Positions 1-54,020 of a stretch of 54,020 bases of DNA are shown piece after piece. Position 1 is the first letter of the stretch, and each line of letters opens with the position of its first letter. Position numbers and translations under genes: made by a program. The stretch lies in the IMG/VR virus record IMGVR_UViG_3300044691_000045, positions 1-54,020 of that record; one strand, given 5' to 3'. This stretch comes from a virus (taxonomy: Duplodnaviria > Caudoviricetes). The notes beneath the pieces were generated by a model. It had not been told where the DNA came from. It ran no database searches and worked only from the letters and a program-made list of their open reading frames with translations.

Positions 1-127
1 CATCCAGCGCTGTTTTGTAGTCCTTTTTCTGCTCCATCTCTTCTGCAAAGGTTAGTACAGACCGCGCGTGCTGTTCCTTTGTGGGCAGAAAGGTACGCTC
101 GCCCTCTGCGGCGCGTATCTCATCCAT
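1..127. repeat. Terminal direct repeat, identical to 53894-54020; circular assembly overlap
   Basis: The first 127 nt equal the last 127 nt, and the terS frame reads through the junction. 127 is a common assembler k-mer length. Confidence 0.95.
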
Positions 128-295
128 TACTTGAATCACAAATGGATCAAAATGCCAGCTAACACCGGCATCCATTTTCTTCTGTACGTCTTTTGGATCG
201 GAGTATACGACGGATGCCGCTTTCATTGTGTCGCGCGGATTCGCCAGCAATGCGCGTGCAAATATGCGTTTTTTCTCCTCTTCTGCGGCATCCAT
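1..295 (-). CDS. terS: Terminase small subunit, 5' part (continues at 54020..53721; ~155 aa, MDAAEEEKKRIFARALLANP...)
   Basis: ATG at 295 is in frame with ORF 53721..54020 across the junction; the gene lies directly upstream of terL. Confidence 0.7.
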   Translation of the reverse strand, partial: MDAAEEEKKRIFARALLANPRDTMKAASVVYSDPKDVQKKMDAGVSWHFDPFVIQVMDEIRAAEGERTFLPTKEQHARSVLTFAEEMEQKKDYKTALD

Positions 296-305
296 AGTAG
301 AACCT

Positions 306-355
306 CAAAAATAAGACCGCATAGACAATGTTTCACCACTCTGCTATGCGGTCTT
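306..355 (-). terminator. Stem-loop with U tract between the membrane-gene block and terS
   Basis: 12-bp stem AAGACCGCATAG (313-324) / CTATGCGGTCTT (344-355), followed by ATTTTT on the minus strand. Confidence 0.6.
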
Positions 356-364
356 TTGGCAAAC

Positions 365-799
365 CTATCTGTTTACAATTCCCGGCGTAGGCGCGAAGTT
401 CACAGTTTGCTTTACTTGCGCTGCTGGTGCAGACACCTGTGCAACAGTAGTGCTGCTGCTCGCAATCTGTTTCGCCTGCATAATTACTTGCGGGAATGCT
501 GCGATGAATGCCTCAAATTCCTGTAGTGCTGACTGATCGGCACCGGCATTCAACAAACCTTGCTTGGCTGCCTCACCGCCGAGATGCAGCGCCGATGCCA
601 GTATGCCAAGCGCGGCATAGCTTACGCGCTCGATACCCACGATAGCGGGGCCGTAACCGGGCACCAGCGTTGACAGAGCCTCTACGGTAGGCTCAGTGCC
701 ATTGATCTTGAGCAACACGCCTGCAACCAACTCTGCGTCATGGGCGAGGGTTTGAAAGCCGCTAGCAATTGCGTGGTCAAAAGACGTAAAAATGCTCAT
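365..799 (-). CDS. Hypothetical amphipathic/membrane-associated protein (144 aa, MSIFTSFDHAIASG...)
   Basis: AAGGAG RBS precedes ATG 799; the longer ORF-track start overlaps the upstream gene. Confidence 0.7.
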   Translation of the reverse strand: MSIFTSFDHAIASGFQTLAHDAELVAGVLLKINGTEPTVEALSTLVPGYGPAIVGIERVSYAALGILASALHLGGEAAKQGLLNAGADQSALQEFEAFIAAFPQVIMQAKQIASSSTTVAQVSAPAAQVKQTVNFAPTPGIVNR

Positions 800-848
800 G
801 GGTAACGCTCCTTGTGCCAAAGGTACAGCAGGTTGTACAGCAGTTGGA

Positions 849-1154
849 CTACTTGATGTCTGCGACAGTTGCGGAGACAACAGCCTGTTTGGAGCTAGGG
901 GCCACTTCTGCGGTAGTAATCTTCTGTCCGTTGCGGTAGTTGAGATAGACGGCAACGGCAATGGGGAAACCTGCTTTGACCCAACCGGGAGCACCGGCGA
1001 TTGCGTGGTTAACGTTTGCCGCAATGCTGGCATCGGTGACATATAGCGCATACCCGCTTGCAAGCGCAACCGTAATGCCGTGAGTGAATCCGTTGTAGAC
1101 TTCCCAGAAGGTTTTTGGTTCATTTGATTTTACCGCCGCTACTGACGTTTCCAT
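849..1154 (-). CDS. Small membrane protein, holin-like candidate
   Basis: GAGGAG RBS, two moderately hydrophobic segments, hydrophilic C-terminus, and position upstream of the terminase. Confidence 0.5.
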   Translation of the reverse strand: METSVAAVKSNEPKTFWEVYNGFTHGITVALASGYALYVTDASIAANVNHAIAGAPGWVKAGFPIAVAVYLNYRNGQKITTAEVAPSSKQAVVSATVADIK

Positions 1155-1166
1155 TTGCGCTCCTCA

Positions 1167-1487
1167 TTAGGCCATATCCAGCTTTCCCTGTATTCGCGCT
1201 ACGTTACGCAAGTTATCGCGCATATCCGTATACTGCTGATCCTGCGTTTTCTGTAACTGCGAAATTTGTTCACGCATAGTTGTCATTTGCGTTTGCTGTG
1301 TTCTAACCGTTTTCTCTAGTGTTTCGTAACTCACAATTAAAGTTTTCAGTTTCGCGTTGTCTACAGCGTTGCGCAGGAAAAAACCCATGCCCAACCCTAT
1401 AACTGTTCCCACCGGGGTAAGCAGTTCTATAACACTTCTCAACCAATCTGGTAGCATGGTTGCAACTGCATAGCCCGCTTCACGCAT
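1167..1487 (-). CDS. Single-TM plus coiled-coil protein (lysis-module type)
   Basis: TM segment LLTPVGTVIGLGMGFFL followed by a heptad-rich Q/L region. Confidence 0.6.
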   Translation of the reverse strand: MREAGYAVATMLPDWLRSVIELLTPVGTVIGLGMGFFLRNAVDNAKLKTLIVSYETLEKTVRTQQTQMTTMREQISQLQKTQDQQYTDMRDNLRNVARIQGKLDMA

Positions 1488-1489
1488 TC

Positions 1490-1951
1490 TTACGCTGCCC
1501 CAAACGTTTTCTTAGTTATGGCTAACTCATGGTTAGCTATCCAGTGCAAATTCATTGCACGTTGGTGTATGTCTTTTATCTTGTGCCATTCCAGTACATC
1601 GGCTTCCTCTGTTCTACGCAGAGTTAAGCGCAGATTAGCAAGCTGTCCGCCGAGATAGGCAAAGGTGAAGAATGACACCATAGAGTGTATTGTCCACCAC
1701 ACTATAGCAATAGCAAACGTGTTATGAGCAATGCTGAAACACGTTATGAATTGCGATATAGAGCAAGAGTAGAAAAACACAGATAGAACAACATTCAAAG
1801 AATGATGCCCGGATTTGCGGTCATGGGTAAGAATGTGGAAGAGTACAGCAATGCCCAGAACAAAGACACCTGTTGCTGCTGAGTCAACCAAACGTATGTC
1901 AGCAGCGTACATATTAAAGCGTGTCGTCATTAGCCAGTGCTCTAAATACAT
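1490..1951 (-). CDS. 3-TM membrane protein resembling the ethylene-receptor (ETR1-type) sensor domain
   Basis: GGAG RBS before ATG 1951; three hydrophobic helices with the pattern D...(TM1)...FFYSCSISQ...VSFFT. Confidence 0.55.
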   Translation of the reverse strand: MYLEHWLMTTRFNMYAADIRLVDSAATGVFVLGIAVLFHILTHDRKSGHHSLNVVLSVFFYSCSISQFITCFSIAHNTFAIAIVWWTIHSMVSFFTFAYLGGQLANLRLTLRRTEEADVLEWHKIKDIHQRAMNLHWIANHELAITKKTFGAA

Positions 1952-1962
1952 ATAGTCTCCAG

Positions 1963-3807
1963 TTACAGCGTTGACGCTATTTGCATTTTGACCCACGTGC
2001 CAAACCCGTCAGCAGCATTGCTTTGCCAGCCGCCGCCGGGTGCTTCTGAGTCTATCGTGCATTTCCACCAAGCACCGTTATCTGTCTCTACCCACACTGT
2101 ACCGAAGGCCCATGCTGGCGTGCATGCTCCGCGTCCAGCACCGGAACCTTGCGGCGGTCCTGTGGTAGTCATGGTAAGAAAAGAACTCTGCGAAGCTGTG
2201 AAAGGACCGTCACCGTTGAAAAATAGTTTATCGCCAATGGCTAGCTCATTGAACACTAACCCTTGCGCAGCGGTAACATGCATTTCAACTAGCGCGGCAT
2301 TAGACATCTGCGGCGTGCCTGCTGTGCAGTAATTGTTAGTCGCTGTTGGCTCTGTAGTCTGCGTAAAACCCGGACCCCATGACCCCGATGTAACATTGAT
2401 AAAGCACGTAGCAAACGTGTTATCTGCTGCGTTGTCATGGATGCTGTAGTTATTTACAGCGTCTAGCTGTATCTGATCGTGATTGGTAGTATTGAAAAAG
2501 TTATCATGTATAGCGGTACCACCGGATTGACCGCCGTTTGTGCCCGGTACACCGTACAACGCTTGATTCGCAGTTACAGTTGTGGGCGAAGATTGGCCTA
2601 TCTTCATTGGCAGTTCTGCGCCCTCAAAGTATGCAAACTCTACTGAATCAGCGCGCGTCAAACCAAATGCTATCCCGCCTATACCATTTGATTCTACGTT
2701 TACGCCGATAAAATGGTTGTTGTAGTTTGGTGATTGCGTACCGGCTGCACCGTAGTTAAGACCGCCACCGCCATATGTTGCGCTTGTGGGGTAGATGTTA
2801 GAAAGACCATCTATAATACCCCAGCCACTATTATTGTTGTAGTTGCCGCCAATTACGGTAAATGCATTGCTGGCAAAAGCGGGACGCCCTTCCAAGTTCA
2901 ATCCATTCATGTTTGACTGTGCGGTATCATTGAATATGGTTACCACGTTAGCACCGCGGCTAATCATTCCATCCCCGGCTGTAAAACCAGTGATATTCAT
3001 ATTTTCGATAAGACCGCCCTGCTCTGCGCCGTCCATGCGTATTCCACTACGCGCGGAGGCTGTGCCTGTGAGTTTACCGCCGCTAATGTGAAAGTGATCC
3101 GCGCCAGTAAGTACCTCGATGCCTGTATCACTGCCTGTGTAATGCAACGTTACCTGTGGATCGATTTGCAGATAGTCATTCGCGGAAACAGGCAACTGCA
3201 TTGTTACGCTGTAGTTGTACGTAACACCCGGTACATACGGAACAAACACGTGAGTATGCGTAGCAAATGCTGTGTTAACCAGCGTTCCTACGTCTGTGCC
3301 ATTGGACGGCGCTACTGTACCCACACCGCTATCAGGATTTGAGTTGCCGGGAGGACCGACGGGACCGGCTATTGGAATAAAGGACGGCAATGGTACTGCA
3401 AACATACCTAGATTTTGCGTACACAGGTTAAACGGCGCAGAGCCTTCGATGTCTACGTTGTTGTAGATCGTAAACTTCTGCGTACTGGTATTTTGTATTG
3501 TAATGCGATAACGTATGTTAGTTGGCGATGTTCCGCTCGCATCCGCAACAGATAACGGTGTAACTAATTGCCCGTTGGATATGCTTCTAGTAACTACGTC
3601 TGTTGTTGCAATACCACCGCTGGCAAAAGTGAATGGCTGCGGCTTATTCGTCTGCGGATTGAACGCTTGAATATAGAACATGCCCGTAAGCATAGGTACG
3701 TTCGATGCGTCCATAATGCATGGCGAAGGCGTTGTAACCGGCGTTAGCGTCTGTGCTCCGGCAAAGGTTGCGAGCAAGAAAATAGTAGTTACAAGCCATG
3801 TACGCAT
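1963..3807 (-). CDS. Signal-peptide-bearing tailspike-like protein: N-terminal adaptor domain, short collagen linker, right-handed beta-helix (pectin-lyase-like) domain
   Basis: N-terminus MRTWLVTTIFLLATFAGA|Q; GPVGPPG linker; N/G-rich beta-helix repeats (IENMNITGF, NNNSGWGI, ESNGIGGI, IHDNFF). Confidence 0.7.
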   Translation of the reverse strand: MRTWLVTTIFLLATFAGAQTLTPVTTPSPCIMDASNVPMLTGMFYIQAFNPQTNKPQPFTFASGGIATTDVVTRSISNGQLVTPLSVADASGTSPTNIRYRITIQNTSTQKFTIYNNVDIEGSAPFNLCTQNLGMFAVPLPSFIPIAGPVGPPGNSNPDSGVGTVAPSNGTDVGTLVNTAFATHTHVFVPYVPGVTYNYSVTMQLPVSANDYLQIDPQVTLHYTGSDTGIEVLTGADHFHISGGKLTGTASARSGIRMDGAEQGGLIENMNITGFTAGDGMISRGANVVTIFNDTAQSNMNGLNLEGRPAFASNAFTVIGGNYNNNSGWGIIDGLSNIYPTSATYGGGGLNYGAAGTQSPNYNNHFIGVNVESNGIGGIAFGLTRADSVEFAYFEGAELPMKIGQSSPTTVTANQALYGVPGTNGGQSGGTAIHDNFFNTTNHDQIQLDAVNNYSIHDNAADNTFATCFINVTSGSWGPGFTQTTEPTATNNYCTAGTPQMSNAALVEMHVTAAQGLVFNELAIGDKLFFNGDGPFTASQSSFLTMTTTGPPQGSGAGRGACTPAWAFGTVWVETDNGAWWKCTIDSEAPGGGWQSNAADGFGTWVKMQIASTL

Positions 3808-3840
3808 AGCGGAATAGTACCATCCTGTCAACGAATCTAT

Positions 3841-6800
3841 CTAACGTTTCTTTCTACCGTGCGCGGCATACGTAGTCTGCTGCGCAAGCGACGTACCGCC
3901 AACGGCGGTAACTGTCAAGGCTAGACTGTCGCTGTGTGTCAATGAGCCAGAAACCGCCGTCCACAGACCTACAGCCGATACGCTGCTGCCTTGCCCACTC
4001 ACCAGCACAGCACTATTCGCTGGCACGTACACACCCGCATGGCCGCTGGTGATCGTGGCTGTGTAAGGCGCACCGGGCACTGGAGGCGTATAGCTTAACG
4101 GTGATCCTTGCAACAGCACATTCGTGTTTACCTTGTCAGTTAATCCAGACGCATCCGACAGTGTGATTATATTCGCAGACGATATAGCTGCTGGGAATGT
4201 AACAGCCATATTCATATTAGTTGTGGATTCGTTTAGAATCACAACTGCCTGTGACCCGTCTTGGTGCTGCAAGCCGTACGCTTTTACGTTGTTACCGCTA
4301 GACGTTATAGACGTAGATAGCATGCTAGCTTGCTGGTTACCTTGCGTAGCAAGCGTGAACAACAGCAAGCCTGCGTACTTTGGCTGCTCTTGGTATGTGT
4401 ATCCGTCACTGTCCTGAATAACTGAGTACGGGTTTGATGGCGCAGTTCCCATACCGCCTGAAATCCAATTGAGCATAACAGCGCCAGATTTTGCTACAAC
4501 AAAGTTAAAATCTATAGCGTACAGCGCAGAACTAAACGTGTTGGATACGCCGTCTAATCCTCCACTGTAGATGTCGTTTGTTTCGTTTAAAACCCACGCA
4601 TCCGGATAAGTTGCTTGCGTGGTATGGATGCCGCTAACCATAGAGTTAAAAAAGCCGTCTGATGCTGTAAAACTAAGCATCTCTGCTATAGTTCCAGTAG
4701 TAGGCCCGTCATGGTAAAAGTGTGACGTATCCCATAGCAACAGATCGGCATTGGCTGCCTCCATTGCTGTTGAATAAGTGCCAGCGCTCGTTGCAACTCC
4801 TGTTGACGGTCCTACAAACTGAGCACTAGGTACAGCGGCTTGAATAGCCAGCGCATACGTACGCCATGCTGTTGCAAATGAGGATGCTGTATAACCAGCG
4901 CCGGTATAGCCTGTGCCGTCTGGTTCGTTGCCTATCTCAAATGCAACCAACGATGATCCTAGCTTTGATGCAACGTAGGTTGCCTCCGCTACTGCGACAG
5001 ATGTGGTATTGCCTAGAAAGCGCAGACCGTACGTGCATTTCCATCCGGTAGCTGTAAGAAACGCAGCTAGGTTGTCCACGTCAGACTGTGAAATTTGCCC
5101 GGTTGTTTGTCCTGCTCCTGCTGGTGTCCATACCTCGTTATCGCCAGTAACTAAGCGCAGTGTGCCATTGCCTAAGCCTTTGAAATCAGCAATACCGCGT
5201 GCGTTGTTAGAAGCAAAGAAACGTGTACCTGCCATCAGCTTTGACTTAGTGTAAGACAAGCCTTGAAAGCCAGCCGGTATGTTGCCCACAACTGCGGTTG
5301 TCATGGTGACAGTGCCGCTCGCGGGTGACGACGGTACAGGCTGTAGATTGGTTGCCGCTGCTGCCGAAGTTAGGACAACAGCTTGCGTACCGTTCGCTGC
5401 TAGCGTGAATGAGCTAGGCGCGGCTGTTACCCCTGTGGGCAAACCAGCAACCGTTACTGCTGCTGTAGCTGCGAACGTTCCTAGAGCCGTAGATACTACG
5501 TTTACTGTTGCCGTAGAACCTACAGTCATTGTTAGCGTATCTGGCGTGACCGCTATAGTAAAGTCAGACGGCGCACCCGCGCACGTGCCTGATAGCTTTA
5601 CCGGCTCTGTACCTAGTACGAAAGTACCGCCTGTAATCGTTGTGACATTTCCGCGCAAGTCTGTCTTTGTGGGGTAGCAGGTTGATACAGTTGTATGACG
5701 CTCATAACCTGTATCAAACATAAACTGTACTGTGCTGCCATCGTTGTTAAGTGCAGTTGCAGACCATACAGAATTGTATTTTGCATGTGCGCCTGTTACA
5801 TCGTCAAAATGCGTTGTGAATCGATTGATATTGTTGATCCAACCTAGCACAGTTGCATGCGCTTGCCCTGCTGGATGGATGCCGACAGCGTTTGTAAACT
5901 GATGGTTGCTGCGGTAGCAATCTGCTGCATTGGTATAGCTTGATCCGATGTACTCTATACCAAAACACGCAACAGAGTGTAGCTCGATAACGCTGCAATC
6001 GCCTGTTTTTAAGTAAGGAGAGCAATACGCATTCGTTGTCTTAGAACGATACAATGTTAGACCGCCGCTACCTGTGGAATCAAACTGATACCAATTGCTA
6101 CCGATAGGACCGCAGCCACGCGTGCCGCAACCTGTACCGTACAATGGATTTTGTGAGTCAGCAGTTATCAGCGCTAGTTGTCCCATATAACCGCGCTGAT
6201 TTGTTGCTGTGAATGTCGCACCTGTTAGTGAATCGGTACGCGTGTCGTCCTGCATCTGATCATCGAAGTAATAGCCGCCCTCTGTTTCGAGCATAGGCGC
6301 ATCAGGCAGCATCCATGTTTTGCTCTGAATAACTGAGCGCATACGCTGTCTAATCTCGATAATGGAATAGTTGCAATGTTTGTTTGTAGACGTGATGTTG
6401 GAAGGCGTACACATGGAACTACCGAAACCTGTGCGATGAATATATGATCCAGTAGTATCTGTGTTACTACCACTACCGTCACCAGATATAGCGTTAGTAG
6501 CTCCTACACCGGGGAATACAACCTCTTGGTCGCTGTAGTCATGATAACTAATGCCTATACGTGGATTATTAGCAAGATCAGGCGCAACAATGTGAAATTG
6601 ATCCAGCAGCGAGTTCATGTTCTGATCGCACAGACCATTCGTGCCGCCTATCGAGTATTGCTTACCACCGCACGCCATTGATCCGATGTAGTATGTGCAA
6701 TCACCGCAATAAGCAAACACGATACGCGCTTCGTCTGCTTCCTGTGCAGCTAACCGCGTCCATGTACCGCTCTGTTGGCCCCATTGCTGCCCAGTATCGC

Positions 6801-7476
6801 TCTCGTTCACGCCCTCGAAATCATGAATACGGCATATGCCTACTAGCGGCGTTGCTGGTCTACTCTTTACACCGCACACTTTCTGCATAACAGCAGTATA
6901 AAACTCCTGCTTAATGCAGTCACCTTTTGCACCGCTAGGCGTATCGCCGGGAGCACCATTGACAGCCACATTACCGCAACTAATGTTAGCCATCGCTGTC
7001 TGTACTACGCCAGTATCGCTGTAATAACTATCGTATGGGCGCAACGATGGGTTATCGCGTGTATCACTGCAACCTGTTAGACCAAACGCGGAAGTAGACG
7101 CTGCGCCTGCCCAGTGCGGAATTGCAGAATCAGAAAATACAGTACGCGCGCCTATAGCTTCATTAGCAGGTATCCACGACGTAAGCGGATTTGCCTGCCC
7201 AGTAGCGGCAAGTAGATTACCGCTACCAGTCATGTTATACACGCCACGGCACGTATGTATGTTGTACTCAGCTTCGCCAGCATTCGCGCGGGAAAAATTA
7301 GGCGGAGCTATACCAACCTTGTTTATTGCATCCTGCAAGTCCAGCGGATGCAATACGTATACATCAAGCGGAGTTACGTTAGGATTGGTGCGAGGATCAA
7401 TAGGCACAGCCTGAGAAAAAGCAGCTATGCTGCAAAACAGCAATAGACTAGAAGTTATAAACTGCCGCAATTGCAC
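3841..7476 (-). CDS. Secreted multi-domain glycoside hydrolase: N-terminal clan-A-like domain, Ig-like linker, C-terminal GH79-like (beta-glucuronidase/heparanase family) domain
   Basis: Signal peptide ...FCSIAAFS|Q. GH79-type motifs GFQGLSY, LGNGTLR, FEIGNEPD (acid/base), LNETN (nucleophile), GVSNTFSSALYAIDF. The N-terminal half has EGVNESD and LETEGG. Confidence 0.75.
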   Translation of the reverse strand: MQLRQFITSSLLLFCSIAAFSQAVPIDPRTNPNVTPLDVYVLHPLDLQDAINKVGIAPPNFSRANAGEAEYNIHTCRGVYNMTGSGNLLAATGQANPLTSWIPANEAIGARTVFSDSAIPHWAGAASTSAFGLTGCSDTRDNPSLRPYDSYYSDTGVVQTAMANISCGNVAVNGAPGDTPSGAKGDCIKQEFYTAVMQKVCGVKSRPATPLVGICRIHDFEGVNESDTGQQWGQQSGTWTRLAAQEADEARIVFAYCGDCTYYIGSMACGGKQYSIGGTNGLCDQNMNSLLDQFHIVAPDLANNPRIGISYHDYSDQEVVFPGVGATNAISGDGSGSNTDTTGSYIHRTGFGSSMCTPSNITSTNKHCNYSIIEIRQRMRSVIQSKTWMLPDAPMLETEGGYYFDDQMQDDTRTDSLTGATFTATNQRGYMGQLALITADSQNPLYGTGCGTRGCGPIGSNWYQFDSTGSGGLTLYRSKTTNAYCSPYLKTGDCSVIELHSVACFGIEYIGSSYTNAADCYRSNHQFTNAVGIHPAGQAHATVLGWINNINRFTTHFDDVTGAHAKYNSVWSATALNNDGSTVQFMFDTGYERHTTVSTCYPTKTDLRGNVTTITGGTFVLGTEPVKLSGTCAGAPSDFTIAVTPDTLTMTVGSTATVNVVSTALGTFAATAAVTVAGLPTGVTAAPSSFTLAANGTQAVVLTSAAAATNLQPVPSSPASGTVTMTTAVVGNIPAGFQGLSYTKSKLMAGTRFFASNNARGIADFKGLGNGTLRLVTGDNEVWTPAGAGQTTGQISQSDVDNLAAFLTATGWKCTYGLRFLGNTTSVAVAEATYVASKLGSSLVAFEIGNEPDGTGYTGAGYTASSFATAWRTYALAIQAAVPSAQFVGPSTGVATSAGTYSTAMEAANADLLLWDTSHFYHDGPTTGTIAEMLSFTASDGFFNSMVSGIHTTQATYPDAWVLNETNDIYSGGLDGVSNTFSSALYAIDFNFVVAKSGAVMLNWISGGMGTAPSNPYSVIQDSDGYTYQEQPKYAGLLLFTLATQGNQQASMLSTSITSSGNNVKAYGLQHQDGSQAVVILNESTTNMNMAVTFPAAISSANIITLSDASGLTDKVNTNVLLQGSPLSYTPPVPGAPYTATITSGHAGVYVPANSAVLVSGQGSSVSAVGLWTAVSGSLTHSDSLALTVTAVGGTSLAQQTTYAAHGRKKR

Positions 7477-9805
7477 CGTTGCCTCCGTCAGTACCTAGTG
7501 TAGTGCCGCAAACTGTTGTGCTGTGTAATCCGCCGTTTGCTGTCACCTGAGTAGCGAAAAGATTGTTGCCGAAGTTATAGCCCATTGCTTCTAGCAGTAT
7601 GTTACCAGCGCCGCCGCCTGCGCCGGATAGCGATGTTCCGCCTGCGCACGGTCCACCGGGACCACCATCCGCACTAATCCGTCCGGTAGAACTGATAAGT
7701 AAGAATGTCGTTTTGATGTAGACAAAACCGCTAGGTTGACCGCCGAAGCCGCCTAGATGCGTACCGTCACCAAAGCCGGGAGCACCCTGCGCGCCGAAGC
7801 CGTGCTGTATCATCTCGCGCAGCAATGGCCCTGCGCCGGGGATCGTGAGGCCCGTAGTAGCGCTCATTCCCGCAACAGCAGAGGTACCACCGCCTAGCGG
7901 CGTGGATTGGTTAGGGTATTGCCGCCTTCCGCCGCCGTTGATCGCTGTAGTGCCGCCGCCAGCGCCGCCCTGCCCACCGGCAAGCGGAGTGAATGCAGAG
8001 CTTGTGCTTGTCTGTCCTGAAACCGTGCCAGCAATTGCGCCCGTTGCTGCTAGGCTACACGTACCGGATACTGCCGCAGGCCACTGCGATGTAAATGCAA
8101 TACCGCCAAGAGATGCAATGGTTGCAGATGGAACGTGGCTATTTATAATTCCAGCACCGTAGCACAGGAATGATGAAAAGTGTGCATAGCCATCTATGAA
8201 TGCTGTTGTACCGTTGACAGTGAATGAGCCGCTTAGACCATTACCGCCGTTTGCCATGATTGCAAACGGAGATGTACCATACATGAATGGCGCAGCAAAC
8301 AGTGTAAACGTGCTTCCATTGTAGCCAACATCCCCAAGCGCAACAACCTGTGGCGATGCTACCGACCATCCAGCAGTAGTTGTGCCGTCGCCTGTTGTAC
8401 TAGTCATCCACAACTGTGTAGACATATCGAACCAATACGCAGGATTAGAGACAGTACCGGAATTGATCGGCGTGTTTATCTCAAATTGCACAATTGGCGC
8501 AGTTGTTGTATCTATCCACGTAAGACTGCCGCAACTTCCATCTGACTGAGCAATAAAAGATGCAAACGGAAAGTGCATGCCAGCAATAGCACTGGGAGTT
8601 ACAGTATTAGTTCCTACCCAACTACAAGTGCCACTGCTATTATTCATAACTAGCGGCTGCGTAGATGTTCCGCGTTCGATAAACGTATTACCGCTGTAGC
8701 GTAAGTAATCTGGAATGCCGAGTGTGGGCGACGTTGTTACAGGTCCGGATACTACAGAATTTGCAACAGTAGAGTACAGCGCAGAGGACGCGCCTAGCGT
8801 CTGGTTAGACGGATTGTAGGTTAGCGGCGGTTGTGCCACAGCTACACCCGGCGTACCTTGCGCACCGGGCGCACCCGGCGTACCGTTAGCGCCATTGGCA
8901 CCGTTCGCACCAGCAGGCCCAGCCGGTATGCCCACATTCAGGGCGTACAGCGTGCCGCTGGGATTAGTTACGCTGATAGTCGGTGACGCACCATTGGCTA
9001 GTCCTATTGCAGTGCCAGCCTGAAAGGTAGGTGTTACGCCTGCGCTACCTGCTGGTCCTGTTGGCCCGGTTGCGCCTGTTGCGCCTGTTGCGCCGGTTGC
9101 TCCTGCTGTACCTGCTGGTATAGATACATCTAACGCAAACACGTGTGTGCTTACAGTGCGTACAGTAACAGACGGCAATGTACCCGCACTTGTCTGTGTA
9201 GTTGTACCGCTAATAAACGATGGCGGAGTTGTACCGCTTATACCTGCTATCTGCGCAGCAACATACGCCTGATCCGCAAGCGGAGAACCACCGGAGCTAG
9301 TAAGCGCACCCTTCAGTGTTGCACCATTCAACAGTGTTGTAACTGTGTCTGATGTGATAGTAGTGGTACCGTTGGATAGATTCAGGCCGTACGTACCAGC
9401 TACCGGCTGTGATCCGTTGTAAGTTTGCAGAATAATCGTACCGGCTAATAGATCAGTTGGCGACGTAGCCGCCTGTGATGCCGTACCGCTGGGAGATGTG
9501 CAATAGTTCCACGTAAGTGGCGCAAACGTTTGTGTAGCGAATGTAAACGTTTGCTTATTGAATACGTCAATCAAACGCACAGTGTACGTACCTGCTTGCA
9601 CGATCATGCGCGGAGATACAGTACCGTTTATTACTGCTGCGTATTGGGTTAGTCCCGCACCTGTGGGAGTAACAACAAGAGCGCCTTGCTGTTCCAATCC
9701 AGACGCGCCAGTAACGCAGCCATCGCCAAGCACTGTTACACTGGCTTGTCCAAAGAGCAAAGGTGCGCAAAGCGCTAGATATAAGCATAAAACAATTTTA
9801 CGCAT
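7448..9805 (-). CDS. Signal-peptide-bearing collagen-like fibre protein with glycine-rich C-terminal domain
   Basis: MRKIVLCLYLALCAPLLFG|Q; Gly-X-Y runs (GATGATGATGATGPTGPAG, GANGANGANGTPGAPGAQG); duplicated ...ALxVxIPAG module; GGGGAG-rich C-terminus typical of phage fibres. Confidence 0.75.
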   Translation of the reverse strand: MRKIVLCLYLALCAPLLFGQASVTVLGDGCVTGASGLEQQGALVVTPTGAGLTQYAAVINGTVSPRMIVQAGTYTVRLIDVFNKQTFTFATQTFAPLTWNYCTSPSGTASQAATSPTDLLAGTIILQTYNGSQPVAGTYGLNLSNGTTTITSDTVTTLLNGATLKGALTSSGGSPLADQAYVAAQIAGISGTTPPSFISGTTTQTSAGTLPSVTVRTVSTHVFALDVSIPAGTAGATGATGATGATGPTGPAGSAGVTPTFQAGTAIGLANGASPTISVTNPSGTLYALNVGIPAGPAGANGANGANGTPGAPGAQGTPGVAVAQPPLTYNPSNQTLGASSALYSTVANSVVSGPVTTSPTLGIPDYLRYSGNTFIERGTSTQPLVMNNSSGTCSWVGTNTVTPSAIAGMHFPFASFIAQSDGSCGSLTWIDTTTAPIVQFEINTPINSGTVSNPAYWFDMSTQLWMTSTTGDGTTTAGWSVASPQVVALGDVGYNGSTFTLFAAPFMYGTSPFAIMANGGNGLSGSFTVNGTTAFIDGYAHFSSFLCYGAGIINSHVPSATIASLGGIAFTSQWPAAVSGTCSLAATGAIAGTVSGQTSTSSAFTPLAGGQGGAGGGTTAINGGGRRQYPNQSTPLGGGTSAVAGMSATTGLTIPGAGPLLREMIQHGFGAQGAPGFGDGTHLGGFGGQPSGFVYIKTTFLLISSTGRISADGGPGGPCAGGTSLSGAGGGAGNILLEAMGYNFGNNLFATQVTANGGLHSTTVCGTTLGTDGGNGAIAAVYNF

Positions 9806-9814
9806 GAAATGCTC

Positions 9815-10522
9815 CTAGATCGGTCGTGATATTTTGTGCGGTACTGCTGCTGTGGTTGTTTCTTTGAAAGCAATGCCCATGAATGCGCCTGTATTGGCTG
9901 TTGTAGGGGCATAAGGTAACGCTGTAGATGCTGTAGTGTTAATTGCTCCTGTATACGCATTGCCGCTGGCAGGAAAATCACCTGGCGATGTAAATGGAGC
10001 GCTAGCGCCGGTAATAGAAGCATTCCACTGTACACACTGCACAATCACATCATTAGTGCCGGTTAGAGTCAACGCGACATTAGTAGGGGCAGCAGACGTA
10101 CTTTGACTTCTCAGACCGGAGGTATCGTAAATAGCAGGTCCGGAGGTTGTTGAATACTCAAAAATTTCAAATTCGCCGCCGTTTGTTACACTTGTGGTAG
10201 CTGTAATTGTCGTGTTACCGCTAGTGGATGATAGCGTGTAATAGGCATCGATAGCATTGTTGGTTACTAATGCGTTGCAACTTGGGCAATGCACCCAAGT
10301 CATTGCCGTTCCGCCTGTGCTAGACATCGCAGTCATGGCACCTGAAGACGACGGGATAGTACGTACGGCAACGATCAGATGACTCGCGCCTGTCGCAGTC
10401 GTGGTTACGGCACAGGTTGTAGCAGTGGGGCAACTGGAATTTATCGGATGCTGTACAAGCGTCCATGTAGCACGCGCTTGTGCTGATACCAACAACAAAA
10501 GTGCGAATATAGGTATACGCAT
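9815..10522 (-). CDS. Secreted S/T-rich beta-sandwich protein
   Basis: Signal peptide MRIPIFALLLLVSAQARA|T; translationally coupled to the upstream gene. Confidence 0.75.
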   Translation of the reverse strand: MRIPIFALLLLVSAQARATWTLVQHPINSSCPTATTCAVTTTATGASHLIVAVRTIPSSSGAMTAMSSTGGTAMTWVHCPSCNALVTNNAIDAYYTLSSTSGNTTITATTSVTNGGEFEIFEYSTTSGPAIYDTSGLRSQSTSAAPTNVALTLTGTNDVIVQCVQWNASITGASAPFTSPGDFPASGNAYTGAINTTASTALPYAPTTANTGAFMGIAFKETTTAAVPHKISRPI

Positions 10523-11166
10523 CAGTTAGCCTGCACAGTTAACGCGCGTGGAATTGTAAGCTGTACGCCAAGCACATACGCTGCTGTGGCTGTGTCTGTG
10601 CCGCGCACTACCTTTACTTTCATCAAACCACCGGCAAGGCATCCCGTAGTGGTCATGCTAGTAAGCGTAGCTGTCCACATCTGATTGCCTACCGTGCCTA
10701 GCGTTATTGTGCTCATAGCTTGCACCGTATTAAAAGCAACATCATCGGAGGTTGATCCGTCGCCTTTTTCACATGATGTTGCTAGCTGCATAATGATGGT
10801 ATGCCCACTCGTTACATCCGACGTTGCGACATAGAGCCTAGCATTCAGCGCAGTTGTGCTATCCCAATCCAGCGGCAACGCTACAGTAAACTGTGCCGAG
10901 TTTGTATCTGCAAAGTTTAGCGCCGCATCCAGCGTGTTAGCTCCGATGCGCGTAGTAGCGGCTGGACCGCCCGATGCGGGTATATTCCAGCTTGACGACG
11001 CGGTACCGGAGATAATACCAGCAGAGGGTACATACTTAGTATCCGGCACAGTTGCTATGTTTGCCATAGGCAGCTTGTTCTTAACTTGCGAAGTCAAGTC
11101 TACCTTGTTCTGTGCGAGCGCACACATGCTACACAACAGCAACAGACTAGTAACGATACCACGCAT
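10522..11166 (-). CDS. Secreted beta-rich protein
   Basis: Signal peptide MRGIVTSLLLLCSMCALA|Q; AGGAG RBS. Confidence 0.75.
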   Translation of the reverse strand: MRGIVTSLLLLCSMCALAQNKVDLTSQVKNKLPMANIATVPDTKYVPSAGIISGTASSSWNIPASGGPAATTRIGANTLDAALNFADTNSAQFTVALPLDWDSTTALNARLYVATSDVTSGHTIIMQLATSCEKGDGSTSDDVAFNTVQAMSTITLGTVGNQMWTATLTSMTTTGCLAGGLMKVKVVRGTDTATAAYVLGVQLTIPRALTVQAN

Positions 11167-11503
11167 AAACGTTTGCTCCTGTGGGCACTGTCTGTACCGC
11201 TGTTAGCGTAGCACCGGAAATAGTATAATCAACTGTTTGTTGCCAAGTAACACCATTAACTACAAGAATTAAACTTAGCGAAGGACTAGGCGCGTGTGCA
11301 AGCGTTGCTGATCCACTGGCAAACGTAACTGCTTCGCTGTCCGCAAAATTCATCTTTGCGCTAGTGGGTAACATAGTGTTGTCTATGAACCCACTTGCAT
11401 TCAACTCAGGTATCTTACCAGCAGAGCCAGCACCCGCCGATGTTGCAACGGTTGCTGTCTCTGTCGGTTGCCCGGATACGTTTTTTAGTAGCTTTGTCGG
11501 CAT
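11147..11503 (-). CDS. Small virion-decoration-like protein; N-terminus paralogous to 11510..12022
   Basis: TSAGAGSAGKIPELNASGFIDNTML aligns with TSAGAGDAGKIPALNGSGLIDPTML; C-terminal VNGV..Q..DYTISG module. Confidence 0.7.
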   Translation of the reverse strand: MPTKLLKNVSGQPTETATVATSAGAGSAGKIPELNASGFIDNTMLPTSAKMNFADSEAVTFASGSATLAHAPSPSLSLILVVNGVTWQQTVDYTISGATLTAVQTVPTGANVYAWYRY

Positions 11504-11509
11504 GTTTCC

Positions 11510-12022
11510 TTACGCGAGTACGATAGTAAACAGCGACGGCTGGAAATAAAACGTGCTTGCGGACGTAGCGCGACCAATGGATTGCAGCAAGTTACCTGCT
11601 GTAGCCGGAGGCGTAGCAGTTGCCGCACCATTTGTGCCAAGGTAGTACAATCCGGTAGACAACGCAGACAACCCGGTAATCAAGCCCTCGCCCATCGTGA
11701 TAGAACCAGATGCACCGCTGGTGATACCTGCGCTCGCAAAGCCATTGGCTTCGCTACCTGCTGTAGTATTGTCAGCAGGCTTTACTTGTAACACGGTACC
11801 AGACCATGATACGTTGACGATTTGACCGGCTGTGATCGTTGCGGTTGCAGTTGCAGTAACAACAATCAAGCCGCTTGTCGCTGCAAGCATAGTTGGATCA
11901 ATCAAGCCACTACCGTTAAGTGCAGGAATCTTGCCAGCATCTCCAGCACCAGCAGACGTTTGTATTGCCGCTTTCTCTGTTACTTGTCCTGCGCTGTTAA
12001 AAAGATACTTATTACCTGCCAT
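11510..12022 (-). CDS. Capsid decoration/head-fibre-like protein (DUF2190-like C-terminal fold)
   Basis: AAGGAG RBS; pattern ITAGQIV..PAD..ANGFA..YYLGTNG..QSIGRA. Confidence 0.6.
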   Translation of the reverse strand: MAGNKYLFNSAGQVTEKAAIQTSAGAGDAGKIPALNGSGLIDPTMLAATSGLIVVTATATATITAGQIVNVSWSGTVLQVKPADNTTAGSEANGFASAGITSGASGSITMGEGLITGLSALSTGLYYLGTNGAATATPPATAGNLLQSIGRATSASTFYFQPSLFTIVLA

Positions 12023-12031
12023 GTGTTCTCC

Positions 12032-12823
12032 TTATGGTGCTAGTAAGATAGGTGGCTGCATTTGAATAAGCAACTGTGTTGCTGAAATTGGCACACCTAT
12101 TACCTGCACAAAGCCGGTAGATGGTGGCGTCTGTGTGAGCATCCCAGATGTACCTAGAAATACAGGCTTTGACGTATCAAATGCCCAGCCTGCATTAACG
12201 AGTGTTCCCCCGTTTTGAATGCTTACCGTACCACCTGCCGAAGCACCATTTGCCGCTACGCCCACAACCATATCTAGGTGGCCTAGTAAGCTGTTGTCTG
12301 CGTATTGAACTACACCATTGACAACAGCAATAACGCGGTACTGCCCTATACCTACTGTTGTGGTTAAATTGAGAACTGACGCAGTACCGGGCGCACCCGG
12401 CGGCCCTTGTGGGCCAACTACCAGAGTGCTGGGTATAGTTGGATTAGCGAGCGCCGAGTTCCATAGACCGAAATCAAAGGTAATGCCATCTGTTGCGTTT
12501 GCTGTGATGTTTACCAGCGTGTACGTAGTACGTACTAGCGTGCTACTGCTGTGATCCTCAACAATGAATGTGAACAGCAACCCGTTTGGCGACGTGTAAC
12601 GGGGATCAGGCAGGGATAGAGCATCGCCCGTATGCGCCGGGAATAGCCAGCCTTTGTATATCAGGAACTCGTACGGCTCAAGCGAAGCCTGCCCACCGCC
12701 ATCTAGCAGATAGGGTATAGCTTGCGCGTTCTGATCGGTCGCGTACACTAGCAACTTACCTATGGCTATAGGTTGGCTACCAGCGCCAGACAACGCAGAC
12801 GCAGCGATAGGAACTGTGCGCAA
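12032..12823 (-). CDS. Adaptor-domain + collagen linker + head-fibre-like protein (no signal peptide)
   Basis: N-terminal domain similar to that of 1963..3807; GPQGPPGAPG linker; C-terminal YAD..VVGVA..PVFLG..LTQTPP..VIG. Confidence 0.65.
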   Translation of the reverse strand: MRTVPIAASALSGAGSQPIAIGKLLVYATDQNAQAIPYLLDGGGQASLEPYEFLIYKGWLFPAHTGDALSLPDPRYTSPNGLLFTFIVEDHSSSTLVRTTYTLVNITANATDGITFDFGLWNSALANPTIPSTLVVGPQGPPGAPGTASVLNLTTTVGIGQYRVIAVVNGVVQYADNSLLGHLDMVVGVAANGASAGGTVSIQNGGTLVNAGWAFDTSKPVFLGTSGMLTQTPPSTGFVQVIGVPISATQLLIQMQPPILLAP

Positions 12824-12824
12824 T

Positions 12825-13298
12825 TTAGTAGATACCGTAGGTAATGAGTGCTTGCGCGCCCGTTGGTGCTACTGACATATTCAGGCACAATCCATTGCCC
12901 ACAGGAACAGACAAGCCGCCTCCCATAGTAAATGATTCCTGATAGGTGTCTGTGACAGATGCCGTGCCTAGAAACAGCGGCGTTACTGTCGTGGTTCCGG
13001 TAACGCACGCTGCGCCTGTACCAGCGGCAAGGCCGAAGTTAGCAGGCGTGGCCGTCTGCTTTACTTTGAGGGTAACTGTGCAGATGTGGATGGATTGACG
13101 CGATGGAACCGTAGTAGGTACAGCGCCGTTGTACAGCGTAGTAGCTCCGGTAGGCGCAGTGACAAGCTGTGTCTCGCCTGCGGCTACGCTGGACACTGCT
13201 ACAGCATAAGGGCAGATGGCAGAGCCACCATTGCCGCGCTGCGCGAGAACCGCGCTGGGGAGGAGTAAGAGTGCAGCAGCAGCTAGAAACAGGCGCAT
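12825..13298 (-). CDS. Secreted Cys-containing beta protein
   Basis: Signal peptide MRLFLAAAALLLLPSAVLA|Q; AGGAG RBS; four Cys. Confidence 0.75.
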   Translation of the reverse strand: MRLFLAAAALLLLPSAVLAQRGNGGSAICPYAVAVSSVAAGETQLVTAPTGATTLYNGAVPTTVPSRQSIHICTVTLKVKQTATPANFGLAAGTGAACVTGTTTVTPLFLGTASVTDTYQESFTMGGGLSVPVGNGLCLNMSVAPTGAQALITYGIY

Positions 13299-13334
13299 GT
13301 GTATCTCCTGTTTTGCAGGCTAGCACACAGACAC

Positions 13335-13361
13335 AAAAGGCGCATCATAAAGATGCGCCTT
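13335..13361 (-). terminator. Rho-independent terminator
   Basis: Stem AAGGCGCATC / GATGCGCCTT followed by Ts on the minus strand. Confidence 0.7.
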
Positions 13362-13383
13362 GCATGCAACCAAAAACTTGTGC

Positions 13384-13719
13384 TTATAGCGTGACACCAC
13401 CAGTAGCGGCGGCTGGGGTAGGCGTAGGCGTAGGCGTGAGTGCTGCGTTGTCAGCGGTAAGCAACTGCTGCAAGATCACGTCCACTGCCTGAATGTGGGC
13501 AACCTGCGCGGCAGTATCCGGAGTCTGCGGCCCTGCCAGCAACTTGGCAAGAATCGCAGCATTGCTGGTTTTGAGCGTAGCCACGTCGGTGTCTACAGTA
13601 CCCAATGCCTTGTCGATGTCGGTCAAATCCATGTTGACTGTTCTCCTCAAATCTTCGATAGAACTGCGGATGTCTGCAAGAGCCGTTAACACGTGATTTT
13701 GAAAACGGCGCTCATTCAT
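13384..13719 (-). CDS. Coiled-coil hypothetical protein with PT-repeat tail; second in-frame start at 13632
   Basis: Strong GAGGAG RBS before internal ATG 13632 (MDLTDIDK...); TPTPTPTP tail. Confidence 0.7.
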   Translation of the reverse strand: MNERRFQNHVLTALADIRSSIEDLRRTVNMDLTDIDKALGTVDTDVATLKTSNAAILAKLLAGPQTPDTAAQVAHIQAVDVILQQLLTADNAALTPTPTPTPAAATGGVTL

Positions 13720-13730
13720 AGCCTATAAAG

Positions 13731-14045
13731 CTAGTCGTCCAGCACGGCAGTGTCAAGTTTTTCTTCGTCATCTACCCACAAATAGAGCGTTTTTTTATCG
13801 CTAGATCGTTGGTAGAACAACTGTCCAACAAAAGGTGCGCCGTGTTTCTTTGTATGTGCGTTAATACGCTGTAGTAGGTAACCGGCTTCTTTTGTTGTCC
13901 CAACGTCAACCGCAATAGCTTGGTCCTTACCTACAGCTTTTGCCAGTGCAGTTAACAGTAGAGATGTGTACGAATTGCCGTTGTATTCATCTGCCGGTAT
14001 CTCGGAGCGCCGGACAGTAACAAAGCGCAACTCTCGGTTGCCCAT
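13731..14045 (-). CDS. Hypothetical protein, possibly DNA-binding
   Basis: GAGG RBS; fits the operon. Confidence 0.65.
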   Translation of the reverse strand: MGNRELRFVTVRRSEIPADEYNGNSYTSLLLTALAKAVGKDQAIAVDVGTTKEAGYLLQRINAHTKKHGAPFVGQLFYQRSSDKKTLYLWVDDEEKLDTAVLDD

Positions 14046-14063
14046 GCAAAGTACCTCGCTGCC

Positions 14064-14277
14064 AAAAAGTTAAACGGCGCGCGCCGGAGGCCAGTCCATC
14101 GCGCGCCGCTGTCCCTATGCTATATGGTCCTAAACTGCAACCAAAGGTGCGGAATGACTAACACGTCTCAGCGCACCCACAGCACAGGGATACTTTAGAG
14201 TTGCGCGGCAAGTCGAATTAGAGCATCGCCGCGCAACTGTTGCCCAAACATCGGCAACTCTTCCGGGGGAGGAAGGG
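14064..14277 (-). ncRNA. Candidate structured 3'UTR/sRNA ending in a terminator whose loop is antisense to the early-gene RBS
   Basis: Hairpins at 14260-14275, 14239-14258, 14199-14238, 14146-14177 and 14075-14108, then UUUAACUUUUU. Confidence 0.5.
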
Positions 14278-14823
14278 TTAGGAATCGCGCCAGACACGCA
14301 CGCCCTTAACGCCGTTCTCTTCCACCGACCGTGTAGAGAACTTGCGGTCATACGCAAGCACCTGTACGGTCTTGCCTTTGGCATTCACGCGCGTCTGTCC
14401 GGTTGGTTTGCCGAAGCGCCGCGCTGCCGATGAAACGATGCTCGGAAACGTCTTTTGCACGTTGGGCATCGCTGCCGAAACCGGGACAAAGAACGACTGT
14501 CCGGGCTGCATCTGTGCGAACGGATACATGCTGTTGCCAGCACCGCCGCGCCGCATCGCTGGCTTTACGATACCGCTGTCCAGCGTAAACACAGGCCGTT
14601 CCTTCGGTGCGCTCTGCTCGGAACTTGCGCCCGATACGGTGGAGATGTCCAGCGCGCGCACGCCGATGTGACCGTCCGGCAAACCGGCAACCGCCGCATT
14701 CAACTCTACCTTTTCGGGATCGAGTTCGTTCGCCTTGTCTTGTGGCAGAACGGCATAGCCATTCGCCTTCGTCTGCTCAACAACTGTTGCGTACAGCGAT
14801 GCCTTTTCTTTCTTTGAAAGCAT
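14278..14823 (-). CDS. Putative DNA-binding protein (YPF..M..GQSFFVP family)
   Basis: Motif RRGG..SMYPFAQMQPGQSFFVP...GVRVWR, paralogous to 18776..19021; has its own promoter. Confidence 0.7.
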   Translation of the reverse strand: MLSKKEKASLYATVVEQTKANGYAVLPQDKANELDPEKVELNAAVAGLPDGHIGVRALDISTVSGASSEQSAPKERPVFTLDSGIVKPAMRRGGAGNSMYPFAQMQPGQSFFVPVSAAMPNVQKTFPSIVSSAARRFGKPTGQTRVNAKGKTVQVLAYDRKFSTRSVEENGVKGVRVWRDS

Positions 14824-14866
14824 GTGTGGTTCTCCGTTGCCAAAGTTTGTATTGCGTTCTATTGAG

Positions 14867-14895
14867 ATGCTACATGCTGGTATGCATGTTGTAAA
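14867..14895 (-). promoter_or_regulatory. Sigma70-like promoter
   Basis: Minus strand TTTACA-N17-TAGCAT upstream of ATG 14823. Confidence 0.5.
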
Positions 14896-14901
14896 GAAAA
14901 A

Positions 14902-15297
14902 TTATAGCTGTGTCACGCTTATTGTTGCACTAGCATCTACTTCATATTCCTTACGCGCCAGCAACGAAACGATTTGCGCGTCATCTTCCCACACAATTCC
15001 ATTCAGCGCATCCAACACAGATTTGACACAGTTGTCAACGTCCGGCTTTTTTGTATGCTGCTTTAGCCAGTCTCCTTGAAAAGCAAAGCTAATGTCTATC
15101 TCCAGCGGTCCTGTAAGTACAGGTATACCGCTAGCCATAGCGTTGCGCGCACAAGATTGCACAAGATGCTCGTACGTCTTGGTTTTTTCCGGCGTACGCA
15201 TGTTGATGCCCATTCTACCGGCTTTGGTGCGGCCAACTGTGGCGCGTGGCCTGCCCTTGCCCACAGGAGTACCGGGCACGACAAAGGTTAGCCTCAT
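14902..15297 (-). CDS. rusA: RusA family Holliday junction resolvase
   Basis: PVGKGRPR, KPDVDNCVKSVLDALNGIVWEDDAQI. Confidence 0.92.
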   Translation of the reverse strand: MRLTFVVPGTPVGKGRPRATVGRTKAGRMGINMRTPEKTKTYEHLVQSCARNAMASGIPVLTGPLEIDISFAFQGDWLKQHTKKPDVDNCVKSVLDALNGIVWEDDAQIVSLLARKEYEVDASATISVTQL

Positions 15298-15503
15298 ACA
15301 CGCACCGAACGCGTAACATCCAGCACGTGATTGACTAAATCTTCGCAGTGCCGCGTAGTAAGGTAATCGGGATATAGCACGCGAAGTGTGTGCATGCCCT
15401 CAGTGTACCAGCGCTCCAAAGGATCGAAGTCCGGTAGAATAAGAAACGCTTTGTACAGCGCAATGTACACGTGATTGATAAGTGATTTTTCGTGCAGTGT
15501 CAA
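15294..15503 (-). CDS. Hypothetical protein
   Basis: CGGAGGCC RBS before TTG; stop overlaps the rusA start. Confidence 0.6.
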   Translation of the reverse strand: MTLHEKSLINHVYIALYKAFLILPDFDPLERWYTEGMHTLRVLYPDYLTTRHCEDLVNHVLDVTRSVRV

Positions 15504-15561
15504 GTGGCCTCCGACGGCTGTGATATGTCAGTGCAAATGCGTATCCAACATGAGGAGCAAA

Positions 15562-15840
15562 TTAGAGCATTGGCAGGCGAATTGGGCACCAAGACTTTGC
15601 ATTCGACACAGCGCCTGTATCCAACAGGGCACCAAGGGGTTTTTCGTACAACATGATCCATTCTTTTTTCTCCAGATGGTAAACATGACCGCTGGCTATA
15701 AAGGCCAACGTTGCTGCGGTTCGCGCCTGCGCCTGTGTAGCTTCCGGATCATGGTCAACGTATGGATTGTATGCGCCTGCTAGAGCCTGCGCAGCGTACG
15801 CCTGTGAGAGAAGCATATAGTGCTGCGTGTCGTGGCGCAT
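15562..15840 (-). CDS. Hypothetical protein
   Basis: ORF in operon orientation. Confidence 0.45.
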   Translation of the reverse strand: MRHDTQHYMLLSQAYAAQALAGAYNPYVDHDPEATQAQARTAATLAFIASGHVYHLEKKEWIMLYEKPLGALLDTGAVSNAKSWCPIRLPML

Positions 15841-15961
15841 AGCGTTTGCACTCCCAACGAACCGTGTAGGTAATGAGCCCGTAAATTGCTGTTGCTAGCA
15901 CTACCCACACCAGCAGAGACAGACCAAGAATTGCAAGATAGTGAACCACTAAAGGTGTCAT
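15755..15961 (-). CDS. Small membrane protein
   Basis: Long hydrophobic N-terminal segment; overlaps 15562..15840, so uncertain. Confidence 0.4.
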   Translation of the reverse strand: MTPLVVHYLAILGLSLLVWVVLATAIYGLITYTVRWECKRYAPRHAALYASLTGVRCAGSSRRIQSIR

Positions 15962-16072
15962 GCGCAGAAGAATGAACGCTTTGCGTGATGGCTGTCAATA
16001 GCTATTTTGATGCTCTAATTATAGCCTCCGCAAGACGCAAGTAGCATGCGCCTTACGCAAGCTACTGCAGTT

Positions 16073-16744
16073 CTATTCTGGTGCTTGTTCGGCAATTGGT
16101 TGGTACCCGCTATCCATCTTCACATCACGCGGATTGTTGTACGTGTCTGTTGTGGGTACATAGCGAGCATCGTAATGTTCTCTCTGGCTTTTATGCACAT
16201 CGTACAATGCACGTTCCAATTCAGCATTCTTATGCGCCAGAACATCGGCTCTGGTTTGTTCGGCGTGTTTCTCATCCGCCAATTCAAATGCACGCTTGGT
16301 TACGGTTTCCAGTTCTTTACGCACTATGTTGTAGCGATCATCGCGAATAAAGGCTTGTCGCCAGTAGCCTTCGCAGGCTGCTGTTTGCTTGTTGATTACC
16401 GCTTTCAGCTTGTCGCCAAGACTTGTACGCGATGCATGCGCTTCGCTGGCGTACTGCTCTGCAAAGGTATTGCGTTCTTTGAGCACGTCAATCAGTGTGC
16501 TGAGATACAGCACAATGCCTAGCAGAAGTCCGGCAAGGATCAAACCCAAAATCATGAAGACAAACGGCACGCTGCCGAACCCAATATCAATCGTGGTACC
16601 GCCGCTGTTGTGTGCCTGCTGCATCCAGTTAGCATCTACATTGCCTTGCACAATGCCTTCGTGGATAGAGTTGTAAATCGTGGTTTGTAACTTGTCAAGA
16701 AAAGCGTTGTTAAGCTGGATGTAACTTTCAACTGCTGTCTGCAT
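16073..16744 (-). CDS. Membrane-anchored coiled-coil protein
   Basis: CCGGAGGC RBS before ATG 16744; TM segment VPFVFMILGLILAGLLLGIVLYL; coiled-coil C-terminus. Confidence 0.7.
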   Translation of the reverse strand: MQTAVESYIQLNNAFLDKLQTTIYNSIHEGIVQGNVDANWMQQAHNSGGTTIDIGFGSVPFVFMILGLILAGLLLGIVLYLSTLIDVLKERNTFAEQYASEAHASRTSLGDKLKAVINKQTAACEGYWRQAFIRDDRYNIVRKELETVTKRAFELADEKHAEQTRADVLAHKNAELERALYDVHKSQREHYDARYVPTTDTYNNPRDVKMDSGYQPIAEQAPE

Positions 16745-17012
16745 TCGTGTTGCCTCCGGTTGATTGTAGTCGTTGTCGTTTCTTGGTTTCACGTGCTACG
16801 CGCGTATGATACGCATATAAGCCAAGTTGTAATCGAGTAGTGAATCCGGTTCTACGCAAAGATTCTAGTACGTGATTGCGTACAGTAAAGTTGCTCAGGT
16901 TCAGTAACAGTGCTATGTCTTTATCACAGTAACCGTAACTAAGCCAGAACATGACGCATCTCTGTGCTGGTGTTGGTGGCAATCGGGGGATGATTGGCGG
17001 TGTTAGTGTCAT
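16728..17012 (-). CDS. LuxR/GerE-type HTH regulator (no receiver or sensor domain)
   Basis: TPAQRCVMFWLSYGYCDKDIALLLNLSNFTVRNHV...RLQL. Confidence 0.8.
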   Translation of the reverse strand: MTLTPPIIPRLPPTPAQRCVMFWLSYGYCDKDIALLLNLSNFTVRNHVLESLRRTGFTTRLQLGLYAYHTRVARETKKRQRLQSTGGNTNADSS

Positions 17013-17206
17013 TGTGCATTCTTTACTGCGGTTGCTGCCTTGACCCAAGCACGCGACCGTGTAGAGCCTATCCCGGCAAGCGGTGTGCTGCCGTCATAGA
17101 TACAATACACAGCGACTAGCTTACCCACAAGTACATTGCACTTTGCACGTGGGTATATCTCGCGTACCACGATCTTGGCTTTGTCGGTTCGTTTGGTATA
17201 GGCCAC
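17009..17206 (-). CDS. Hypothetical protein (YP.A...AW..AA family)
   Basis: Coupled to neighbours; shares a motif with 17206..17511 and 19939..20334. Confidence 0.6.
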   Translation of the reverse strand: MAYTKRTDKAKIVVREIYPRAKCNVLVGKLVAVYCIYDGSTPLAGIGSTRSRAWVKAATAVKNAQ

Positions 17207-17511
17207 TACTTCTTTCCTTGTATCAGGTCACCGGCTGCCGCCTGCCATGCATCGTACTCGGATGCATGCTGGTACGTGATGACTGGCGATGCTTCATCAT
17301 CACGTTCTAGGATCATCCAGTATCCTATGCTGTCATTGTAGGCTACTGCGTTGGGGTACTCTTTCAGTACCTCAGCACGATTGCGGATTAGCTCACAGGT
17401 ACGTATGAAGTCCTGCGCTGCCTGTTCACTACCAGTTAAGCTGCGGCTGTAACGCACGAATGCTGCATCTACCATAGCCAGTGCCTTGTCTATAGGGTTG
17501 TCCTGCGTCAT
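17206..17511 (-). CDS. Hypothetical protein (YP.A...AW..AA family)
   Basis: VLKEYPNAVAY...SEYDAWQAAA. Confidence 0.6.
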   Translation of the reverse strand: MTQDNPIDKALAMVDAAFVRYSRSLTGSEQAAQDFIRTCELIRNRAEVLKEYPNAVAYNDSIGYWMILERDDEASPVITYQHASEYDAWQAAAGDLIQGKK

Positions 17512-17723
17512 GGTTTGGCCTCTGGTCTGTGTACCACGTTACCGTCTCTGGTACCTTGTTCACCTTTGCCGTGGCATGTGCTGCATTTCCAAGGATGCAT
17601 GCTGTTGATGAGTCCGCAGCCTTGACACGTCTTGCATGCGATGTAGCCTTGTACAGTGGCATAGCCTAGTGCGGCTGACATAGCTATGTAGTATGCGCGT
17701 TTCTCTGCTTGGTTGCGTGCCAT
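17508..17723 (-). CDS. Small zinc-finger protein (DnaJ-type CxxCxGxG repeats)
   Basis: CKTCQGCG...CSTCHGKG. Confidence 0.6.
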   Translation of the reverse strand: MARNQAEKRAYYIAMSAALGYATVQGYIACKTCQGCGLINSMHPWKCSTCHGKGEQGTRDGNVVHRPEAKP

Positions 17724-17915
17724 CTAGCGCCACTTCCTGCTGACGGCATAGGTAGCAAGTAACAGTGCCTGCAATAGCAGCAATGATGCAGCAAACGAGG
17801 TATAGGACATCTCCAGCCAGTAGTACCGGCTGTATAGGATGATCCATCCAGTGTGCGCGATGTGGAACAGGTAGATATGCATTAGGTTGTCAACTCTGCG
17901 TATGCATACATCCAT
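17724..17915 (-). CDS. Small membrane protein
   Basis: Hydrophobic segments; fits the operon. Confidence 0.4.
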   Translation of the reverse strand: MDVCIRRVDNLMHIYLFHIAHTGWIILYSRYYWLEMSYTSFAASLLLLQALLLATYAVSRKWR

Positions 17916-18106
17916 GCCTGATCCGCTCCGATGTTGCTACAGGCAAGTAGCTTGCCATGCGGTCTGTCTTGGTTGACTACGCCATCATAGACCGCCCATT
18001 GCATCTCATCTACGGTGCAGTGCGCGCCTGCACGTAGCTGTACAACTCGCTCTTGATAGGGTATGGCCTTGTACGGGATGCGTACGATGTGTGTTGCCTG
18101 ATCCAT
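17882..18106 (-). CDS. Hypothetical protein
   Basis: CGGAGGC RBS before ATG 18106. Confidence 0.55.
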   Translation of the reverse strand: MDQATHIVRIPYKAIPYQERVVQLRAGAHCTVDEMQWAVYDGVVNQDRPHGKLLACSNIGADQAWMYAYAELTT

Positions 18107-18145
18107 AGTGCCTCCGATGTACGGTGTATCTGTGTTATGTGTCAA

Positions 18146-18175
18146 ACCTTACGTGCATGCAAGTAACACTGTCAA
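18146..18175 (-). promoter_or_regulatory. Sigma70-like promoter
   Basis: Minus strand TTGACA-N18-TAAGGT. Confidence 0.5.
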
Positions 18176-18234
18176 CAGCACGTTAGTAATCAGGTAACAC
18201 GTTCTGCTTTACTAAGGCGGCAGTAAAACAAGTA

Positions 18235-18250
18235 TGTTCCACGTGGAACA
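18235..18250. promoter_or_regulatory. parS-like palindrome TGTTCCACGTGGAACA
   Basis: Perfect 16-bp palindrome, intergenic, one base from the bacterial parS consensus TGTTNCACGTGAAACA; second copy at 19500. Confidence 0.75.
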
Positions 18251-18391
18251 CTAGCGCCGAAAGCAGTCAATCTCTCTGCCCACATAGCAGCAGATGAGCG
18301 CCACAGCTACGCTCCAGTGGGCATGGCGTGCGACAGTGCCTAACAGTGAGATGGTGAGGATGTACCGCAGCAAGGTACCGTGTACGCTCAT
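18251..18391 (-). CDS. 46-aa hydrophobic peptide (not in ORF track)
   Basis: ATGA overlap with the upstream gene; MSVHGTLLRYILTISLLGTVARHAHWSVAVALICCYVGREIDCFRR. Confidence 0.4.
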   Translation of the reverse strand: MSVHGTLLRYILTISLLGTVARHAHWSVAVALICCYVGREIDCFRR

Positions 18392-18603
18392 GGCTGCACC
18401 TTAGAGCCGTGCTCTAGTGCCTCGGCAATTGCTACGCCTAGACGTGCGCGTGTGAAGCGCAGTACATAACTGTAATAGTCTTTGTTTAGGTACAGCGCCA
18501 GTACAGAAGCATGCACAGGTATACGCAAGTTTAGCTCTGGACAGTGATAGGCATACTCGTTGTATGTGCTGCCTAGCTTGGTCACTTCCACGTAGATTGT
18601 CAT
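18388..18603 (-). CDS. Hypothetical protein
   Basis: AAGG RBS; fits the operon. Confidence 0.55.
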   Translation of the reverse strand: MTIYVEVTKLGSTYNEYAYHCPELNLRIPVHASVLALYLNKDYYSYVLRFTRARLGVAIAEALEHGSKVQP

Positions 18604-18775
18604 AGTTTACCTTTCTGCCGCTTGCATAGCAGGCAAGTACCAGACATAGACTGTGGATTGCACGTGCTGCACTGGTACAAGCCGCATGCCTTACAGCGTC
18701 TGCGCACTGCTCTATTGTTGTGCTGTATCTCAGCACGTTTGCATGCTTCGCAAACTAATATATAACATTGGCGTC

Positions 18776-19021
18776 TCATGCTGTTCTGCCCACAACGATA
18801 GTTGTGCCATCTGCGCCCATGTACGCGCGGTAGGTATTGCCTGTTTCCTTTGACTTGCGGTAGCAGTACGCCTGAATGCCTGCGAGCATTGGCACACCGT
18901 TAGTGTAGGGAATCACGAACGATTGCCCAACAGCAAGCGCGTTCCAAGGATACTTGCCGGTGCGACCGCGTTTCTGCGCCAATTGCGTCACATCGTAATC
19001 GTGTACGGTATAATCTGCCAT
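18776..19021 (-). CDS. Putative DNA-binding protein (KYPW..L.VGQSF family)
   Basis: KRGRTGKYPWNALAVGQSFVIP; first gene of the leftward arm. Confidence 0.7.
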   Translation of the reverse strand: MADYTVHDYDVTQLAQKRGRTGKYPWNALAVGQSFVIPYTNGVPMLAGIQAYCYRKSKETGNTYRAYMGADGTTIVVGRTA

Positions 19022-19499
19022 TTTCTATTGCCTCTCTGGTGCCGAATATGCCCGGAATATTCCGTTAGGCTGGTAACCATTAAACCAAAGTTTTGTCTAT
19101 ATTGGAATAGCGTATAGATTATATCTGCTTACTATAGGTCATAAGTGGTAGAGAGCATCCTATCTGTAGTAGTATATGTAGTAGTGTATAGATACAGATT
19201 AAGTACAGCAGGATCAGCAACTTAGCGGCCAAAACAGCATGTGTCGGAAGGCGCTTGCCAAATATTCAAGTGTGTGTATATGACGAAACCTTCCGACACT
19301 GCGCCAGATGACCCTAACTCTTACATTCTAATCAACTTACAGTGTCGGAGGGCATTTCCGACAGATGCGCCAGATAACGTAACATCACAAAGTAACCAAA
19401 AAGTAACCAAAAGCGAACAATAAGCGAATGAATTGTCACACAATTGTCACCAACACATGAACAACCAACTTTGCGCACAACTAACACGCAACTTTGCAT

Positions 19500-19515
19500 T
19501 GTTCCACGTGGAACA
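19500..19515. promoter_or_regulatory. parS-like palindrome TGTTCCACGTGGAACA (copy 2)
   Basis: Identical to 18235-18250. Confidence 0.75.
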
Positions 19516-19586
19516 TTACGCAAATCAAAGCGCAATCAACACACAATCAAAGCGCGAACAAAGCGCAATTGGTTACTAAAGATATG

Positions 19587-19616
19587 TAGACAAGCACATA
19601 CTTGTGGGCATACATT
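19587..19616 (+). promoter_or_regulatory. Candidate early promoter
   Basis: TAGACA-N18-TACATT, with TGTGGGCA in the spacer. Confidence 0.45.
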
Positions 19617-19666
19617 AGACACAGTACCGTTATGCTTCAGAATCGCAGTACCGGAGGACTAGCAAG

Positions 19667-19900
19667 ATGCGCAACGTTAACCAAGTAGATTTTGCCGCAA
19701 TCACCAGCACAACGAAGTTTGCACATGACGCGGTAGTAACTGATGGGCGCATCTCCGTATCATTCACGATTCCTTACACGCGCACATGCTTCGATGTTGC
19801 AATCGATGGCACAGTCATAGGACGCGCGCACACCGTCAAAACAGCATTGGCACTAGTCAACACAGCGCGCAAGGCTATCCTCACATCTTGCGGCAAGTAA
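19667..19900 (+). CDS. Early hypothetical protein
   Basis: CCGGAGG RBS at 19651. Confidence 0.7.
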   Translation: MRNVNQVDFAAITSTTKFAHDAVVTDGRISVSFTIPYTRTCFDVAIDGTVIGRAHTVKTALALVNTARKAILTSCGK

Positions 19901-19938
19901 CATCACGCAATCTAATCCAACACCGGAGGCCGTTCTAT

Positions 19939-20334
19939 ATGTCGCTCACAATCGCAGGTTTCAACACTCCAGAGGAAGTAGTAAAGGCTGTCTATCCGAA
20001 GGCATACGCTTTCCTTTCAGACCGCACCGGCTATACGATCTATCCCACGCCTTATGATAAGGCTATTGGACGCTCCGTTGGTAGCGAAGCAGGCGCGTGG
20101 ATTGACGCAGCATCCAACATCCTGATAGACCAAGATCCGACCATCAAGGCAGCGCTTGACGCAGCACAACGCGCATCGAAAGGTAGCGAGTTGTCATTAA
20201 CGCTAATCGAGCATGCTATCGAGCATCTACCTGACTCCGACACAAGCGCAGTATCCGTTCTGCTCGAAGCGTATAAAGCTATCGGCCCACTAGGTCAAAC
20301 ACCTAGTTGGGAACGCTCGAAAGGTGGCCGCTAA
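19939..20334 (+). CDS. Early hypothetical protein
   Basis: CCGGAGGCC RBS at 19923 supports ATG 19939 over the ORF-track start. Confidence 0.7.
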   Translation: MSLTIAGFNTPEEVVKAVYPKAYAFLSDRTGYTIYPTPYDKAIGRSVGSEAGAWIDAASNILIDQDPTIKAALDAAQRASKGSELSLTLIEHAIEHLPDSDTSAVSVLLEAYKAIGPLGQTPSWERSKGGR

Positions 20335-20591
20335 TGGCGAAATCAGCGCGTTACGAAGTAGCCATAGATGCGAGCGCATTCAAGCTAGCGACTGTGGAAG
20401 TTGGCTGCCCTATACGCAAATTCAGTTACACCACGTTAGACCAAGCAATTAGTGTAGTGAACATCGCAAGGTTTCTCACTGGGCATGTGATGATTGGACG
20501 CGAATCAGGCGTGCCGCATACGCTAGCCGTGCATGACTCCGTACAGCTAGGCTATAACGGATTCAGCCTTACCATCACACGCGAGCGATAG
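20334..20591 (+). CDS. Early hypothetical protein
   Basis: TAATG coupling with the upstream gene (MAKSARYEV...). Confidence 0.6.
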   Translation: MAKSARYEVAIDASAFKLATVEVGCPIRKFSYTTLDQAISVVNIARFLTGHVMIGRESGVPHTLAVHDSVQLGYNGFSLTITRER

Positions 20592-20668
20592 CCGTTAGTG
20601 TTGCGCTGTATGCCCACCGCTGGCACTGTGGGCATATCGGAACACTATATAACACCGGAGGCCACACC

Positions 20669-20902
20669 ATGAACGCAGAGCGCCGCAAGCAACTCACGAA
20701 GCTAGTTGGGCAATTGGATGACATCAAGGGCGAGATTGAATCACTGAAAGACGAAGAACAAGACGCCTTTGACAACTTGCCAGAAGGCTTGCAACAGGCC
20801 GAACGCGGCCAACAGATGGAAGAGGCTGTCAGCAACCTAGACAATGCCGTCAGCAACCTAGACAGCGCGATTGACGATGTGAACAACGCAATAAACGAAT
20901 AA
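20669..20902 (+). CDS. Acidic helical-hairpin protein
   Basis: CCGGAGGCC RBS; MNAERRKQL...EEQDAFDNLPEGLQ; D/E-rich. Confidence 0.8.
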   Translation: MNAERRKQLTKLVGQLDDIKGEIESLKDEEQDAFDNLPEGLQQAERGQQMEEAVSNLDNAVSNLDSAIDDVNNAINE

Positions 20903-20966
20903 GGTTGCTGCCCACAGCGTTCGCTACGGTGAGCGCTGATGGCAACATCCAAGTACCGGAGGCCGT

Positions 20967-21173
20967 ATGTCACGTGAGTATAAGGTACTAGTTAACTACA
21001 CTTACAACGGTGTAGCTATATCCCAGTCACTGTACAGTGGACCGCACAAGAAACACGCAGATAATGCCTTTGTCAAAGCTGGCGTACTAGGCAATCACGG
21101 CATACTATCTAATTGCACTGTAACCTTTTACGATGGTTACCGCATGCGGCTAGACCTAACAAAAACGTACTAA
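20967..21173 (+). CDS. Early hypothetical protein
   Basis: CCGGAGGCC RBS at 20956. Confidence 0.65.
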   Translation: MSREYKVLVNYTYNGVAISQSLYSGPHKKHADNAFVKAGVLGNHGILSNCTVTFYDGYRMRLDLTKTY

Positions 21174-21207
21174 GACAGAAGCGCACGTCAACACCGGAGG
21201 CCAACCA

Positions 21208-21342
21208 ATGCGAATCACACCATGCACGTGCAATCTAGGCGCAGGAGCATGCAACAGACATCCGTTCTTTGGGCCGTTCCTTGCATATCGCCCGAAGCAT
21301 ACCTTTTCGATGTTCCACGGCTACATCTCGATTAGCTGGTAG
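21208..21342 (+). CDS. 44-aa Cys/His peptide (not in ORF track)
   Basis: CCGGAGGCC at 21194; MRITPCTCNLGAGACNRHPFFGPFLAYRPKHTFSMFHGYISISW. Confidence 0.55.
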   Translation: MRITPCTCNLGAGACNRHPFFGPFLAYRPKHTFSMFHGYISISW

Positions 21343-21506
21343 TCATGGTAACGCACACATTGGTTACCACTGTGCAAGCGAATTGGCGTGCAACTTTGCA
21401 TTATTTGCTTGCGTTTATCCTACGTTATTCATTACTGTAAAGACTCCATCGTTACACATACGGTGATCGGCACCTACAACCGACAGCAACAAAGAAAGGT
21501 TACAAA

Positions 21507-22505
21507 ATGGCACACAACATTGTTAACAACATGATCAGCTACAAAGGCGCAACGCCTTGGCATGGTTTGGGCGTGAACGTGGAAGAGACTGCAACGGGCG
21601 CAGAGATGCTGGTTAAAGCTGGCATGAACTGGCAAGTACAGCGCCGCGCTATTGCAATGCGCGGTGATCTAACGAACCCAGCAACGGATGCCACGAAGAT
21701 GCTAAAAGAACCACTCGCAGGCTATCGCGCAATTGTCCGCTCAGACAACGACCATGTGTTCCAAGTATCAACCGATAGGTACCAAATTGTACAAAACGCA
21801 GAAGTGGTAGAGATTTTCCGCGAATACTGCGAAGCTGGTCATGCCACGATGGAAACAGTGGGAGCGCTTGAGGGCGGTAACAAAGTGTGGGCATTAGCAC
21901 GGTTGAATGGTGGCTCTACTGCTACACTCGCAGGCAATGACGAACTACGCGGCTATATGATGTTCGCCACGTCCCACGATGGCAGCCTGCGTACGATTGC
22001 GAAGCCAACGCAGGTAAGGGTAGTCTGCTGGAATACGCTGTCTATCGCGTTGGGCGATGGCGTGCCGCAATTCAGGCTCAAGCATTCAGCAAAGTTTACT
22101 GATGCGCGCAAAGAAGAGGCACGCGTTATGATGGGAATGGCATCGCAGCAGGTAGCCAAGACCAACGCAGCAGCAGACGCACTCTCTCACGTCAACATAG
22201 ACCATTCAGATTGGCTAAACTTCATGGACAGACTTATGGGCGAAACCGTACTAGACCCAAAGACTGCGCAGCTATCCCGCATGGCCGCTGACATCCAAGA
22301 CGCTACGCTTACCTCTCCCGGCTCTACACTGACAAGCGCTAAGGGTACCCTATGGGGCGCAGTAAACGGTGTGACGTTCTACACAGACCATATGCGTGGA
22401 CGCACACAAGATACGCGCCTATCCTCTGCGTGGTTTGGTGACTCTGACTTACTCAAACGTACCGCCATGAACACAGCGCTAGAGATGGCTGGTGTGAGCA
22501 TCTAA
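21507..22505 (+). CDS. DUF932 / phage-plasmid protein (TIGR03299-like)
   Basis: MAH...PWHGLG, YQIVQN, ETVGAL.GG..VW, SHDGS, RVVCWNTL, GTLWGAVNGVT.Y.DH. Confidence 0.88.
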   Translation: MAHNIVNNMISYKGATPWHGLGVNVEETATGAEMLVKAGMNWQVQRRAIAMRGDLTNPATDATKMLKEPLAGYRAIVRSDNDHVFQVSTDRYQIVQNAEVVEIFREYCEAGHATMETVGALEGGNKVWALARLNGGSTATLAGNDELRGYMMFATSHDGSLRTIAKPTQVRVVCWNTLSIALGDGVPQFRLKHSAKFTDARKEEARVMMGMASQQVAKTNAAADALSHVNIDHSDWLNFMDRLMGETVLDPKTAQLSRMAADIQDATLTSPGSTLTSAKGTLWGAVNGVTFYTDHMRGRTQDTRLSSAWFGDSDLLKRTAMNTALEMAGVSI

Positions 22506-22594
22506 CAGACGATGGCAGCGGTATGCTGCTATGTGTGCGCAACATCCCCCGGTTAGCGCACACATAGAAGCATACAGAGTCAATCGGAGGCCGT

Positions 22595-22936
22595 ATGGCA
22601 TTCATGCAACATCAGGTAACGGAACGTCAGCAGTGGTTACAGGTAGAGACTAGGCAAGGTACGGTGTACCTGCCATGCAACGAATTAGGCTTGCATTTTG
22701 CCGATGCTACTGGCGAGGATGACGCGGTACTTGACGCGCACATCGCCACAGTGCAGCAGTATTGCGAGGGCAGCGTTATAAGCTGGTCAACCATTACCGG
22801 CTATGGTGCGCGCACTAGTGCTCCGGGGTATCTGGATTGCACAGAATGGGCCGTCTATCCTACGGCTGCTCAGGCTCAAGCATATCTCGATGAATACTAT
22901 CCAGAGGATGATGACAGCGACAGCGACAGCGACTAA
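22595..22936 (+). CDS. Acidic early protein (SAPGYLDCTEW motif)
   Basis: CGGAGGCC RBS; acidic tail EDDDSDSDSD. Confidence 0.75.
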   Translation: MAFMQHQVTERQQWLQVETRQGTVYLPCNELGLHFADATGEDDAVLDAHIATVQQYCEGSVISWSTITGYGARTSAPGYLDCTEWAVYPTAAQAQAYLDEYYPEDDDSDSDSD

Positions 22937-22998
22937 GGCTTGCTGTGTTCCGTACACTGCCCACATGGACAGTGTGCGGAATACCGGAGGCTAACAAC

Positions 22999-23286
22999 AT
23001 GGATCGTACATACGGGCGTGGAATGCTGTATTTAAATAACAGTGGTTCGCGCTGGATTACTGCCGATATGCGCTTTGTTCTGGTCATGCCAGACGGTATG
23101 CGCAAAGTACGCACTGCGCGCTGCTATGAATCCTTTGGCAACTTTGCTGTGACCATTTACCGTATCGGCTCTAAGCAGTTTGCCGGACTAGCGAAAGACT
23201 GCAATGGATACGAAACACACGCAGAGGGCGTAACGGGCGATGATGCCTTGCCGCATATCTTCCACGAAAAATCGCGCGTGTACTAG
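22999..23286 (+). CDS. Early hypothetical protein
   Basis: CCGGAGGC RBS at 22984 before ATG 22999. Confidence 0.7.
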   Translation: MDRTYGRGMLYLNNSGSRWITADMRFVLVMPDGMRKVRTARCYESFGNFAVTIYRIGSKQFAGLAKDCNGYETHAEGVTGDDALPHIFHEKSRVY

Positions 23287-23344
23287 CTTGCTGTACTGCG
23301 GACAGCGCTCCCGGTGAGCGCTGCTCGAAGTACCGGAGGCCGTA

Positions 23345-23530
23345 ATGCCAGTTGATAGGCAATTCAGAGACTTGAGTATTGGGCAGTCATTTGATTTTAT
23401 TTCGCCCATCGCTACGCACAACAGCTTTTACCTTACCTGCACAAAGATCAGCGCGCGCCAGTACCGTGACGAACGCGGCACCGTACACACTGTCGGCAGT
23501 GTTAAGGCAAACGTATACCACGTTAAATAA
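23345..23530 (+). CDS. Early small protein (F.DL.IGQSF motif)
   Basis: CCGGAGGCC RBS at 23333. Confidence 0.7.
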   Translation: MPVDRQFRDLSIGQSFDFISPIATHNSFYLTCTKISARQYRDERGTVHTVGSVKANVYHVK

Positions 23531-23640
23531 CGCACTAGCTGCCAATCTAAGCGCCAGCGATGCCCACATAGACCATGTGGGCATACTTGCCTGTACCGAA
23601 CGCAGCAGCACACCGTAGAAGCGCAACAAAGGGATAACGA

Positions 23641-23853
23641 ATGGAGACAGTAACCTTGACAGAGCACAAGCGCGTTATACAACAGCTAATCGAAGATAGG
23701 CAGGAGACGCAGATACGTGCAGCACTGGTACACATTACCCGTATGCACGCACATAGCTATCTGGCGATAGACGCGGTACACGATGGCGATGCAGCGACCG
23801 CACGCCTGCACGCCCATCTAGCCGTAACGGAGGCACGGCAGATTCGCCCATGA
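23641..23853 (+). CDS. Early hypothetical protein
   Basis: AAGGGA RBS. Confidence 0.55.
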   Translation: METVTLTEHKRVIQQLIEDRQETQIRAALVHITRMHAHSYLAIDAVHDGDAATARLHAHLAVTEARQIRP

Positions 23854-24091
23854 CTAGGCATGCTGCTACGGAGCGCCAGCAGCACGCCTGCGCCTGCAAA
23901 TCGATGGCGCTCTGGTACCTGCCAAAGTGTCTCAGAGGATGCTCGTTATAACGACTAATCGCCCGATTAACGCGAATCCGCAATTGCATATGCTACGCTA
24001 TGCACACTCATCTGTGCATACTTATTTGCATAGGTTGATATGGCTTGTGGGAGGCAGGCGCAGACTTAGGGGTAGGTTTTCCGGGCAAGGT

Positions 24092-26371
24092 TTACGATGC
24101 TTCGAGGCCGTATACTTTTGGGTTTTGCAAAGCTAATTCTGTACTTTTTTCGTCATCTGTAGTACCTACGCTATCCAGCGCTGTAGCATCTACTAACTGA
24201 TAACATTTGCCGCCGCGTGGATTAGGGTGAGCGCAGGCAGCAATTATACCGGAATCAACCGCCGAATCTATGCAGATTTTTAGCATGCGCGCTGTATCCA
24301 TTCTAAATGATTGCAGCCGGTTAACCGACCGTAACATCTCTCTATACGAGATAAGCAACTGCTCTCTATACGGCGTATTGCCGGGACTATATATTCTGCT
24401 GCTAAACCAAGTATTGAGCACGCGCATAAAGTCTGCATTAGCACGCTGGTTACCTACACCTATCTCACCGCGAACAAAACGCGAACTCATGCATTCCATG
24501 CCGCGTATATCCATAGAGATAGCCCAACGCAGCATATCGCCAGTTATGACCGGAGGTTGCATGGTATCTGTGTGCTCATCCCAAGAGCACCCTATGGCTA
24601 ACAAAGCCGCTAACCGCATTACTTTAACATGGGTACGATTGTAGAGTTGCGCGATAGGATCACTGCCGTGCTTGACATTTTGCCGCCGTGCTTTGGCCCG
24701 GTACTCCTCATTTAGCTGTTCCGCTTCCTCATCAAACGTAACCGCCTGCGGTACACCACAATGCTCTAGTGCATCACGCCAATGCAGCATGCGCAGCAGC
24801 ATATCGGATAACTTCTTTGATACCTTAACTGAGCCAGCATGTTTATTGTATGTCTCGCTAGCGTGCAACTTCTCAATTGTTAAGAACCGTGCAACAAAGC
24901 CTTCGCCTAGCATCTCATTCGACATAGCACCGAAGAATGTCTCAGGCGTGCTCATACCGATAACTGACAGCGCCGGACGATCCACACCCGTATTGCTATT
25001 GTCTTTCTTACTGTAAACTTGGTCACCTGTTTTAGCCATCGAATCAACACCAAACAGTGTAAGCAAGTCTTGTCTTAGTTGCTTCATAGTAGAGCTAACT
25101 CGCACACTGTTTAGCTGTTCTAAGAAGTGGCCGAACTCATCCATCTTGTACAGCATGCATGGTGTTTCATTCATGCGCTTCATCAGCGCTTGTCCACCAG
25201 ATAGGCTGCCCACACTGAAGTTAGGAGCGTAGCCGGGATTAGTGTTGCCGATGCTGTCCTTTAGCCGCTGTGCTGTATCCCGCACTAGTGACGTGATACC
25301 TGTGCTGATTGCTTCTTTGCCTGCACCTGTGGGCGCGACCAAGACCGTGTATAGGTTTAGTGGCATGCCATTGACAGAGAACGCGCGAGCGAATGCGCCA
25401 GACATAAACGAGATAGCACCGGCAATTGCTGTTTCTTGTAGTGGGTAAGGCGAGCGCTCATAGATGAATGACGCAATATCGCCCATCATACCTATAGGCT
25501 TGTCTATGTGTATTGGCGCTGCTATTGCCAAACGCGATTGCTGTAGTACGGTATGATTGTTTTCGATTGTAGTTACATCGATAGGCTGTAACTTTTGATC
25601 GAATGCCTTATCTATCGTACGCTGTATGTAGTCCTCACGGTTGGCTTTGCTGCGCCTGCCAAGCATGGACATACGAAAGATGCGTGCAACCTGCTGTTTG
25701 TTGTCAGTGTAGAATGCAATGATGTTCATTAGTGCCTGATCAGCGCGGGAAGCGTCACCGTTGTACGCTGTCAAGTCACCGGACCACAACTGAGAAAATG
25801 TCAAACCATTAGTAGCATTAGCTGCGCGATTTAGAATGGTGTCATCTTCATCTATCTGCGGCCCATCTGTAACAATAGTGGCTGTGTGTTTCTTATAGCT
25901 ACTCCACAACCAATCAAGCATAGCCTGCCCATCTACTGCCTCATGGTGACCGTTCACAGCATCGCCGGTTACAGTCATGTAGTGGTTGCGCGTGTATACC
26001 TCGATACCCTCTTTTTTTGCAACGATGTTCTCAGGTAGTTTGCCGCGTACCCAAATGTGCAAGCCTTTACCAGATGGCGAGCGCTCACTATAAGATTTGA
26101 TGTGGGTATATATCTCTACCTGATTAGCGAGTATGCGAGGATCATCCGTAGCATCGAAGTCAATGCAACTGTACGGCGTTTCCGGCGTGATAACAAAACC
26201 CATCAGATACTCTGGTCTTCCCAGAATAGCGAGCATCGCTTCCTTGTGCGAACTCCAGTAGATAGAGTTAGACACGTCGCACGTTAGAAGCGTACGGGCA
26301 CACAACGGTATTTTATCGGATCGTTTTGCAACAACCCATTGCGGTATTCCCGCAATCTCTTCCAATAGCAT
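24092..26371 (-). CDS. Primase-polymerase (AEP/NrS-1-like) fused to a DUF3987-type helicase
   Basis: CIDFD, ERSPSGKGLHIW, IEVY, DASRADQAL; Walker A-like APTGAGKE and Walker B-like DEFG. Confidence 0.85.
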   Translation of the reverse strand: MLLEEIAGIPQWVVAKRSDKIPLCARTLLTCDVSNSIYWSSHKEAMLAILGRPEYLMGFVITPETPYSCIDFDATDDPRILANQVEIYTHIKSYSERSPSGKGLHIWVRGKLPENIVAKKEGIEVYTRNHYMTVTGDAVNGHHEAVDGQAMLDWLWSSYKKHTATIVTDGPQIDEDDTILNRAANATNGLTFSQLWSGDLTAYNGDASRADQALMNIIAFYTDNKQQVARIFRMSMLGRRSKANREDYIQRTIDKAFDQKLQPIDVTTIENNHTVLQQSRLAIAAPIHIDKPIGMMGDIASFIYERSPYPLQETAIAGAISFMSGAFARAFSVNGMPLNLYTVLVAPTGAGKEAISTGITSLVRDTAQRLKDSIGNTNPGYAPNFSVGSLSGGQALMKRMNETPCMLYKMDEFGHFLEQLNSVRVSSTMKQLRQDLLTLFGVDSMAKTGDQVYSKKDNSNTGVDRPALSVIGMSTPETFFGAMSNEMLGEGFVARFLTIEKLHASETYNKHAGSVKVSKKLSDMLLRMLHWRDALEHCGVPQAVTFDEEAEQLNEEYRAKARRQNVKHGSDPIAQLYNRTHVKVMRLAALLAIGCSWDEHTDTMQPPVITGDMLRWAISMDIRGMECMSSRFVRGEIGVGNQRANADFMRVLNTWFSSRIYSPGNTPYREQLLISYREMLRSVNRLQSFRMDTARMLKICIDSAVDSGIIAACAHPNPRGGKCYQLVDATALDSVGTTDDEKSTELALQNPKVYGLEAS

Positions 26372-26398
26372 TTATGGCCCTATCGAAGTGTGCCGCTA

Positions 26399-26572
26399 TT
26401 ACGCAGCGTTGTTGGCGTCTTGTATAGCCATTCGTACTACTTCGGTTGCTTTCATCGGCTTGTTCAAATCACGTTCATAGTGCGCCCGTAGCTGCATGTA
26501 CGCAGCGTAATCATCGCCGCGCAGAACTACATGCAAAATTAATTCGGGATCGCTTTTGTGTTTGGCGCTCAT
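26399..26572 (-). CDS. Small putative DNA-binding regulator (ribbon-helix-helix-like)
   Basis: 57 aa; beta-strand LILHVVL then helices ending ATEVVRMAI; sits at the divergent promoter. Confidence 0.5.
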   Translation of the reverse strand: MSAKHKSDPELILHVVLRGDDYAAYMQLRAHYERDLNKPMKATEVVRMAIQDANNAA

Positions 26573-26599
26573 GAGACATACTCTACACGCAAAACCAAG

Positions 26600-26650
26600 A
26601 AAAATATAAAAATATTTTGTATTGACATCATACGCCTGAATCGGTACGCT
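26600..26650 (+). promoter_or_regulatory. Sigma70 promoter with AT-rich UP element for the replication operon
   Basis: TTGACA (26622-26627)-N17-TACGCT (26645-26650). Confidence 0.7.
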
Positions 26651-26680
26651 GTCTCCAGAAGAAAAATCTACGGAGGCCAC

Positions 26681-27079
26681 ATGGAAGAGACGCAAAAAGC
26701 ATTGCTAGCACAGTGGACAGAAGCAGAGCAAAACTGCGCGATGTGGAAAGCAAAAGAGCTACGCTTGCGCACAGAAGTAATCGCGCAGTTCTTTGATACC
26801 AGCAAGGATCAGGGTACAGAACACTTTGAACTCGGCAACGGTTACAAGTTGACCGCTGTTAAGAAGCTGAACTATACGCTCACCAATAAGAATGGTGAGA
26901 CTGTGGCAGCACTGCAAGCACTGCGCCCGGATACCGCGCAGCGGCTTGTTTCGTGGTCGCCTACGCTGTCCAAGACGGAGTACGATCGGCTGTCTTCCAA
27001 CGAAAAGATGTTACTCACCAACGCGCTAACTATCAAGCCTGCTACACCGTCGCTTGAGTTAGTGGAACCAAAGAAGTAA
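26681..27079 (+). CDS. Phage hypothetical protein of the replication module
   Basis: CGGAGGCC RBS before ATG 26681; ELGNGYKL...IKPATPSLE. Confidence 0.75.
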   Translation: MEETQKALLAQWTEAEQNCAMWKAKELRLRTEVIAQFFDTSKDQGTEHFELGNGYKLTAVKKLNYTLTNKNGETVAALQALRPDTAQRLVSWSPTLSKTEYDRLSSNEKMLLTNALTIKPATPSLELVEPKK

Positions 27080-27171
27080 TGCCGTTCTACGGCGGTTACT
27101 TCTTTGGTTTGCTGACTGGCTTTATCATCGGCGCTGGTGTTGTTATCTTATTGTTGTACAAAAGGAATTAA
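27079..27171 (+). CDS. 30-aa single-TM peptide (not in ORF track)
   Basis: TAATG coupling; MPFYGGYFFGLLTGFIIGAGVVILLLYKRN. Confidence 0.5.
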   Translation: MPFYGGYFFGLLTGFIIGAGVVILLLYKRN

Positions 27172-27173
27172 GC

Positions 27174-27374
27174 GTGGAACAACACCGGCACGTATGGGAC
27201 AGCGAGCATGGCTTCTATCGGTTCAAAAAATCGGTAGGACTGAAGTGTTCCTGTGGTTTAATGGCATTCTATTTCCCGTCAGTTGGCTTGCCGTATTTTA
27301 GCGATCACCAGCTAAAGAATCCAGACTACGTACCAACACCGCAGCACGCAAAGCAGGAGACACATGCGCGTTAA
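27174..27374 (+). CDS. Hypothetical protein (HxH...CxCG)
   Basis: AAGGA RBS; fits the operon. Confidence 0.55.
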   Translation: MEQHRHVWDSEHGFYRFKKSVGLKCSCGLMAFYFPSVGLPYFSDHQLKNPDYVPTPQHAKQETHAR

Positions 27375-27675
27375 CATCTACGCAGAGGAGTTGACAGACC
27401 GCGTGGAACTTATCACGAAAGTGATAGAAGGACAGACCTATACGGCTGTGCGCTTTTACATGGAATTGCCGGTAACGGTGACAGTTCCTAACTACGCTGC
27501 AAACGATATTGCTGCGTCAACCAAAACGCAAAACGTGCGCGGTCCATTCATGCACCGTCCGGGTGATGATGATTCAGCGGCGGTTACCTTTTGGGGCAAG
27601 CACGATTTGCAACGTATACTGCGCAAGGCTCTTGACAAATTAGAGGAGCATTACGCAACCAAGGAAATAGCTTGA
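27364..27675 (+). CDS. Hypothetical protein
   Basis: AGGAG RBS. Confidence 0.7.
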   Translation: MRVNIYAEELTDRVELITKVIEGQTYTAVRFYMELPVTVTVPNYAANDIAASTKTQNVRGPFMHRPGDDDSAAVTFWGKHDLQRILRKALDKLEEHYATKEIA

Positions 27676-28340
27676 ACTCTTCTGATCTACGTCCGGCTGG
27701 TGACTTTGCGCGGCATTACTTTGTTAAGATGCTGCTTTTCGGAGGACCGGGGAGCGGTAAAACTCCGCTGGTAACTACAGCACCCGCGCCTGTACTATTT
27801 GCGGCTGAAACTGGACTAGCTACCATGCGCGGCTCTAATGTGCCCACATATCCTATTCTGAATACAGCCACGGCACGCGCTGCAATTGATTGGATCACCA
27901 GCGATGCGAAGGACGCGGCACAGTTCCAAACAGTGTTTGTTGACTCTGGGACACAGATGGCACAGAACGCGCTAGACCATTGGTTGCCGCTGCGCTCTGA
28001 TGGACGCAAAGCGTATGGAGATATGGACAAAGAGATGTATCCTTTGTTTAATCGCCTGTACTATCAGAAGAATAAGCACGTAGTTATCGTTGCAAAAGAA
28101 TCAATCGATGGGGAAGAAAACCGCATTCCTATCTTTCCCGGCAAGAGCATGAATAGTTGGGTTCCGCACTTGTTTGATCTTATCGCGCATCTAGGCATTT
28201 ACTCTGCTGGTGCATGGCGCGGTTTGGCATTGCGTTGTCATCCTGAGTTTGAAAAGGTGAAAGTACGCGCACGATACCGTACACTTGACCCATTAGAGCC
28301 GCCTGATTTATCAGCGTTGTTTCGTAAAGCAATGCTGTAA
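27672..28340 (+). CDS. AAA_24 / Sak4-like ATPase
   Basis: GGPGSGKT Walker A; VFVDSGT Walker B. Confidence 0.85.
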   Translation: MNSSDLRPAGDFARHYFVKMLLFGGPGSGKTPLVTTAPAPVLFAAETGLATMRGSNVPTYPILNTATARAAIDWITSDAKDAAQFQTVFVDSGTQMAQNALDHWLPLRSDGRKAYGDMDKEMYPLFNRLYYQKNKHVVIVAKESIDGEENRIPIFPGKSMNSWVPHLFDLIAHLGIYSAGAWRGLALRCHPEFEKVKVRARYRTLDPLEPPDLSALFRKAML

Positions 28341-28372
28341 ACATTCACACTTTAACCGGAGGATTCTGGCAA

Positions 28373-29143
28373 ATGCAATTCAACTTCGATGCACGCATTA
28401 TCGAACCAAACACAGGCGGCAGTGGTGGCGATGATATTCCCACCGGCACCTATCACGTGATGATCGACAACATAGAGCGCAAGCCAGTTACCGACAAACC
28501 TACTTGCGCCTATCTCGAAGTATCAATGGTTGTACTTGATCCGGGGCCGTACAAAGGCTTGCACGTGATTGATCGGCTGAATATGTGGAATGATTCAGCC
28601 AAAGCACAGGACATTGCGCACAAGACGTTTTCGGCGCTGTGCCACGTGACCGGCATTCTGGTACTGCAAGATACACAGCAGCTTTACAACATTCCGTTTG
28701 CTGTGAAGATCGTACAGACGGAACAGCCGAATCCGGACAACCCAAACACGCCGTACAAGAATACCAATGTTAAGAAGTACATGGACGTTAACGAAAACGA
28801 TGCAAAGCATGTGGGCGCAGGTCCGCAGCGCAGCGCACCGCAACCGGCAGCGCCTACGCCAGCACCGCAACAGGCGGCATGGCAGCAGCCAACGCAAGCG
28901 CCAGTAGGCAACGGGGCCGCTGCTGGCTCGGCATGGCAGCAGTCACCAGCGGGGCAGGTTGCGCAGCCGCAACAGGCACCTGTACAGCAGCAACCTACCG
29001 GCTTTGTTGCTGGTCCTCCATCATTCCAGCAGCCAGTACCGCAACAGCAGCAGTTGCCAGTACAAACGCAGGCACCTGTGCAGAGTGGTTGGCAAGCGCC
29101 AGCGCAGCAGGCACCCGCTGCGCAAGCGCCTTGGCAGAAGTAG
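28373..29143 (+). CDS. DUF669 family SSB-like protein with Q/P/A-rich tail
   Basis: IPTGTYHVMI, DRLNMWN; low-complexity tail ending APWQK. Confidence 0.8.
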   Translation: MQFNFDARIIEPNTGGSGGDDIPTGTYHVMIDNIERKPVTDKPTCAYLEVSMVVLDPGPYKGLHVIDRLNMWNDSAKAQDIAHKTFSALCHVTGILVLQDTQQLYNIPFAVKIVQTEQPNPDNPNTPYKNTNVKKYMDVNENDAKHVGAGPQRSAPQPAAPTPAPQQAAWQQPTQAPVGNGAAAGSAWQQSPAGQVAQPQQAPVQQQPTGFVAGPPSFQQPVPQQQQLPVQTQAPVQSGWQAPAQQAPAAQAPWQK

Positions 29144-29156
29144 TCTAAACTCCCTA

Positions 29157-29193
29157 ACCGGCGTACGCTCAGTGCGTGCGCCGTTTTCTTTCT
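29157..29193 (+). terminator. Rho-independent terminator
   Basis: CGGCGTACGC-loop-GCGTGCGCCG then TTTTCTTTCTT. Confidence 0.65.
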
Positions 29194-29206
29194 TCGGAGG
29201 CCAACT

Positions 29207-29344
29207 GTGGCAACAACCGATGTGTTTTGGATGAATGCACACTACGCAGGTAAGTGTGCCGAATGCATACAAGAGGATGATCGTATTGCTGCGTACAAGG
29301 GTAAGGTGTATTGCGAAGAGTGTGGCAAGGAGATAGAAGACTAA
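29207..29344 (+). CDS. 45-aa zinc-finger mini-protein (not in ORF track)
   Basis: CGGAGGCC before GTG; CAEC...CEEC; TAATG coupling to the next gene. Confidence 0.65.
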   Translation: MATTDVFWMNAHYAGKCAECIQEDDRIAAYKGKVYCEECGKEIED

Positions 29345-29652
29345 TGTTTGGATTCAAAACAAAATCAGGCAGGCTACTACCCTCGACTAAAAAGTATCAC
29401 ATGGACAACAACGGTGTGATACATAACATGGTCAAACTGCGCTGTCCGGCTGAACTATCTTCGCGCCAGTTCCGCATACTGCGCAAGGCTGCAAGGCGTG
29501 TGGTCAAAGCCGGAATAATCGGAGATGCGATCAACGACAAACACGCGTTCTATAACGCTGTTATGCCTATGCTTGCTTACAATGCGCTAGCTTACAAACT
29601 CGTAAATGCGCGCCGCTGTGTGCAGCGCCTAACCCGTTTGATGGTGGCCTAG
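29344..29652 (+). CDS. Basic hypothetical protein
   Basis: AAGGAG RBS and coupling to the upstream gene. Confidence 0.6.
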   Translation: MFGFKTKSGRLLPSTKKYHMDNNGVIHNMVKLRCPAELSSRQFRILRKAARRVVKAGIIGDAINDKHAFYNAVMPMLAYNALAYKLVNARRCVQRLTRLMVA

Positions 29653-30623
29653 TGTACACAATAGACTACTCGCAGGTACATTTGCCGGAGCTAACGCAGC
29701 AGCAGAAAGACCGCTTTACGCTGTCTACTGTTGACGGACGGTTAGCTCTGGCTACGCAGATACGCGAGGATATAGATACATTCTCTTCGCAGGCGTATCA
29801 AGACGCAGTACCGCGCCGTCATGTAGGTGCGTCTATGATCGGCAAAGAATGCGCGCGGCAAGCGTGGTATGAGTTTCGCGGTATGGTGAAAGAACAGTTT
29901 AATCCGCGCATGCTGCGTATCTTTAACTACGGTCACCGACTTGAATCATTCTTCTTAGAAGTGCTGCGCGGCATCGGTTGCGAGATACAGGAAGTTACAG
30001 ACGAAGGAATACAGTTCAAAGCGTACGCTGTGCGTCAGCACTTTTCCGGCTCTTGCGATGGCTTTGCATCCTTTCAACAGCGCTACGGTATACCTGATAA
30101 GTTCCTGCTCGAATTTAAGAGCAAGTGTACTGGCGCTGGCTTTAATAACCTGAATCAGAACGGCGTAGAAGAGACGGATAAAAAGCATTGGGCGCAGCTA
30201 TGCACGTACGGTTGCGAAAAGATGTTTAATGTGCGCTACGCATTGTATCTCGCGGAAAATAAAAATGACTCTTCTATCGCTGTTGACGTAGTAGAGCTAG
30301 ATAACGAACTAGGCTTAAAGTATCTCGATAAAGCAGAGTTTGTTATCAATTCGCAGGTACCGCCGCCGCGCATCCTCAGTGCATCTACATCACATTTTGT
30401 ATGCAAGTATTGCCCGGCTAGAGGGCTATGCTTAGAACCTGAATCAGCGGGCGATGGTTTTCTAAACTGCCGCAGTTGCAGGAACGCAACTCCAGTAGAA
30501 AATGCGCAGTGGCACTGTGCGCAGTTCAACGACATCATACCTGTTGACTTCCTTGCAAAAGGCTGCAACAATTGGATACAGATTGAAACGCACAAAACAG
30601 CAGCAGACTACATACCGTTCTAA
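29652..30623 (+). CDS. Cas4-like PD-(D/E)XK exonuclease
   Basis: GASMIGKECAR, GSCDG, LLEFKS, AQL..Y, CKYCP..LC, CRSC. Confidence 0.85.
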   Translation: MYTIDYSQVHLPELTQQQKDRFTLSTVDGRLALATQIREDIDTFSSQAYQDAVPRRHVGASMIGKECARQAWYEFRGMVKEQFNPRMLRIFNYGHRLESFFLEVLRGIGCEIQEVTDEGIQFKAYAVRQHFSGSCDGFASFQQRYGIPDKFLLEFKSKCTGAGFNNLNQNGVEETDKKHWAQLCTYGCEKMFNVRYALYLAENKNDSSIAVDVVELDNELGLKYLDKAEFVINSQVPPPRILSASTSHFVCKYCPARGLCLEPESAGDGFLNCRSCRNATPVENAQWHCAQFNDIIPVDFLAKGCNNWIQIETHKTAADYIPF

Positions 30624-30632
30624 AGGCGCAAA

Positions 30633-32216
30633 ATGATAACGTTTAGGCCGTATCAATTCGAGGCTGTAAATGCTGCATTCAACTACTACAACAGTGGTGG
30701 ATGCGAGCATGGCGTTATTGCTTTGCCCACAGGTACCGGAAAGTCGCTTATTGCTGCTGCTATTATTTGTCAACTTATCCATGACAAACCTAGCGCGCGT
30801 GTGGTGTGCGCCACGCACGTTAAAGAACTAGTAAGGCAAGACTATGACGCGCTCAACCTACTTTGGCCCAATGCTCCTAGCGGTATTTGCTCTGCTGGGC
30901 TCAAGCGGTACGATACTTTTCTTCCCGTTATCTTCGGCGGAATTGGCACTATGTCAAGCCGTGTTGATACAATCGGTTTTCGTGATCTACTTATTGTTGA
31001 TGAAGCGCATTTAATCAGCGGTAAGAATGATAGCGAATACGGCGCATTTATCGATGCGCTGCGTACGATCAACCCATACCTTATCGTCATTGGACTAAGC
31101 GCAACACCTTACAGAATGGGCAACGGGTTACTTACCGATGGGCCGCTATTCTCTAAGATGTTGTTTGATCTTACCGGCATAAAAGAGTTTAACGAATTGA
31201 TACGGCAAGGCTATCTGTGCCGTGTTGATCCAAAACGTACTAAAACAGAACTGGACGTGTCTAACGTTGGAATTATCAACGGTGACTTTGCGCAGGGTGA
31301 GTTACAGCACGCAGTAGATAAAGAGAGTGTTACGTATGCTGCTGTCAAGGAGATTGTTGAATGGGGCCAAACGCGTAACTCGTGGATGGTGTTTGCTGCT
31401 GGCGTGGATCACGCTATCCATGTTAGTGAGATGTTACGTAGTTTTGGGGTACCAGCCGCCGCTGTACATTCTAAGCTATGTGATAAGGATAGAGATGCGG
31501 CTATTAACGCATTCAAGAGCGGGGAAATACGTTGTGTAGTTAACAACAACGTTCTAACAACCGGGTTCGATCATCCTGCACTAGATATGATTGGAATGTT
31601 GCGACCAACTATGTCAACACCGCTGTGGGTACAGATGCTTGGGCGAGGTACACGCCCGTATCCGGGGAAAACAGAAACATTGGTACTAGACTTTGCGGGA
31701 AATACGCGCAGACTCGGACCTATTAACGATCCTGTGATACCGAAAAAGCGCAGCGGTAAAGGTGGCTTGGCACCTGTACGCATTTGTGAGATGTGCGGTA
31801 GCTACTGCCATGCACGTGCAACTGAGTGCGAATCGTGCGGCCATGTATTCCCGCAAACTGTCAACATTGCAGCCACAGCAGACAGCGCAGAACTAATACG
31901 TTCTGATCTACCGGAAGTGCTCAACTTGCCGGTACATAGCGTGAACTATAACCGCTATGAAAAGAACGGTAGAGCAATGCTGCGCTGTGATTACTTCTCT
32001 GGTCTTATGCGCTACCAGAAGTATGTAACGCTTGAGCATGGCGGTTTTGCTGCTAAAAAAGCGCGTGACTGGTGGCGAAAGGCTACTGGCGATCATGATA
32101 ACGTACCAGCTACAACAGATGAGGCATTGCAGCGACTTGCACTGCTACAGCAGCCAAAGACAATAGACGTGTGGGTAAACAAAACACCGCCTGAGATTGT
32201 GGGAGTCAATTACTAA
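30633..32216 (+). CDS. Superfamily II DEAH helicase (RadD/YejH-like) with zinc finger
   Basis: PTGTGKS, DEAH, SATP, LTTGFD, QMLGRGTR, CEMC..CESC. Confidence 0.92.
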   Translation: MITFRPYQFEAVNAAFNYYNSGGCEHGVIALPTGTGKSLIAAAIICQLIHDKPSARVVCATHVKELVRQDYDALNLLWPNAPSGICSAGLKRYDTFLPVIFGGIGTMSSRVDTIGFRDLLIVDEAHLISGKNDSEYGAFIDALRTINPYLIVIGLSATPYRMGNGLLTDGPLFSKMLFDLTGIKEFNELIRQGYLCRVDPKRTKTELDVSNVGIINGDFAQGELQHAVDKESVTYAAVKEIVEWGQTRNSWMVFAAGVDHAIHVSEMLRSFGVPAAAVHSKLCDKDRDAAINAFKSGEIRCVVNNNVLTTGFDHPALDMIGMLRPTMSTPLWVQMLGRGTRPYPGKTETLVLDFAGNTRRLGPINDPVIPKKRSGKGGLAPVRICEMCGSYCHARATECESCGHVFPQTVNIAATADSAELIRSDLPEVLNLPVHSVNYNRYEKNGRAMLRCDYFSGLMRYQKYVTLEHGGFAAKKARDWWRKATGDHDNVPATTDEALQRLALLQQPKTIDVWVNKTPPEIVGVNY

Positions 32217-33202
32217 TGGCTAAACGCACAGAGAATAGCAAGCTGTACGAAGCACTGCGGTTTGTGTCGCTGGCGCAACGCGATCTTGGCAGCGATATGC
32301 AAACGCATTGCGTGATGCATGACGGTGACTTGCTGGCGTTTGATGGCATCGTGGCTGTGTCTACTCCGATTGATGAGCAAATGTTCGCCTGCCCACACAC
32401 GTGGAAATTCTTGTCTGCTATCGAGCGTTGCGGCGCGGAACTGGCGATAACGCAGTTGCCCACAAATCGGCTGTCTGTGCGCTCCGGCAAATTCAAGGCC
32501 ACTATCCCCTGTGTAACGGCTGCAAGGCTCGCAGGAGCTATCCCAGACGCAGCACGCATAGCTGTAGACGATCGGCTGATAGCCGCGCTCGATACTGTAG
32601 GCGTGCTCATCTCAGACACCGCGCAAACGGTCCTGTGCTCCTCTGCGCTGCTACAGAGCAACACCAGCGTGGCTACCGACCGGGAAATGTGCATCGAAGC
32701 GTGGCACGGCTTTGATCTTGGCACAGAGAACAACGCACCAATCAAGATGCTTATTCCCAAAACAGCTATCAACGTGCTAGGCAAATGCAAAAAAGCGTTG
32801 ACCGGCTTAGGTTGGAGCAAGAGTAGTGTAACGTTTCATTTTGATGATACGTCATGGGTTCGTACGCAACTCTATGATGGCGGATTCCCGGCGTACGAAG
32901 CGATCCTGAGCACAGATAGCCAAATGCAAATACAGGTAACTGAAACGTTCTTTGAGGACATAGCCAAGTTAGAGCCATTCAGCGAGGATGGATGCCTACG
33001 CTTTAACGGCAACATAGTACAAACGCACGATAGCGCAGAAGATGGCGCAACACACGCTATCGATATTCCTATCTACGGTAGATACATGGCGCGGCAAATC
33101 GCTGTCATTGCCGAGATAGCTACGCACTTGATACCGCAGAAAAACAAACTACTGTTTGTTAGCACAATGGCGCGCGGCGCTGTTGGGAATAAGGTAAGAT
33201 AA
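32216..33202 (+). CDS. Sliding-clamp (DNA Pol III beta)-like protein
   Basis: Size, AFDG and VATD repeats, RTQLYDGGFP; lies between helicase and polymerase as in related siphoviruses. Confidence 0.65.
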   Translation: MAKRTENSKLYEALRFVSLAQRDLGSDMQTHCVMHDGDLLAFDGIVAVSTPIDEQMFACPHTWKFLSAIERCGAELAITQLPTNRLSVRSGKFKATIPCVTAARLAGAIPDAARIAVDDRLIAALDTVGVLISDTAQTVLCSSALLQSNTSVATDREMCIEAWHGFDLGTENNAPIKMLIPKTAINVLGKCKKALTGLGWSKSSVTFHFDDTSWVRTQLYDGGFPAYEAILSTDSQMQIQVTETFFEDIAKLEPFSEDGCLRFNGNIVQTHDSAEDGATHAIDIPIYGRYMARQIAVIAEIATHLIPQKNKLLFVSTMARGAVGNKVR

Positions 33203-33203
33203 C

Positions 33204-33374
33204 ATGCCAGAAAAAGTAGATGACTTGAGAATGCAGTATCACAAGCAAATATACCAGAAGATAGCAGACAACCCTTTTGGTAGAGATACCGTACGTGAAC
33301 ACGCACGCGATCTAGTGCTCATCATCGAAGAATTGCAGGAGCTACGCAAACATGCGCCAGCCAGTCATAGATGA
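33204..33374 (+). CDS. 56-aa hypothetical protein (not in ORF track)
   Basis: MPEKVDDLRMQYHKQIYQKIADNPFG...; fills the gap between genes. Confidence 0.5.
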   Translation: MPEKVDDLRMQYHKQIYQKIADNPFGRDTVREHARDLVLIIEELQELRKHAPASHR

Positions 33375-33582
33375 GGTAAAACTTATCGGCACAACTGACA
33401 GAGTGTTGTCAGAACTAAAGCATGTGTTAGATAACATAGATGAGTATGACACATGCACGCTGCAAACCATCAAGCATCATATCGAAGATATGGGCTTATT
33501 TGTGAAGTACGCCGAAGGCAAACTTGCTGCCATTAAGCAGGTATTACCGCCACTGGCAGAACAGCGCGAGCGAGGGTATTAG
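33352..33582 (+). CDS. Hypothetical protein
   Basis: AGGAG RBS. Confidence 0.6.
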   Translation: MRQPVIDEVKLIGTTDRVLSELKHVLDNIDEYDTCTLQTIKHHIEDMGLFVKYAEGKLAAIKQVLPPLAEQRERGY

Positions 33583-35639
33583 TGTCGTTCTTTGACAGCG
33601 TTGTATCTGAGCCACGCAACAAAGCATTCCTGCGCGTGCCACCGCCTACACCAGAAACTAGCTGGCGAGCGCCTACAGACTTCCCCGATTTAACAACGTG
33701 CTCCGGTATAGGCTTTGACTGCGAAGTCAAGGAACTAGACTGGGAGCATGGACCGGGATGGTCGCGCGGCCAAGCAAAGATTGTAGGCATAGCTCTTGAG
33801 GGATACTGGAGCGATGGCAAGACAGTAAAGCTGTACTTGCCCACAGACCATGAGGTAGAGCCGGAATACAACCTTGACGCGAACAAAGTATATCCGTATG
33901 TCAAGGCGATGCTTGAGACGCCACACATACGCAAGTTCGGCGGTAATCTCTACTATGATTGCGGCAATCTAGGTGATAAGGGCATATTCCCGAAAGGTGA
34001 GTTGCACGATTGTCAGCTTTCTGAGCCGCTGTTAGAAGAAACAGGCGAGGTAGCGCTAGAAGCGCAAGGCCAGAAGTATCTAGGTGTGGGCAAAGAATCA
34101 AACCAACTGTATAGCTGGATCATGGAATCATTCAGGCCAAAGGAATCGCGCTGGCGTGGCGAGATATGGCGTGCATCTCCGCGCTTAGTTGGACCGTACG
34201 CAGAGCAAGATGCGCAGCTACCGCGCGAGATATTGCAGAAGCAATGGCCGCTGCTGGTAGATCAGCAACTATTAGACGTGTACCGTATGGAATGCGATTT
34301 AATACCTTTGATGGTAGCCATGCGCAGACGCGGCGTGTATATTGACGTGCCCAAAGCGGAACAAGCATATGAATCACTAGGCAAAATTCAGGAGCAAATG
34401 TATGCTGCGATGTCATCAGATGTTGGCTTCCAATTTAGCGTGGATTCTTCTAGCGATCTTGAGCGCATGTTTAATCACTATAGCGTGCCATTTGCTCGCA
34501 CTGCTGCTAGTAAGAATTATCCTAATGGTCAAGCATCTTTCACGCGCGCGTTTCTGGAGAGTGTTGAGCATCCAATTGCGCGCCAGATAATTGACTTACG
34601 GCGCGTGCAAAAAATCAGAAACACTTTTGTAAAGAGCTATCTGCTGGAGAGTAATGTTAATGGCGTAGTACACGGCGAGTTTCACCAGCTACGAAGTGAA
34701 TCTAGTGACGATGGTGGCTCTAGCAAAGGCACGCGCAGCGGCCGCTTTTCCAGCAGCAATCCTAACTTACAGAATATCCCGACACGTACAGACGAAACAG
34801 AGCACTCTAAGATAGTCAAGATCATACGCGAGCTATACATACCTTTCCCCGATAGCATAGCGTGGATGTGCGGCGACTACTCCCAGATTGAGTACCGTTT
34901 TCTAGCACACTACGCAGTAGGACCGGGCAGCGATGCTTTGCGCCAGCAATACAACGAAAATCCTGATACTGACTACCATGATTCTACGTATGAGCGCGTA
35001 TGCACTGTTATGGGTTGGGATTTTACTGATAAGCCGCAACGCAAATCCAGACGCGGTAAAGTTAAAAACTGCAACTTTGGTTTAGTATACGGCATGATGA
35101 AACCAAAGCTAAAACGTATGTGGGGATTAGACAACAAAGAAGGTGACAAGCTATTTAATGGGTATCACCAAGCAAACCCGTATGTTAAACCTACAATGGA
35201 TGCTTGCGCAGATGAGGCGCAACAAAATGGATACATCACAACTATTCTTGGCAGGCGCAGCCGCTTTGACTTGTGGGTACCTGCTGGGTTTGGCAACGAT
35301 GCGATACCTTTACCGCTTGCCACGGCTATCAAGGCGTATGGTACGCAGATACAACGCGCATCTACACACAAAGCGGTCAACCGCCGCTTACAAGGCAGCG
35401 CGGCAGATCAAATAAAGTTAGGCATGCTTACTGCCTACAAAGCCGGTGTGTTTGATGTGATAGGTGTGCCCACACTCACAGTTCACGATGAATTGAGCAA
35501 TGATCTTATTGAGGATACTCCGCTGCACTTGGAAGGCCACGCCGAATTAAAGCGCATCATGGAAACGTGCATACCGTTGCGCGTTCCTGTGAAGTTTGAG
35601 GTACAACGCGGTACTAGCTGGGGAGATGCTAAGTCATGA
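33582..35639 (+). CDS. polA: Family A DNA polymerase with 3'-5' exonuclease domain
   Basis: FDCE, YAEQDA, SGRFSSSNPNLQNIP, DYSQIEYR, KNCNFGLVYG, VHDE. Confidence 0.95.
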   Translation: MSFFDSVVSEPRNKAFLRVPPPTPETSWRAPTDFPDLTTCSGIGFDCEVKELDWEHGPGWSRGQAKIVGIALEGYWSDGKTVKLYLPTDHEVEPEYNLDANKVYPYVKAMLETPHIRKFGGNLYYDCGNLGDKGIFPKGELHDCQLSEPLLEETGEVALEAQGQKYLGVGKESNQLYSWIMESFRPKESRWRGEIWRASPRLVGPYAEQDAQLPREILQKQWPLLVDQQLLDVYRMECDLIPLMVAMRRRGVYIDVPKAEQAYESLGKIQEQMYAAMSSDVGFQFSVDSSSDLERMFNHYSVPFARTAASKNYPNGQASFTRAFLESVEHPIARQIIDLRRVQKIRNTFVKSYLLESNVNGVVHGEFHQLRSESSDDGGSSKGTRSGRFSSSNPNLQNIPTRTDETEHSKIVKIIRELYIPFPDSIAWMCGDYSQIEYRFLAHYAVGPGSDALRQQYNENPDTDYHDSTYERVCTVMGWDFTDKPQRKSRRGKVKNCNFGLVYGMMKPKLKRMWGLDNKEGDKLFNGYHQANPYVKPTMDACADEAQQNGYITTILGRRSRFDLWVPAGFGNDAIPLPLATAIKAYGTQIQRASTHKAVNRRLQGSAADQIKLGMLTAYKAGVFDVIGVPTLTVHDELSNDLIEDTPLHLEGHAELKRIMETCIPLRVPVKFEVQRGTSWGDAKS

Positions 35640-35926
35640 GTTGCTATTGCATCTACTGTACAAAAATAAGAGAGGATAAGCTAATGAGCAAAACACCGGA
35701 TGAAGTCTTACGCGAACAATCAGCCAACTTACCAGATAATGCAGAGCGCATAGATATTAGCGTTGTATCCGACAAGTACAAGGTACAACCGTATGTAGGT
35801 GGCGCTGTCGCAGTTATCTACATCTCTAACATGCCTGCTAGAATGCAGATTTACCGCACGGTATTCTACGGTCCAGAAGCGGAAGAAAGAGCACGCGAAT
35901 ACGCTAAGTGGAAGAATCAAAGCTAG
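35636..35926 (+). CDS. Hypothetical protein
   Basis: Last gene of the plus-strand operon; converges with the tail gene. Confidence 0.55.
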   Translation: MSCYCIYCTKIREDKLMSKTPDEVLREQSANLPDNAERIDISVVSDKYKVQPYVGGAVAVIYISNMPARMQIYRTVFYGPEAEERAREYAKWKNQS

Positions 35927-38670
35927 GCAGGATCGTACCCCGGAGGCCCACCGCCGTGACTGATAGGTGCTGGTGGCTCGCCGGGGCCGCTGCCGCCCTG
36001 TACTGGCACTGGAGGCGCAGCGTAGACCGGCGTAAAGCCAACGTAGCCAAAGCCAGCGCTGTTGCCGAGGTATCCAGCGGGGCCGTAACCGCCGCCATCT
36101 GGTGTAATCACACCGGAAGTCAAATCTGTATCATGCGCGTAGTAGCGCGCGTCGTAATTGACGGCAGTAACCGTGAAAGTGTTGCTGCCTGCCTTTTTCT
36201 TTTCTGTCACCAAGAAAGGCGTTGCGCGCTGATCGGTAGACGCGACAATTTGGTAGGTAGTAGCTGCGTACTTATCGCTCTCAAATACCAGCGGCACAGC
36301 CGGAGGACGCGACAGCACTACATGCTTTGCGTCAATCAATCCTGTTAGCGGAATTGCCTCTACCGTCAAGTCATAATGCTGCAAGAATATCGTATAGGAA
36401 GCATCGCCAAACGTAGCTCTGCGCGACAATCCAATAGTCAAACCAGACTGGCTAACAATCTCGCCATCTTGCGTATCAGGACGTGTGTTGTCAGCAACTA
36501 GAATACGGTTGCTAACTACCAAGAGTGCGCCTTCGGATGTGCATGAGAACTGCACATTCGTATTCTGATATAACAGCTTTTGATATAGCCGCCAACCATT
36601 AAATGTTGCCTGCGCTTTGTTGCGCACGCCGATGCTCTTTACTTTCTTTGGATTGGTAGCGCTTTGATCCGGAGGAAAGTACAGCGTGCGGGGCGTATCT
36701 ACGTTGGGATAGGACGGCGCATTAGGATCAACAAAATCGTACTCTATGCCGTCATTGTTGCCGATAGCTCCAAACGTAACAGTGCGCGTTTCGCTGTTAG
36801 GTAGCTTATTGCGATGGTTAAACAACAGTGAGGAGTTTGCTGTCTGCCCCTCGAAAGACAAGCCTATGACATTACCCCGACGAAACGCTATGCAGTTACA
36901 TGCGGCTGCGATGTCTGTGGCTATTTCCTCAAATGACATATTGGCGCTGTCAAAGGTATAGCAAAATTCTACAGATAATCCGGTACCGAAGTTTGCGCTT
37001 GCGGCATTGATAGCTGCGTAAATTCCATCTACGTCTACCTCTTCTTTAGTTCTGTTGCCTATGCGTGGATCGAGCGCAACAAAGCAGAAGATAGCCGCCG
37101 CATTGTTCTGCGGTACCAACGCTGTAGAGAATACACCGCCGCCTTGATAAGCCGGTATGTTACGCGTAACTAGGCAGTTGAACTTACGCTCTTTGACGCT
37201 GGTAGCTGCATTAGTAGCAACGGTAATAGCCTGCACAATGGTGACGTTGCCGAAGTCTGTACCCGCGAATGGAGACATTGCATAAAACTCTGTCCACTGC
37301 ACAGAATCAACAGTAGTTATATTACCTGTAGCATTGTCTCTGTTATTGATTCTGTGGGCACGCACAGAGATAGGACCGGCATAGGGCAGTACACACTTGA
37401 TAGTAATGCCGCGTGCTGCTGTGGTGTTAGCTGATCCTTGCATAGTCGCTGAGAACAAGCGCTCTGATCCAACCGGGCTGCCGCTAGAGTCTACAGCCGT
37501 AACGCCTACTTCTAAGTCTACGTTTACCCTATGCTGGTTATTGCTTGAGTCTGTGTAATACAGACCATTGGGCGCACTGAAGTTACACCAAACCTCTGTA
37601 GCATCGCCAACGTTTAGAACAAAAGAGTCTGTCCAGTTAGTACCGCTGCCCTCTAAGAGCGCTTGTGTAGCGTTCGATTGACCGCTAGGGAAGGCGTTAA
37701 CAGCGTTCCAGCCTGCATTCACATCCTGCGCATTAGATAGCGTAAGTGTGTTGCTGGTCACGTCTAGTATAGTGTACAGGCCGTCTACGTTCGCTGTTAT
37801 GCCGCTGTGGTTTGCATCGTAACAGTTGCCGTTACTTATCTGTAATTGATGCGTTGTTTGCGGCGTAGATGCTTGGAAAAAATCAGTGAAATCAAATAAG
37901 CCATCAGAACAAGTAATAACGCCTAATCCTGAGAATACGATGTCGTTATTCCCATGCACGCGGTTCGCGTTAGGGGCCGTAATGTACTGCCCATTAACTG
38001 CTGTGCATGCCCTTGCCGCTCGTATAATATCTGGCGTGCCGGTACCGATAGTAAGCTGCGGTACAGAACCGGGTTTGTTCGGAGATGTAAACGGAGCGTA
38101 GAAAAATGCCGAAGCGCCGGTTTCTTCCTGTATAGGTGTTGTGTCGTCTTTCGCGTCATATATCGTATAACTCCCGCGTCCCAAACACATATTCGCAGTT
38201 TCTAACTGTTGATTGCTGGCGTATTGTTTGTAGGGAAGACCAATCAAATCAGGTACCGCACGCACTGTGCCCACAATGTCAGGTATGCGCTCGTTTGGCC
38301 GCTGTTGATTGCTGCGATCAGCAAGCGAATTATTTGGCGAAATAGAGGAAGGATGCGGCTTCGACGGTCGCAGTAAGAACGATAAGCCAATAGAGATAGC
38401 AGAGATGATGATGGCAATGATAATGCCGATAGTAAACTCGGGGTAGATCACAATAAAGAACTCACCCGTTAGTTGTTCTATGGCGTCAACATCGTCTTTA
38501 GTCACTGGCGTTATATCGCAACTCATAGCGACGTATTGATGGTAGAGCCGCGCGCCAGTAGGCCATTCCTCGAAGTGCTTTAATATCTCTGCACGTATGT
38601 CACCATCGAACGTAAATATTTCCCGTTCTTCATTATCGGCTACAGTGCGGCAGATAGTTAAAGTATTCAA
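35923..38670 (-). CDS. Central tail tip / host-specificity (J-like) protein
   Basis: RIPDIVGTVRAVPDL, LFNHRNKLP, TAVNYDARYY; follows the NlpC/P60 gene. Confidence 0.85.
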   Translation of the reverse strand: MNTLTICRTVADNEEREIFTFDGDIRAEILKHFEEWPTGARLYHQYVAMSCDITPVTKDDVDAIEQLTGEFFIVIYPEFTIGIIIAIIISAISIGLSFLLRPSKPHPSSISPNNSLADRSNQQRPNERIPDIVGTVRAVPDLIGLPYKQYASNQQLETANMCLGRGSYTIYDAKDDTTPIQEETGASAFFYAPFTSPNKPGSVPQLTIGTGTPDIIRAARACTAVNGQYITAPNANRVHGNNDIVFSGLGVITCSDGLFDFTDFFQASTPQTTHQLQISNGNCYDANHSGITANVDGLYTILDVTSNTLTLSNAQDVNAGWNAVNAFPSGQSNATQALLEGSGTNWTDSFVLNVGDATEVWCNFSAPNGLYYTDSSNNQHRVNVDLEVGVTAVDSSGSPVGSERLFSATMQGSANTTAARGITIKCVLPYAGPISVRAHRINNRDNATGNITTVDSVQWTEFYAMSPFAGTDFGNVTIVQAITVATNAATSVKERKFNCLVTRNIPAYQGGGVFSTALVPQNNAAAIFCFVALDPRIGNRTKEEVDVDGIYAAINAASANFGTGLSVEFCYTFDSANMSFEEIATDIAAACNCIAFRRGNVIGLSFEGQTANSSLLFNHRNKLPNSETRTVTFGAIGNNDGIEYDFVDPNAPSYPNVDTPRTLYFPPDQSATNPKKVKSIGVRNKAQATFNGWRLYQKLLYQNTNVQFSCTSEGALLVVSNRILVADNTRPDTQDGEIVSQSGLTIGLSRRATFGDASYTIFLQHYDLTVEAIPLTGLIDAKHVVLSRPPAVPLVFESDKYAATTYQIVASTDQRATPFLVTEKKKAGSNTFTVTAVNYDARYYAHDTDLTSGVITPDGGGYGPAGYLGNSAGFGYVGFTPVYAAPPVPVQGGSGPGEPPAPISHGGGPPGYDPA

Positions 38671-38978
38671 GCGTAAAACCTAACCTTTCTGTGACCACGT
38701 ATAGCTACGGCTAGCGGTTGGAACTCTGTCCACAACGCCGTCATGTGCAGCACGCTACCGTCAATGTAGATGCCTACATGCGGCTGATTACCGCTTTCCA
38801 TGAGCACAAGGCACGGCGTTGTGGGCACGTCCAGCCGCTCACCGCGTAGCGCAAACAACGTCTCACGATCCTGTGTAAACCTGTGCTCACCGTACAGACC
38901 GTGCCATGCCTCACGCACGAAATCTAGGCAGTCATAGTCTGGTGCTGGCACACGATCTAAGTAGGCGTCAACGCTCAT
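38667..38978 (-). CDS. NlpC/P60-like tail assembly protein
   Basis: YDCLDFV...HVGIY..G.VLH. Confidence 0.8.
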   Translation of the reverse strand: MSVDAYLDRVPAPDYDCLDFVREAWHGLYGEHRFTQDRETLFALRGERLDVPTTPCLVLMESGNQPHVGIYIDGSVLHMTALWTEFQPLAVAIRGHRKVRFYA

Positions 38979-39184
38979 TGCAAGTCTTTCTCGCTGTACA
39001 GATGCTCGATAGAATGCCGCGTTGCGTGACATTCCATTGCAGCCGATTTGTAGCCGCTGCCGAATAGATGTATAGCAGCATTGTTTAGTATGCTGCACAT
39101 CTCAAGTAACACCAGCTTGCGCATCTGCGGGGTAACACGCGGATCAAGTGTTATAACGTTTGTAGCTATATCACGGCAACTCAT
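38975..39184 (-). CDS. Small hypothetical protein inserted in the tail tip module
   Basis: Coupled on both sides. Confidence 0.4.
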   Translation of the reverse strand: MSCRDIATNVITLDPRVTPQMRKLVLLEMCSILNNAAIHLFGSGYKSAAMECHATRHSIEHLYSEKDLQ

Positions 39185-39684
39185 TATTGAAAACTCCGCA
39201 GCATTGTAAAGCGATCTAGTCTGTATATCTCTCCCGTACCGTTTATGTTCAATTGCGGCGCTTGCGTCTGCAACGTACTATTCTTTTTCTTGGTTGCTAC
39301 GCTGATAACTTGATAGCGTATAGGACCGTAGATTGGACCGCTGAAATCGTCAGAGCGATACACACGGTAAAGGCACAGGGGCCGCGTCATGAAACCATTG
39401 CCGCCTGCAACGTTGTCCAATTCCGGCGGTAGTACCTGCCCTAAGTCGCCTAGATCAATCTGCAACGTTTGGTCTAGATCATCGGATGTTGTACCCTCTA
39501 TCAGTTGCATAGGGTAATACTGATACTGCGCGCTCGCGCCTGTTTCCAGCGTCACCTGTATACCCTGTACAGCATTACGCACAAGACGGTATACCTTTGA
39601 CCAATTGGGATGTGATAACTCTACTGTTTCGAGTTGAACCACATCCTTACGCGCGTTAAGAAAGAAAGTAGCGTATGCGCTCAT
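39184..39684 (-). CDS. Minor tail protein (DUF1833-like)
   Basis: LETVELSHP, YRVYRSDD, TGEIY.LDRF.ML. Confidence 0.8.
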   Translation of the reverse strand: MSAYATFFLNARKDVVQLETVELSHPNWSKVYRLVRNAVQGIQVTLETGASAQYQYYPMQLIEGTTSDDLDQTLQIDLGDLGQVLPPELDNVAGGNGFMTRPLCLYRVYRSDDFSGPIYGPIRYQVISVATKKKNSTLQTQAPQLNINGTGEIYRLDRFTMLRSFQ

Positions 39685-40151
39685 CCGTTAACCGATAACA
39701 ACGTACTATCATTTTGTAGATCGTTGCTGCTGGCGTTGTCTGCTTCGCCTTGCGCAATAATCATCGCATCCATATCTGTGTCCACAGGGTTAGGAACAAC
39801 ATACACATTTGCTTGCGTGGTGTAGGCTAATCCCTGCTGCGCAGTTATCTTCCATGAACCGGCTACAAGTATGCAAGTATGCTCCTCTAGCGTAGCTGAT
39901 TCCAGAAACAAATCCATTACAAATGGAAGTGAACCACGCGAGATAGACTTACGAAAAAATGCGTGCAAGTAGTTATGATCGGAAACGTTCAATGTCCATT
40001 GCATTGTGATGGTTTCCACAGAACCCATGATGCCTAGACGCTGGCGCGGCAAGCCGCCGTCTACGTCTGTCTGCTCTATCTCGCTAGCATTCTGCGTAGC
40101 AGTGTAATACGCCTGATCGGGACGCAAAAACAGTTTAGGCATGCCAGCCAT
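39681..40151 (-). CDS. Distal tail (Dit-like) protein
   Basis: DGGLPRQR..., GSLPF.MDL; follows the tape measure gene. Confidence 0.7.
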   Translation of the reverse strand: MAGMPKLFLRPDQAYYTATQNASEIEQTDVDGGLPRQRLGIMGSVETITMQWTLNVSDHNYLHAFFRKSISRGSLPFVMDLFLESATLEEHTCILVAGSWKITAQQGLAYTTQANVYVVPNPVDTDMDAMIIAQGEADNASSNDLQNDSTLLSVNG

Positions 40152-42848
40152 TTATCGTTTCCTTTCTGCGCTGGTAAAGCGTTGCATTGCCTTGCTGCTC
40201 TTGCTGTTGGGATCGGATAGGTGACCGGCTACCGCACTGTCTGTGTGGGCAGCAACAGCATCCTGTGCATGCTGTTTAGCTATCACATGCACATCATTCA
40301 ATCCTACGCGCTGTACTTGAATTGCGGTAGAGCCGTCATGCTGTACGTTCACGTTAAGCTGTGGTGACTGTGTGCCGTTAGTTATCTGTGTAGATGCTGT
40401 ATGTACTTGCTTTGCGCCGGAATTGATTTGCTCTAGCATAGCGCGATGTTGCTTTACCGCAGCAGCCTTAACAACAAACTCGCCATGACTTACACGTGCA
40501 AGGATCGAATCACTAGTGCCGCTACCGGGGCCGCTTACTACACCGCCCTCTGCGAATCCAAACACGCCAGCCAACGCGCCTAGTCCCTTGGTTAGTATGC
40601 CAGTGATACCACTTCCGCCAGCAGCACCACCACCACCGCTACCGCCGCTGCTATCATTAAAAAATGAATTAAAGCCGTCATCTTGGCTACCGCCTAATGC
40701 TTTCTTGAGTGCAGCAACCACGATAAGTTGAGTGCCTAGCTTGATTAGCGAACTAACCAAACCGCCTACAGCTTCGCGCGCAACATCCTTTAATGCGCTG
40801 CCAAAATCATGCGTGGTAAAGATAGCTCTACCTACAGTGTCAGCAAAGCCGTCTTTCAGGGTAGAGAACATACCTGTAAGTGAATCTCGGAAGTCATTAA
40901 CCGGATTCAGTGTTTTGTTCATCTCTTCACCAAAGCCGCCTAGTAGATCACCAGCACTAGCAGTCTTGATAGACTTGGTATCACGCGGCTCTAACGCATC
41001 TTTCTTAACTTGTAGCTGCGTATTGAGAGTATCTATCTGCGAGTCTGTCTTTAACTTGGCAGCGCCTTGTGCCGCCGAAGAGATAAGCGGGTTACCGGCA
41101 ATCTCGGCTAGTGCATTTTTAAGTGCAGTGATCTTTGCTTTTGTTTCTGTTACAGCTACTTGATATAATCTCTGCGCAAGTATGCCTCTGGAGAATGCAC
41201 CATCAGAGTACGCTTGCTTTAAGTTTGATTCCTGAAGCACAGCATTATTCTGCGCAGTGGCTAGCGTAGATTCGCGCAACGCTGTGTAGTATTCCCTAAC
41301 GCCCTGTGCCTCTTCGCGCGCTGTCTTTGCATCCGCTGCGCGCTCCTCACGTTGACCACGCGAGAACTCACTAATGGCATACTCGTTAAATGACTGCGCC
41401 GTTTGCTTTGTATCTTGTTCTACTTGTGCGTGATACTGGCGCTCTGCTTTCATCGCATCATCGAATGCGGTAGTTTGTACTAGCGATCCTGTCTTTGCTT
41501 GTGCAGCCGTAATGAGCCAAAAACTAGAGGTAGCCGCTTTTTGATCGGCAGTATCTACGCTAGCTAGATAGCCGTCTAACTCTTCGCGTAGCTTTATCAA
41601 TTCTTCGCGCTGCGCTTTCAATGCATCTTTAGCGTCTGCGCCGGGTTCCTTACGCGCGGCTATTTGTACATCAGCTTGCTTGTCTTTTATCTGACTATCG
41701 ATAGAACGCTGTAGTTCCTGTGCAGCAACAGCGCCTTGCTCTAGTTTTCTGCGCTGCCCTTCGTCCACGATGTTTGTTACAGAACGCCCTTTGTTGGTAT
41801 CTGCGCCAGTGAGCGCACCAAACGGCGTCATGTTCTGCAATAAGTCTGTAAACCGTTGCGAGTTCTGCCCTGCTGGATGACTAGCAAGTAACTGATCCTC
41901 ATAACTCTTTTTTAACTGATCTACAGTTACTTTCTCCTGCTTCTTTAGTTCAATGATCTTTTCCAGATCAGTAACACGTTGCCGCTGCAATGCGCCGCCT
42001 GTTAATCCAGACTCCGAAATGCGCGCTGCGCGCTCTTGATTCTCCTCATCTCGTTTTATATTGCGTATTGCTTCATTAGGATCAGTGAACGTAATTGGCT
42101 TTTGATCCGTAGCACCGCCTACATATTTGTCTATGTATGACATAAAACCAGACTTAGGCTGTATTGTTTCTTTGCCGGATAGTAATTCGCCTAAGTGTGA
42201 TTTTTCGTACGCAAGTCCTAGCTCTGTAAAACGCAGTATCAACTTGCCTATTTGTTCGTATATCTGCGCAAATACACCTATCAATGCGATAGCGCCGAAT
42301 ACTGGAAAGGCAGCGGCTAGGATAGGAGACAAGCCGGGGATGATTGACAAGAATCTAGCAGCACCGCGCGTGTTGCCTGCAAATCCATTCTCCAGTACGC
42401 GCAACTCTGTAGATGCAACAATCGCGCCGCCAGACACGCTACCCATACCGGCTGTAGCAGCCTGTGCGCCGCGCGCAAAGTTGTTCGCTTGCGTGCTAGC
42501 TGCACCAAAGGATGTTTGCAGTGCGCTTAGAGCCTGCGCCGTATTAGTCGCATTTGTGCCCACAAGTGCAATGGACGTTGCAAACGTGTCCAGCACAACG
42601 CTTGCTTTGGCTGCGCCAGTAGTTAGCCTATCGATGTTGGTATTAAAGCGCGTTAGCGAGGTTGACGATTTGCTAATTGCGTTTTGTAGACCGGACAAGC
42701 CTTGTCCATTGATAGTGTTAATTGCGGCTTGTAGATACTTGAAAGCACCGCCTGCATCGCGCGCTGTCTTGGCTATGCCCTCAATTTTCGGTTGAATACT
42801 GGACGCTATACCATCCTGTACCTGAATCGAAATATTGGGAGTGCCCAT
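40152..42848 (-). CDS. Tail tape measure protein
   Basis: Long Ala-rich helical protein; C-terminal FAEGGVVSGPGSGTSDSILARVSHGEFV. Confidence 0.9.
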   Translation of the reverse strand: MGTPNISIQVQDGIASSIQPKIEGIAKTARDAGGAFKYLQAAINTINGQGLSGLQNAISKSSTSLTRFNTNIDRLTTGAAKASVVLDTFATSIALVGTNATNTAQALSALQTSFGAASTQANNFARGAQAATAGMGSVSGGAIVASTELRVLENGFAGNTRGAARFLSIIPGLSPILAAAFPVFGAIALIGVFAQIYEQIGKLILRFTELGLAYEKSHLGELLSGKETIQPKSGFMSYIDKYVGGATDQKPITFTDPNEAIRNIKRDEENQERAARISESGLTGGALQRQRVTDLEKIIELKKQEKVTVDQLKKSYEDQLLASHPAGQNSQRFTDLLQNMTPFGALTGADTNKGRSVTNIVDEGQRRKLEQGAVAAQELQRSIDSQIKDKQADVQIAARKEPGADAKDALKAQREELIKLREELDGYLASVDTADQKAATSSFWLITAAQAKTGSLVQTTAFDDAMKAERQYHAQVEQDTKQTAQSFNEYAISEFSRGQREERAADAKTAREEAQGVREYYTALRESTLATAQNNAVLQESNLKQAYSDGAFSRGILAQRLYQVAVTETKAKITALKNALAEIAGNPLISSAAQGAAKLKTDSQIDTLNTQLQVKKDALEPRDTKSIKTASAGDLLGGFGEEMNKTLNPVNDFRDSLTGMFSTLKDGFADTVGRAIFTTHDFGSALKDVAREAVGGLVSSLIKLGTQLIVVAALKKALGGSQDDGFNSFFNDSSGGSGGGGAAGGSGITGILTKGLGALAGVFGFAEGGVVSGPGSGTSDSILARVSHGEFVVKAAAVKQHRAMLEQINSGAKQVHTASTQITNGTQSPQLNVNVQHDGSTAIQVQRVGLNDVHVIAKQHAQDAVAAHTDSAVAGHLSDPNSKSSKAMQRFTSAERKR

Positions 42849-42849
42849 G

Positions 42850-43323
42850 CTACAGAATCCTAAACGCTGGCGCTGTCTCGCGTCCAACAATTAGCGCGCG
42901 ATCGACAAAACCCGCAGGCTGTTGCACGCTGGTACCGTTGTCTAGGTCCACGATGTACGGGGCATTGTTGGTAATGAAGATGGGCTGTCCGGGCGTCTTG
43001 TTCGATAAGATGGCGTTTGCCACGTCCAGCAGGATCGGTAAGTTAGCCTCACGTGTCGCTGGTGCGTTTGGGTTGACTTGTCCGGGGCCGGTACGCTCAA
43101 AAGGTACTCCCGGCTCAAAAGCCGGGTGGAAGTCGTCTAGGGCAGGCGTATCCAGCGTTACGTCCCAATTGGACATTGCCGTGCCTATGTCCACCGGGGT
43201 AACGCTGCCTAGATCAGCGACAATGGCAAGCGCAGTGAGCACCGCAGCCTGTGACGCGCCCTCTGCGATACGTGTGGGCAAGGTATCGAGATACGCGGCG
43301 AGTGCGAATAGATCATTTGGCAT
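42850..43323 (-). CDS. Tail completion/neck protein (HK97 gp10-like)
   Basis: TPVDIGTAMSNW, ITNNAPYI..L..G.S.Q.P.GFV. Confidence 0.8.
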   Translation of the reverse strand: MPNDLFALAAYLDTLPTRIAEGASQAAVLTALAIVADLGSVTPVDIGTAMSNWDVTLDTPALDDFHPAFEPGVPFERTGPGQVNPNAPATREANLPILLDVANAILSNKTPGQPIFITNNAPYIVDLDNGTSVQQPAGFVDRALIVGRETAPAFRIL

Positions 43324-43612
43324 TCTTCGCATTCTCCGCGTCCATATACGCTATATCCATCCTGCGTATGTAAAAGTGCAAATCTTCCATTTGTTCACGA
43401 TCAAACCAGTGTGTATGCCCGTACTGCTGTATCGCGCTCCAAGGTATCGGCCCTAGTCCCATACCGCTGTGCCGTTCCGTATTCAGCGCAAAGAACGCCT
43501 GCATGAAAAGAAACAACTCCTCACGCAATTCTGGCGCATCTCGGATGCTATCAGGTATTGGCTGCCCTGTACGCAGCGCTTGTTTTACAATGTTCTGCTC
43601 GATAGCACCCAT
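43313..43612 (-). CDS. Tail assembly chaperone, frameshift extension (T-like)
   Basis: L.TER..GMG.GPIPWSAI; reached by a -1 frameshift from the upstream gene. Confidence 0.8.
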   Translation of the reverse strand: MGAIEQNIVKQALRTGQPIPDSIRDAPELREELFLFMQAFFALNTERHSGMGLGPIPWSAIQQYGHTHWFDREQMEDLHFYIRRMDIAYMDAENAKNAK

Positions 43613-43638
43613 ACTTAGCGTGTATAGCAGAACATCTA

Positions 43639-44064
43639 TTAGTTTTTTGCTTCTGCGTCCCGTACTGTTTCGCGAAACGTTGCTATATCACGCGCTGCGC
43701 CCATCAGATTAAACAGCAAATCAGGCAGCACAGTAAACAACTCCTTAGCTGCTTTCTTGCTGTACACAATGGGTTTGTTGTGTGTGTCGTACACATTTTC
43801 CCACTTAACTAAAGCCACATCGCAAAACACTTCCATAAGGATAGCGTTAGCTTTGTCCTCAGATAGACCATCGGCAAGTTCCATCTCACGGCGATAAGGA
43901 CGGGTTGCGCGGTTCATTGCCGCTTGCCATTGCGTGTTAGCACCACCAGCACGACGCACGTAGAATGTGGGTATAGTGCCGTCCTCATTTGGTGGAAATG
44001 TAACTTGCTTACCGTTCTGTTCTGCATCGTGATCAGTTGCAAAATTCTTGAAAAGTGACGACAT
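43639..44064 (-). CDS. Tail assembly chaperone (G-like)
   Basis: RRAGGAN, WENV; ends at the slippery A AAA AAC. Confidence 0.85.
   Translation of the reverse strand: MSSLFKNFATDHDAEQNGKQVTFPPNEDGTIPTFYVRRAGGANTQWQAAMNRATRPYRREMELADGLSEDKANAILMEVFCDVALVKWENVYDTHNKPIVYSKKAAKELFTVLPDLLFNLMGAARDIATFRETVRDAEAKN
43642..43648 (-). other. Programmed -1 frameshift slippery site A AAA AAC
   Basis: GCA AAA AAC TAA; the -1 frame reads KLIDVLLYTLSMGAIEQ into ORF 43313..43612. Confidence 0.85.
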
Positions 44065-44110
44065 ACGTACGCTCCATTACTGCCAAAAGTTTACAGCAAA
44101 CTACCTACAA

Positions 44111-45646
44111 TCACATTGCGATGTTAGGCAAATACGGAAACAAGTTAACAAGCAACGTATAGTTGTTTGGACCGCGCGCCGCTGTCGTATCGATAGGCAG
44201 CGTAATTGGCTTGTCTTTCTCGATAGCAAGCTGTCCATTGCCAAGCGTGATTAGCGGCAGATCAAACAGCAAACCGCCGTTCGCTTTGGTCATGATCGAT
44301 GTCAGCATAACACTTGCATTGTTGCGAATAGCAGCAAGCGCAGCGGAGGTAGCAAAGTATACCGTCATGCTACCGGATACATCGAACTCACCTACATTGA
44401 TAGAGAACGCGCCAAGTGTGCCGATTGCTTTGTTACCCTTGACGTTGTTGTTAATCGTCAGCTTGAAATCAGAAGCGTACGCAAATAGCGCAGTAGGATC
44501 GAGCGTAGTTGGATCAACCAAAGCCAACCGCAGCAAGTACACATCGTTGGTGGAATTGTACGCATCTTCTGTTAGCAGAGCCGGACGCGGCCCACCAAAC
44601 ACGCCCTGCGTACCTGTGCGCTGTATGTCGTCCAGTGCAGCAAACGAAAGATCAAGGTTGATCTTCTGCGCAGTGGGCATGTTTATTGTCATCTCGTTAG
44701 GCACTGCGCCTACAAGATACTCAGCTTGGATGCCGTTGCCGTCGTTGCCTAGCGTGCGCTCAAGCGTGTACGAAAATGTTTTGATAAGCGTGGGATCAGA
44801 TTCGTTGCGAACCACGCGACCAAACCACATCCAGATAGACTGCGCGGCTGCGGTTTCATTCGCAGGAACCCACGTAGTAATATCAAAAATCATGGTGTGC
44901 GCAGCAACGCTGGCTATACGCGCGAATCCGGGCGCATTGTTCACATACTTAGACAGCGAGGAATCACCGCCAACAAATACCCATTCGCCCGGAATAAGAC
45001 CAAACTGCGTCATATCCTTTACGATAGATGTGCAGATAATCTGGCTGCCTGATACAGCAATAGACAGATCACCAACAGCGAAAGCAAAACCTACTTGCTC
45101 AAGATTTGCTGTGTTTGGTGGCGCTGCCTCAACTGTGGGTAACAGCGTGACAGTTGCAGCAAGCGTAGCTGTCACAGTTCCAAGCACAAATATCTGGTTA
45201 TTGCCGGTAGCGCCGAATCCGCTGGATAGAACAATATCGCCAGCGTGAAAGCGCGTCAATCCAGATGCAGCAACAAAGCCGGTAGCTCCAGCAGCGGTAA
45301 TAGGAACCGCTGTGCCCACAACAGGCAAGGTAGCTGCTTTCTGTCGCACAGCAGCGAACAAGAAACCTTGCAACAGATCGTACATGTTGTGCTGCGTTAG
45401 ATCGGTATTGAATCCGCCCGATGCCTCAAGATCAGTGGTAGTACCCTTTGATTGCTGGCGCGTTGGATTGATCGGAGTACGCGCAACTGTGGTAATCTTC
45501 GCACCAAAATCCTTGTAAGAGTTCGGCTCTAGAGGATGCCACGTGGCCGTAATATTGCCGCTACCGTCAGCCGGTAGAGTGCGCAATGACAACTCCTGCG
45601 CATAAGATAATCCAGTAATATTGCTGTCAATCGTGATAGGCGGCAT
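44111..45646 (-). CDS. Major tail tube protein
   Basis: IDSNITGL..AQE, LEPNSY.DFG, SYTLER.LG; position in the tail module. Confidence 0.85.
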   Translation of the reverse strand: MPPITIDSNITGLSYAQELSLRTLPADGSGNITATWHPLEPNSYKDFGAKITTVARTPINPTRQQSKGTTTDLEASGGFNTDLTQHNMYDLLQGFLFAAVRQKAATLPVVGTAVPITAAGATGFVAASGLTRFHAGDIVLSSGFGATGNNQIFVLGTVTATLAATVTLLPTVEAAPPNTANLEQVGFAFAVGDLSIAVSGSQIICTSIVKDMTQFGLIPGEWVFVGGDSSLSKYVNNAPGFARIASVAAHTMIFDITTWVPANETAAAQSIWMWFGRVVRNESDPTLIKTFSYTLERTLGNDGNGIQAEYLVGAVPNEMTINMPTAQKINLDLSFAALDDIQRTGTQGVFGGPRPALLTEDAYNSTNDVYLLRLALVDPTTLDPTALFAYASDFKLTINNNVKGNKAIGTLGAFSINVGEFDVSGSMTVYFATSAALAAIRNNASVMLTSIMTKANGGLLFDLPLITLGNGQLAIEKDKPITLPIDTTAARGPNNYTLLVNLFPYLPNIAM

Positions 45647-45648
45647 TG

Positions 45649-46074
45649 TTACTCCACAGTGTCAAAAGTGTAGTTCGTCACAAAGTTGATGGGGTAGTTA
45701 TCCACGTTTGGCGGTAACTGTCTGACATCTTGGCTGCGATACCATACAGCAGTATTAGCAGGATTACGGAAGGACGACAACAGATTTTTAGCTATTGCCA
45801 TACCAGCGTCTAAGCCGCCCGGTTGCGTGGGACAAAATAGCTGCACATACAGCAAGCCATTTGAGGTATAGCGTGCTGGCTTTTGCAACGTAGTCTGCGC
45901 ATTTGTTACTTGCTGCGTAGATACACGCGCCCATACTTGGTCTTCTGGTGGCGCTTGCGGTTCTTTAATACCGGGGTAACGCACGTCAATAATATAGCCA
46001 AGATTCGCAGCATCAAATACAGCTTGCACGGCTGCAAACATAATATCGTGCGCCGCATTTAGTCCAGATGTCAT
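45649..46074 (-). CDS. Tail terminator protein
   Basis: WARV...GLLYVQLF.P; position. Confidence 0.7.
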   Translation of the reverse strand: MTSGLNAAHDIMFAAVQAVFDAANLGYIIDVRYPGIKEPQAPPEDQVWARVSTQQVTNAQTTLQKPARYTSNGLLYVQLFCPTQPGGLDAGMAIAKNLLSSFRNPANTAVWYRSQDVRQLPPNVDNYPINFVTNYTFDTVE

Positions 46075-46445
46075 GCCTTAAAATCCACGCGGTACAGGAT
46101 CACCGTATCTGCCGGTTTAACTTCCTGAATAGATGCTATATCCAGTACCTTACCGCCGCGTATAACTCTATCAGTTAATGAGGGCACAAACGGGATACCA
46201 CCTGCCATTAAACCACGCATAGACAGCGCCGTTACATCCGTACCCTTCACCAACTGTATTAACGAGTTCAACGACCCCTTTGGCTGCACAAACGCCATCT
46301 GTACCGCATACGCACGTACTACGCTTGTGCCCGTTTTCCACTTCTGTACATTGGCTACAGTGTAAGTTTGTTGCCATAGTACCTGTTCTCCATCGCGCAT
46401 AATTACACGCTTTGCCATTGCTCCTAAACGCGCCGCTGTGCCCAC
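46071..46445 (-). CDS. Head closure / head-tail joining protein
   Basis: Position; P...ILY C-terminus. Confidence 0.65.
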   Translation of the reverse strand: MGTAARLGAMAKRVIMRDGEQVLWQQTYTVANVQKWKTGTSVVRAYAVQMAFVQPKGSLNSLIQLVKGTDVTALSMRGLMAGGIPFVPSLTDRVIRGGKVLDIASIQEVKPADTVILYRVDFKA

Positions 46446-46447
46446 AC

Positions 46448-47035
46448 CTACACCCGTATCGTTTTCAGGCCGAAAGCAGCGCCGGTTGTGAGTAATGGTG
46501 CGAGAATGGATTTTACACGCGGCAATAGTACAGCGTATGGCATAGAACTATTTTGCGAATACTGAGTAACAATGCCGTCCATAGATTCCATAGTCACTCT
46601 ACCGCCGTCAATTACTGTGTTTCTGCGCAACTCGATACCGTCTACAAGCTGCGCCATAACTAACTCAGCGGTCGCAGTCTTTAGCTCTGTGGGTATCAGA
46701 TTCGCGTTAGGATCAACGTATGTAAACAACGGCGTAGAAAAACGCAAGTTGTAAAACATAGAGTTAGGATCGGCAAACACGTTGTACGGCACAACCGTAC
46801 GGGGCCATTGCAATGGCTGTGTGTAGGACGTTGGGCGTCCTTTGTACTCGCCAGCAAGTGACTCCAGATAGTCAGTTGCTAAGACCATGTGCGAGATTTG
46901 CGGGTTGATGAGTTGACCACGCGAAAAGGCGTACTGCGTCACAAACGCCTGCGTTGTGTAGGCATTGGCATTTGCTACCCCTGTGCCGTCCTCAACTATA
47001 AGGACGGCACTCGGAGGAGTTGGGGTAGTTCCCAC
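46448..47035 (-). CDS. Head-tail adaptor (DnaT-like annotated family)
   Basis: LIVEDGTGVANANAY, ATDYLE, QPLQWPR. Confidence 0.8.
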   Translation of the reverse strand: MGTTPTPPSAVLIVEDGTGVANANAYTTQAFVTQYAFSRGQLINPQISHMVLATDYLESLAGEYKGRPTSYTQPLQWPRTVVPYNVFADPNSMFYNLRFSTPLFTYVDPNANLIPTELKTATAELVMAQLVDGIELRRNTVIDGGRVTMESMDGIVTQYSQNSSMPYAVLLPRVKSILAPLLTTGAAFGLKTIRV

Positions 47036-47565
47036 TACGCGCTCGCGTTAGGCGTCCAAGGCGTCTGGGCACCGTTGGCAGGAAGGCCCGACAGCGGGGC
47101 AGCAGCGCCGGTTGTAGCGCCTGCTGGTGCTGCTTTGGCACTCTTCGCGCTGGTGTTGTTTGCGGCATGCTCTGCGAGCCTGCTAACGCTTGGTTCGGAG
47201 TCAGAGGAGCGCTTGACAGTGGAATTTTCCACTGAAAAGGATTCTGCGCCTTTCTGCCCTTCGTCCAGCGCCTTCGGATCACGCTTGAGCGCTTCGCGCG
47301 CCTGTGCCGCTACACCAGCAGACAACTTGCCGGAGTTAGCAAGTTGATCGTTCAAACCACGCAAGTGTGCGCGGCGGTTGTTGTCATTGAAACCATGCTC
47401 ATCCATCGGAATAGTAACAAGCTGCCCATTCCGGATGATGGTCAATTCATCGGTTTCTGGCGCGGCATCATCAACGACAAAGTTCTCCAGATTAACGGAA
47501 TCCTCGCCTTCGATTCGTGCCTGTGCCTCAAGCTGCGCTTTCAACATCGCCATCTGACTCGCCAT
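47035..47565 (-). CDS. Hypothetical protein downstream of the major capsid gene
   Basis: GAGG RBS; low-complexity tail. Confidence 0.65.
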   Translation of the reverse strand: MASQMAMLKAQLEAQARIEGEDSVNLENFVVDDAAPETDELTIIRNGQLVTIPMDEHGFNDNNRRAHLRGLNDQLANSGKLSAGVAAQAREALKRDPKALDEGQKGAESFSVENSTVKRSSDSEPSVSRLAEHAANNTSAKSAKAAPAGATTGAAAPLSGLPANGAQTPWTPNASA

Positions 47566-47630
47566 TCCTGTACCCTCGCGTTTCTATGCAGGTTAATGCA
47601 ACTACGGCGGTTGTTACACCGCCTTGCTAG

Positions 47631-48665
47631 TTAGCCGTTGGTTACAAGGAACACAATTGGCATTTGCTTGCGTGCAACTGTGCGCGTCCAGTTCGCAGCC
47701 GCCGCAAGATCAGCGACGTTAGGAGAACCGGGATTGTTTGCACCACCGTGCAAAGTTGCGCCCATGTTCCACGAATGCCCAAACGGATGGATGAGCCAAT
47801 TGTAGCGCTCAAACCATGTATCCACACCAGCACCGTTGCCCTGCTGCGGCAAGTGGTACAACTCAGCAGCCGGAGGACCGCCAAGCTCGCTGCCGTAGCC
47901 GATAGTGCCGTCACCGGATAGCACGCTGGTGTACTTGAAATTGCCGCTGCCATCGGGACCGGAAACAGGCATCGAATCATCGGCAATAACGCGCATGCCT
48001 TGAAACGTTGCAATGTCCGGGGAACCGTCTGCGGGATGCTCGTACACAATCTGGTTATTCTGGCGCATGCGGAGCATGACGTTTGAATGTACCAGAAGCG
48101 TACGGTACAAATCGTGCTGGTCGCCCGAAGTGTACACAGCAGCAAGGAAGCTGTTGAGATTGAACATGTTTGCGTTACCGGCAACACCGGATGCCGCGCT
48201 AATGTCAATCACCATATCGCTGGCGTTGTTCAACTTGTTCGCGCCCAACATGCCATTGAACACGGCAATAACATAGCGCTGCCAGCGGCGAGTCCAGTAC
48301 GTGCCGGTACGGTCTTTGATGCGCTGCATAGGATCAGCGCCGATAACCGTAGGAATGATGTCAGCACAGGCCCACGATTGGTTAATGTACATCTTGCGTG
48401 CGAACCACTCACCTGTACCAACCTTGTTAGGTACAGCAATATCCGCTGGATTGTCAGTGGAATAGTTCGGTTCGATGGTCGCGTCCAGATCACCGAAGAA
48501 AGGAACAGTGATAAACGTACCAGACTTGGCTAGAATCGCGTCTAGCTCCGCAGTACGGACAACAACACCAGATTGAAAGATGTTGGTGAGTTCCGGGCTA
48601 TTTAGCGTTTCATAGCCTGCCCATACTGCGGGGATGAATACATCAGCAAACTGTGTCGTTGCCAT
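47631..48665 (-). CDS. Major capsid protein
   Basis: MATTQFADVFIP, QSGVV, PFFGDL, ADPM, HPFG, NWTR; follows the scaffold gene. Confidence 0.9.
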   Translation of the reverse strand: MATTQFADVFIPAVWAGYETLNSPELTNIFQSGVVVRTAELDAILAKSGTFITVPFFGDLDATIEPNYSTDNPADIAVPNKVGTGEWFARKMYINQSWACADIIPTVIGADPMQRIKDRTGTYWTRRWQRYVIAVFNGMLGANKLNNASDMVIDISAASGVAGNANMFNLNSFLAAVYTSGDQHDLYRTLLVHSNVMLRMRQNNQIVYEHPADGSPDIATFQGMRVIADDSMPVSGPDGSGNFKYTSVLSGDGTIGYGSELGGPPAAELYHLPQQGNGAGVDTWFERYNWLIHPFGHSWNMGATLHGGANNPGSPNVADLAAAANWTRTVARKQMPIVFLVTNG

Positions 48666-48688
48666 GTTGCCTCATATGGTACCAGCGC

Positions 48689-49423
48689 CTACCGTACTCG
48701 ACTGGGAGGGCTGTATCTAGGCGTAGACGATGGAGCTATCTGCGCGTATGCCGAGGGATCAGCCTGAGCCAGTGTCTTCCTTTCCTCGAAAGACATCTCA
48801 GACCACTTTTTCCCACTGGCACCGCCATGTGAGGTTTGGCCGTTGGCACCGCCACCAGCCTTGCTACCTACAAGGATAGTACGTAACTCTGGATCAGCAC
48901 GCAATGCTTTTTTTAGATCATCCTTAGTCATGCCGGAAACGTTGCCTAATTCATCCAGCACGTGTAACTCCGGTGTGCCATCTTCCCTGTAATCCACTTT
49001 CAGCCGCTTTTGTATCAGCAGCGCCATTGCTTTCGGAGATGTCGAAATCTCTGCTGCAATTGCTTGCGCCGTGTCGTCAACATGCGTTTTTTCGACATAC
49101 TTGCGCAATCCGTCAATGGTCGCCTGTAGCTTTGCCTGCTCGCGTGCGTGTGCATCCTTCCACTGCTTTTCTTTCTCCGTCAGTGTGCCAGCCTGCTTTG
49201 TTTCAGCAGCTACAGCGCGTGCTTCGGACTCTAATGCGCGTGCTTCCGCTTTCTGGCGTTCGCTCTTTTCATGATCTTTTGCACGCTTGAGCGCGGATAC
49301 GTCATCGAATCCGCCTTCCAAGTCCAGCAGGTATGAGCCGTCGTTTTCCTCTGTATACAGCGCCTTGGTTGCCGCATCAAGTAGTGCAAATTCTTCTGCC
49401 GTAAGTATTTTCTTAACGCTCAT
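48689..49423 (-). CDS. Capsid scaffolding protein
   Basis: LYTE..DGSY.LD.EG, coiled coil, GSKAGGGA. Confidence 0.8.
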   Translation of the reverse strand: MSVKKILTAEEFALLDAATKALYTEENDGSYLLDLEGGFDDVSALKRAKDHEKSERQKAEARALESEARAVAAETKQAGTLTEKEKQWKDAHAREQAKLQATIDGLRKYVEKTHVDDTAQAIAAEISTSPKAMALLIQKRLKVDYREDGTPELHVLDELGNVSGMTKDDLKKALRADPELRTILVGSKAGGGANGQTSHGGASGKKWSEMSFEERKTLAQADPSAYAQIAPSSTPRYSPPSRVR

Positions 49424-49435
49424 TTTTGTAGTCTC

Positions 49436-50500
49436 CTAGTTCGCTGTATAGCTAGCTCTCATCTTCTTTACAAATTGGTCTAGTGTCAATGGGGGAGTTA
49501 CATTATATTCAGGAAAACCAGCAGTAGCTAAGTCTATAGGCTGCTCACCGTACAACGGAAACGTACGGCTGCGGCAGTTAGGATGTGCAGGCGGCAATGG
49601 TCCTTCGCCTACAACATAGATGTTGCCATCGCGCGTTCTACACACTTCACTAGTACGGCTATCAAGTATAGATGCCCATTGATAATAAGACAGATATGCG
49701 CTGCCTATTCCCATCTGTACTATAGCGCTAGTGTGCTGCACAAGCGTATTAACTACGGCATCATTCGCAGCCGCCAAACGAGATAGTACACCACCCCTAA
49801 AACCATCAGGATCACCAGCTTGTGCGTTACGTCCAATAGCTATACCTGTGAATGCCTCTAATGTTTCTTGCGGCGTCCATGCGTTTGCGTACGCTTTTGT
49901 AATCAAGCTGGATGATGCAGTAATAGCATAGTTAACAAACCACGCAATCATCTGTTCTGGCGTTTGACCGTTTGCAGGAACCGGAGCATTACTGACTGTT
50001 GCCCACAAACTTTCATTGCCTGCATCGTCTCCGGAGATTGCGGAGATACCGTATAGTGGCGATGCGTCAACGTGTGTGGGTAACTGGTTTGCTGTTTGTG
50101 TAAGCTGTTCATGCTCTGTAGCAGTAAGATCGTTTTCTTGTTCGGGAGTGCGCCCGGTAACATGCACATAGATGTCCCTTGTTACTTCCACGTCAGTTGC
50201 AAGAAAGTCTTGCAATATCTTTATCAACTGCTGTGTGTATATGCTGTAGAACTGTATCTGCGCACGCTTGAAACGATACACAAAAGTTATCAACTCTTTC
50301 CTAGTAAAAGAGTCCATGCGCTCATACCGTACGCCGTGAATAAACGCAGCAAACTGACTATAAATTTGCGTAAGCAATTCACGATAATTCTGCGCGAAAC
50401 CTGCTTTGACACCCTCTAAGTATACTTGGTGTCTGTACAGCAGATTGAACAGATATATGTTTTGTGCCGTAAATAGTGCGTCAAACTTTTTAGTTGCCAT
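49436..50500 (-). CDS. Head morphogenesis protein (SPP1 gp7/Mu F-like)
   Basis: W.SILDSRTSEVCR.RDG...PPAHPNCRS. Confidence 0.88.
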   Translation of the reverse strand: MATKKFDALFTAQNIYLFNLLYRHQVYLEGVKAGFAQNYRELLTQIYSQFAAFIHGVRYERMDSFTRKELITFVYRFKRAQIQFYSIYTQQLIKILQDFLATDVEVTRDIYVHVTGRTPEQENDLTATEHEQLTQTANQLPTHVDASPLYGISAISGDDAGNESLWATVSNAPVPANGQTPEQMIAWFVNYAITASSSLITKAYANAWTPQETLEAFTGIAIGRNAQAGDPDGFRGGVLSRLAAANDAVVNTLVQHTSAIVQMGIGSAYLSYYQWASILDSRTSEVCRTRDGNIYVVGEGPLPPAHPNCRSRTFPLYGEQPIDLATAGFPEYNVTPPLTLDQFVKKMRASYTAN

Positions 50501-52198
50501 TTATGTTGTCTGCGTAGTTTTAGGACTTGCTCCTGCAACCGCTGCTTTCTCACCGCCCGGATGCTTGCCGATAGTAGGTTGCGGTTTACCGCCGCCTGCT
50601 GGTGGCTTACCGCTACCGTTAGGCTTACCACCGGGAGGCGCGGCACCACCTGCTGGTGGCTTCGCGCTATCTGCGAATGGATCAGCTTGCGGCAACAGCG
50701 TAATAGTCTGCGCAGCCAACTCTTTACTAATCTCTTCCTGCGCTTGTTTGTCATCCTCAAGTAGCAAGCCGCCGCTGCGCAGATTCGCGCGATACTCAGG
50801 CCAACTAATAGCGCCGCTAGTCCATTCTTTCAGTAATTGTCCTCTATCCTGTGCATTCATCTTGGACAGATCGAAGTCTTTGCTAAGTGTTATTTTGATG
50901 TCTGTTTCATCTGCGTTCACAAAGCCAGCGCACCAGTGCATAGATTTTGTAAAAGCACTAGATACATTCTTAGATATGTTAGAAAGAATTGAACTTTCTG
51001 TGTCGTGATCTACCAGCGCTTCTGTTGCTGTACGTCCACCTGTTTTTTCAGGCTCTACCAGCTTCGCACCTAGCGCCAGCATTTGTTGTTCTTTGTGCGT
51101 CATAGCTTCCATAGCCATGCTATTCGGTGATACCTCCAGCAAGCCGATAGCAGCACCGACCGGCAACGGTATGCCTCCCATAGCACCAACGCGCAAAGAA
51201 CCTTTCAAAGTTTGTTCTAGCCATTCCTGCGTTAGTCCAGTAACCCACGGTGTAGGTTGTCCAACAACAAAAACGCTTTCCTCATAGTCTGCACTATTAC
51301 GATAATGCGAGATGTTGAGCGATGCCATATCGTACAAGATTGGCACTTCTGGTCTTGGATCATTGCTGGTAGCACCGCAGAATGTAAACGGTATTTCGTC
51401 CAACGGAGCGCCTTGCGCATTCAAAGGCGTGTACTCCGGCAACGCTACAAGTTTGTTTTTCTTGGTCGCGTCTGCTGTCTGCGGCTTAACGGATGCTGCC
51501 TGAGATGTAGCAGCAAGTTTGGCTTGTTCCGAATTAGGCTCTACCCACAACTGCGCAACGTGGTTGCCGGTTTCTGGATCGATACGCAGCACACGGTACT
51601 GTAGCAATTCCTGCGCAGAGAAACCATCCTCGCCTATGCCGAAGTTTTTCTCGCGCAGCACAACTAATGAGAGTATCTGACGTGCGCCTTTCTGTACTGT
51701 GCGCCAATTGATAATATCCCACGGTTGATAAACTGTAATGGTAGGACGCACATAACCGTCCTCAAGATCAGCAACCGTTGCCACTGCACCGTCTGGATTA
51801 GGCGGATAATCGGCAAGTAATCCGCAGCGGCTATACGCAAGTGTGTAGTCTACTGCGCGTGTTAAAGACTGCTCCAAAGACAAGCCTGTGCCGTCGCAGT
51901 CATCTACCATTACGTTGCTAAGTGCTGTGGGCAGATTGATAACCGGCGCTTCTAAAAACACCTGCCCAACCATACCGGCATGTGTTCTGCGCGTTACGTT
52001 GTAGAACACTGCGCGCCTAACATATGCCTCATAGCGCAGCATATTTGCCGCGCTCTTATCTGCTGCATTAGGCATAGGCAGATAGCGCTCACGCAACAAC
52101 GAATCTTTGATGGTAACTTCGCCAGCAAGACAATCACGTATAAGATCATACTGTTTCCGTAGTTCTCTTAATTCTGCGCGCTCATACGTGACATCCAT
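50501..52198 (-). CDS. Portal protein (DUF4055-like)
   Basis: Y..Y..RAVFYN.T.RT, IINWR, HYRNSADYEE; follows terL. Confidence 0.88.
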   Translation of the reverse strand: MDVTYERAELRELRKQYDLIRDCLAGEVTIKDSLLRERYLPMPNAADKSAANMLRYEAYVRRAVFYNVTRRTHAGMVGQVFLEAPVINLPTALSNVMVDDCDGTGLSLEQSLTRAVDYTLAYSRCGLLADYPPNPDGAVATVADLEDGYVRPTITVYQPWDIINWRTVQKGARQILSLVVLREKNFGIGEDGFSAQELLQYRVLRIDPETGNHVAQLWVEPNSEQAKLAATSQAASVKPQTADATKKNKLVALPEYTPLNAQGAPLDEIPFTFCGATSNDPRPEVPILYDMASLNISHYRNSADYEESVFVVGQPTPWVTGLTQEWLEQTLKGSLRVGAMGGIPLPVGAAIGLLEVSPNSMAMEAMTHKEQQMLALGAKLVEPEKTGGRTATEALVDHDTESSILSNISKNVSSAFTKSMHWCAGFVNADETDIKITLSKDFDLSKMNAQDRGQLLKEWTSGAISWPEYRANLRSGGLLLEDDKQAQEEISKELAAQTITLLPQADPFADSAKPPAGGAAPPGGKPNGSGKPPAGGGKPQPTIGKHPGGEKAAVAGASPKTTQTT

Positions 52199-52207
52199 TG
52201 TTTATCC

Positions 52208-53737
52208 TCAGTAATAAGTAAAACTGAAATTTGCTTTGTTCGCTAAACGATTCGCGCCTTTTAGCACGCGATACCGTACTTGGTCATACGCATGATCTTC
52301 GGCGTGTGTATCCACATCGTCAATTTTCAAAGGATCACGCGGCAGTATTGGCAGTGTAGCAATAGATGCTCTACAGTGTGCCATAAAATAAATAGCTGGT
52401 CCTTCGTGCTTTACTGCGGCTTGTAAACGATCACGCAGCAGTTGCAAGCCATTACGACGCGAGCCGGGAGACTTGTCGCTTTCCTGCCAACGCACGCCCT
52501 TGTCAGCCATCTTTTTCTCTATGGTATCTACGTCAGACTCGCGCACATCGCGTATCTGATTATCTGCGGGGCCGGGGCGCGGCTGCCGTTGTATCAGCTT
52601 ATCGCGCAGTAAGCGTATCTCTTCGTTAATCACCATTTGCGCAACATCAGGCGCAGACATCCGCAAGCCTTCGTTGTTGCCAACACCTGTACTTAGATAC
52701 AGTTCTCCGCACTGAATTAGAGAACCTTTTTCCGGGCAGAATATTTTACCATCCGGCAAAGTTGCCTCTTCGCCATTTGCTTCTGCCCACCAACCTATTG
52801 CGCATGGATGCGAACTACCCCAATCTAGAGAACGGTCAACATACCAATCTATAGGAACTTGGAATGTAGGCATGATGTGTATAGCTGGCTTCCATAGATC
52901 ATCTATCGCACCACCGGATACAACATCCCAGCTACCCTCTAGCCATGACTTGCGCAAGTTCTCATTGTTCGCGCATAGTTGCATGAGTCCAGCGATGTAC
53001 GTTGCGCTGAGATACTTGTTTTCCCTGAATGAGCCAAAGATAGCTATTTGCGTGCGTTCGATGTCTACCAGCTTACCGCCTTGTTGCGGATCAGGTACGT
53101 CTTTGAACACGGTACGCACTACGGTACCAGAAGGCGCAGGATCGATAAACCGTTGCTTTACTTGCGCGTGGCCTATGCCTTCAGAGTTAGTAGTAGCAAA
53201 CGTTTTTAATGGAATAGGCGGCAACGTGTAATTGCCGCTTTTGTCCTTTGGGCTATTCTTTTCTTGCGTCCATGACGAACGATTGCAACTCATCATCAAA
53301 TCGAACGCTTTTAAGTTAGGCCACTTGGTTAACTCGTTCCACGCAATAAACGGATATTCGTGGCCGTGATAGTTAGAATAATCGCGCTCATCAAATACAG
53401 CGCGCAGCAATAATTCTTCACCTGTAGGCCACAACCATTTGTACTCATTACCCGCAAGAAACTTTACGCCATCATCGAAAGCGTAATAAACGCGCTTCAT
53501 CTTATCTAAGATGTCGTCTAGGTGCTTGTATTCACGATCTATTACGATGCCGCGCCAGAACCTACCGTAGCCTATGCCCACATGCTTACGGAATGCCATC
53601 ATCTCGGCTTCTGTCTTGCCGGGGCCGCGTGTGCCGTGATAGAGAGTTACATCAGCGCGTGAATCCAGCGCGAGCGTTTGGGAACCGGGTAGCGGTTCCC
53701 AAACAACTTTTGTAACTGGCTCAGTTAATAGAGGCAT
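52208..53737 (-). CDS. terL: Terminase large subunit
   Basis: GTRGPGKT, YHGHEYPFIAWNELT, DWGSSHP, EDHAYDQVRY. Confidence 0.92.
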   Translation of the reverse strand: MPLLTEPVTKVVWEPLPGSQTLALDSRADVTLYHGTRGPGKTEAEMMAFRKHVGIGYGRFWRGIVIDREYKHLDDILDKMKRVYYAFDDGVKFLAGNEYKWLWPTGEELLLRAVFDERDYSNYHGHEYPFIAWNELTKWPNLKAFDLMMSCNRSSWTQEKNSPKDKSGNYTLPPIPLKTFATTNSEGIGHAQVKQRFIDPAPSGTVVRTVFKDVPDPQQGGKLVDIERTQIAIFGSFRENKYLSATYIAGLMQLCANNENLRKSWLEGSWDVVSGGAIDDLWKPAIHIMPTFQVPIDWYVDRSLDWGSSHPCAIGWWAEANGEEATLPDGKIFCPEKGSLIQCGELYLSTGVGNNEGLRMSAPDVAQMVINEEIRLLRDKLIQRQPRPGPADNQIRDVRESDVDTIEKKMADKGVRWQESDKSPGSRRNGLQLLRDRLQAAVKHEGPAIYFMAHCRASIATLPILPRDPLKIDDVDTHAEDHAYDQVRYRVLKGANRLANKANFSFTYY

Positions 53738-54020
53738 GGGCAGTCAACGCGGCTTGCTGTTTTGCTGCGGCTATTTCCCACTGCTCATCCGATGTATGCA
53801 CAGGAATGACCATAACCTTATTGTCAAGTGCAACGTTGACGGTTGGCGCATCCTTGGCTATCTCGCCCATGATTTGCGCATACAACTTGTGAGCATCCAG
53901 CGCTGTTTTGTAGTCCTTTTTCTGCTCCATCTCTTCTGCAAAGGTTAGTACAGACCGCGCGTGCTGTTCCTTTGTGGGCAGAAAGGTACGCTCGCCCTCT
54001 GCGGCGCGTATCTCATCCAT
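53721..54020 (-). CDS. terS: Terminase small subunit, 3' part
   Basis: Continues from 295..1; KLYAQIMG...NKVMVIP...WE.AA.QQ; overlaps the terL start. Confidence 0.7.
   Translation of the reverse strand: MDEIRAAEGERTFLPTKEQHARSVLTFAEEMEQKKDYKTALDAHKLYAQIMGEIAKDAPTVNVALDNKVMVIPVHTSDEQWEIAAAKQQAALTAHASIN

Follow-up and report, generated by a model that had tools for sequence, protein, structure and literature searches.

In the NrS-1 system, the PrimPol is reported to recognize template sites of the sequences 5'-TTTGGTTA-3' and 5'-GTGG/GTGA-3', and the HBD of pRN1 ORF904 is reported to read 5'-GTG-3' (PMC8718748). Priming was described as "largely dependent on one 8-nt recognition sequence," two copies of which may serve as an origin (PMC7102993). 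NrS-1 PrimPol is also said to accept bare GTG (PMC8718748), in which case 8-nt sites would be unnecessary. The NrS-1 enzyme is the only one biochemically tested, and its genome is without genome-wide enrichment of the word; an iteron cluster that closely follows the primase gene in that genome has TGTGGTTA next to TTTGGTTA.

The window analyzed here is a complete soil phage genome of 54,020 nt, in which the octamer TGCCCACA/TGTGGGCA is over-represented. This octamer resembles the NrS-1 site in its GTGG and its length of 8 nt, and the word of phage CAjan, TGTGGTTA, is one base off the NrS-1 site. No paper describing the octamer was found in the literature. We consider it probable that the octamers are dispersed primer-initiation sites, that is, a template word recognized by the putative PrimPol of the phage itself.

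Number, layout and selection of the octamer

The genome carries a terminal direct repeat of 127 bp (1..127, identical to 53894-54020) and has a unique part of 53,893 bp. The octamer occurred 37 times over the 54,020 nt, 22 times as TGCCCACA and 15 times as TGTGGGCA, and 36 times (22 + 14) in the unique part, because one copy sits in the repeat. On the + strand, TGTGGGCA was found at 80-87, 5434-5441, 11180-11187, 13494-13501, 19603-19610, 20627-20634, 21886-21893, 23576-23583, 34085-34092, 37353-37360, 38820-38827, 40244-40251, 43273-43280, 51926-51933 and 53973-53980, the last being the counterpart of the site at 80 in the other copy of the terminal repeat. On the - strand (+ strand TGCCCACA), it was found at 5283-5290, 8929-8936, 12896-12903, 15258-15265, 18277-18284, 18787-18794, 20909-20916, 22958-22965, 23561-23568, 25207-25214, 27841-27848, 30724-30731, 32390-32397, 32457-32464, 33838-33845, 35467-35474, 38268-38275, 42557-42564, 45313-45320, 46439-46446, 50000-50007 and 53575-53582. 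All 34 positions of the original prediction were correct, but the copies at 8929, 53575 and 53973 had been overlooked. Its "about 15" variant copies, with eight example positions that were all correct, proved to be exactly 15: six TACCCACA (the - strand TGTGGGTA sites at 2089-2096, 3318-3325, 13773-13780, 15902-15909, 17122-17129 and 51542-51549) and nine TGTGGGTA on the + strand (16151-16158, 26101-26108, 31624-31631, 32170-32177, 35272-35279, 43966-43973, 45134-45141, 46688-46695 and 50075-50082). In total, the two strands hold about 50 sites (36 + 15 = 51).

The motif is sharply 8 bp (T-R-C-C-C-A-C-A, or 5'-TGTGGGYA-3' on the G-rich strand). Any other single substitution gave 0-7 copies, and the flanks were not conserved except for a weak T at -2 (18/36). 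TGCCCACA is the top octamer of the genome, where the runner-up has 22 copies and the reversed-word control 2+0. As predicted, copies lie in both orientations and in coding as well as non-coding DNA: 29 of the 36 fall within a set of 59 CDS (16 sense, 13 antisense), and the other seven in the ~11% of the genome outside that set. The stretch at 18-24 kb, singled out as the densest, holds nine copies vs. 4.0 expected (Poisson P = 0.02, post hoc). Spacing was more even than random, marginally so in this phage (CV 0.75-0.77 vs. 0.96, P 0.035-0.05), and the CV was 0.55 in CAjan and 0.47 in 9g (P <= 1e-4). The sites alternate between strands above chance (runs z +2.1 to +2.75). No strand polarity was seen (22 vs. 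14, interleaved), whereas a simple one-directional lagging-strand model predicts polarity.

Against the 36 copies observed, Markov models of orders 0, 1, 2 and 3 expected 1.65, 2.42, 1.43 and 2.58 copies, respectively, and those of orders 4, 5 and 6 expected 7.6, 21.2 and 34.0. The original prediction held that loss of the enrichment under a high-order Markov or codon-shuffled null model would refute it. The enrichment holds at low Markov orders and vanishes at orders 5-6, and this loss is circular, because at a genome size of 54 kb the 6- and 7-mers used for training derive almost wholly from the octamer (GCCCACA and TGCCCAC have 42 and 44 copies, respectively). The enrichment persisted in codon-preserving nulls of 2000 shuffles each: the 29 copies of TGCCCACA/TGTGGGCA in CDS compare with 2.98 +/- 1.60 (maximum 10) by synonymous-codon shuffle, in which the proteins are kept, and with 1.82 +/- 1.33 (maximum 8) by codon permutation, while the 12 copies of TACCCACA in CDS compare with 2.14 +/- 1.39 and 1.57 +/- 1.28, respectively. 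The over-representation is thus real, as low-order Markov and codon-preserving nulls expect only 1.4-3 copies. Where synonymous spelling allows TGCCCACA on the sense strand, it is used at 16 of 30 places, which include 12 of the 18 [L/M/V]-P-T tripeptides. The octamer is under selection as DNA.

The octamers could in principle be the targets of a DNA-modifying or nicking enzyme, either for base modification or for single-strand interruptions like those of T5/tf. Phages with site-specific nicks are known, and the word-bearing relatives CAjan and 9g encode 7-deazaguanine pathways. Such targets are nevertheless very unlikely here: no 7-deazaguanine pathway was seen in the annotation or scanned ORFs of Guyu, KL1, RcHartney and this phage, and a modification target alone leaves the 25-fold enrichment, the even spacing and the strand alternation unexplained.

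Candidate recognizers encoded by the phage

The proposed recognizer of the octamer is the 759-aa product of the gene at 24092..26371 (- strand), which has Pfam matches to the NrS-1 polymerase HBD (aa 208-259, E 2.7e-10) and DUF3987 (aa 449-618, E 6e-19). Its aa 7-241 match the NrS-1 N300 structures 6A9W, 6K9A and 7RR3 of the PDB (E about 1e-18), with which the catalytic DxD and SPSGxGLH motifs are aligned, and a further PDB match, 7OLA, is a primase-helicase chain. By these matches, the product is predicted to be an AEP PrimPol of the NrS-1 type that combines a helix-bundle domain with a DUF3987 helicase. The gene was not named in the original prediction. About 510 bp past its stop codon lies the inverted pair TGCCCACA-N7-TGTGGGCA (23561..23583; left arm at 23561, right arm at 23576), whose presence was confirmed and which is possibly a bidirectional start site.

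The same polypeptide might use the octamers for another job, as iteron-like loading or assembly sites for a PrimPol-helicase hexamer or as secondary origins. The nearness of the inverted pair to the PrimPol gene, the match to 7OLA and the iteron array of related words adjoining the primase gene of NrS-1, where two copies are possibly the origin (PMC7102993), are consistent with such a role. We regard it as unlikely, given that the 36-51 dispersed, evenly interleaved and mostly genic sites are unlike origins and that close inverted pairs are unconserved among relatives.

Recognition by some other phage protein, be it the product of 26399-26695, a nucleoid-coating protein or a stoperator-type transcription regulator, would agree with the share of sites outside the CDS set (7/36 in ~11% of the genome). 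In KL1 (gp09) and RcHartney (gene 36), the PrimPol gene is immediately preceded by a small HTH gene, and the 98-aa ORF at 26399-26695 takes the equivalent place in this phage. Its product, however, falls into no Pfam or PHROG family and gave no match by tblastn in any of 25 compared genomes, no repressor or integrase was seen among the ORFs scanned, and the 29 genic sites are unoriented relative to transcription, which also tells against the stoperator-like repression first proposed. We therefore hold recognition by such a protein to be quite improbable. Among the other candidates of the original prediction, the genes at 14278 and 18776 are DUF7303 paralogs, and that at 16728 has only a sub-threshold LuxR-type match.

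The remainder of the replication module (27672..35639, + strand) encodes a Sak4-like protein, an SSB, a Cas4-domain exonuclease (29652-30623), a ResIII/DEAD helicase (30633-32216), a clamp-like processivity factor and a family A DNA polymerase.

The word in other phages and in bacteria

We compared 32 phage genomes, 24 with and 8 without a profile match to the NrS-1-type PrimPol. An octamer containing TGTGG was enriched at z >= 12.8 in 20 of the 24 PrimPol-bearing genomes, being the top word in 19, and in none of the eight without the match (best z 4.7). The association is significant (Fisher P = 5e-5), with the limit that the genomes are related and hand-chosen, so that shared ancestry and the choice of genomes both confound it. 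The four PrimPol-bearing genomes without the word are those of the temperate phages phi105, PSA and NrS-1 and of Klebsiella phage Carvaje. PrimPol is the best-correlated candidate recognizer, and the other replication-module genes separate from the word. For example, ZCSE2, whose word TTGTGGGT was observed 31 times vs. 1.4 expected, has a divergent PrimPol (65.9 bits to the profile) and no clamp homolog, and the PolA of this phage matches only VpKK5 and ZCSE2 among the compared genomes.

The ResIII/DEAD helicase and the Cas4-domain exonuclease could instead read the word on ssDNA as a Chi-like signal private to the phage, at which they would stop degrading and turn to recombination, so that phage but not host DNA is spared. 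The word resembles Chi sites in being a G-rich, asymmetric 8-mer that is over-represented and lies on both strands. The helicase is present in 20/20 word-bearing genomes and the exonuclease in 17 of the 18 scored, plus ZCSE2, and the genes for the Sak4-like annealing protein and SSB adjoin those of the pair. On the other side, four phages with both genes (1N2-2, Mcat26, CGphi29 and CRP-902, the last with a PF09250 Prim-Pol) have neither the NrS-1-type PrimPol nor the word, Axy18 has the word and no detectable exonuclease homolog, and the GTGG core agrees with known PrimPol specificity instead. A private Chi is thus quite unlikely, and we know of no published Chi-like activity for such a pair. 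The helicase, which is insufficient for the word, could be a co-recognizer.

The word itself was retained at individual sites: between Guyu and KL1, all 8 bases are intact at 6 of the 8 sites that could be aligned, in flanks that are 73-82% identical (P about 1e-4), and between JG012 and MiCath 6 of 11 are kept. A quick tree gave the PrimPol of this phage a long branch (1.73) and placed it next to the clade with GGTYA words (support 90, not starred), apart from the eight other GGGCA-word PrimPols. Two alignment columns separate the word classes, aa 76 and 133, both in the catalytic domain and not in the HBD, and the helicase, clamp and exonuclease each have equally many such columns.

Phages of Pseudomonas, Burkholderia, Rhodobacter, Sphingomonas and Achromobacter, i.e., of alpha-, beta- and gamma-proteobacteria, share an enrichment of TGTGGGCA, whereas the words differ between phages of P. 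aeruginosa (GGGCA in Guyu, GGTCA in JG012) and of E. coli (GGTTA in CAjan, GGTCA in 9g). With one word in five host genera and differing words within one host, the word therefore follows the phage and not the host. This bears on the suggestion that the octamer is dictated by the host, whether for DnaA titration, as a Chi site of the host, as an uptake sequence or as some other word that the phage has copied from the chromosome. The octamer and the DnaA box have CCACA in common, and one Limnobacter MAG has 320 copies vs. 113 of the reversed control. However, the pattern TTWTNCACA is matched at 0 of the 51 sites, since the octamer has C where position 4 of the box is T, and true box matches number 2 vs. 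5.3 expected. A search of 306 bacterial genomes found none that was octamer-dense (maximum 0.11 per kb vs. 0.67 in the phage), one Pseudomonas genome had 128 copies vs. 160 of the reversed control, and the phage sites lack replichore-like polarity. A host signal is extremely improbable. The original prediction had proposed dispersed binding sites for a phage or host protein; dispersed recognition by a phage-encoded protein is retained here, and a host-encoded one is not.

Proposed dispersed priming by the phage PrimPol

If the octamers are priming sites, the PrimPol of this phage would bind the octamer and start priming there. If an enzyme requires some 8 specified bases, chance alone would offer it only one site in about 65 kb of strand; with chance sites so rare, selection would therefore have placed sites throughout the genome, writing the octamer into it every ~1-1.5 kb, mostly by synonymous codon choice. 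Priming of both strands would agree with the layout, in which the sites are evenly spaced and switch strands. Since the sites lie on alternating strands, primers for lagging-strand synthesis or re-priming could start on either strand, and the inverted pair just past the PrimPol gene may perhaps provide a bidirectional start point.

A complete phage genome and its most frequent octamer

This IMG/VR record spans a complete phage genome that is either closed into a circle or terminally redundant, and bases 1-127 recur exactly at 53894-54020 as a 127-bp direct terminal repeat, so that the unique genome is 53,893 bp. Its GC content is 50%, and no tRNA genes were found in the window. The ORFs and family scans identify it as a tailed phage. 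The structural genes lie on the minus strand and include, by family scan, those for the terminase large subunit (52208-53737), a portal-like DUF4055 protein (50501-52198), a head morphogenesis protein (49436-50500), the major head protein (47631-48665), a T5-type tail tube protein (44111-45646) and large tail proteins. A plus-strand replication module at 27.7-35.6 kb encodes a Sak4-like protein, SSB, a Cas4-domain exonuclease, a ResIII/DEAD helicase, a clamp-like processivity factor and a family A DNA polymerase. The minus strand also carries a RusA resolvase gene (14902-15297) and a gene for a 759-aa primase-polymerase/helicase (PrimPol; 24092-26371).

Megablast of 6 kb of the window found no close relatives among GenBank phages, and no related loci were found with its PolA protein. 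The best capsid identity was 41% among GenBank phages and 49% among 5.8 billion proteins. The gene order of Septimatrevirus and Kilunavirus phages (e.g., Guyu and KL1) resembles that of the window. The family A polymerase (33582-35639) has counterparts in VpKK5, a Vibrio phage (568 bits), and in ZCSE2, a Salmonella phage (495 bits), and had no match to the polymerases of Guyu, KL1 or RcHartney, although other replication genes are common to these phages; the replication module is therefore mosaic.

The most frequent octamer of this genome, hereafter the word, is TGCCCACA or its complement TGTGGGCA, with 37 copies in the window and 36 in the unique genome. A variant with A at the second position, TACCCACA or its complement TGTGGGTA, has 15 copies in the window. 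The positions listed for the main form in the original prediction were all right, and three copies had been missed, at 8929, 53575 and 53973, the last being the terminal-repeat duplicate of the copy at 80. The edges of the motif, T-R-C-C-C-A-C-A, are sharp: any other single substitution yields 0-7 copies, and the flanks are essentially random.

Markov models predicted 1.4-2.6 copies at orders 0-3, 7.6 at order 4, and 21 and 34 at orders 5 and 6, respectively. The order-6 null, with 34 copies expected, absorbs the signal and was rejected as circular, because at orders 5-6 the training words are the motif itself. Codon-aware nulls were built from a set of 59 CDSs with 2000 shuffles each. The 29 copies in this set compare with 2.98 ± 1.60 (maximum 10) when synonymous codons were shuffled with every protein kept, and with 1.82 ± 1.33 (maximum 8) when codons were permuted, so that the loss of enrichment under codon shuffling envisaged in the original prediction was not borne out. 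On the sense strand, TGCCCACA is spelled at 16 of the 30 places that allow it synonymously, including 12 of 18 [L/M/V]-P-T tripeptides (NTG CCC ACA), and the corresponding figure for TGTGGGCA is 13 of 42, mostly as xxT GTG GGC Axx. From the codon nulls and the count of synonymous opportunities we therefore conclude that the over-representation is confirmed and highly non-random, and that the word is selected as DNA and placed in the frames least costly to proteins. Codon choice in the window is visibly shaped by it.

Other blocks are also repeated in the window. One, ACCGGAGG (often AACACCGGAGGCC), has 11 copies, of which 10 are on the plus strand, at 19650-23339 and at 10115, 16753 (minus strand), 24549 and 28355. 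An ATG follows 5-12 nt after 9 of the 11 copies, and the block resembles a ribosome-binding element used in common by several genes; between 19.6 and 23.4 kb it points to several small early genes absent from an 80-aa ORF list. Another, CGGGGCCG, has 9 copies against 0.56 expected, always in the same orientation on the plus strand (646, 28542, 28912, 35982, 36078, 40526, 43083, 52567, and 53620).

The word across phages and bacteria

A few of 80 distant IMG/VR capsid relatives carry the same word, with 27, 21, 16, 14, and 11 copies in whole records of 48, 51, 51, 48, and 25 kb, respectively, where reversed-word controls gave 0-1. Among cultured phages, TGTGGGCA is the top octamer of Guyu of Pseudomonas (16 observed/0.39 expected), KL1 of Burkholderia (18/0.36), RcHartney of Rhodobacter (16/0.24) and Kharn of Sphingomonas (18/0.46), and it is enriched in Axy18 of Achromobacter (11/0.86). 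Sister words are found in other phages. TGTGGTTA is enriched in CAjan of E. coli (41/2.3 in the 50 of 59.7 kb read) and EC151 of Enterobacter (22/2.1), and TGTGGTCA in 9g of E. coli (30/1.9 in the 50 of 56.7 kb read), JG012 of P. aeruginosa (35/2.2), MiCath of P. putida (34/2.7) and BUCT548 of Stenotrophomonas (42/2.3). Two words are enriched together in VpKK5 of Vibrio (TGTGGCCA, 21/1.8; TGTGGTCA, 22/2.0) and in record G313 (TGTGGCTA, 14/1.0; TGTGGTCA, 15/1.75). Among the genomes compared, the longer of two DUF7303/phrog_7597 paralogs of the window (14278-14823 and 18776-19021) is common only to relatives with the GGGCA class of word. Another capsid relative, the IMG/VR record G311, is without an NrS-1-type PrimPol and has an octamer of its own, GGTGTACG (16 observed/0.46 expected), which may be the site of a different enzyme.

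In bacteria the word is far sparser than the 0.67 copies per kb of the phage (0.95 with the A variant). Five named bacterial genomes of 2.9-6.3 Mb hold 103-320 copies, one Pseudomonas genome holds 128 against 160 of the reversed control, and the highest density in a class sample of 301 bacterial genomes is 0.11 per kb. P. aeruginosa supports two words (Guyu vs. JG012), as does E. coli, and one word spans three proteobacterial classes and five host genera. The word therefore belongs to the phage lineage and not to the host.

These comparisons bear on the mechanisms proposed in the original prediction, whose general idea of dispersed protein-binding sites stands and whose named mechanisms, DnaA titration, Chi and stoperator-like repression, do not. 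None of the 51 sites matches the DnaA box TTWTNCACA, of which the window holds 2 against 5.3 ± 2.3 expected; moreover, the conserved specificity of DnaA predicts one box, yet the words differ among phages of one host. Chi (in E. coli, 5'-GCTGGTGG-3') is dictated by the RecBCD or AddAB of the host, whose chromosome carries it with strand skew. The word is like Chi in being an over-represented, asymmetric, G-rich octamer in coding DNA, but it tracks the lineage of the phage and is sparse in the bacterial genomes searched. A word set by the host, as Chi is, was rejected given the five host genera and the two words in each of P. aeruginosa and E. coli. The 306 bacterial genomes searched hold at most 0.11 copies per kb, which argues against a Chi-like host signal. 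Nor did any of them reach the roughly one copy per kb that DNA uptake sequences have in a host chromosome, and on this sample such sequences were also rejected. The E. coli-type Chi word itself has a raw count of 5 in the window (35969, 50598, and 50652 on the plus strand; 43943 and 48852 on the minus strand), two of the copies belonging to a direct repeat of 24 nt within the portal-like gene.

In cluster A mycobacteriophages, the immunity repressor binds stoperators, sites of 13 bp that are mostly intergenic and share the orientation of transcription. The window resembles these genomes in having dozens of copies of one asymmetric word, but its sites are 8 bp, mostly intragenic (29 of 36 inside the 59-CDS set) and in both orientations (16 sense and 13 antisense), and scans of 40 different ORFs against PHROGs and Pfam revealed neither a repressor nor an integrase family, 16728-17048 having only a sub-threshold GerE match. 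The same databases revealed no convincing DNA-binding reader among the small early ORFs. Another phage DNA-binding protein is a quite improbable reader.

Site layout and the primase-polymerase as candidate reader

In each of 13 tests the CV of the spacing between sites fell below the random mean, so that sites are more evenly spaced than by chance, marginally so in the window (CV 0.75-0.77 vs. 0.96 random, P 0.035-0.05) and strongly in CAjan (CV 0.55) and 9g (CV 0.47; P ≤ 1e-4). Strand alternation exceeded chance in 8 of 9 series, with z of +2.1 to +2.2 in the window and +2.7 in CAjan and 9g. The 22 and 14 copies on the two strands of the window are interleaved and no polarity switch was seen along the genome, which, with the alternation, speaks against a Chi-type orientation bias. 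This layout is what one would expect if start sites were required throughout the genome on either strand, and does not fit a replichore-type or end-oriented signal. The palindromic 10-mer TGTGGCCACA, found at 31839 and 41391 of VpKK5 and 30253 of MiCath, presents the word on both strands at once.

Alignable close relatives keep their sites beyond background. Between Guyu and KL1, 6 of 8 alignable sites are fully conserved at a flank identity of 73-82% (P about 1e-4), and between JG012 and MiCath, 6 of 11 are conserved (P about 1e-4) and one more has changed to a sister word. In more distant phages the positions turn over and the density stays. Close inverted pairs such as that at 23561/23576 are not conserved in the relatives compared, and because of this we infer only tentatively that the pair could mark an origin.

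The PrimPol of the window contains a helix-bundle domain (HBD), which in such enzymes recognises the template site, namely NrS1-1_pol-like_HBD (Pfam PF22763; aa 208-259, 40.4 bits vs. a cutoff of 27.9) and a DUF3987 helicase domain. Its residues 7-241 matched the PDB entries 6A9W, 6K9A and 7RR3 (NrS-1 N300) with phmmer (E about 1e-18), and its catalytic motifs (DxD and SPSGxGLH) align with those of NrS-1, IDFD with IDLD and SPSGKGLH with SPSGDGLH. A single-sequence AlphaFold model of aa 1-310 was unusable (mean pLDDT 32.8).

A profile of the first 330 residues of 19 PrimPols was searched against the six-frame ORFs of 32 genomes and matched in 24. A TGTGG-containing octamer reached z ≥ 12.8 in 20 of these 24 and was the genome's top word in 19; none of the 8 genomes without a match had such a word (best z 4.7). 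Fisher's exact P for the association is 5e-5, a value that overstates the evidence, as the rows are related and were chosen by us. The four PrimPol genomes without the word are those of the temperate phages phi105, PSA and NrS-1 and of Klebsiella phage Carvaje; a quick tree puts the PrimPols of Carvaje, phi105 and PSA in a clade of their own. Word labels cluster on this tree (7 changes vs. 11.6 shuffled; a value this low arose in 0 of 200 shuffles). The PrimPols of the window and of Axy18 fall outside the main GGGCA clade, that of the window being a long branch not placed with other GGGCA-word enzymes. Residue columns that separate the word classes number 2 in PrimPol, 1 in the helicase, 3 in the clamp and 2 in the exonuclease; those of PrimPol are not in the HBD and are no more frequent than in the other three proteins.

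Comparison of the other module genes bears on whether the word is a phage-private, Chi-like signal for a helicase-nuclease pair. Every word-bearing genome has the DEAD helicase, but so do genomes without a word: the phages 1N2-2 (Idiomarinaceae), Mcat26 (Moraxella), CGphi29 (Salicola) and CRP-902 (Roseobacter) have both the Cas4 exonuclease and the DEAD helicase, and neither an NrS-1-type PrimPol nor a TGTGG word was found in them (CRP-902 carries a PF09250 Prim-Pol instead). In Axy18, which has the word, no exonuclease homolog was detected. We regard a signal of this Chi-like kind as having little likelihood. In ZCSE2, TTGTGGGT is enriched (31 observed/1.4 expected), the PrimPol N-terminus is divergent (65.9 bits) and no clamp homolog was found. 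The window polymerase matched only those of VpKK5 and ZCSE2 in the module comparisons. These dissociations leave a single module gene, that of the NrS-1-type PrimPol, which is present in every word-bearing genome and absent from the word-free genomes lacking PrimPol. The word, 5'-T-GTGG-GYA-3', contains a GTG/GTGG core and has 8 nt, like the sites of the characterised enzymes. Judged from these sequence comparisons, the best-supported mechanism is that the array probably provides recognition and start sites for the phage's NrS-1-type PrimPol. We consider it unlikely that the word instead serves another activity of this protein.

A target for modification or nicking seems very improbable. The phage sequence is present in two soil-metagenome runs as assembled contigs only, which were uninformative on molecule ends, nicks and variation; the second run (X2) contains a near-identical copy of the phage, with two G>T differences near contig ends (window 15000-34999).

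Comparison with known priming sites and a possible address code

According to Zhu et al. (2017; quoted in PMC8718748), NrS-1 PrimPol recognises 5'-TTTGGTTA-3' and, with higher efficiency, 5'-GTGG-3' or 5'-GTGA-3', and it can start at a bare GTG (PMC8718748). As described in PMC7102993, the site required for its priming has 8 nt, many more than those of other PrimPols, and the few genomic copies of this site sit mid-genome and may be an origin. We found TTTGGTTA once in the NrS-1 genome, vs. the two copies of the 8-nt site reported in PMC7102993, and TGTGGTTA four times, with no genome-wide enrichment. Four related words lie at 17198-17445, just past the primase gene, in an iteron-like array of AAGTGTAACC repeats (17160-17460) that holds TTTGGTTA (complement at 17198), TGTGGTTA and TGTGGTCA in a facing arrangement. 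The top octamer of NrS-1 is AGTGTAAC (11 vs. 0.46 expected). The enzyme of the window is homologous in its arrangement of PrimPol, HBD and C-terminal helicase, and its putative site shares with the NrS-1 site, which is read on a single-stranded template, the length of 8 nt, the G/T-richness and the GTGG core. The TGTGGTTA of CAjan is one base from the NrS-1 site and adjoins it in the NrS-1 genome. In contrast to the few sites clustered near the primase gene of NrS-1, the window has 36-51 copies on both strands of a lytic-type genome, and positions 6-7 of its word are GC or GT where NrS-1 has TT.

The HBD of pRN1 ORF904 reads 5'-GTG-3' (Boudet et al., 2019, as quoted in PMC8718748; PMC2965215). 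The word contains this GTG, and by analogy its reading may resemble the HBD-mediated, sequence-specific primer start of ORF904; unlike the word, the site of this archaeal plasmid enzyme is a trinucleotide common by chance, and therefore needs no enrichment. Dispersal on both strands also suggests an analogy with lagging-strand priming at the sites of T7 gp4 and other DnaG-type primases. Those sites (5'-GTC-3' and similar) are 3-5 nt, frequent by chance and read by a zinc-finger primase, not an AEP primase, and we know of no report of a genome recoded to create them. No paper describing the present octamers was found in word and phrase searches of the literature; further site data may be in figures S3-S6 of PMC8718748.

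If PrimPol is the reader, the array could be a replication address code, a reading that we offer tentatively. An 8-nt-specific PrimPol would prime efficiently only on DNA carrying its own word, and the genome would therefore have been recoded to offer a site every 1-1.5 kb on alternating strands, with over half of the sense-strand synonymous opportunities used. Word and enzyme would diversify together, giving the classes GGGCA, GGGTA, GGTYA, GGCYA and TTGTGGGT. The phage replisome could then distinguish its own DNA from that of the host, in which the word is 6 to 30 times less common, and co-infecting phages of different word classes could be replication-incompatible.

The replicative primases known so far read sites of 3-5 bases, and chance alone supplies these everywhere. 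The present group of phages, whose hosts are alpha-, beta- and gamma-proteobacteria, appears to use a site of 8 bases, which has to be built into the genome. Many phages with such words are cultured (Septimatrevirus, Kilunavirus, Titanvirus, Queuovirinae, and Loughboroughvirus), and the hypothesis is directly testable with one recombinant protein and a few oligonucleotides. If true, it would provide a simple sequence read-out of primase specificity, make the starts of Okazaki fragments predictable, supply a marker for classing uncultured phages by replication module, and suggest that the replisome of these phages discriminates its own from other DNA.

Follow-up and report, generated by a model that had tools for sequence, protein, structure and literature searches.

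Predicted Secretion Leaders on Six Proteins of a Late Fibre and Glycosidase Gene Block in a Soil Phage

Introduction

Can a tailed phage export its fibre-like proteins, and would such proteins join the virion or act away from it? This question is raised by the window analyzed here, i.e., the whole stretch of 54,020 nucleotides, which represents the complete 54-kb genome of a long-tailed soil phage. An 11.3-kb block comprises nine consecutive minus-strand genes (13298..1963), and all nine ORFs were found where the first-pass annotation had placed them. Our search of the literature found no published account of phage fibre proteins with export signals of this kind. The block genes are, in order of transcription (a slash marks the predicted cleavage site):

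12825..13298, minus: g157, 157 aa, Sec-type leader MRLFLAAAALLLLPSAVLA/Q, four mature Cys; AGGAG 6 nt upstream
12032..12823, minus: g263, 263 aa, leaderless, Cys-free fibre piece; phrog_4368, E 2.6e-19
11510..12022, minus: g170, 170 aa, leaderless, Cys-free; phrog_4368, E 1.3e-11; AGGAG ribosome site
11147..11503, minus: g118, 118 aa, leaderless, Cys-free small fibre-like protein; weak match to phrog_2710 (tail fibre), E 0.0027
10522..11166, minus: g214, 214 aa, Sec-type leader ending CALA/Q, two mature Cys; body homologous to a fibre C-terminal tip
9815..10522, minus: g235, 235 aa, Sec-type leader ending ARA/TW, five Cys; start coupled to the g214 stop
7448..9805, minus: g785, 785 aa, Sec-type leader ending LLFG/Q, eight mature Cys; Cys-bearing N-terminal part, Gly-rich C-terminal part
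3841..7476, minus: g1211, 1211 aa, Sec-type leader ending AAFS/Q, 21 mature Cys; GGAGG 5 nt upstream
1963..3831, minus: g622/g614, 622 or 614 aa, Sec-type leader ending FAGA/Q; tailspike-like depolymerase

Results

Secretion Leaders, Starts and Cysteines

Six of the nine genes begin, as first annotated, with a basic n-region, a hydrophobic stretch and small residues at -3/-1. The mean Kyte-Doolittle hydropathy of a 9-residue window is 2.6-3.1 in these ORFs, and the leaders end in AVLA/Q, CALA/Q, (AQ)ARA/T, LLFG/Q, AAFS/Q and FAGA/Q. Gln would thus be exposed at the mature N-terminus of five of the six predicted exported proteins, as the annotation had stated. Neither a lipobox nor a twin arginine was read in the six leader sequences. 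The leader calls were made with a crude home-made heuristic, not SignalP, and this heuristic is too permissive, since it flagged 46 of 169 ORFs in E. coli. Applied to the whole genome, it flagged exactly these six among 80 greedily called ORFs; the chance that six flagged ORFs all fall within one given set of nine is 2.8e-7. Since the automatic best-site choice picked earlier cleavage sites for the 785-aa and 1211-aa proteins, the exact sites are only provisional. With the same rule, Gln at +1 was found in 11 of 48 leader-like ORFs of one Acidobacteriaceae MAG, as compared to 1 of 46 in E. coli.

The translation starts lie ahead of the leaders. AGGAG or GGAGG is present 5-9 nt 5' of the starts at 13298, 11166, 9805 and 7476. 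The start codon at 10522 (ATG) shares bases with the stop of the gene before it (TGATG), and for the last gene TTG 3831 and ATG 3807 are both possible starts, each ahead of the leader. For none of the six genes was a start with a comparable ribosome site found directly behind the leader.

In the six mature leader proteins, 46 of 3074 residues are Cys, compared with none of 551 in the three leaderless ones of the block and 39 of 5855 in 18 head, tail and packaging proteins of the genome. Several of the exported proteins are indeed Cys-rich (g1211, 21; g785, 8; g235, 5; g157, 4; g214, 2 in the mature chains). Among 31 near-complete N-domains of the type found in g614, described below, at least two Cys occur in 24 of 25 leader-bearing versus 3 of 6 leaderless proteins, and two of the latter three have a leader behind a mis-called start. 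All three Cys-free N-domains are leaderless (Fisher p 0.016). It is regarded as near certain that the six proteins are exported and fold outside the cytoplasm. The first-pass proposal of disulfide folding in the periplasm is well supported by the ribosome sites before the leaders, the leaders of homologues and the Cys pattern.

Modules of the Block Proteins

The predicted beta-helix spike was borne out for g614: its model (pLDDT 78.9) gave full-length P22 tailspike as first PDB match (E 3.2e-6) and 207 viral matches at E<=0.001, of which most were pectate-lyase or tailspike proteins. Its N-domain is a beta-sandwich (residues 22-133, Cys30/Cys129), which a flexible linker with GPVGPPG (134-157) joins to a right-handed beta-helix. 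For the N-domain model (pLDDT 85.3), 8 of the first 10 Foldseek rows were the P22/Sf6 head-binding domain, with weak E-values (0.02-0.1). Against 9e7m_Ta, the lambda Stf collar domain, whose role is described in PMC12617516, the model scored Z 7.2 (rmsd 2.4 A, 84/94 residues), which is within the generic beta-sandwich range, as the best match had Z 7.8 and transthyretin-like and pilin domains reached Z 6-7. Profile searches of PDB sequences with this domain returned nothing. As in lambda Stf, a low-confidence linker follows the N-domain in the model. An exhaustive HMMER search yielded 75 distant homologues of g614, 50 of which carry a leader, with Gln at +1 in 40 of these 50. Relatives of the beta-helix body that are chromosomal and lie outside prophages occur in 7 of 151 Acidobacteriaceae genomes, and in two of these genomes they adjoin ribosomal operons. 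A similar architecture is known from WceF of Pantoea stewartii, described in PMC7949094 as a Tat-exported trimeric tailspike-like enzyme that cleaves stewartan; there, a P22-like head domain and a beta-helix form an exported free enzyme.

The glycosidase named by the annotation is g1211: its GH79 domain (residues 712-1159; match 5bwi, E 6.4e-42) is preceded by an Ig-like domain and, ahead of that, by a Cys-rich N-domain containing NE and TEG motifs. This N-domain appears glycosidase-like and has nine invariant Cys in common with leader-bearing chromosomal proteins of Acidobacteriaceae. An Acidobacteriaceae MAG encodes a protein with 54% identity to the GH79 domain (E 1e-154), and the nearest named relative of this domain is also from the family. 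All modules of g1211 (GH79, Ig-like repeat, Cys-rich N-domain) occur in secreted host-family proteins.

A collagen fibre had also been proposed. The 785-, 263- and 614-aa proteins do contain Gly-X-Y runs, but the Pfam Collagen score was below cut-off. Two such runs of eight triplets each occur in g785, and its C-terminal part has 34% identity to a leader-bearing prophage protein of 1775 aa from Acidobacteriaceae. The body of g214 is homologous to the tip domain at the C-terminal end of long fibres that carry leaders in other phages: identity is 31% with the L088 fibre (residues 518-702, E 3e-14) and 34% with a prophage protein of 1369 aa at its C-terminus (E 6e-21). It is also 37% identical to G034. 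A leader-bearing homologue of g235 (41% identity) is present in one Acidobacteriaceae genome, with the mature start ATW in both. For g157, no Pfam, PHROG or NCBIfam match was obtained. No anchor or stalk was seen in g1211, g157 or g235, and g1211 is without a fibre module.

The leaderless genes g263, g170 and g118 had been described as decoration-like and interleaved with the others, but they are contiguous, and by their PHROG matches they resemble fibre pieces instead of head decoration. The N-domain of g263 is that of the spike g614 (blastp E 0.002; N-domain HMM E 2e-39); the protein also has GPQGPPGAPG as a short Gly-X-Y run, and its C-domain recurs in g170 (blastp E 2.5e-4). An N-terminal motif is common to g170 and g118 (58% identity over 48 residues), and the 3' end of g118 overlaps the g214 start by 20 nt.

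Genomic Setting and Relatives

The block is placed at the head of the late strand between replication/recombination genes and the lysis cassette, adjoining lysis genes and away from the tail genes. Its nine genes have the orientation of the late genes and are tightly packed, with coupled or overlapping starts. The following features define its setting:

35923..38670, minus: J-like central tail protein; phrog_469, E 2.6e-186; phrog_31, central tail fiber J
14278..14823, minus: DUF7303 gene, E 3.9e-37; conserved upstream flank used to show block insertion
13337..13361, minus: terminator-like hairpin with a 10-bp stem (6 G-C) and T-rich tail, between an upstream small gene and the first block gene
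1490..1996, minus: membrane protein gene with about three hydrophobic helices, directly behind the block
1167..1487, minus: Rz-like i-spanin candidate, last-step lysis gene; phrog_739, E 5.7e-6

The hairpin was the strongest of the hairpin scan, in which the total number of sites was not above that in shuffles, and may mark the upstream transcriptional boundary of the block. The product of 1490..1996 is a holin candidate by position and hydrophobicity; it had no family match in Pfam or PHROG. A PHROG scan of 67 ORF translations gave no match to an integrase or repressor family, and thus no lysogenic state is evident in which cargo could act. The phage is apparently a virulent siphovirus with a lambda-type tail.

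The block was missing in all 15 relatives that show both flanking genes, which by sequence comparison makes it an accessory insertion. The J-like protein is encoded by the last gene of the tail module and is the only leaderless receptor-binding candidate of the backbone. As was correctly noted, it is not followed by a fibre gene: its coding region ends at 35923, facing replication genes that converge on it, and J is likewise the last tail gene in the only relative with a readable downstream region.

In contigs L087 and L088, a J-like protein and a small leaderless Cys-free protein are followed by leader-bearing Cys-rich proteins. The N-domain is carried by leader-bearing proteins in L088 and by the leaderless protein in L087. 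In the L088 fibre, a single chain carries both the N-domain and a tip like that of g214. Relatives of this fibre were found on 24 contigs, with the whole ORF in 19; all 19 have the leader, in 16 of 19 a J-like gene ends less than 1.5 kb upstream, and the ORF is often the only large gene behind J. Leader and N-domain (residues 1-165) are kept at 51-74% identity, while the remainder varies. Conserved leader and N-domain, variable C-terminal parts and J adjacency form the pattern of a particle-anchored receptor-binding protein.

The host is probably an Acidobacteriaceae bacterium, as judged from module homology, not from a spacer or isolate. Homologues of g785, g214 and g235 are present in genomes of this family, those of g785 and g214 in prophages, and the enzyme modules of the block, including GH79, are closest to its secreted proteins.

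Discussion

The best explanation, to which we give about an even chance, is an accessory host-recognition and glycan-cutting module operating across two compartments, with the exported proteins docking on the virion at lysis. The Cys-free g263, g170 and g118 would be made and folded in the cytoplasm. The other six would pass through Sec, lose a type-I leader (leaving Gln first in five of them) and acquire a disulfide-bonded fold in the periplasm: g614 as beta-helix depolymerase, g785 as collagen-stalk fibre, g214 as fibre-tip domain, g1211 as double glycosidase with a GH79 module, and g157 and g235 as small proteins with no fold assigned. Virions would come into contact with the periplasmic pool once the inner membrane has been opened by the holin, and no later than the disruption of the outer membrane by the spanin. 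Those exported proteins that have an anchor-type N-domain or a stalk could attach close to the tail tip at this stage and serve as side fibres or spikes, much as lambda Stf and P22 tailspike are able to join at a late assembly step. The enzymes would cut glucuronic-acid-containing and other exopolysaccharide around the host. Docking after lysis is a plausible proposal from sequence and models.

A serious competitor, to which we assign a clearly smaller chance, is that the exported proteins never join the virion. They would instead remain free, as enzymes and binders in the periplasm or after release, and would trim or destroy the exopolysaccharide or receptor glycans of the host, from inside the cell and, once it has lysed, in the surroundings of the burst. 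This would free progeny, open the matrix for the next infection or remove receptors from the infected cell; the leaderless three alone would be virion side fibres. The absence of the block from the 15 relatives, its location next to lysis instead of tail genes, the composition of g1211 from secreted host-family modules only, the ribosomal-operon neighbors of g614 relatives and the exported WceF (PMC7949094) fit this alternative. However, the leader and N-domain conserved directly behind J on 16 of 19 other phage contigs ahead of variable C-terminal parts, the N-domain common to g614 and leaderless g263, the collagen-type stalks of g785 and the relation of g214 to the tip of a complete fibre favor docking, and no route across the outer membrane is evident before lysis. 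Of the fates named by the first-pass annotation, joining the virion at lysis was raised by the anchor-like N-domain and the J-adjacent relatives, off-virion action is also compatible with the data, and superinfection exclusion received no specific support in the analysis.

Lambdoid phages carry cargo between replication/recombination genes and the lysis cassette. The block occupies this position behind a terminator-like hairpin and its enzyme modules are closest to Acidobacteriaceae chromosomal genes, as would be expected of host-derived cargo (an auxiliary or 'moron' region) that would benefit the bacterium or play no part in infection, its fibre-like features being incidental. This is improbable given the missing integrase and repressor families among the 67 translations, the tight co-oriented packing with late genes and coupled or overlapping starts, and three genes that are phage fibre pieces, with N-domain and tip modules recurring in fibre slots of other phages. 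Least probable is that the hydrophobic N-termini are mis-called or uncleaved and the proteins ordinary cytoplasmic fibres. The over-calling home-made rule (46/169 in E. coli) and the ambiguous start of the last gene would allow it, but the ribosome sites ahead of the leaders, the lack of a supported alternative start, the leaders in 50/75 g614 homologues and 19/19 L088 fibre relatives, their co-occurrence with Cys pairs and a +1 Gln habit as in the likely host family speak against it. If the six proteins are exported as proposed, export would let the phage use disulfide-dependent modules of the kind that its host secretes.

Genome organization and position of the block

The 54,020-bp record carries a 127-bp direct terminal repeat, and its completeness was estimated at 100%. 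The small-terminase gene crosses the record ends (window 1-295 and 53721-54020), as is expected of a circularly assembled genome with a 127-bp repeat. According to PHROGs matches, the minus strand encodes, in order, the siphovirus set of large terminase, portal, scaffold, major head protein, connectors, tail protein, chaperones, tape measure, M/L/K-like tip proteins and a J-like central tail protein (J), as well as a primase. The tube protein lies at 44111-45646 and the M-like protein at 39681-40151. DNA polymerase A, a clamp-like factor, a helicase, a Cas4-type exonuclease, SSB and a Sak4-like annealase are encoded on the plus strand. Neither an integrase nor a repressor family was matched when 67 ORF translations of the window were scanned with PHROGs, and the search for tRNA genes was negative. 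Among cultured phages, the most similar portal proteins are those of Pseudomonas phages of the phage-73 kind, and identity does not exceed about 50%.

J (915 aa; window 35923-38670, minus strand) ends at 35923, and its 3' end faces converging genes, while the block of nine genes lies far off at 13298-1963. The first-pass annotation had noted that no fibre gene follows J, and this holds: the converging genes leave no slot of the Stf type directly behind it. J is leaderless and contains 14 Cys in 915 residues, as compared to 0-6 in each of the other 17 virion and packaging proteins. The block comprises, in the direction of transcription, g157, g263, g170, g118, g214, g235, g785, g1211 and g614, the number being the length of the protein in aa, and is flanked as follows.

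Features of the block and its flanks (window coordinates, strand, feature)
15297-14902, minus: RusA, upstream of the block
14823-14278, minus: DUF7303 gene, after RusA and followed by two small genes and then the block
13298 to 1963, minus: nine-gene block of tightly packed genes
1996-1490, minus: membrane protein, holin candidate, 3' of the block
1487-1167, minus: Rz-like spanin, after the membrane protein

The lysis region of the window consists of the multi-helix membrane protein, the Rz-like spanin and ORFs without assignment; no endolysin was recognisable in window 365-1996 (minus strand). Just upstream of the small terminase, two long ORFs (window 365-1123 and 849-1154, minus strand) overlap in different frames, and neither matched a family in Pfam or PHROGs. 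A 101-aa ORF of this pair contains two hydrophobic segments and might be a second holin or an antiholin.

The block is absent from related phages

A DUF7303 homologue was found on 24 IMG/VR contigs at 35-51% identity. In 15 of these, a large-terminase homologue (47-61% identity) starts 1.2-3.6 kb downstream of DUF7303, and the interval holds lysis and small-terminase genes only; in the other nine, the terminase homologue is absent from the available DNA. In the window, the corresponding distance amounts to about 14.4 kb. At E<=1e-5, tblastn matched none of the nine block proteins to the 24 DUF7303 contigs. Since the long relative contigs measure 38-46 kb versus 54 kb for the window, the window is longer by the block. 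In the one J relative with readable downstream DNA, J is again the last tail gene and faces a polymerase gene. Thus, the sequence comparison strongly supports the block as an accessory insertion. It might be read as a cargo ('moron') region, being absent from relatives and preceded by a hairpin, yet its fibre-like genes are packed with late genes.

When the 41 ORFs between DUF7303 and terminase of ten relatives (L003-L024) were compared with the window, only the small terminases matched. The lysis cassette looks as if it had been replaced together with, or next to, the insertion, and an exported muralytic role is conceivable for one of the unassigned leader-bearing block proteins.

Six block genes start with Sec-type leaders

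The N-termini of six of the nine block proteins (g157, g214, g235, g785, g1211 and g614) are basic, then strongly hydrophobic, and then rich in small residues. Leaders were called with a home-made heuristic, not with SignalP: the best 9-residue window had to reach a hydropathy of 2.0, one K/R or more had to precede it, D/E had to be absent and the -3/-1 site had to be small. In type I signal peptides, a positive n-region precedes an h-region of about 7-15 hydrophobic residues, and positions -3 and -1 are occupied by small residues. When applied to the genome, with its 80 greedily called ORFs, the rule picked exactly the six genes to which the first-pass annotation had assigned signal peptides; the chance of all six falling within one given set of nine is 2.8e-7. 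Their hydropathy is 2.6-3.1, with at least one K/R, no D/E and a cleavage site of the A/G/S type. Neither a lipobox L-[AS]-[GA]-C, the mark of type II leaders, nor the RR motif of Tat substrates is present in any of the six N-termini. As read earlier from the predicted cleavage sites, Gln would be exposed at +1 in five of the six mature proteins; the sixth, g235, most likely starts at TW when mature, as does its one homologue.

The leaders could be spurious if the true starts lay downstream of the hydrophobic segments. AGGAG/GGAGG is present 5-9 nt 5' of four leader-encoding starts, the start of one leader gene overlaps the preceding stop (coupled), and the last gene starts at TTG 3831 or ATG 3807, with the leader downstream of both. 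The objection fails, since no start just behind any leader has comparable ribosome-site support. The rule over-calls: with alternative starts allowed, 200 kb of E. coli gave 46 flagged ORFs out of 169; therefore, the leader calls have to be weighed together with the cysteine and homologue evidence.

Domain composition of the block proteins

The glycosidase expected from the first reading was recovered in g1211. Residues 712-1159 align over the whole enzyme with GH79 proteins, namely 5bwi of Burkholderia (E 6.4e-42) and the Acidobacterium capsulatum beta-glucuronidase (3vny/5g0m; E 1.5e-34). FEIGNEPD and LNETN of g1211 align with FEIGNEPD and LAETN of 5bwi; these stretches presumably hold the catalytic acid/base Glu (N-E-P) and the nucleophile Glu. 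Alignment with solved enzymes thus strongly supports g1211 as a predicted GH79 enzyme. The phage protein differs from the solved GH79 enzymes in that its module is fused behind an Ig-like domain and a Cys-rich, glycosidase-like domain, about 400 residues long, in which NE and TEG motifs are invariant. For this N-terminal domain, the profile search of PDB sequences gave nothing significant and Pfam gave no match; one homologue showed a weak Cellulase match (E 0.0025). The NE/TEG motifs and this match are the grounds for reading it as a possible second glycosidase.

The beta-helix spike proposed at first sight is likewise borne out. A model of g614 built from 45 sequences (mean pLDDT 78.9) comprises a beta-sandwich N-domain (residues 22-133), a low-confidence linker with GPVGPPG and a right-handed beta-helix (model residues 160-500, pLDDT mostly >85). 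In the PDB, full-length P22 tailspike ranked first, followed by alginate epimerases, GH87 and the CBA120, Det7 and Depo32 spikes. Among viral models (BFVD), 207 matched at E<=0.001, mostly pectate-lyase or tailspike proteins, and among 45 g614 homologues the families Beta_helix (6), Pect-lyase_RHGA_epim (5) and NosD (4) were found. Thus, modelling strongly supports g614 as a tailspike-like beta-helix protein.

Several of the remaining proteins resemble parts of fibres. g785 contains two runs of eight Gly-X-Y triplets and a Gly-rich C-part, which is 34% identical to part of a 1775-aa leader-bearing protein of an Acidobacteriaceae prophage. Its N-part did not match the N-domain profile, and g785 was dropped as an N-domain protein. 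Shorter Gly-X-Y runs occur in g263 (3 triplets) and g614 (2 triplets); Pfam Collagen scored 17.3 bits, which is below the cut-off of 27.2. The entire mature body of g214 equals the C-terminal tip of long leader-bearing fibres elsewhere, and g235 has one leader-bearing homologue (41% identity). As for the leaderless genes, g263 combines an N-domain of the g614 type, a short collagen-like run and a C-domain common to g170, while g170 and g118 have an N-terminal motif in common. This trio matched phrog_4368 and, weakly, a tail-fibre family. NCBIfam gave no match for any of the nine block proteins.

Cysteine content follows the presence of a leader

The six leader-bearing proteins contain 4, 2, 5, 8, 21 and 6 Cys when mature (46 in 3074 residues). 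No Cys is present in the 551 residues of the three leaderless block proteins, and 39 occur in the 5855 residues of 18 head, tail and packaging proteins.

Exhaustive HMMER searching yielded 76 proteins for g614, one being a fragment of g614 itself. The question of whether homologues keep the signal peptides could thereby be answered: by the same rule, 50 of 75 carry a leader, with Gln at +1 in 40 of the 50. Four leader-bearing homologues (P0033, P0044, P0051 and P0064) lie on contigs of 44.9-52.8 kb, i.e., of phage-genome size, which may be further phages with such fibres.

The N-domain profile gave 32 matches in the collected protein set, 31 of them near-complete. At least two Cys, at one of two alternative positions, were present in 24 of 25 leader-bearing near-complete N-domains. 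The three Cys-free N-domains are all leaderless (g263, a 224-aa protein of siphovirus contig L087, and the homologue P0045). Three leaderless N-domains contain Cys, and in two of these a hydrophobic leader follows a long upstream extension that is probably mis-called. The association between leader and Cys pair had a Fisher p of 0.016 as called and of 0.0035 after the two mis-called cases were moved. In addition, nine invariant Cys are common to the N-terminal domain of g1211 and leader-bearing chromosomal proteins of Acidobacteriaceae.

Because leader and Cys covary, and not on account of the N-termini alone, folding in an oxidising compartment is suggested for the leader-bearing versions and cytoplasmic folding for the leaderless ones. 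At the sequence level, it is strongly supported that the Sec-type leaders of the six proteins are translated and conserved and that their Cys patterns are of the disulfide type; export of the six is predicted with high confidence.

The N-domain of g614 as a possible particle anchor

Modelled alone, the N-domain reached a pLDDT of 85.3. The head-binding domain of the P22/Sf6 tailspike made up eight of the first ten Foldseek rows, only at E 0.02-0.1. In an all-against-all structural search, a cyanophage neck fibre scored best (Z 7.8), and 9e7m_Ta, i.e., residues 1-94 of lambda Stf, reached Z 7.2 (rmsd 2.4 A, 84 of 94 residues). Since transthyretin-like and pilin beta-sandwiches score Z 6-7, the match to the Stf collar does not stand out. 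The profile search of PDB sequences with the N-domain gave nothing significant.

In Ur-lambda, as described in the accessible text of PMC12617516, twelve Stf N-domains form a collar at the junction of tube and gpM, and a flexible linker of about 10 residues connects each one to a trimeric fibre. Stf itself begins with a beta-sandwich, about 90-110 residues long, which is followed by a flexible linker and then by a shaft that is trimeric (PMC12617516). The present phage shares with lambda the siphovirus type and the lambda-type tip (TMP, M/L/K-like proteins, J). The model of g614, with its beta-sandwich followed by a low-confidence linker, would fit this collar-linker-fibre plan; the similarity is only suggestive. 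Stf differs in being leaderless and adjoining J, whereas g614 combines a Sec leader with a Cys pair and is part of an inserted block 22 kb away from J; moreover, the structural match is no better than that of generic beta-sandwiches, and there is no sequence similarity. The order of N-domain and right-handed beta-helix in g614 recalls that of P22-type tailspikes (2xc1, 1lkt), CBA120 TSP3/4, Det7 and Depo32, whose N-domain binds the particle. The P22-type tailspikes are leaderless and join the particle in the cytoplasm, unlike the leader-bearing g614, and identity is 10-18%.

Leader-bearing fibres in other phages

For the locus scan, the single protein P0064 served as query, since alignment A1 was too diverse. 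On two unrelated siphovirus contigs (L087 and L088), a J-like gene (phrog_1101) is followed by a small leaderless Cys-free protein and then by leader-bearing Cys-rich proteins. The N-domain is carried by leader-bearing proteins in L088 and by the leaderless protein in L087.

A scan with the 702-aa fibre of L088 returned 24 contigs including its own, with 19 whole ORFs and five that were cut or not callable. All 19 carry a leader, ending AQ|N or GQ|N, and in 16 of the 19 the end of a J-like gene lies within 1.5 kb upstream. Leader and N-domain (residues 1-165) are 51-74% identical, and the remainder diverges. Such a combination of conserved N-terminus, variable C-terminus and position behind J usually marks a receptor-binding protein anchored to the particle.

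Two related compact prophages of Acidobacteriaceae (G100:C3 at about 100-130 kb, L142 and L143; G034:C2 at about 122-150 kb, L147 and L148) adjoin the same acyltransferase-like gene. Just 5' of its large terminase, each encodes two or three large proteins of 250 to 1775 aa that are Cys-rich and bear leaders; this placement resembles that of the block in the window. In G100, a CI-like repressor region lies beside the giant leader-bearing proteins. No leaderless fibre candidate was recognised in the two prophages.

On a further contig (L179), whose J is 43% identical to the J of the window, a 646-aa ORF (3212-5152, plus strand) lies within the row of tail-tip genes and has a leader-like N-terminus (..SFNADA|QK) if read from its 11th codon.

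Megablast against cultured phages gave no close relatives of the block, nor did tblastn of g614, and g263 matched only two records of Acidovorax phage ACP17, at 35% over 37% of its length. No relatives of g614 or g263 were met in IMG/VR, and none of g1211 in a scan of GTDB contigs; in a word-index search, g614 found only itself and the C-part of g785 found nothing.

Likely host

An Acidobacteriaceae MAG encodes a leader-bearing protein of 969 aa, part of which shares 54% identity with the GH79 module (E 1.1e-154). In a search of 5.8 billion proteins, the best named match of the module was again from Acidobacteriaceae, other named matches being 31-32% identical. Among 151 sampled Acidobacteriaceae genomes, the N-terminal query of g1211 (Cys-rich and Ig-like domains) matched 42, mostly via the Ig-like domain; the Cys-rich domain matched five (E 1e-19 to 1e-26), the body of g614 seven, and g785, g214 and g235 one each. 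Thus, the sequence affinities make an Acidobacteriaceae bacterium the probable host.

Bacteroidota rarely use Shine-Dalgarno sites, and the phage uses strong ones. A Bacteroidota host, prompted by the Gln at +1, was rejected because of this usage and the Acidobacteriaceae affinities. The likeness to the Bacteroidota 'Q-rule' for signal peptidase I substrates, as given in the accessible text of PMC5837995, lies in the Gln at +1 (five of six here, 40 of 50 leader-bearing homologues); the phage differs in its strong Shine-Dalgarno sites and in block modules that point to Acidobacteriaceae. The phylum of the Acidobacteriaceae has no occurrence in that accessible text (PMC5837995). Among leader-like ORFs, Gln was at +1 in 11 of 48 in 400 kb of the Acidobacteriaceae MAG G001 (L100-L119) versus one of 46 in 200 kb of E. 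coli (L149-L152; p 0.004), and by the crude rule it was the commonest +1 residue in this part of the MAG. By eye, many leader-like ORFs of the MAG end in A-Q or G-Q. A habit like the 'Q-rule' is present outside Bacteroidota, in this MAG. The plant/bacterial-type glutaminyl cyclase (PF05096) was found in only one of five Acidobacteriaceae genomes tested.

Comparison of window 14001-54000 with the 151 genomes gave short DNA matches only. The best of these was not a CRISPR spacer; it is the 16-nt palindrome TGTTCCACGTGGAACA, present in two exact copies in the early intergenic region (window 18235-18250 and 19500-19515; 0.02 expected by chance). It occurs in 116 of 151 Acidobacteriaceae genomes (114 of 149 without the unpublished G003 and G026) versus one of 151 for the reversed control, often in pairs 30-50 nt apart and in up to 40 copies. 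The palindrome was absent from one Bacteroidota and one Chloroflexota genome, and was rejected as a host marker because it is present in a Geobacter and a Verrucomicrobiota MAG, too. The phage has probably adopted it as the site, operator or DnaA-box-like, of a widespread host factor.

Proposed assembly route and its alternative

In textbook accounts, tailed-phage assembly is wholly cytoplasmic. Tailspikes and tail fibres can join finished particles in vitro (P22, T4). The exported proteins would fold and wait in the periplasm until the holin candidate (1996-1490) and the spanin (1487-1167) merge the compartments. Then g614, g785 and g214, which offer an anchor domain, stalk or tip, would dock on the tails, where leaderless fibre pieces might provide the sockets. 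We infer this docking step, and consider its chances to be about even. The whole reading is put forward tentatively, at slightly below even: side fibres and spikes would be Sec-exported, oxidised in the periplasm and docked on the tail between holin and spanin action or after lysis, a route that would recruit disulfide-dependent secreted glycosidase and lectin domains of the host as receptor-binding gear, would be widespread in soil phages, here of Acidobacteriaceae, and would account for a leaderless Cys-free and a leader-bearing Cys-paired anchor domain side by side.

The main alternative is that the six proteins act only as free enzymes or binders on host exopolysaccharide, which we regard as possible, if rather doubtful. 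A precedent is WceF of Pantoea stewartii, a Tat-exported enzyme of tailspike-like build (P22-like head domain, neck, trimeric beta-helix) which cleaves exopolysaccharide (PMC7949094) and shows that a tailspike architecture can work outside the cytoplasm. WceF is, however, a bacterial gene product of an EPS cluster, is exported folded by its Tat signal and acts off any virion (PMC7949094), whereas the block genes lie on the late strand of a phage and encode Cys-rich proteins with Sec-type leaders.

A full-text search, which missed most subscription journals, found no literature on Sec-exported fibres or spikes of tailed phages; in the accessible text of a rumen-phage paper, signal peptides are only counted (PMC5723332). 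The window contributes a case from outside Bacteroidota, with a probable acidobacterial host; an insertion that lies apart from the tail genes; one phage with the same anchor-type domain in a leaderless Cys-free and a leader-bearing Cys-paired form; and direct chimeras with secreted host-type glycosidase modules.

Implications

The block sets three Cys-free leaderless against six Cys-rich leader-bearing fibre-type genes, an internal contrast within one phage, and adds a predicted GH79 enzyme with testable activity. To our knowledge, few phages of Acidobacteriaceae have been described. If the proteins act off the virion, the block would still be a rare case of a lytic phage bringing a set of secreted matrix-degrading enzymes. 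If, as the docking route proposes, host-recognition parts are routinely exported and added late, the annotation of fibre and depolymerase genes would change, since leaders now count against a virion role, and expression of such proteins should make use of export or of oxidising strains. A second role, as an assembly chamber, would then fall to the lysis steps, and the borrowing of secreted host enzymes by phages would be explained.

Follow-up and report, generated by a model that had tools for sequence, protein, structure and literature searches.

A predicted hairpin behind a phage DUF7303 gene carries the exact complement of a start-site motif shared by early and replication genes

The shut-off of early genes in phages is known to be carried out by proteins, such as RegA and RegB of T4. 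In the Firmicutes, small RNAs with C-rich loops, such as RNAIII of Staphylococcus aureus, bear anti-Shine-Dalgarno (anti-SD) pyrimidines in hairpin tops, including the top of the terminator hairpin, and act on several target messages. The c4 RNA of phages P1 and P7 (Rfam family C4), which arises from a leader by processing, is described as pairing through its loop sequences with the region of the ribosome-binding site (RBS) and as blocking translation; its target is a single operon (ant/icd), which it controls for immunity (PMC12197685). RegB of T4 is reported to cleave at GGAG within the start regions of early genes, for which a longer conserved context is required (PMC1702504).

The closest parallel for the locus considered here comes from the Cluster K mycobacteriophages, for which a paper of 2011 described a 13-bp start-associated sequence (SAS) that contains the SD sequence and is found at a distance of 3-7 bp ahead of non-structural gene starts. 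About half of the SAS were reported to have inverted repeats upstream, and it was left open whether an RNA or a protein binds the motif; papers of 2024 and 2025 still call their role unknown. We located the opposite-orientation SAS of phage Anaya at 59870-59882, where it occupies the 10-nt loop of a GC hairpin on the transcribed strand, within a 385-nt spacer (z -5.96). This Anaya-type element consists of two hairpins and is conserved in 133 Mycobacterium phage records; in an alignment of ten such elements the loop is identical in seven, and compensatory change is seen in 6 of the 36 predicted pairs. Adephagia has the element in the spacer between genes 92 and 93, where late transcription appears to start according to the published RNA-seq study (PMC11373665). 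The loop is degenerate in three Amginevirus phages, among them Amohnition, which keeps 17 canonical SAS and has four mismatches in the loop. Subclusters K2 and K3 keep the SAS without such a hairpin, as judged from copies within 2 mismatches; neither Pixie (18 SAS) nor ZoeJ (12 SAS) carries an anti-SAS sequence at up to 2 mismatches, an ordinary SAS of a leftward gene apart. Among the matches listed in our literature search, one paper mentions both the SAS and antisense, the latter in another sense, and none joins the SAS with an antisense RNA, although the supplements of the SAS studies may list the inverted sites.

The window analysed here, the whole stretch of 54,020 bp, is a complete virus record with direct terminal repeats from an uncultured soil phage. 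Its minus-strand genes run from position 1 to about 18.8 kb; a block of small plus-strand genes occupies 19.6-23.9 kb, and a plus-strand replication block, with AAA_24, DUF669, helicase and family A polymerase genes, occupies 26.7-35.9 kb. Within the minus-strand region a structured non-coding spacer of 232 nt extends from the stop of a DUF7303 gene to the ATG, at 14045, of a 104-aa ORF that has no match in Pfam or PHROG (Table 1). RusA and a LuxR-type gene precede the DUF7303 gene and tail-fibre-like genes come after the 104-aa ORF, and the terminal hairpin of the spacer stands where the early-left genes give way to the tail-fibre block. A tRNA scan and an Rfam scan of the window, the latter at gathering score, gave no matches, the best sub-threshold Rfam match being Ms1 (10.5 bits against 162 needed, E 7.2). 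The sequencing runs found to contain the phage were two soil DNA runs, one of them probably the source of the record, and no RNA run; the contigs are identical, without variants. In the region 13299-14045 a sigma-70-type promoter fits neither into the 30 nt past the hairpin at 14073-14110 nor into the spacer past the terminator at 13337-13361, so that the tail-fibre block may rely on read-through or antitermination.

The gene ahead of the spacer had been taken for a DNA-binding gene, a label that is unproven. Its product is a DUF7303 protein of phrog_7597; its AF2 model reaches a pLDDT of 80.5, and it has neither a Foldseek match in the PDB at E<=0.001 nor a PDB sequence match. With VIA-align, only the N-terminal 69 residues gave weak winged-helix-like matches, the best of which (Z 5.0) lies below the tool's own trust level, and no paper naming DUF7303 was found in our literature search.

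The original prediction had placed stacked hairpins after this gene, and folding bears this out: the spacer comprises five hairpin domains and reaches a minimum free energy (MFE) of -106.5 kcal/mol (236 nt folded) at a z of -5.21, with 0 of 200 shuffles folding as well. The C-rich UCCCCC loop foreseen for the first hairpin is present in the predicted fold. So is the final stem, with its arms at 14075-14083 and 14100-14108 and the letters AUGGACUGGCCUCCGG between them on the minus strand. These letters had been described as a 16-nt loop; their number is right, but they are not open, since a 4-bp helix closing a hexaloop is predicted within them, by which the CCUCC core is paired. In the partition function (U)GGA pairs with UCC(G) with values of about 0.9-1.0, so that only the hexaloop CUGGCC stays open, and UCCG of the inner helix is paired at about 0.6-1.0. 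Within GGCCUCCGG, GGCC alone is unpaired, and the predicted cost of opening this 9-mer is 6.5 kcal/mol. The terminal hairpin piece folds at -26.7 kcal/mol, with an outer GC stem of 9 bp (11 bp with A-U and G-U) and 4 inner bp; in the output of the repeat finder its arms measure 14 nt, contain 2 mismatches and are separated by 6 nt. Of the U tract said to follow the stem, a U-rich run is indeed there, but it is interrupted (UUUAACUUUUU). This hairpin was passed over by both a simple terminator scan and our own detector, for which the rule on loop length was mainly responsible; a genome-wide listing of hairpins was too noisy to use. The CUGG of the hexaloop fits the YUNR loop motif of natural antisense RNAs.

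Table 1. Features of the window bearing on the spacer behind the DUF7303 gene and on the start-site motif (positions in window numbering)
Feature	Position	Strand	Basis or remark
Promoter-like site TTTACA-17-TAGCAT before the DUF7303 gene	14867..14895	-	consensus match only, 9/12
DUF7303 gene, 181 aa	14278..14823	-	PF23978, E 3.9e-37; phrog_7597, unknown function
Hairpin 1, CUUCC/GGAAG, loop UCCCCC	14260..14275	-	MFE structures
Hairpin 2, GUUGCC/GGCAAC	14239..14258	-	predicted fold
Hairpin 3, perfect 11-bp stem, large loop with AUGCUCUAAUU	14199..14238	-	inverted repeat, 100% complementary
Branched hairpin domain 4	14112..14190	-	MFE = centroid
CATATAGCAT, second exact copy of the DUF7303 -10 block; possible weak promoter P2	14117..14126	-	sequence match
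Terminal GC hairpin: outer stem, 1x1 mismatch, inner helix UGGA/UCCG, hexaloop CUGGCC	14073..14110	-	fold and repeat finder
Inverted copy of the start-associated 9-mer, GGCCUCCGG on the minus-strand RNA	14084..14092	+	exact motif search
Interrupted U tract UUUAACUUUUU	14062..14072	-	sequence
Next ORF, 104 aa	13731..14045	-	ATG 30 nt past the hairpin; no room for a promoter
Ordinary short-loop terminator, two genes downstream	13337..13361	-	terminator scan
Three one-mismatch RBS copies: 15506-15514, 16751-16759, 17517-17525	15506..17525 (span)	-	motif search
Five one-mismatch RBS copies: 19651, 22584, 22984, 26670, 29194	19651..29202 (span)	+	motif search
Exact CCGGAGGCC, RBS of the gene starting at 19939	19923..19931	+	motif search
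Exact CCGGAGGCC, RBS of the gene starting at 20669	20655..20663	+	14/16 match with the hairpin top
Exact CCGGAGGCC, RBS of the gene starting at 20967	20956..20964	+	motif search
Exact CCGGAGGCC, RBS of the ORF starting at 21208	21194..21202	+	motif search
Exact CCGGAGGCC, RBS of the gene starting at 23345	23333..23341	+	motif search
Cassette spacers	20592-20668, 20903-20966, 22506-22594, 22937-22998, 23287-23344, 29144-29206		

The motif to which the hairpin top corresponds, CCGGAGGCC, occurs in seven exact copies in the window, all on the plus strand, against 0.20 expected, and 0 of 100 shuffles reach seven. Five of the seven serve small plus-strand genes as ribosome-binding sites, with 4-9 nt separating them from the ATG; the other two exact copies are the one in the hairpin and one at 35940. 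A search allowing one mismatch yielded 22 matches (5.3 expected), which by our reading divide into 13 RBS, one hairpin copy, one ambiguous copy at 35940 and seven elsewhere. The 13 motif genes (5 exact and 8 one-mismatch) have spacers of 4-9 nt and belong to the early, replication and early-left blocks; late genes have varied AGGAG/GGAG sites. An RBS-defined gene class of the kind supposed at the outset exists, and it is made up mostly of small early and replication genes. The motif of the class is longer than the 9-mer and can be written as Y-A-CCGGAGGCC-R, with A[A/G][C/T]A conserved ahead of it and a purine following GGAGGCC in 9 of 9 RBS copies. These flanks presumably cannot pair with the usual 16S rRNA tail, a typical tail being assumed for the host.

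Hairpins ahead of the motif, read by eye, are present in the spacers at 20592, 20903, 22506, 22937, 23287 and 29144, and they share no consensus among those tested. Nearly every spacer of the plus-strand early block shows the same order, a hairpin followed by A[A/G][C/T]A-CCGGAGGCC and then by the start codon; these cassette spacers are reminiscent of the extended SAS in Cluster K phages and of the processing sites that T7 has between its early genes. The ambiguous copy, at 35940-35948, coincides with Gly-Pro-Pro-Gly codons of a 915-aa minus-strand ORF, 15 nt ahead of its stop. We considered it as a second regulator and ruled this out, as it is unstructured (z -0.32) and encodes Gly-Pro-Pro-Gly; because it is explained by the codons of that ORF, it indicates that stray copies of the 9-mer do occur. 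The same copy is followed by a GTG-started plus-strand ORF of 130 aa, antisense to the 915-aa gene.

As GGCCUCCGG in the hairpin top is the exact complement of CCGGAGGCC, the original prediction that this top complements the RBS motif of early genes is correct, exactly at five plus-strand genes and with one mismatch at eight more, and the 14/16 match that it gave for the start region at 20669 was found as described. The match reaches 10 nt for every member of the class, since the purine after GGAGGCC faces a loop U. When the start regions of the phage were ranked by pairing with the 16-nt apex, 15 of 84 formed duplexes at -18 kcal/mol or better, well above the outcome for shuffled apexes of the same composition (mean 1.29, maximum 13 start regions; 0 of 500 reach 15). 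Cut-offs of -12 and -14 did not discriminate, and -18 kcal/mol was used. Once the costs of opening are deducted, 16 sites retain net energies of -4 to -14 kcal/mol. The complementarity is specific, beyond chance and energetically feasible. We estimate the probability that a given 9-mer falls by chance in some hairpin top of one genome at about 1e-3, and because a scan of very many phage genomes meets chance cases, the match alone does not prove function. The Y-A conserved ahead of the motif has no counterpart in the hairpin, which points to at least one other cause of the conservation of the motif.

These properties make the motif class of the window an analogue of the Cluster K SAS, not a member. 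In both, an asymmetric motif with an SD core, and with flanks that 16S rRNA presumably cannot pair, stands 3-9 nt before the starts of some of the non-structural genes, many copies seem to be preceded directly by inverted repeats or hairpins, which in the window were read by eye, and, in the Anaya-type phages as in the window phage, one lone copy of opposite sense lies away from gene starts in a hairpin loop. The two differ in that their sequences are unrelated (CCGGAGGCC in the window, GGGATAGGAGCCC as the SAS consensus), as are the phages and hosts; the window motif serves genes on both strands, and its lone copy lies on the DNA strand of the main class, inside an oppositely transcribed block. 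The start-tag class of the window can be regarded as a second, unrelated example of start-associated sequences. With c4 the locus shares a phage RNA loop complementary to a ribosome-binding region, whereas the window RNA would have many dispersed targets and a terminator hairpin, and has no Rfam match. RNAs of the RNAIII type show no homology to it and present UCCC in open loops, whereas in the window the CCUCC core is paired and GGCC alone is in the loop. The system of T4 RegB (PMC1702504) resembles it in that a class of early messages is marked by GGAG in a longer start context and is switched off together, but there the effector is a protein and there is no RNA partner.

The relatives of the locus proved to be distant. 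Among 50,697 phage records there was no DNA match, near or distant. DUF7303 relatives are at most 51% identical in IMG/VR (24 loci) and at most 52% in JGI metagenomes (21 loci, besides a 22-residue piece at 77% whose spacer is unrelated), and the GTDB genomes gave one DUF7303 match, at 30%; across the four collections no relative exceeded about 52% protein identity. The DUF932 gene of the phage has one relative, at 36%, without the motif. We examined 46 loci, of which one was too short and eight were duplicates, leaving 37 non-identical relatives. In blastn searches of the spacer against all DUF7303 loci the conserved gene end alone matched. A canonical hairpin with a T run, usually followed by a promoter-like site, starts 20-49 nt after the DUF7303 stop in 28 of the 37; the terminal hairpin of the window is thus in the position of a terminator, at the same place after the same gene. 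In the relatives the terminator loops are short (CTTAATAC, CATTGC and the like), the T run is strong and a promoter-like site comes directly behind it. Anti-SD sequences are absent there, 0 of the 37 having CCTCC within 150 nt downstream of the DUF7303 stop. Their ribosome sites are of the AAGGAG type among the matches listed (up to 14 per locus). Compared with these distant relatives, the anti-motif top, about 170 nt of extra hairpins before the terminal one and the lack of a downstream promoter are peculiar to the window phage. At least five relatives have, at 35-60 nt past the end of the DUF7303 gene, a terminator whose loop, CTTAATAC or CATTGC, is constant while the stem varies (AAAGCCCGGC versus GAACCCCGCC), with a TTGACA box 17 nt upstream of the TAATAC of the loop; this suggests that the loop is read by something.

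The best explanation of the locus, to which we give an even chance, is a plain terminator or attenuator in which the motif match is idle. By this account 14062-14277 would be the folded non-coding tail of the minus-strand DUF7303 transcription unit, and the hairpin at 14073-14110 with its U-rich run would act as the intrinsic terminator or attenuator of that unit; the genes just downstream, having no room for a promoter of their own, would be fed by read-through, and the inverted motif copy would have no function in trans, being either a chance match or the leftover of a copied start region. The GC-rich stem with its short hexaloop and the U-rich run behind it, placed at the end of a unit that has a promoter-like site directly ahead of the DUF7303 gene, the equivalent terminator in 28 of 37 relatives and the mere 30 nt from the hairpin to the next ATG all fit such a role. 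The idleness of the match is in keeping with the absence of CCTCC from the 37 relatives, the pairing of the CCUCC core in the predicted hairpin, the stray 9-mer at 35940 and our estimate of about 1e-3 per genome, by which a chance 9-mer in a hairpin top is expected now and then across many phages. It is harder to reconcile with a specified 9-mer that is expected 0.2 times genome-wide and yet sits in a hairpin top, where its pairing is 10 nt long, with an inner helix and hexaloop that termination does not need and that the relatives' terminators lack, with a U tract weaker than theirs, and with the recurrence of the same design in an unrelated phage group, Cluster K. A trans-acting role is a serious rival, backed by the specificity of the match, its position and the independent analogue, though we would place it short of an even chance. 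What we tentatively envisage under it is an RNA that, at the onset of late expression, occludes the RBS of some 10-13 genes of the early and replication sets: the hairpin would persist either at the 3' end of the DUF7303 message, as a stable remnant, or in the form of a short separate RNA, the GGCC of its hexaloop would nucleate on the GGCC of the Y-A-CCGGAGGCC-R start regions, and pairing would spread to 9-10 bp by opening the inner helix. The exact 9-mer complement, extended to 14/16 for one target, the 15 of 84 start regions that no shuffled apex equalled in 500 trials, the favourable net energies, the purine after the motif in 9 of 9 RBS copies and the place of the hairpin at the early/late border argue for such an RNA, as do the lone inverted SAS of Anaya in the loop of a conserved hairpin, the placement of its Adephagia counterpart where late transcription reportedly starts (PMC11373665) and the precedent of c4, whose loop sequences block an RBS (PMC12197685). 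Weighing against it are the lack of an RNA run among those found to contain the phage, its standing as a singleton in four collections, the 0 of 37 distant relatives with an anti-SD sequence after the gene, the sequestered core with its opening cost of 6.5 kcal/mol, the unmatched Y-A, the retention of SAS in Pixie and ZoeJ without an anti-SAS copy and in Amohnition (17 canonical copies) beside a loop with 4 mismatches, and the need for one RNA to compete with ribosomes on many messages. The wider proposition, that one RNA made at the early/late border silences about 10-13 early and replication genes through its hairpin tip and that the same anti-SAS design also works, in the late-leader spacer, in the Anaya-type Cluster K phages, we consider less likely than not. 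If it were true, an RNA recognising a whole start-site class would be a different and very compact timing device, and the anti-SAS design would explain at least part of the SAS puzzle open since 2011; it is this link that gives the finding its value, as an idea testable in culturable M. smegmatis phages for which RNA-seq and engineering tools exist.

Two further readings of the hairpin were considered. CATNTAGCAT, the -10 block of the DUF7303 promoter-like site, recurs exactly at 7 nt ahead of the hairpin, so that a weak promoter with TAGCAT (14122-14117) as its -10 element could fire about 7 nt before it. The late message downstream could then begin with the hairpin at its 5' end, or the hairpin could form, together with the U run, a roughly 48-nt RNA. 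It might then serve as a stabiliser or attenuator of the late block, a role that can be combined with that of a terminator or of an anti-start-site RNA. CATNTAGCAT is found exactly only at 14117-14126 and 14867-14876 in the 54 kb, both times on the minus strand and with CTTT at the same upstream distance, the downstream genes are without a promoter of their own, and the analogous hairpin of Adephagia is placed where late transcription is reported to start (PMC11373665). Set against this, the -35 element matches in only 2-3 of 6 positions, the promoter scan lists no site there, one-mismatch copies of CATNTAGCAT are not enriched (16 found, 21 expected) and the pattern was picked after the match had been seen, so that we judge a leader hairpin or tiny RNA gene improbable. 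Still more doubtful, and in our view very improbable, is that a protein reads the motif class, be it a nuclease or repressor like RegB or RegA or a DNA-binding factor, the hairpin copy then being a relic of an inverted start region or a site for the protein. The behaviour of T4 RegB (PMC1702504) would supply a precedent for this; the conservation of A[A/G][C/T]A ahead of the motif, beyond the part that the hairpin mirrors, the hairpins ahead of many motif copies and the resemblance of the plus strand of the hairpin top to a start region in which ATC replaces ATG would also fit. Yet no RegB or RegA homologue appeared among the 39 ORFs scanned against Pfam or PHROGs, most of which had no match, and a relic is unlikely to lie exactly between perfect 9-bp arms. 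An arrangement like that of lambda Q, pR' and the 6S leader was rejected, as the spacer has no promoter-like site and DUF7303 has no Pfam match to Q; the likeness is confined to the order RusA, gene, spacer.

Several smaller features of the spacer and its surroundings were noted. A boxA-like UGCUCUAA in hairpin 3 was dropped, two mismatches being expected by chance at its length, and TTTGGTTGCA, common to this spacer and the next, was set aside since 10-mer matches of such a kind are expected. An 81-aa minus-strand ORF at 18776-19021 is a weak paralogue of the C-terminal domain of DUF7303 (29% identity over 77 residues, pairwise E 2e-6). Finally, ATGCTCTAATT is present in three exact copies within 2 kb of the early-left region, at 14216-14226 (-), 15560-15570 (-) and 16010-16020 (+), the first of them in the loop of hairpin 3; an exact 11-mer would be expected far less than once, and this sequence may be an operator half-site.
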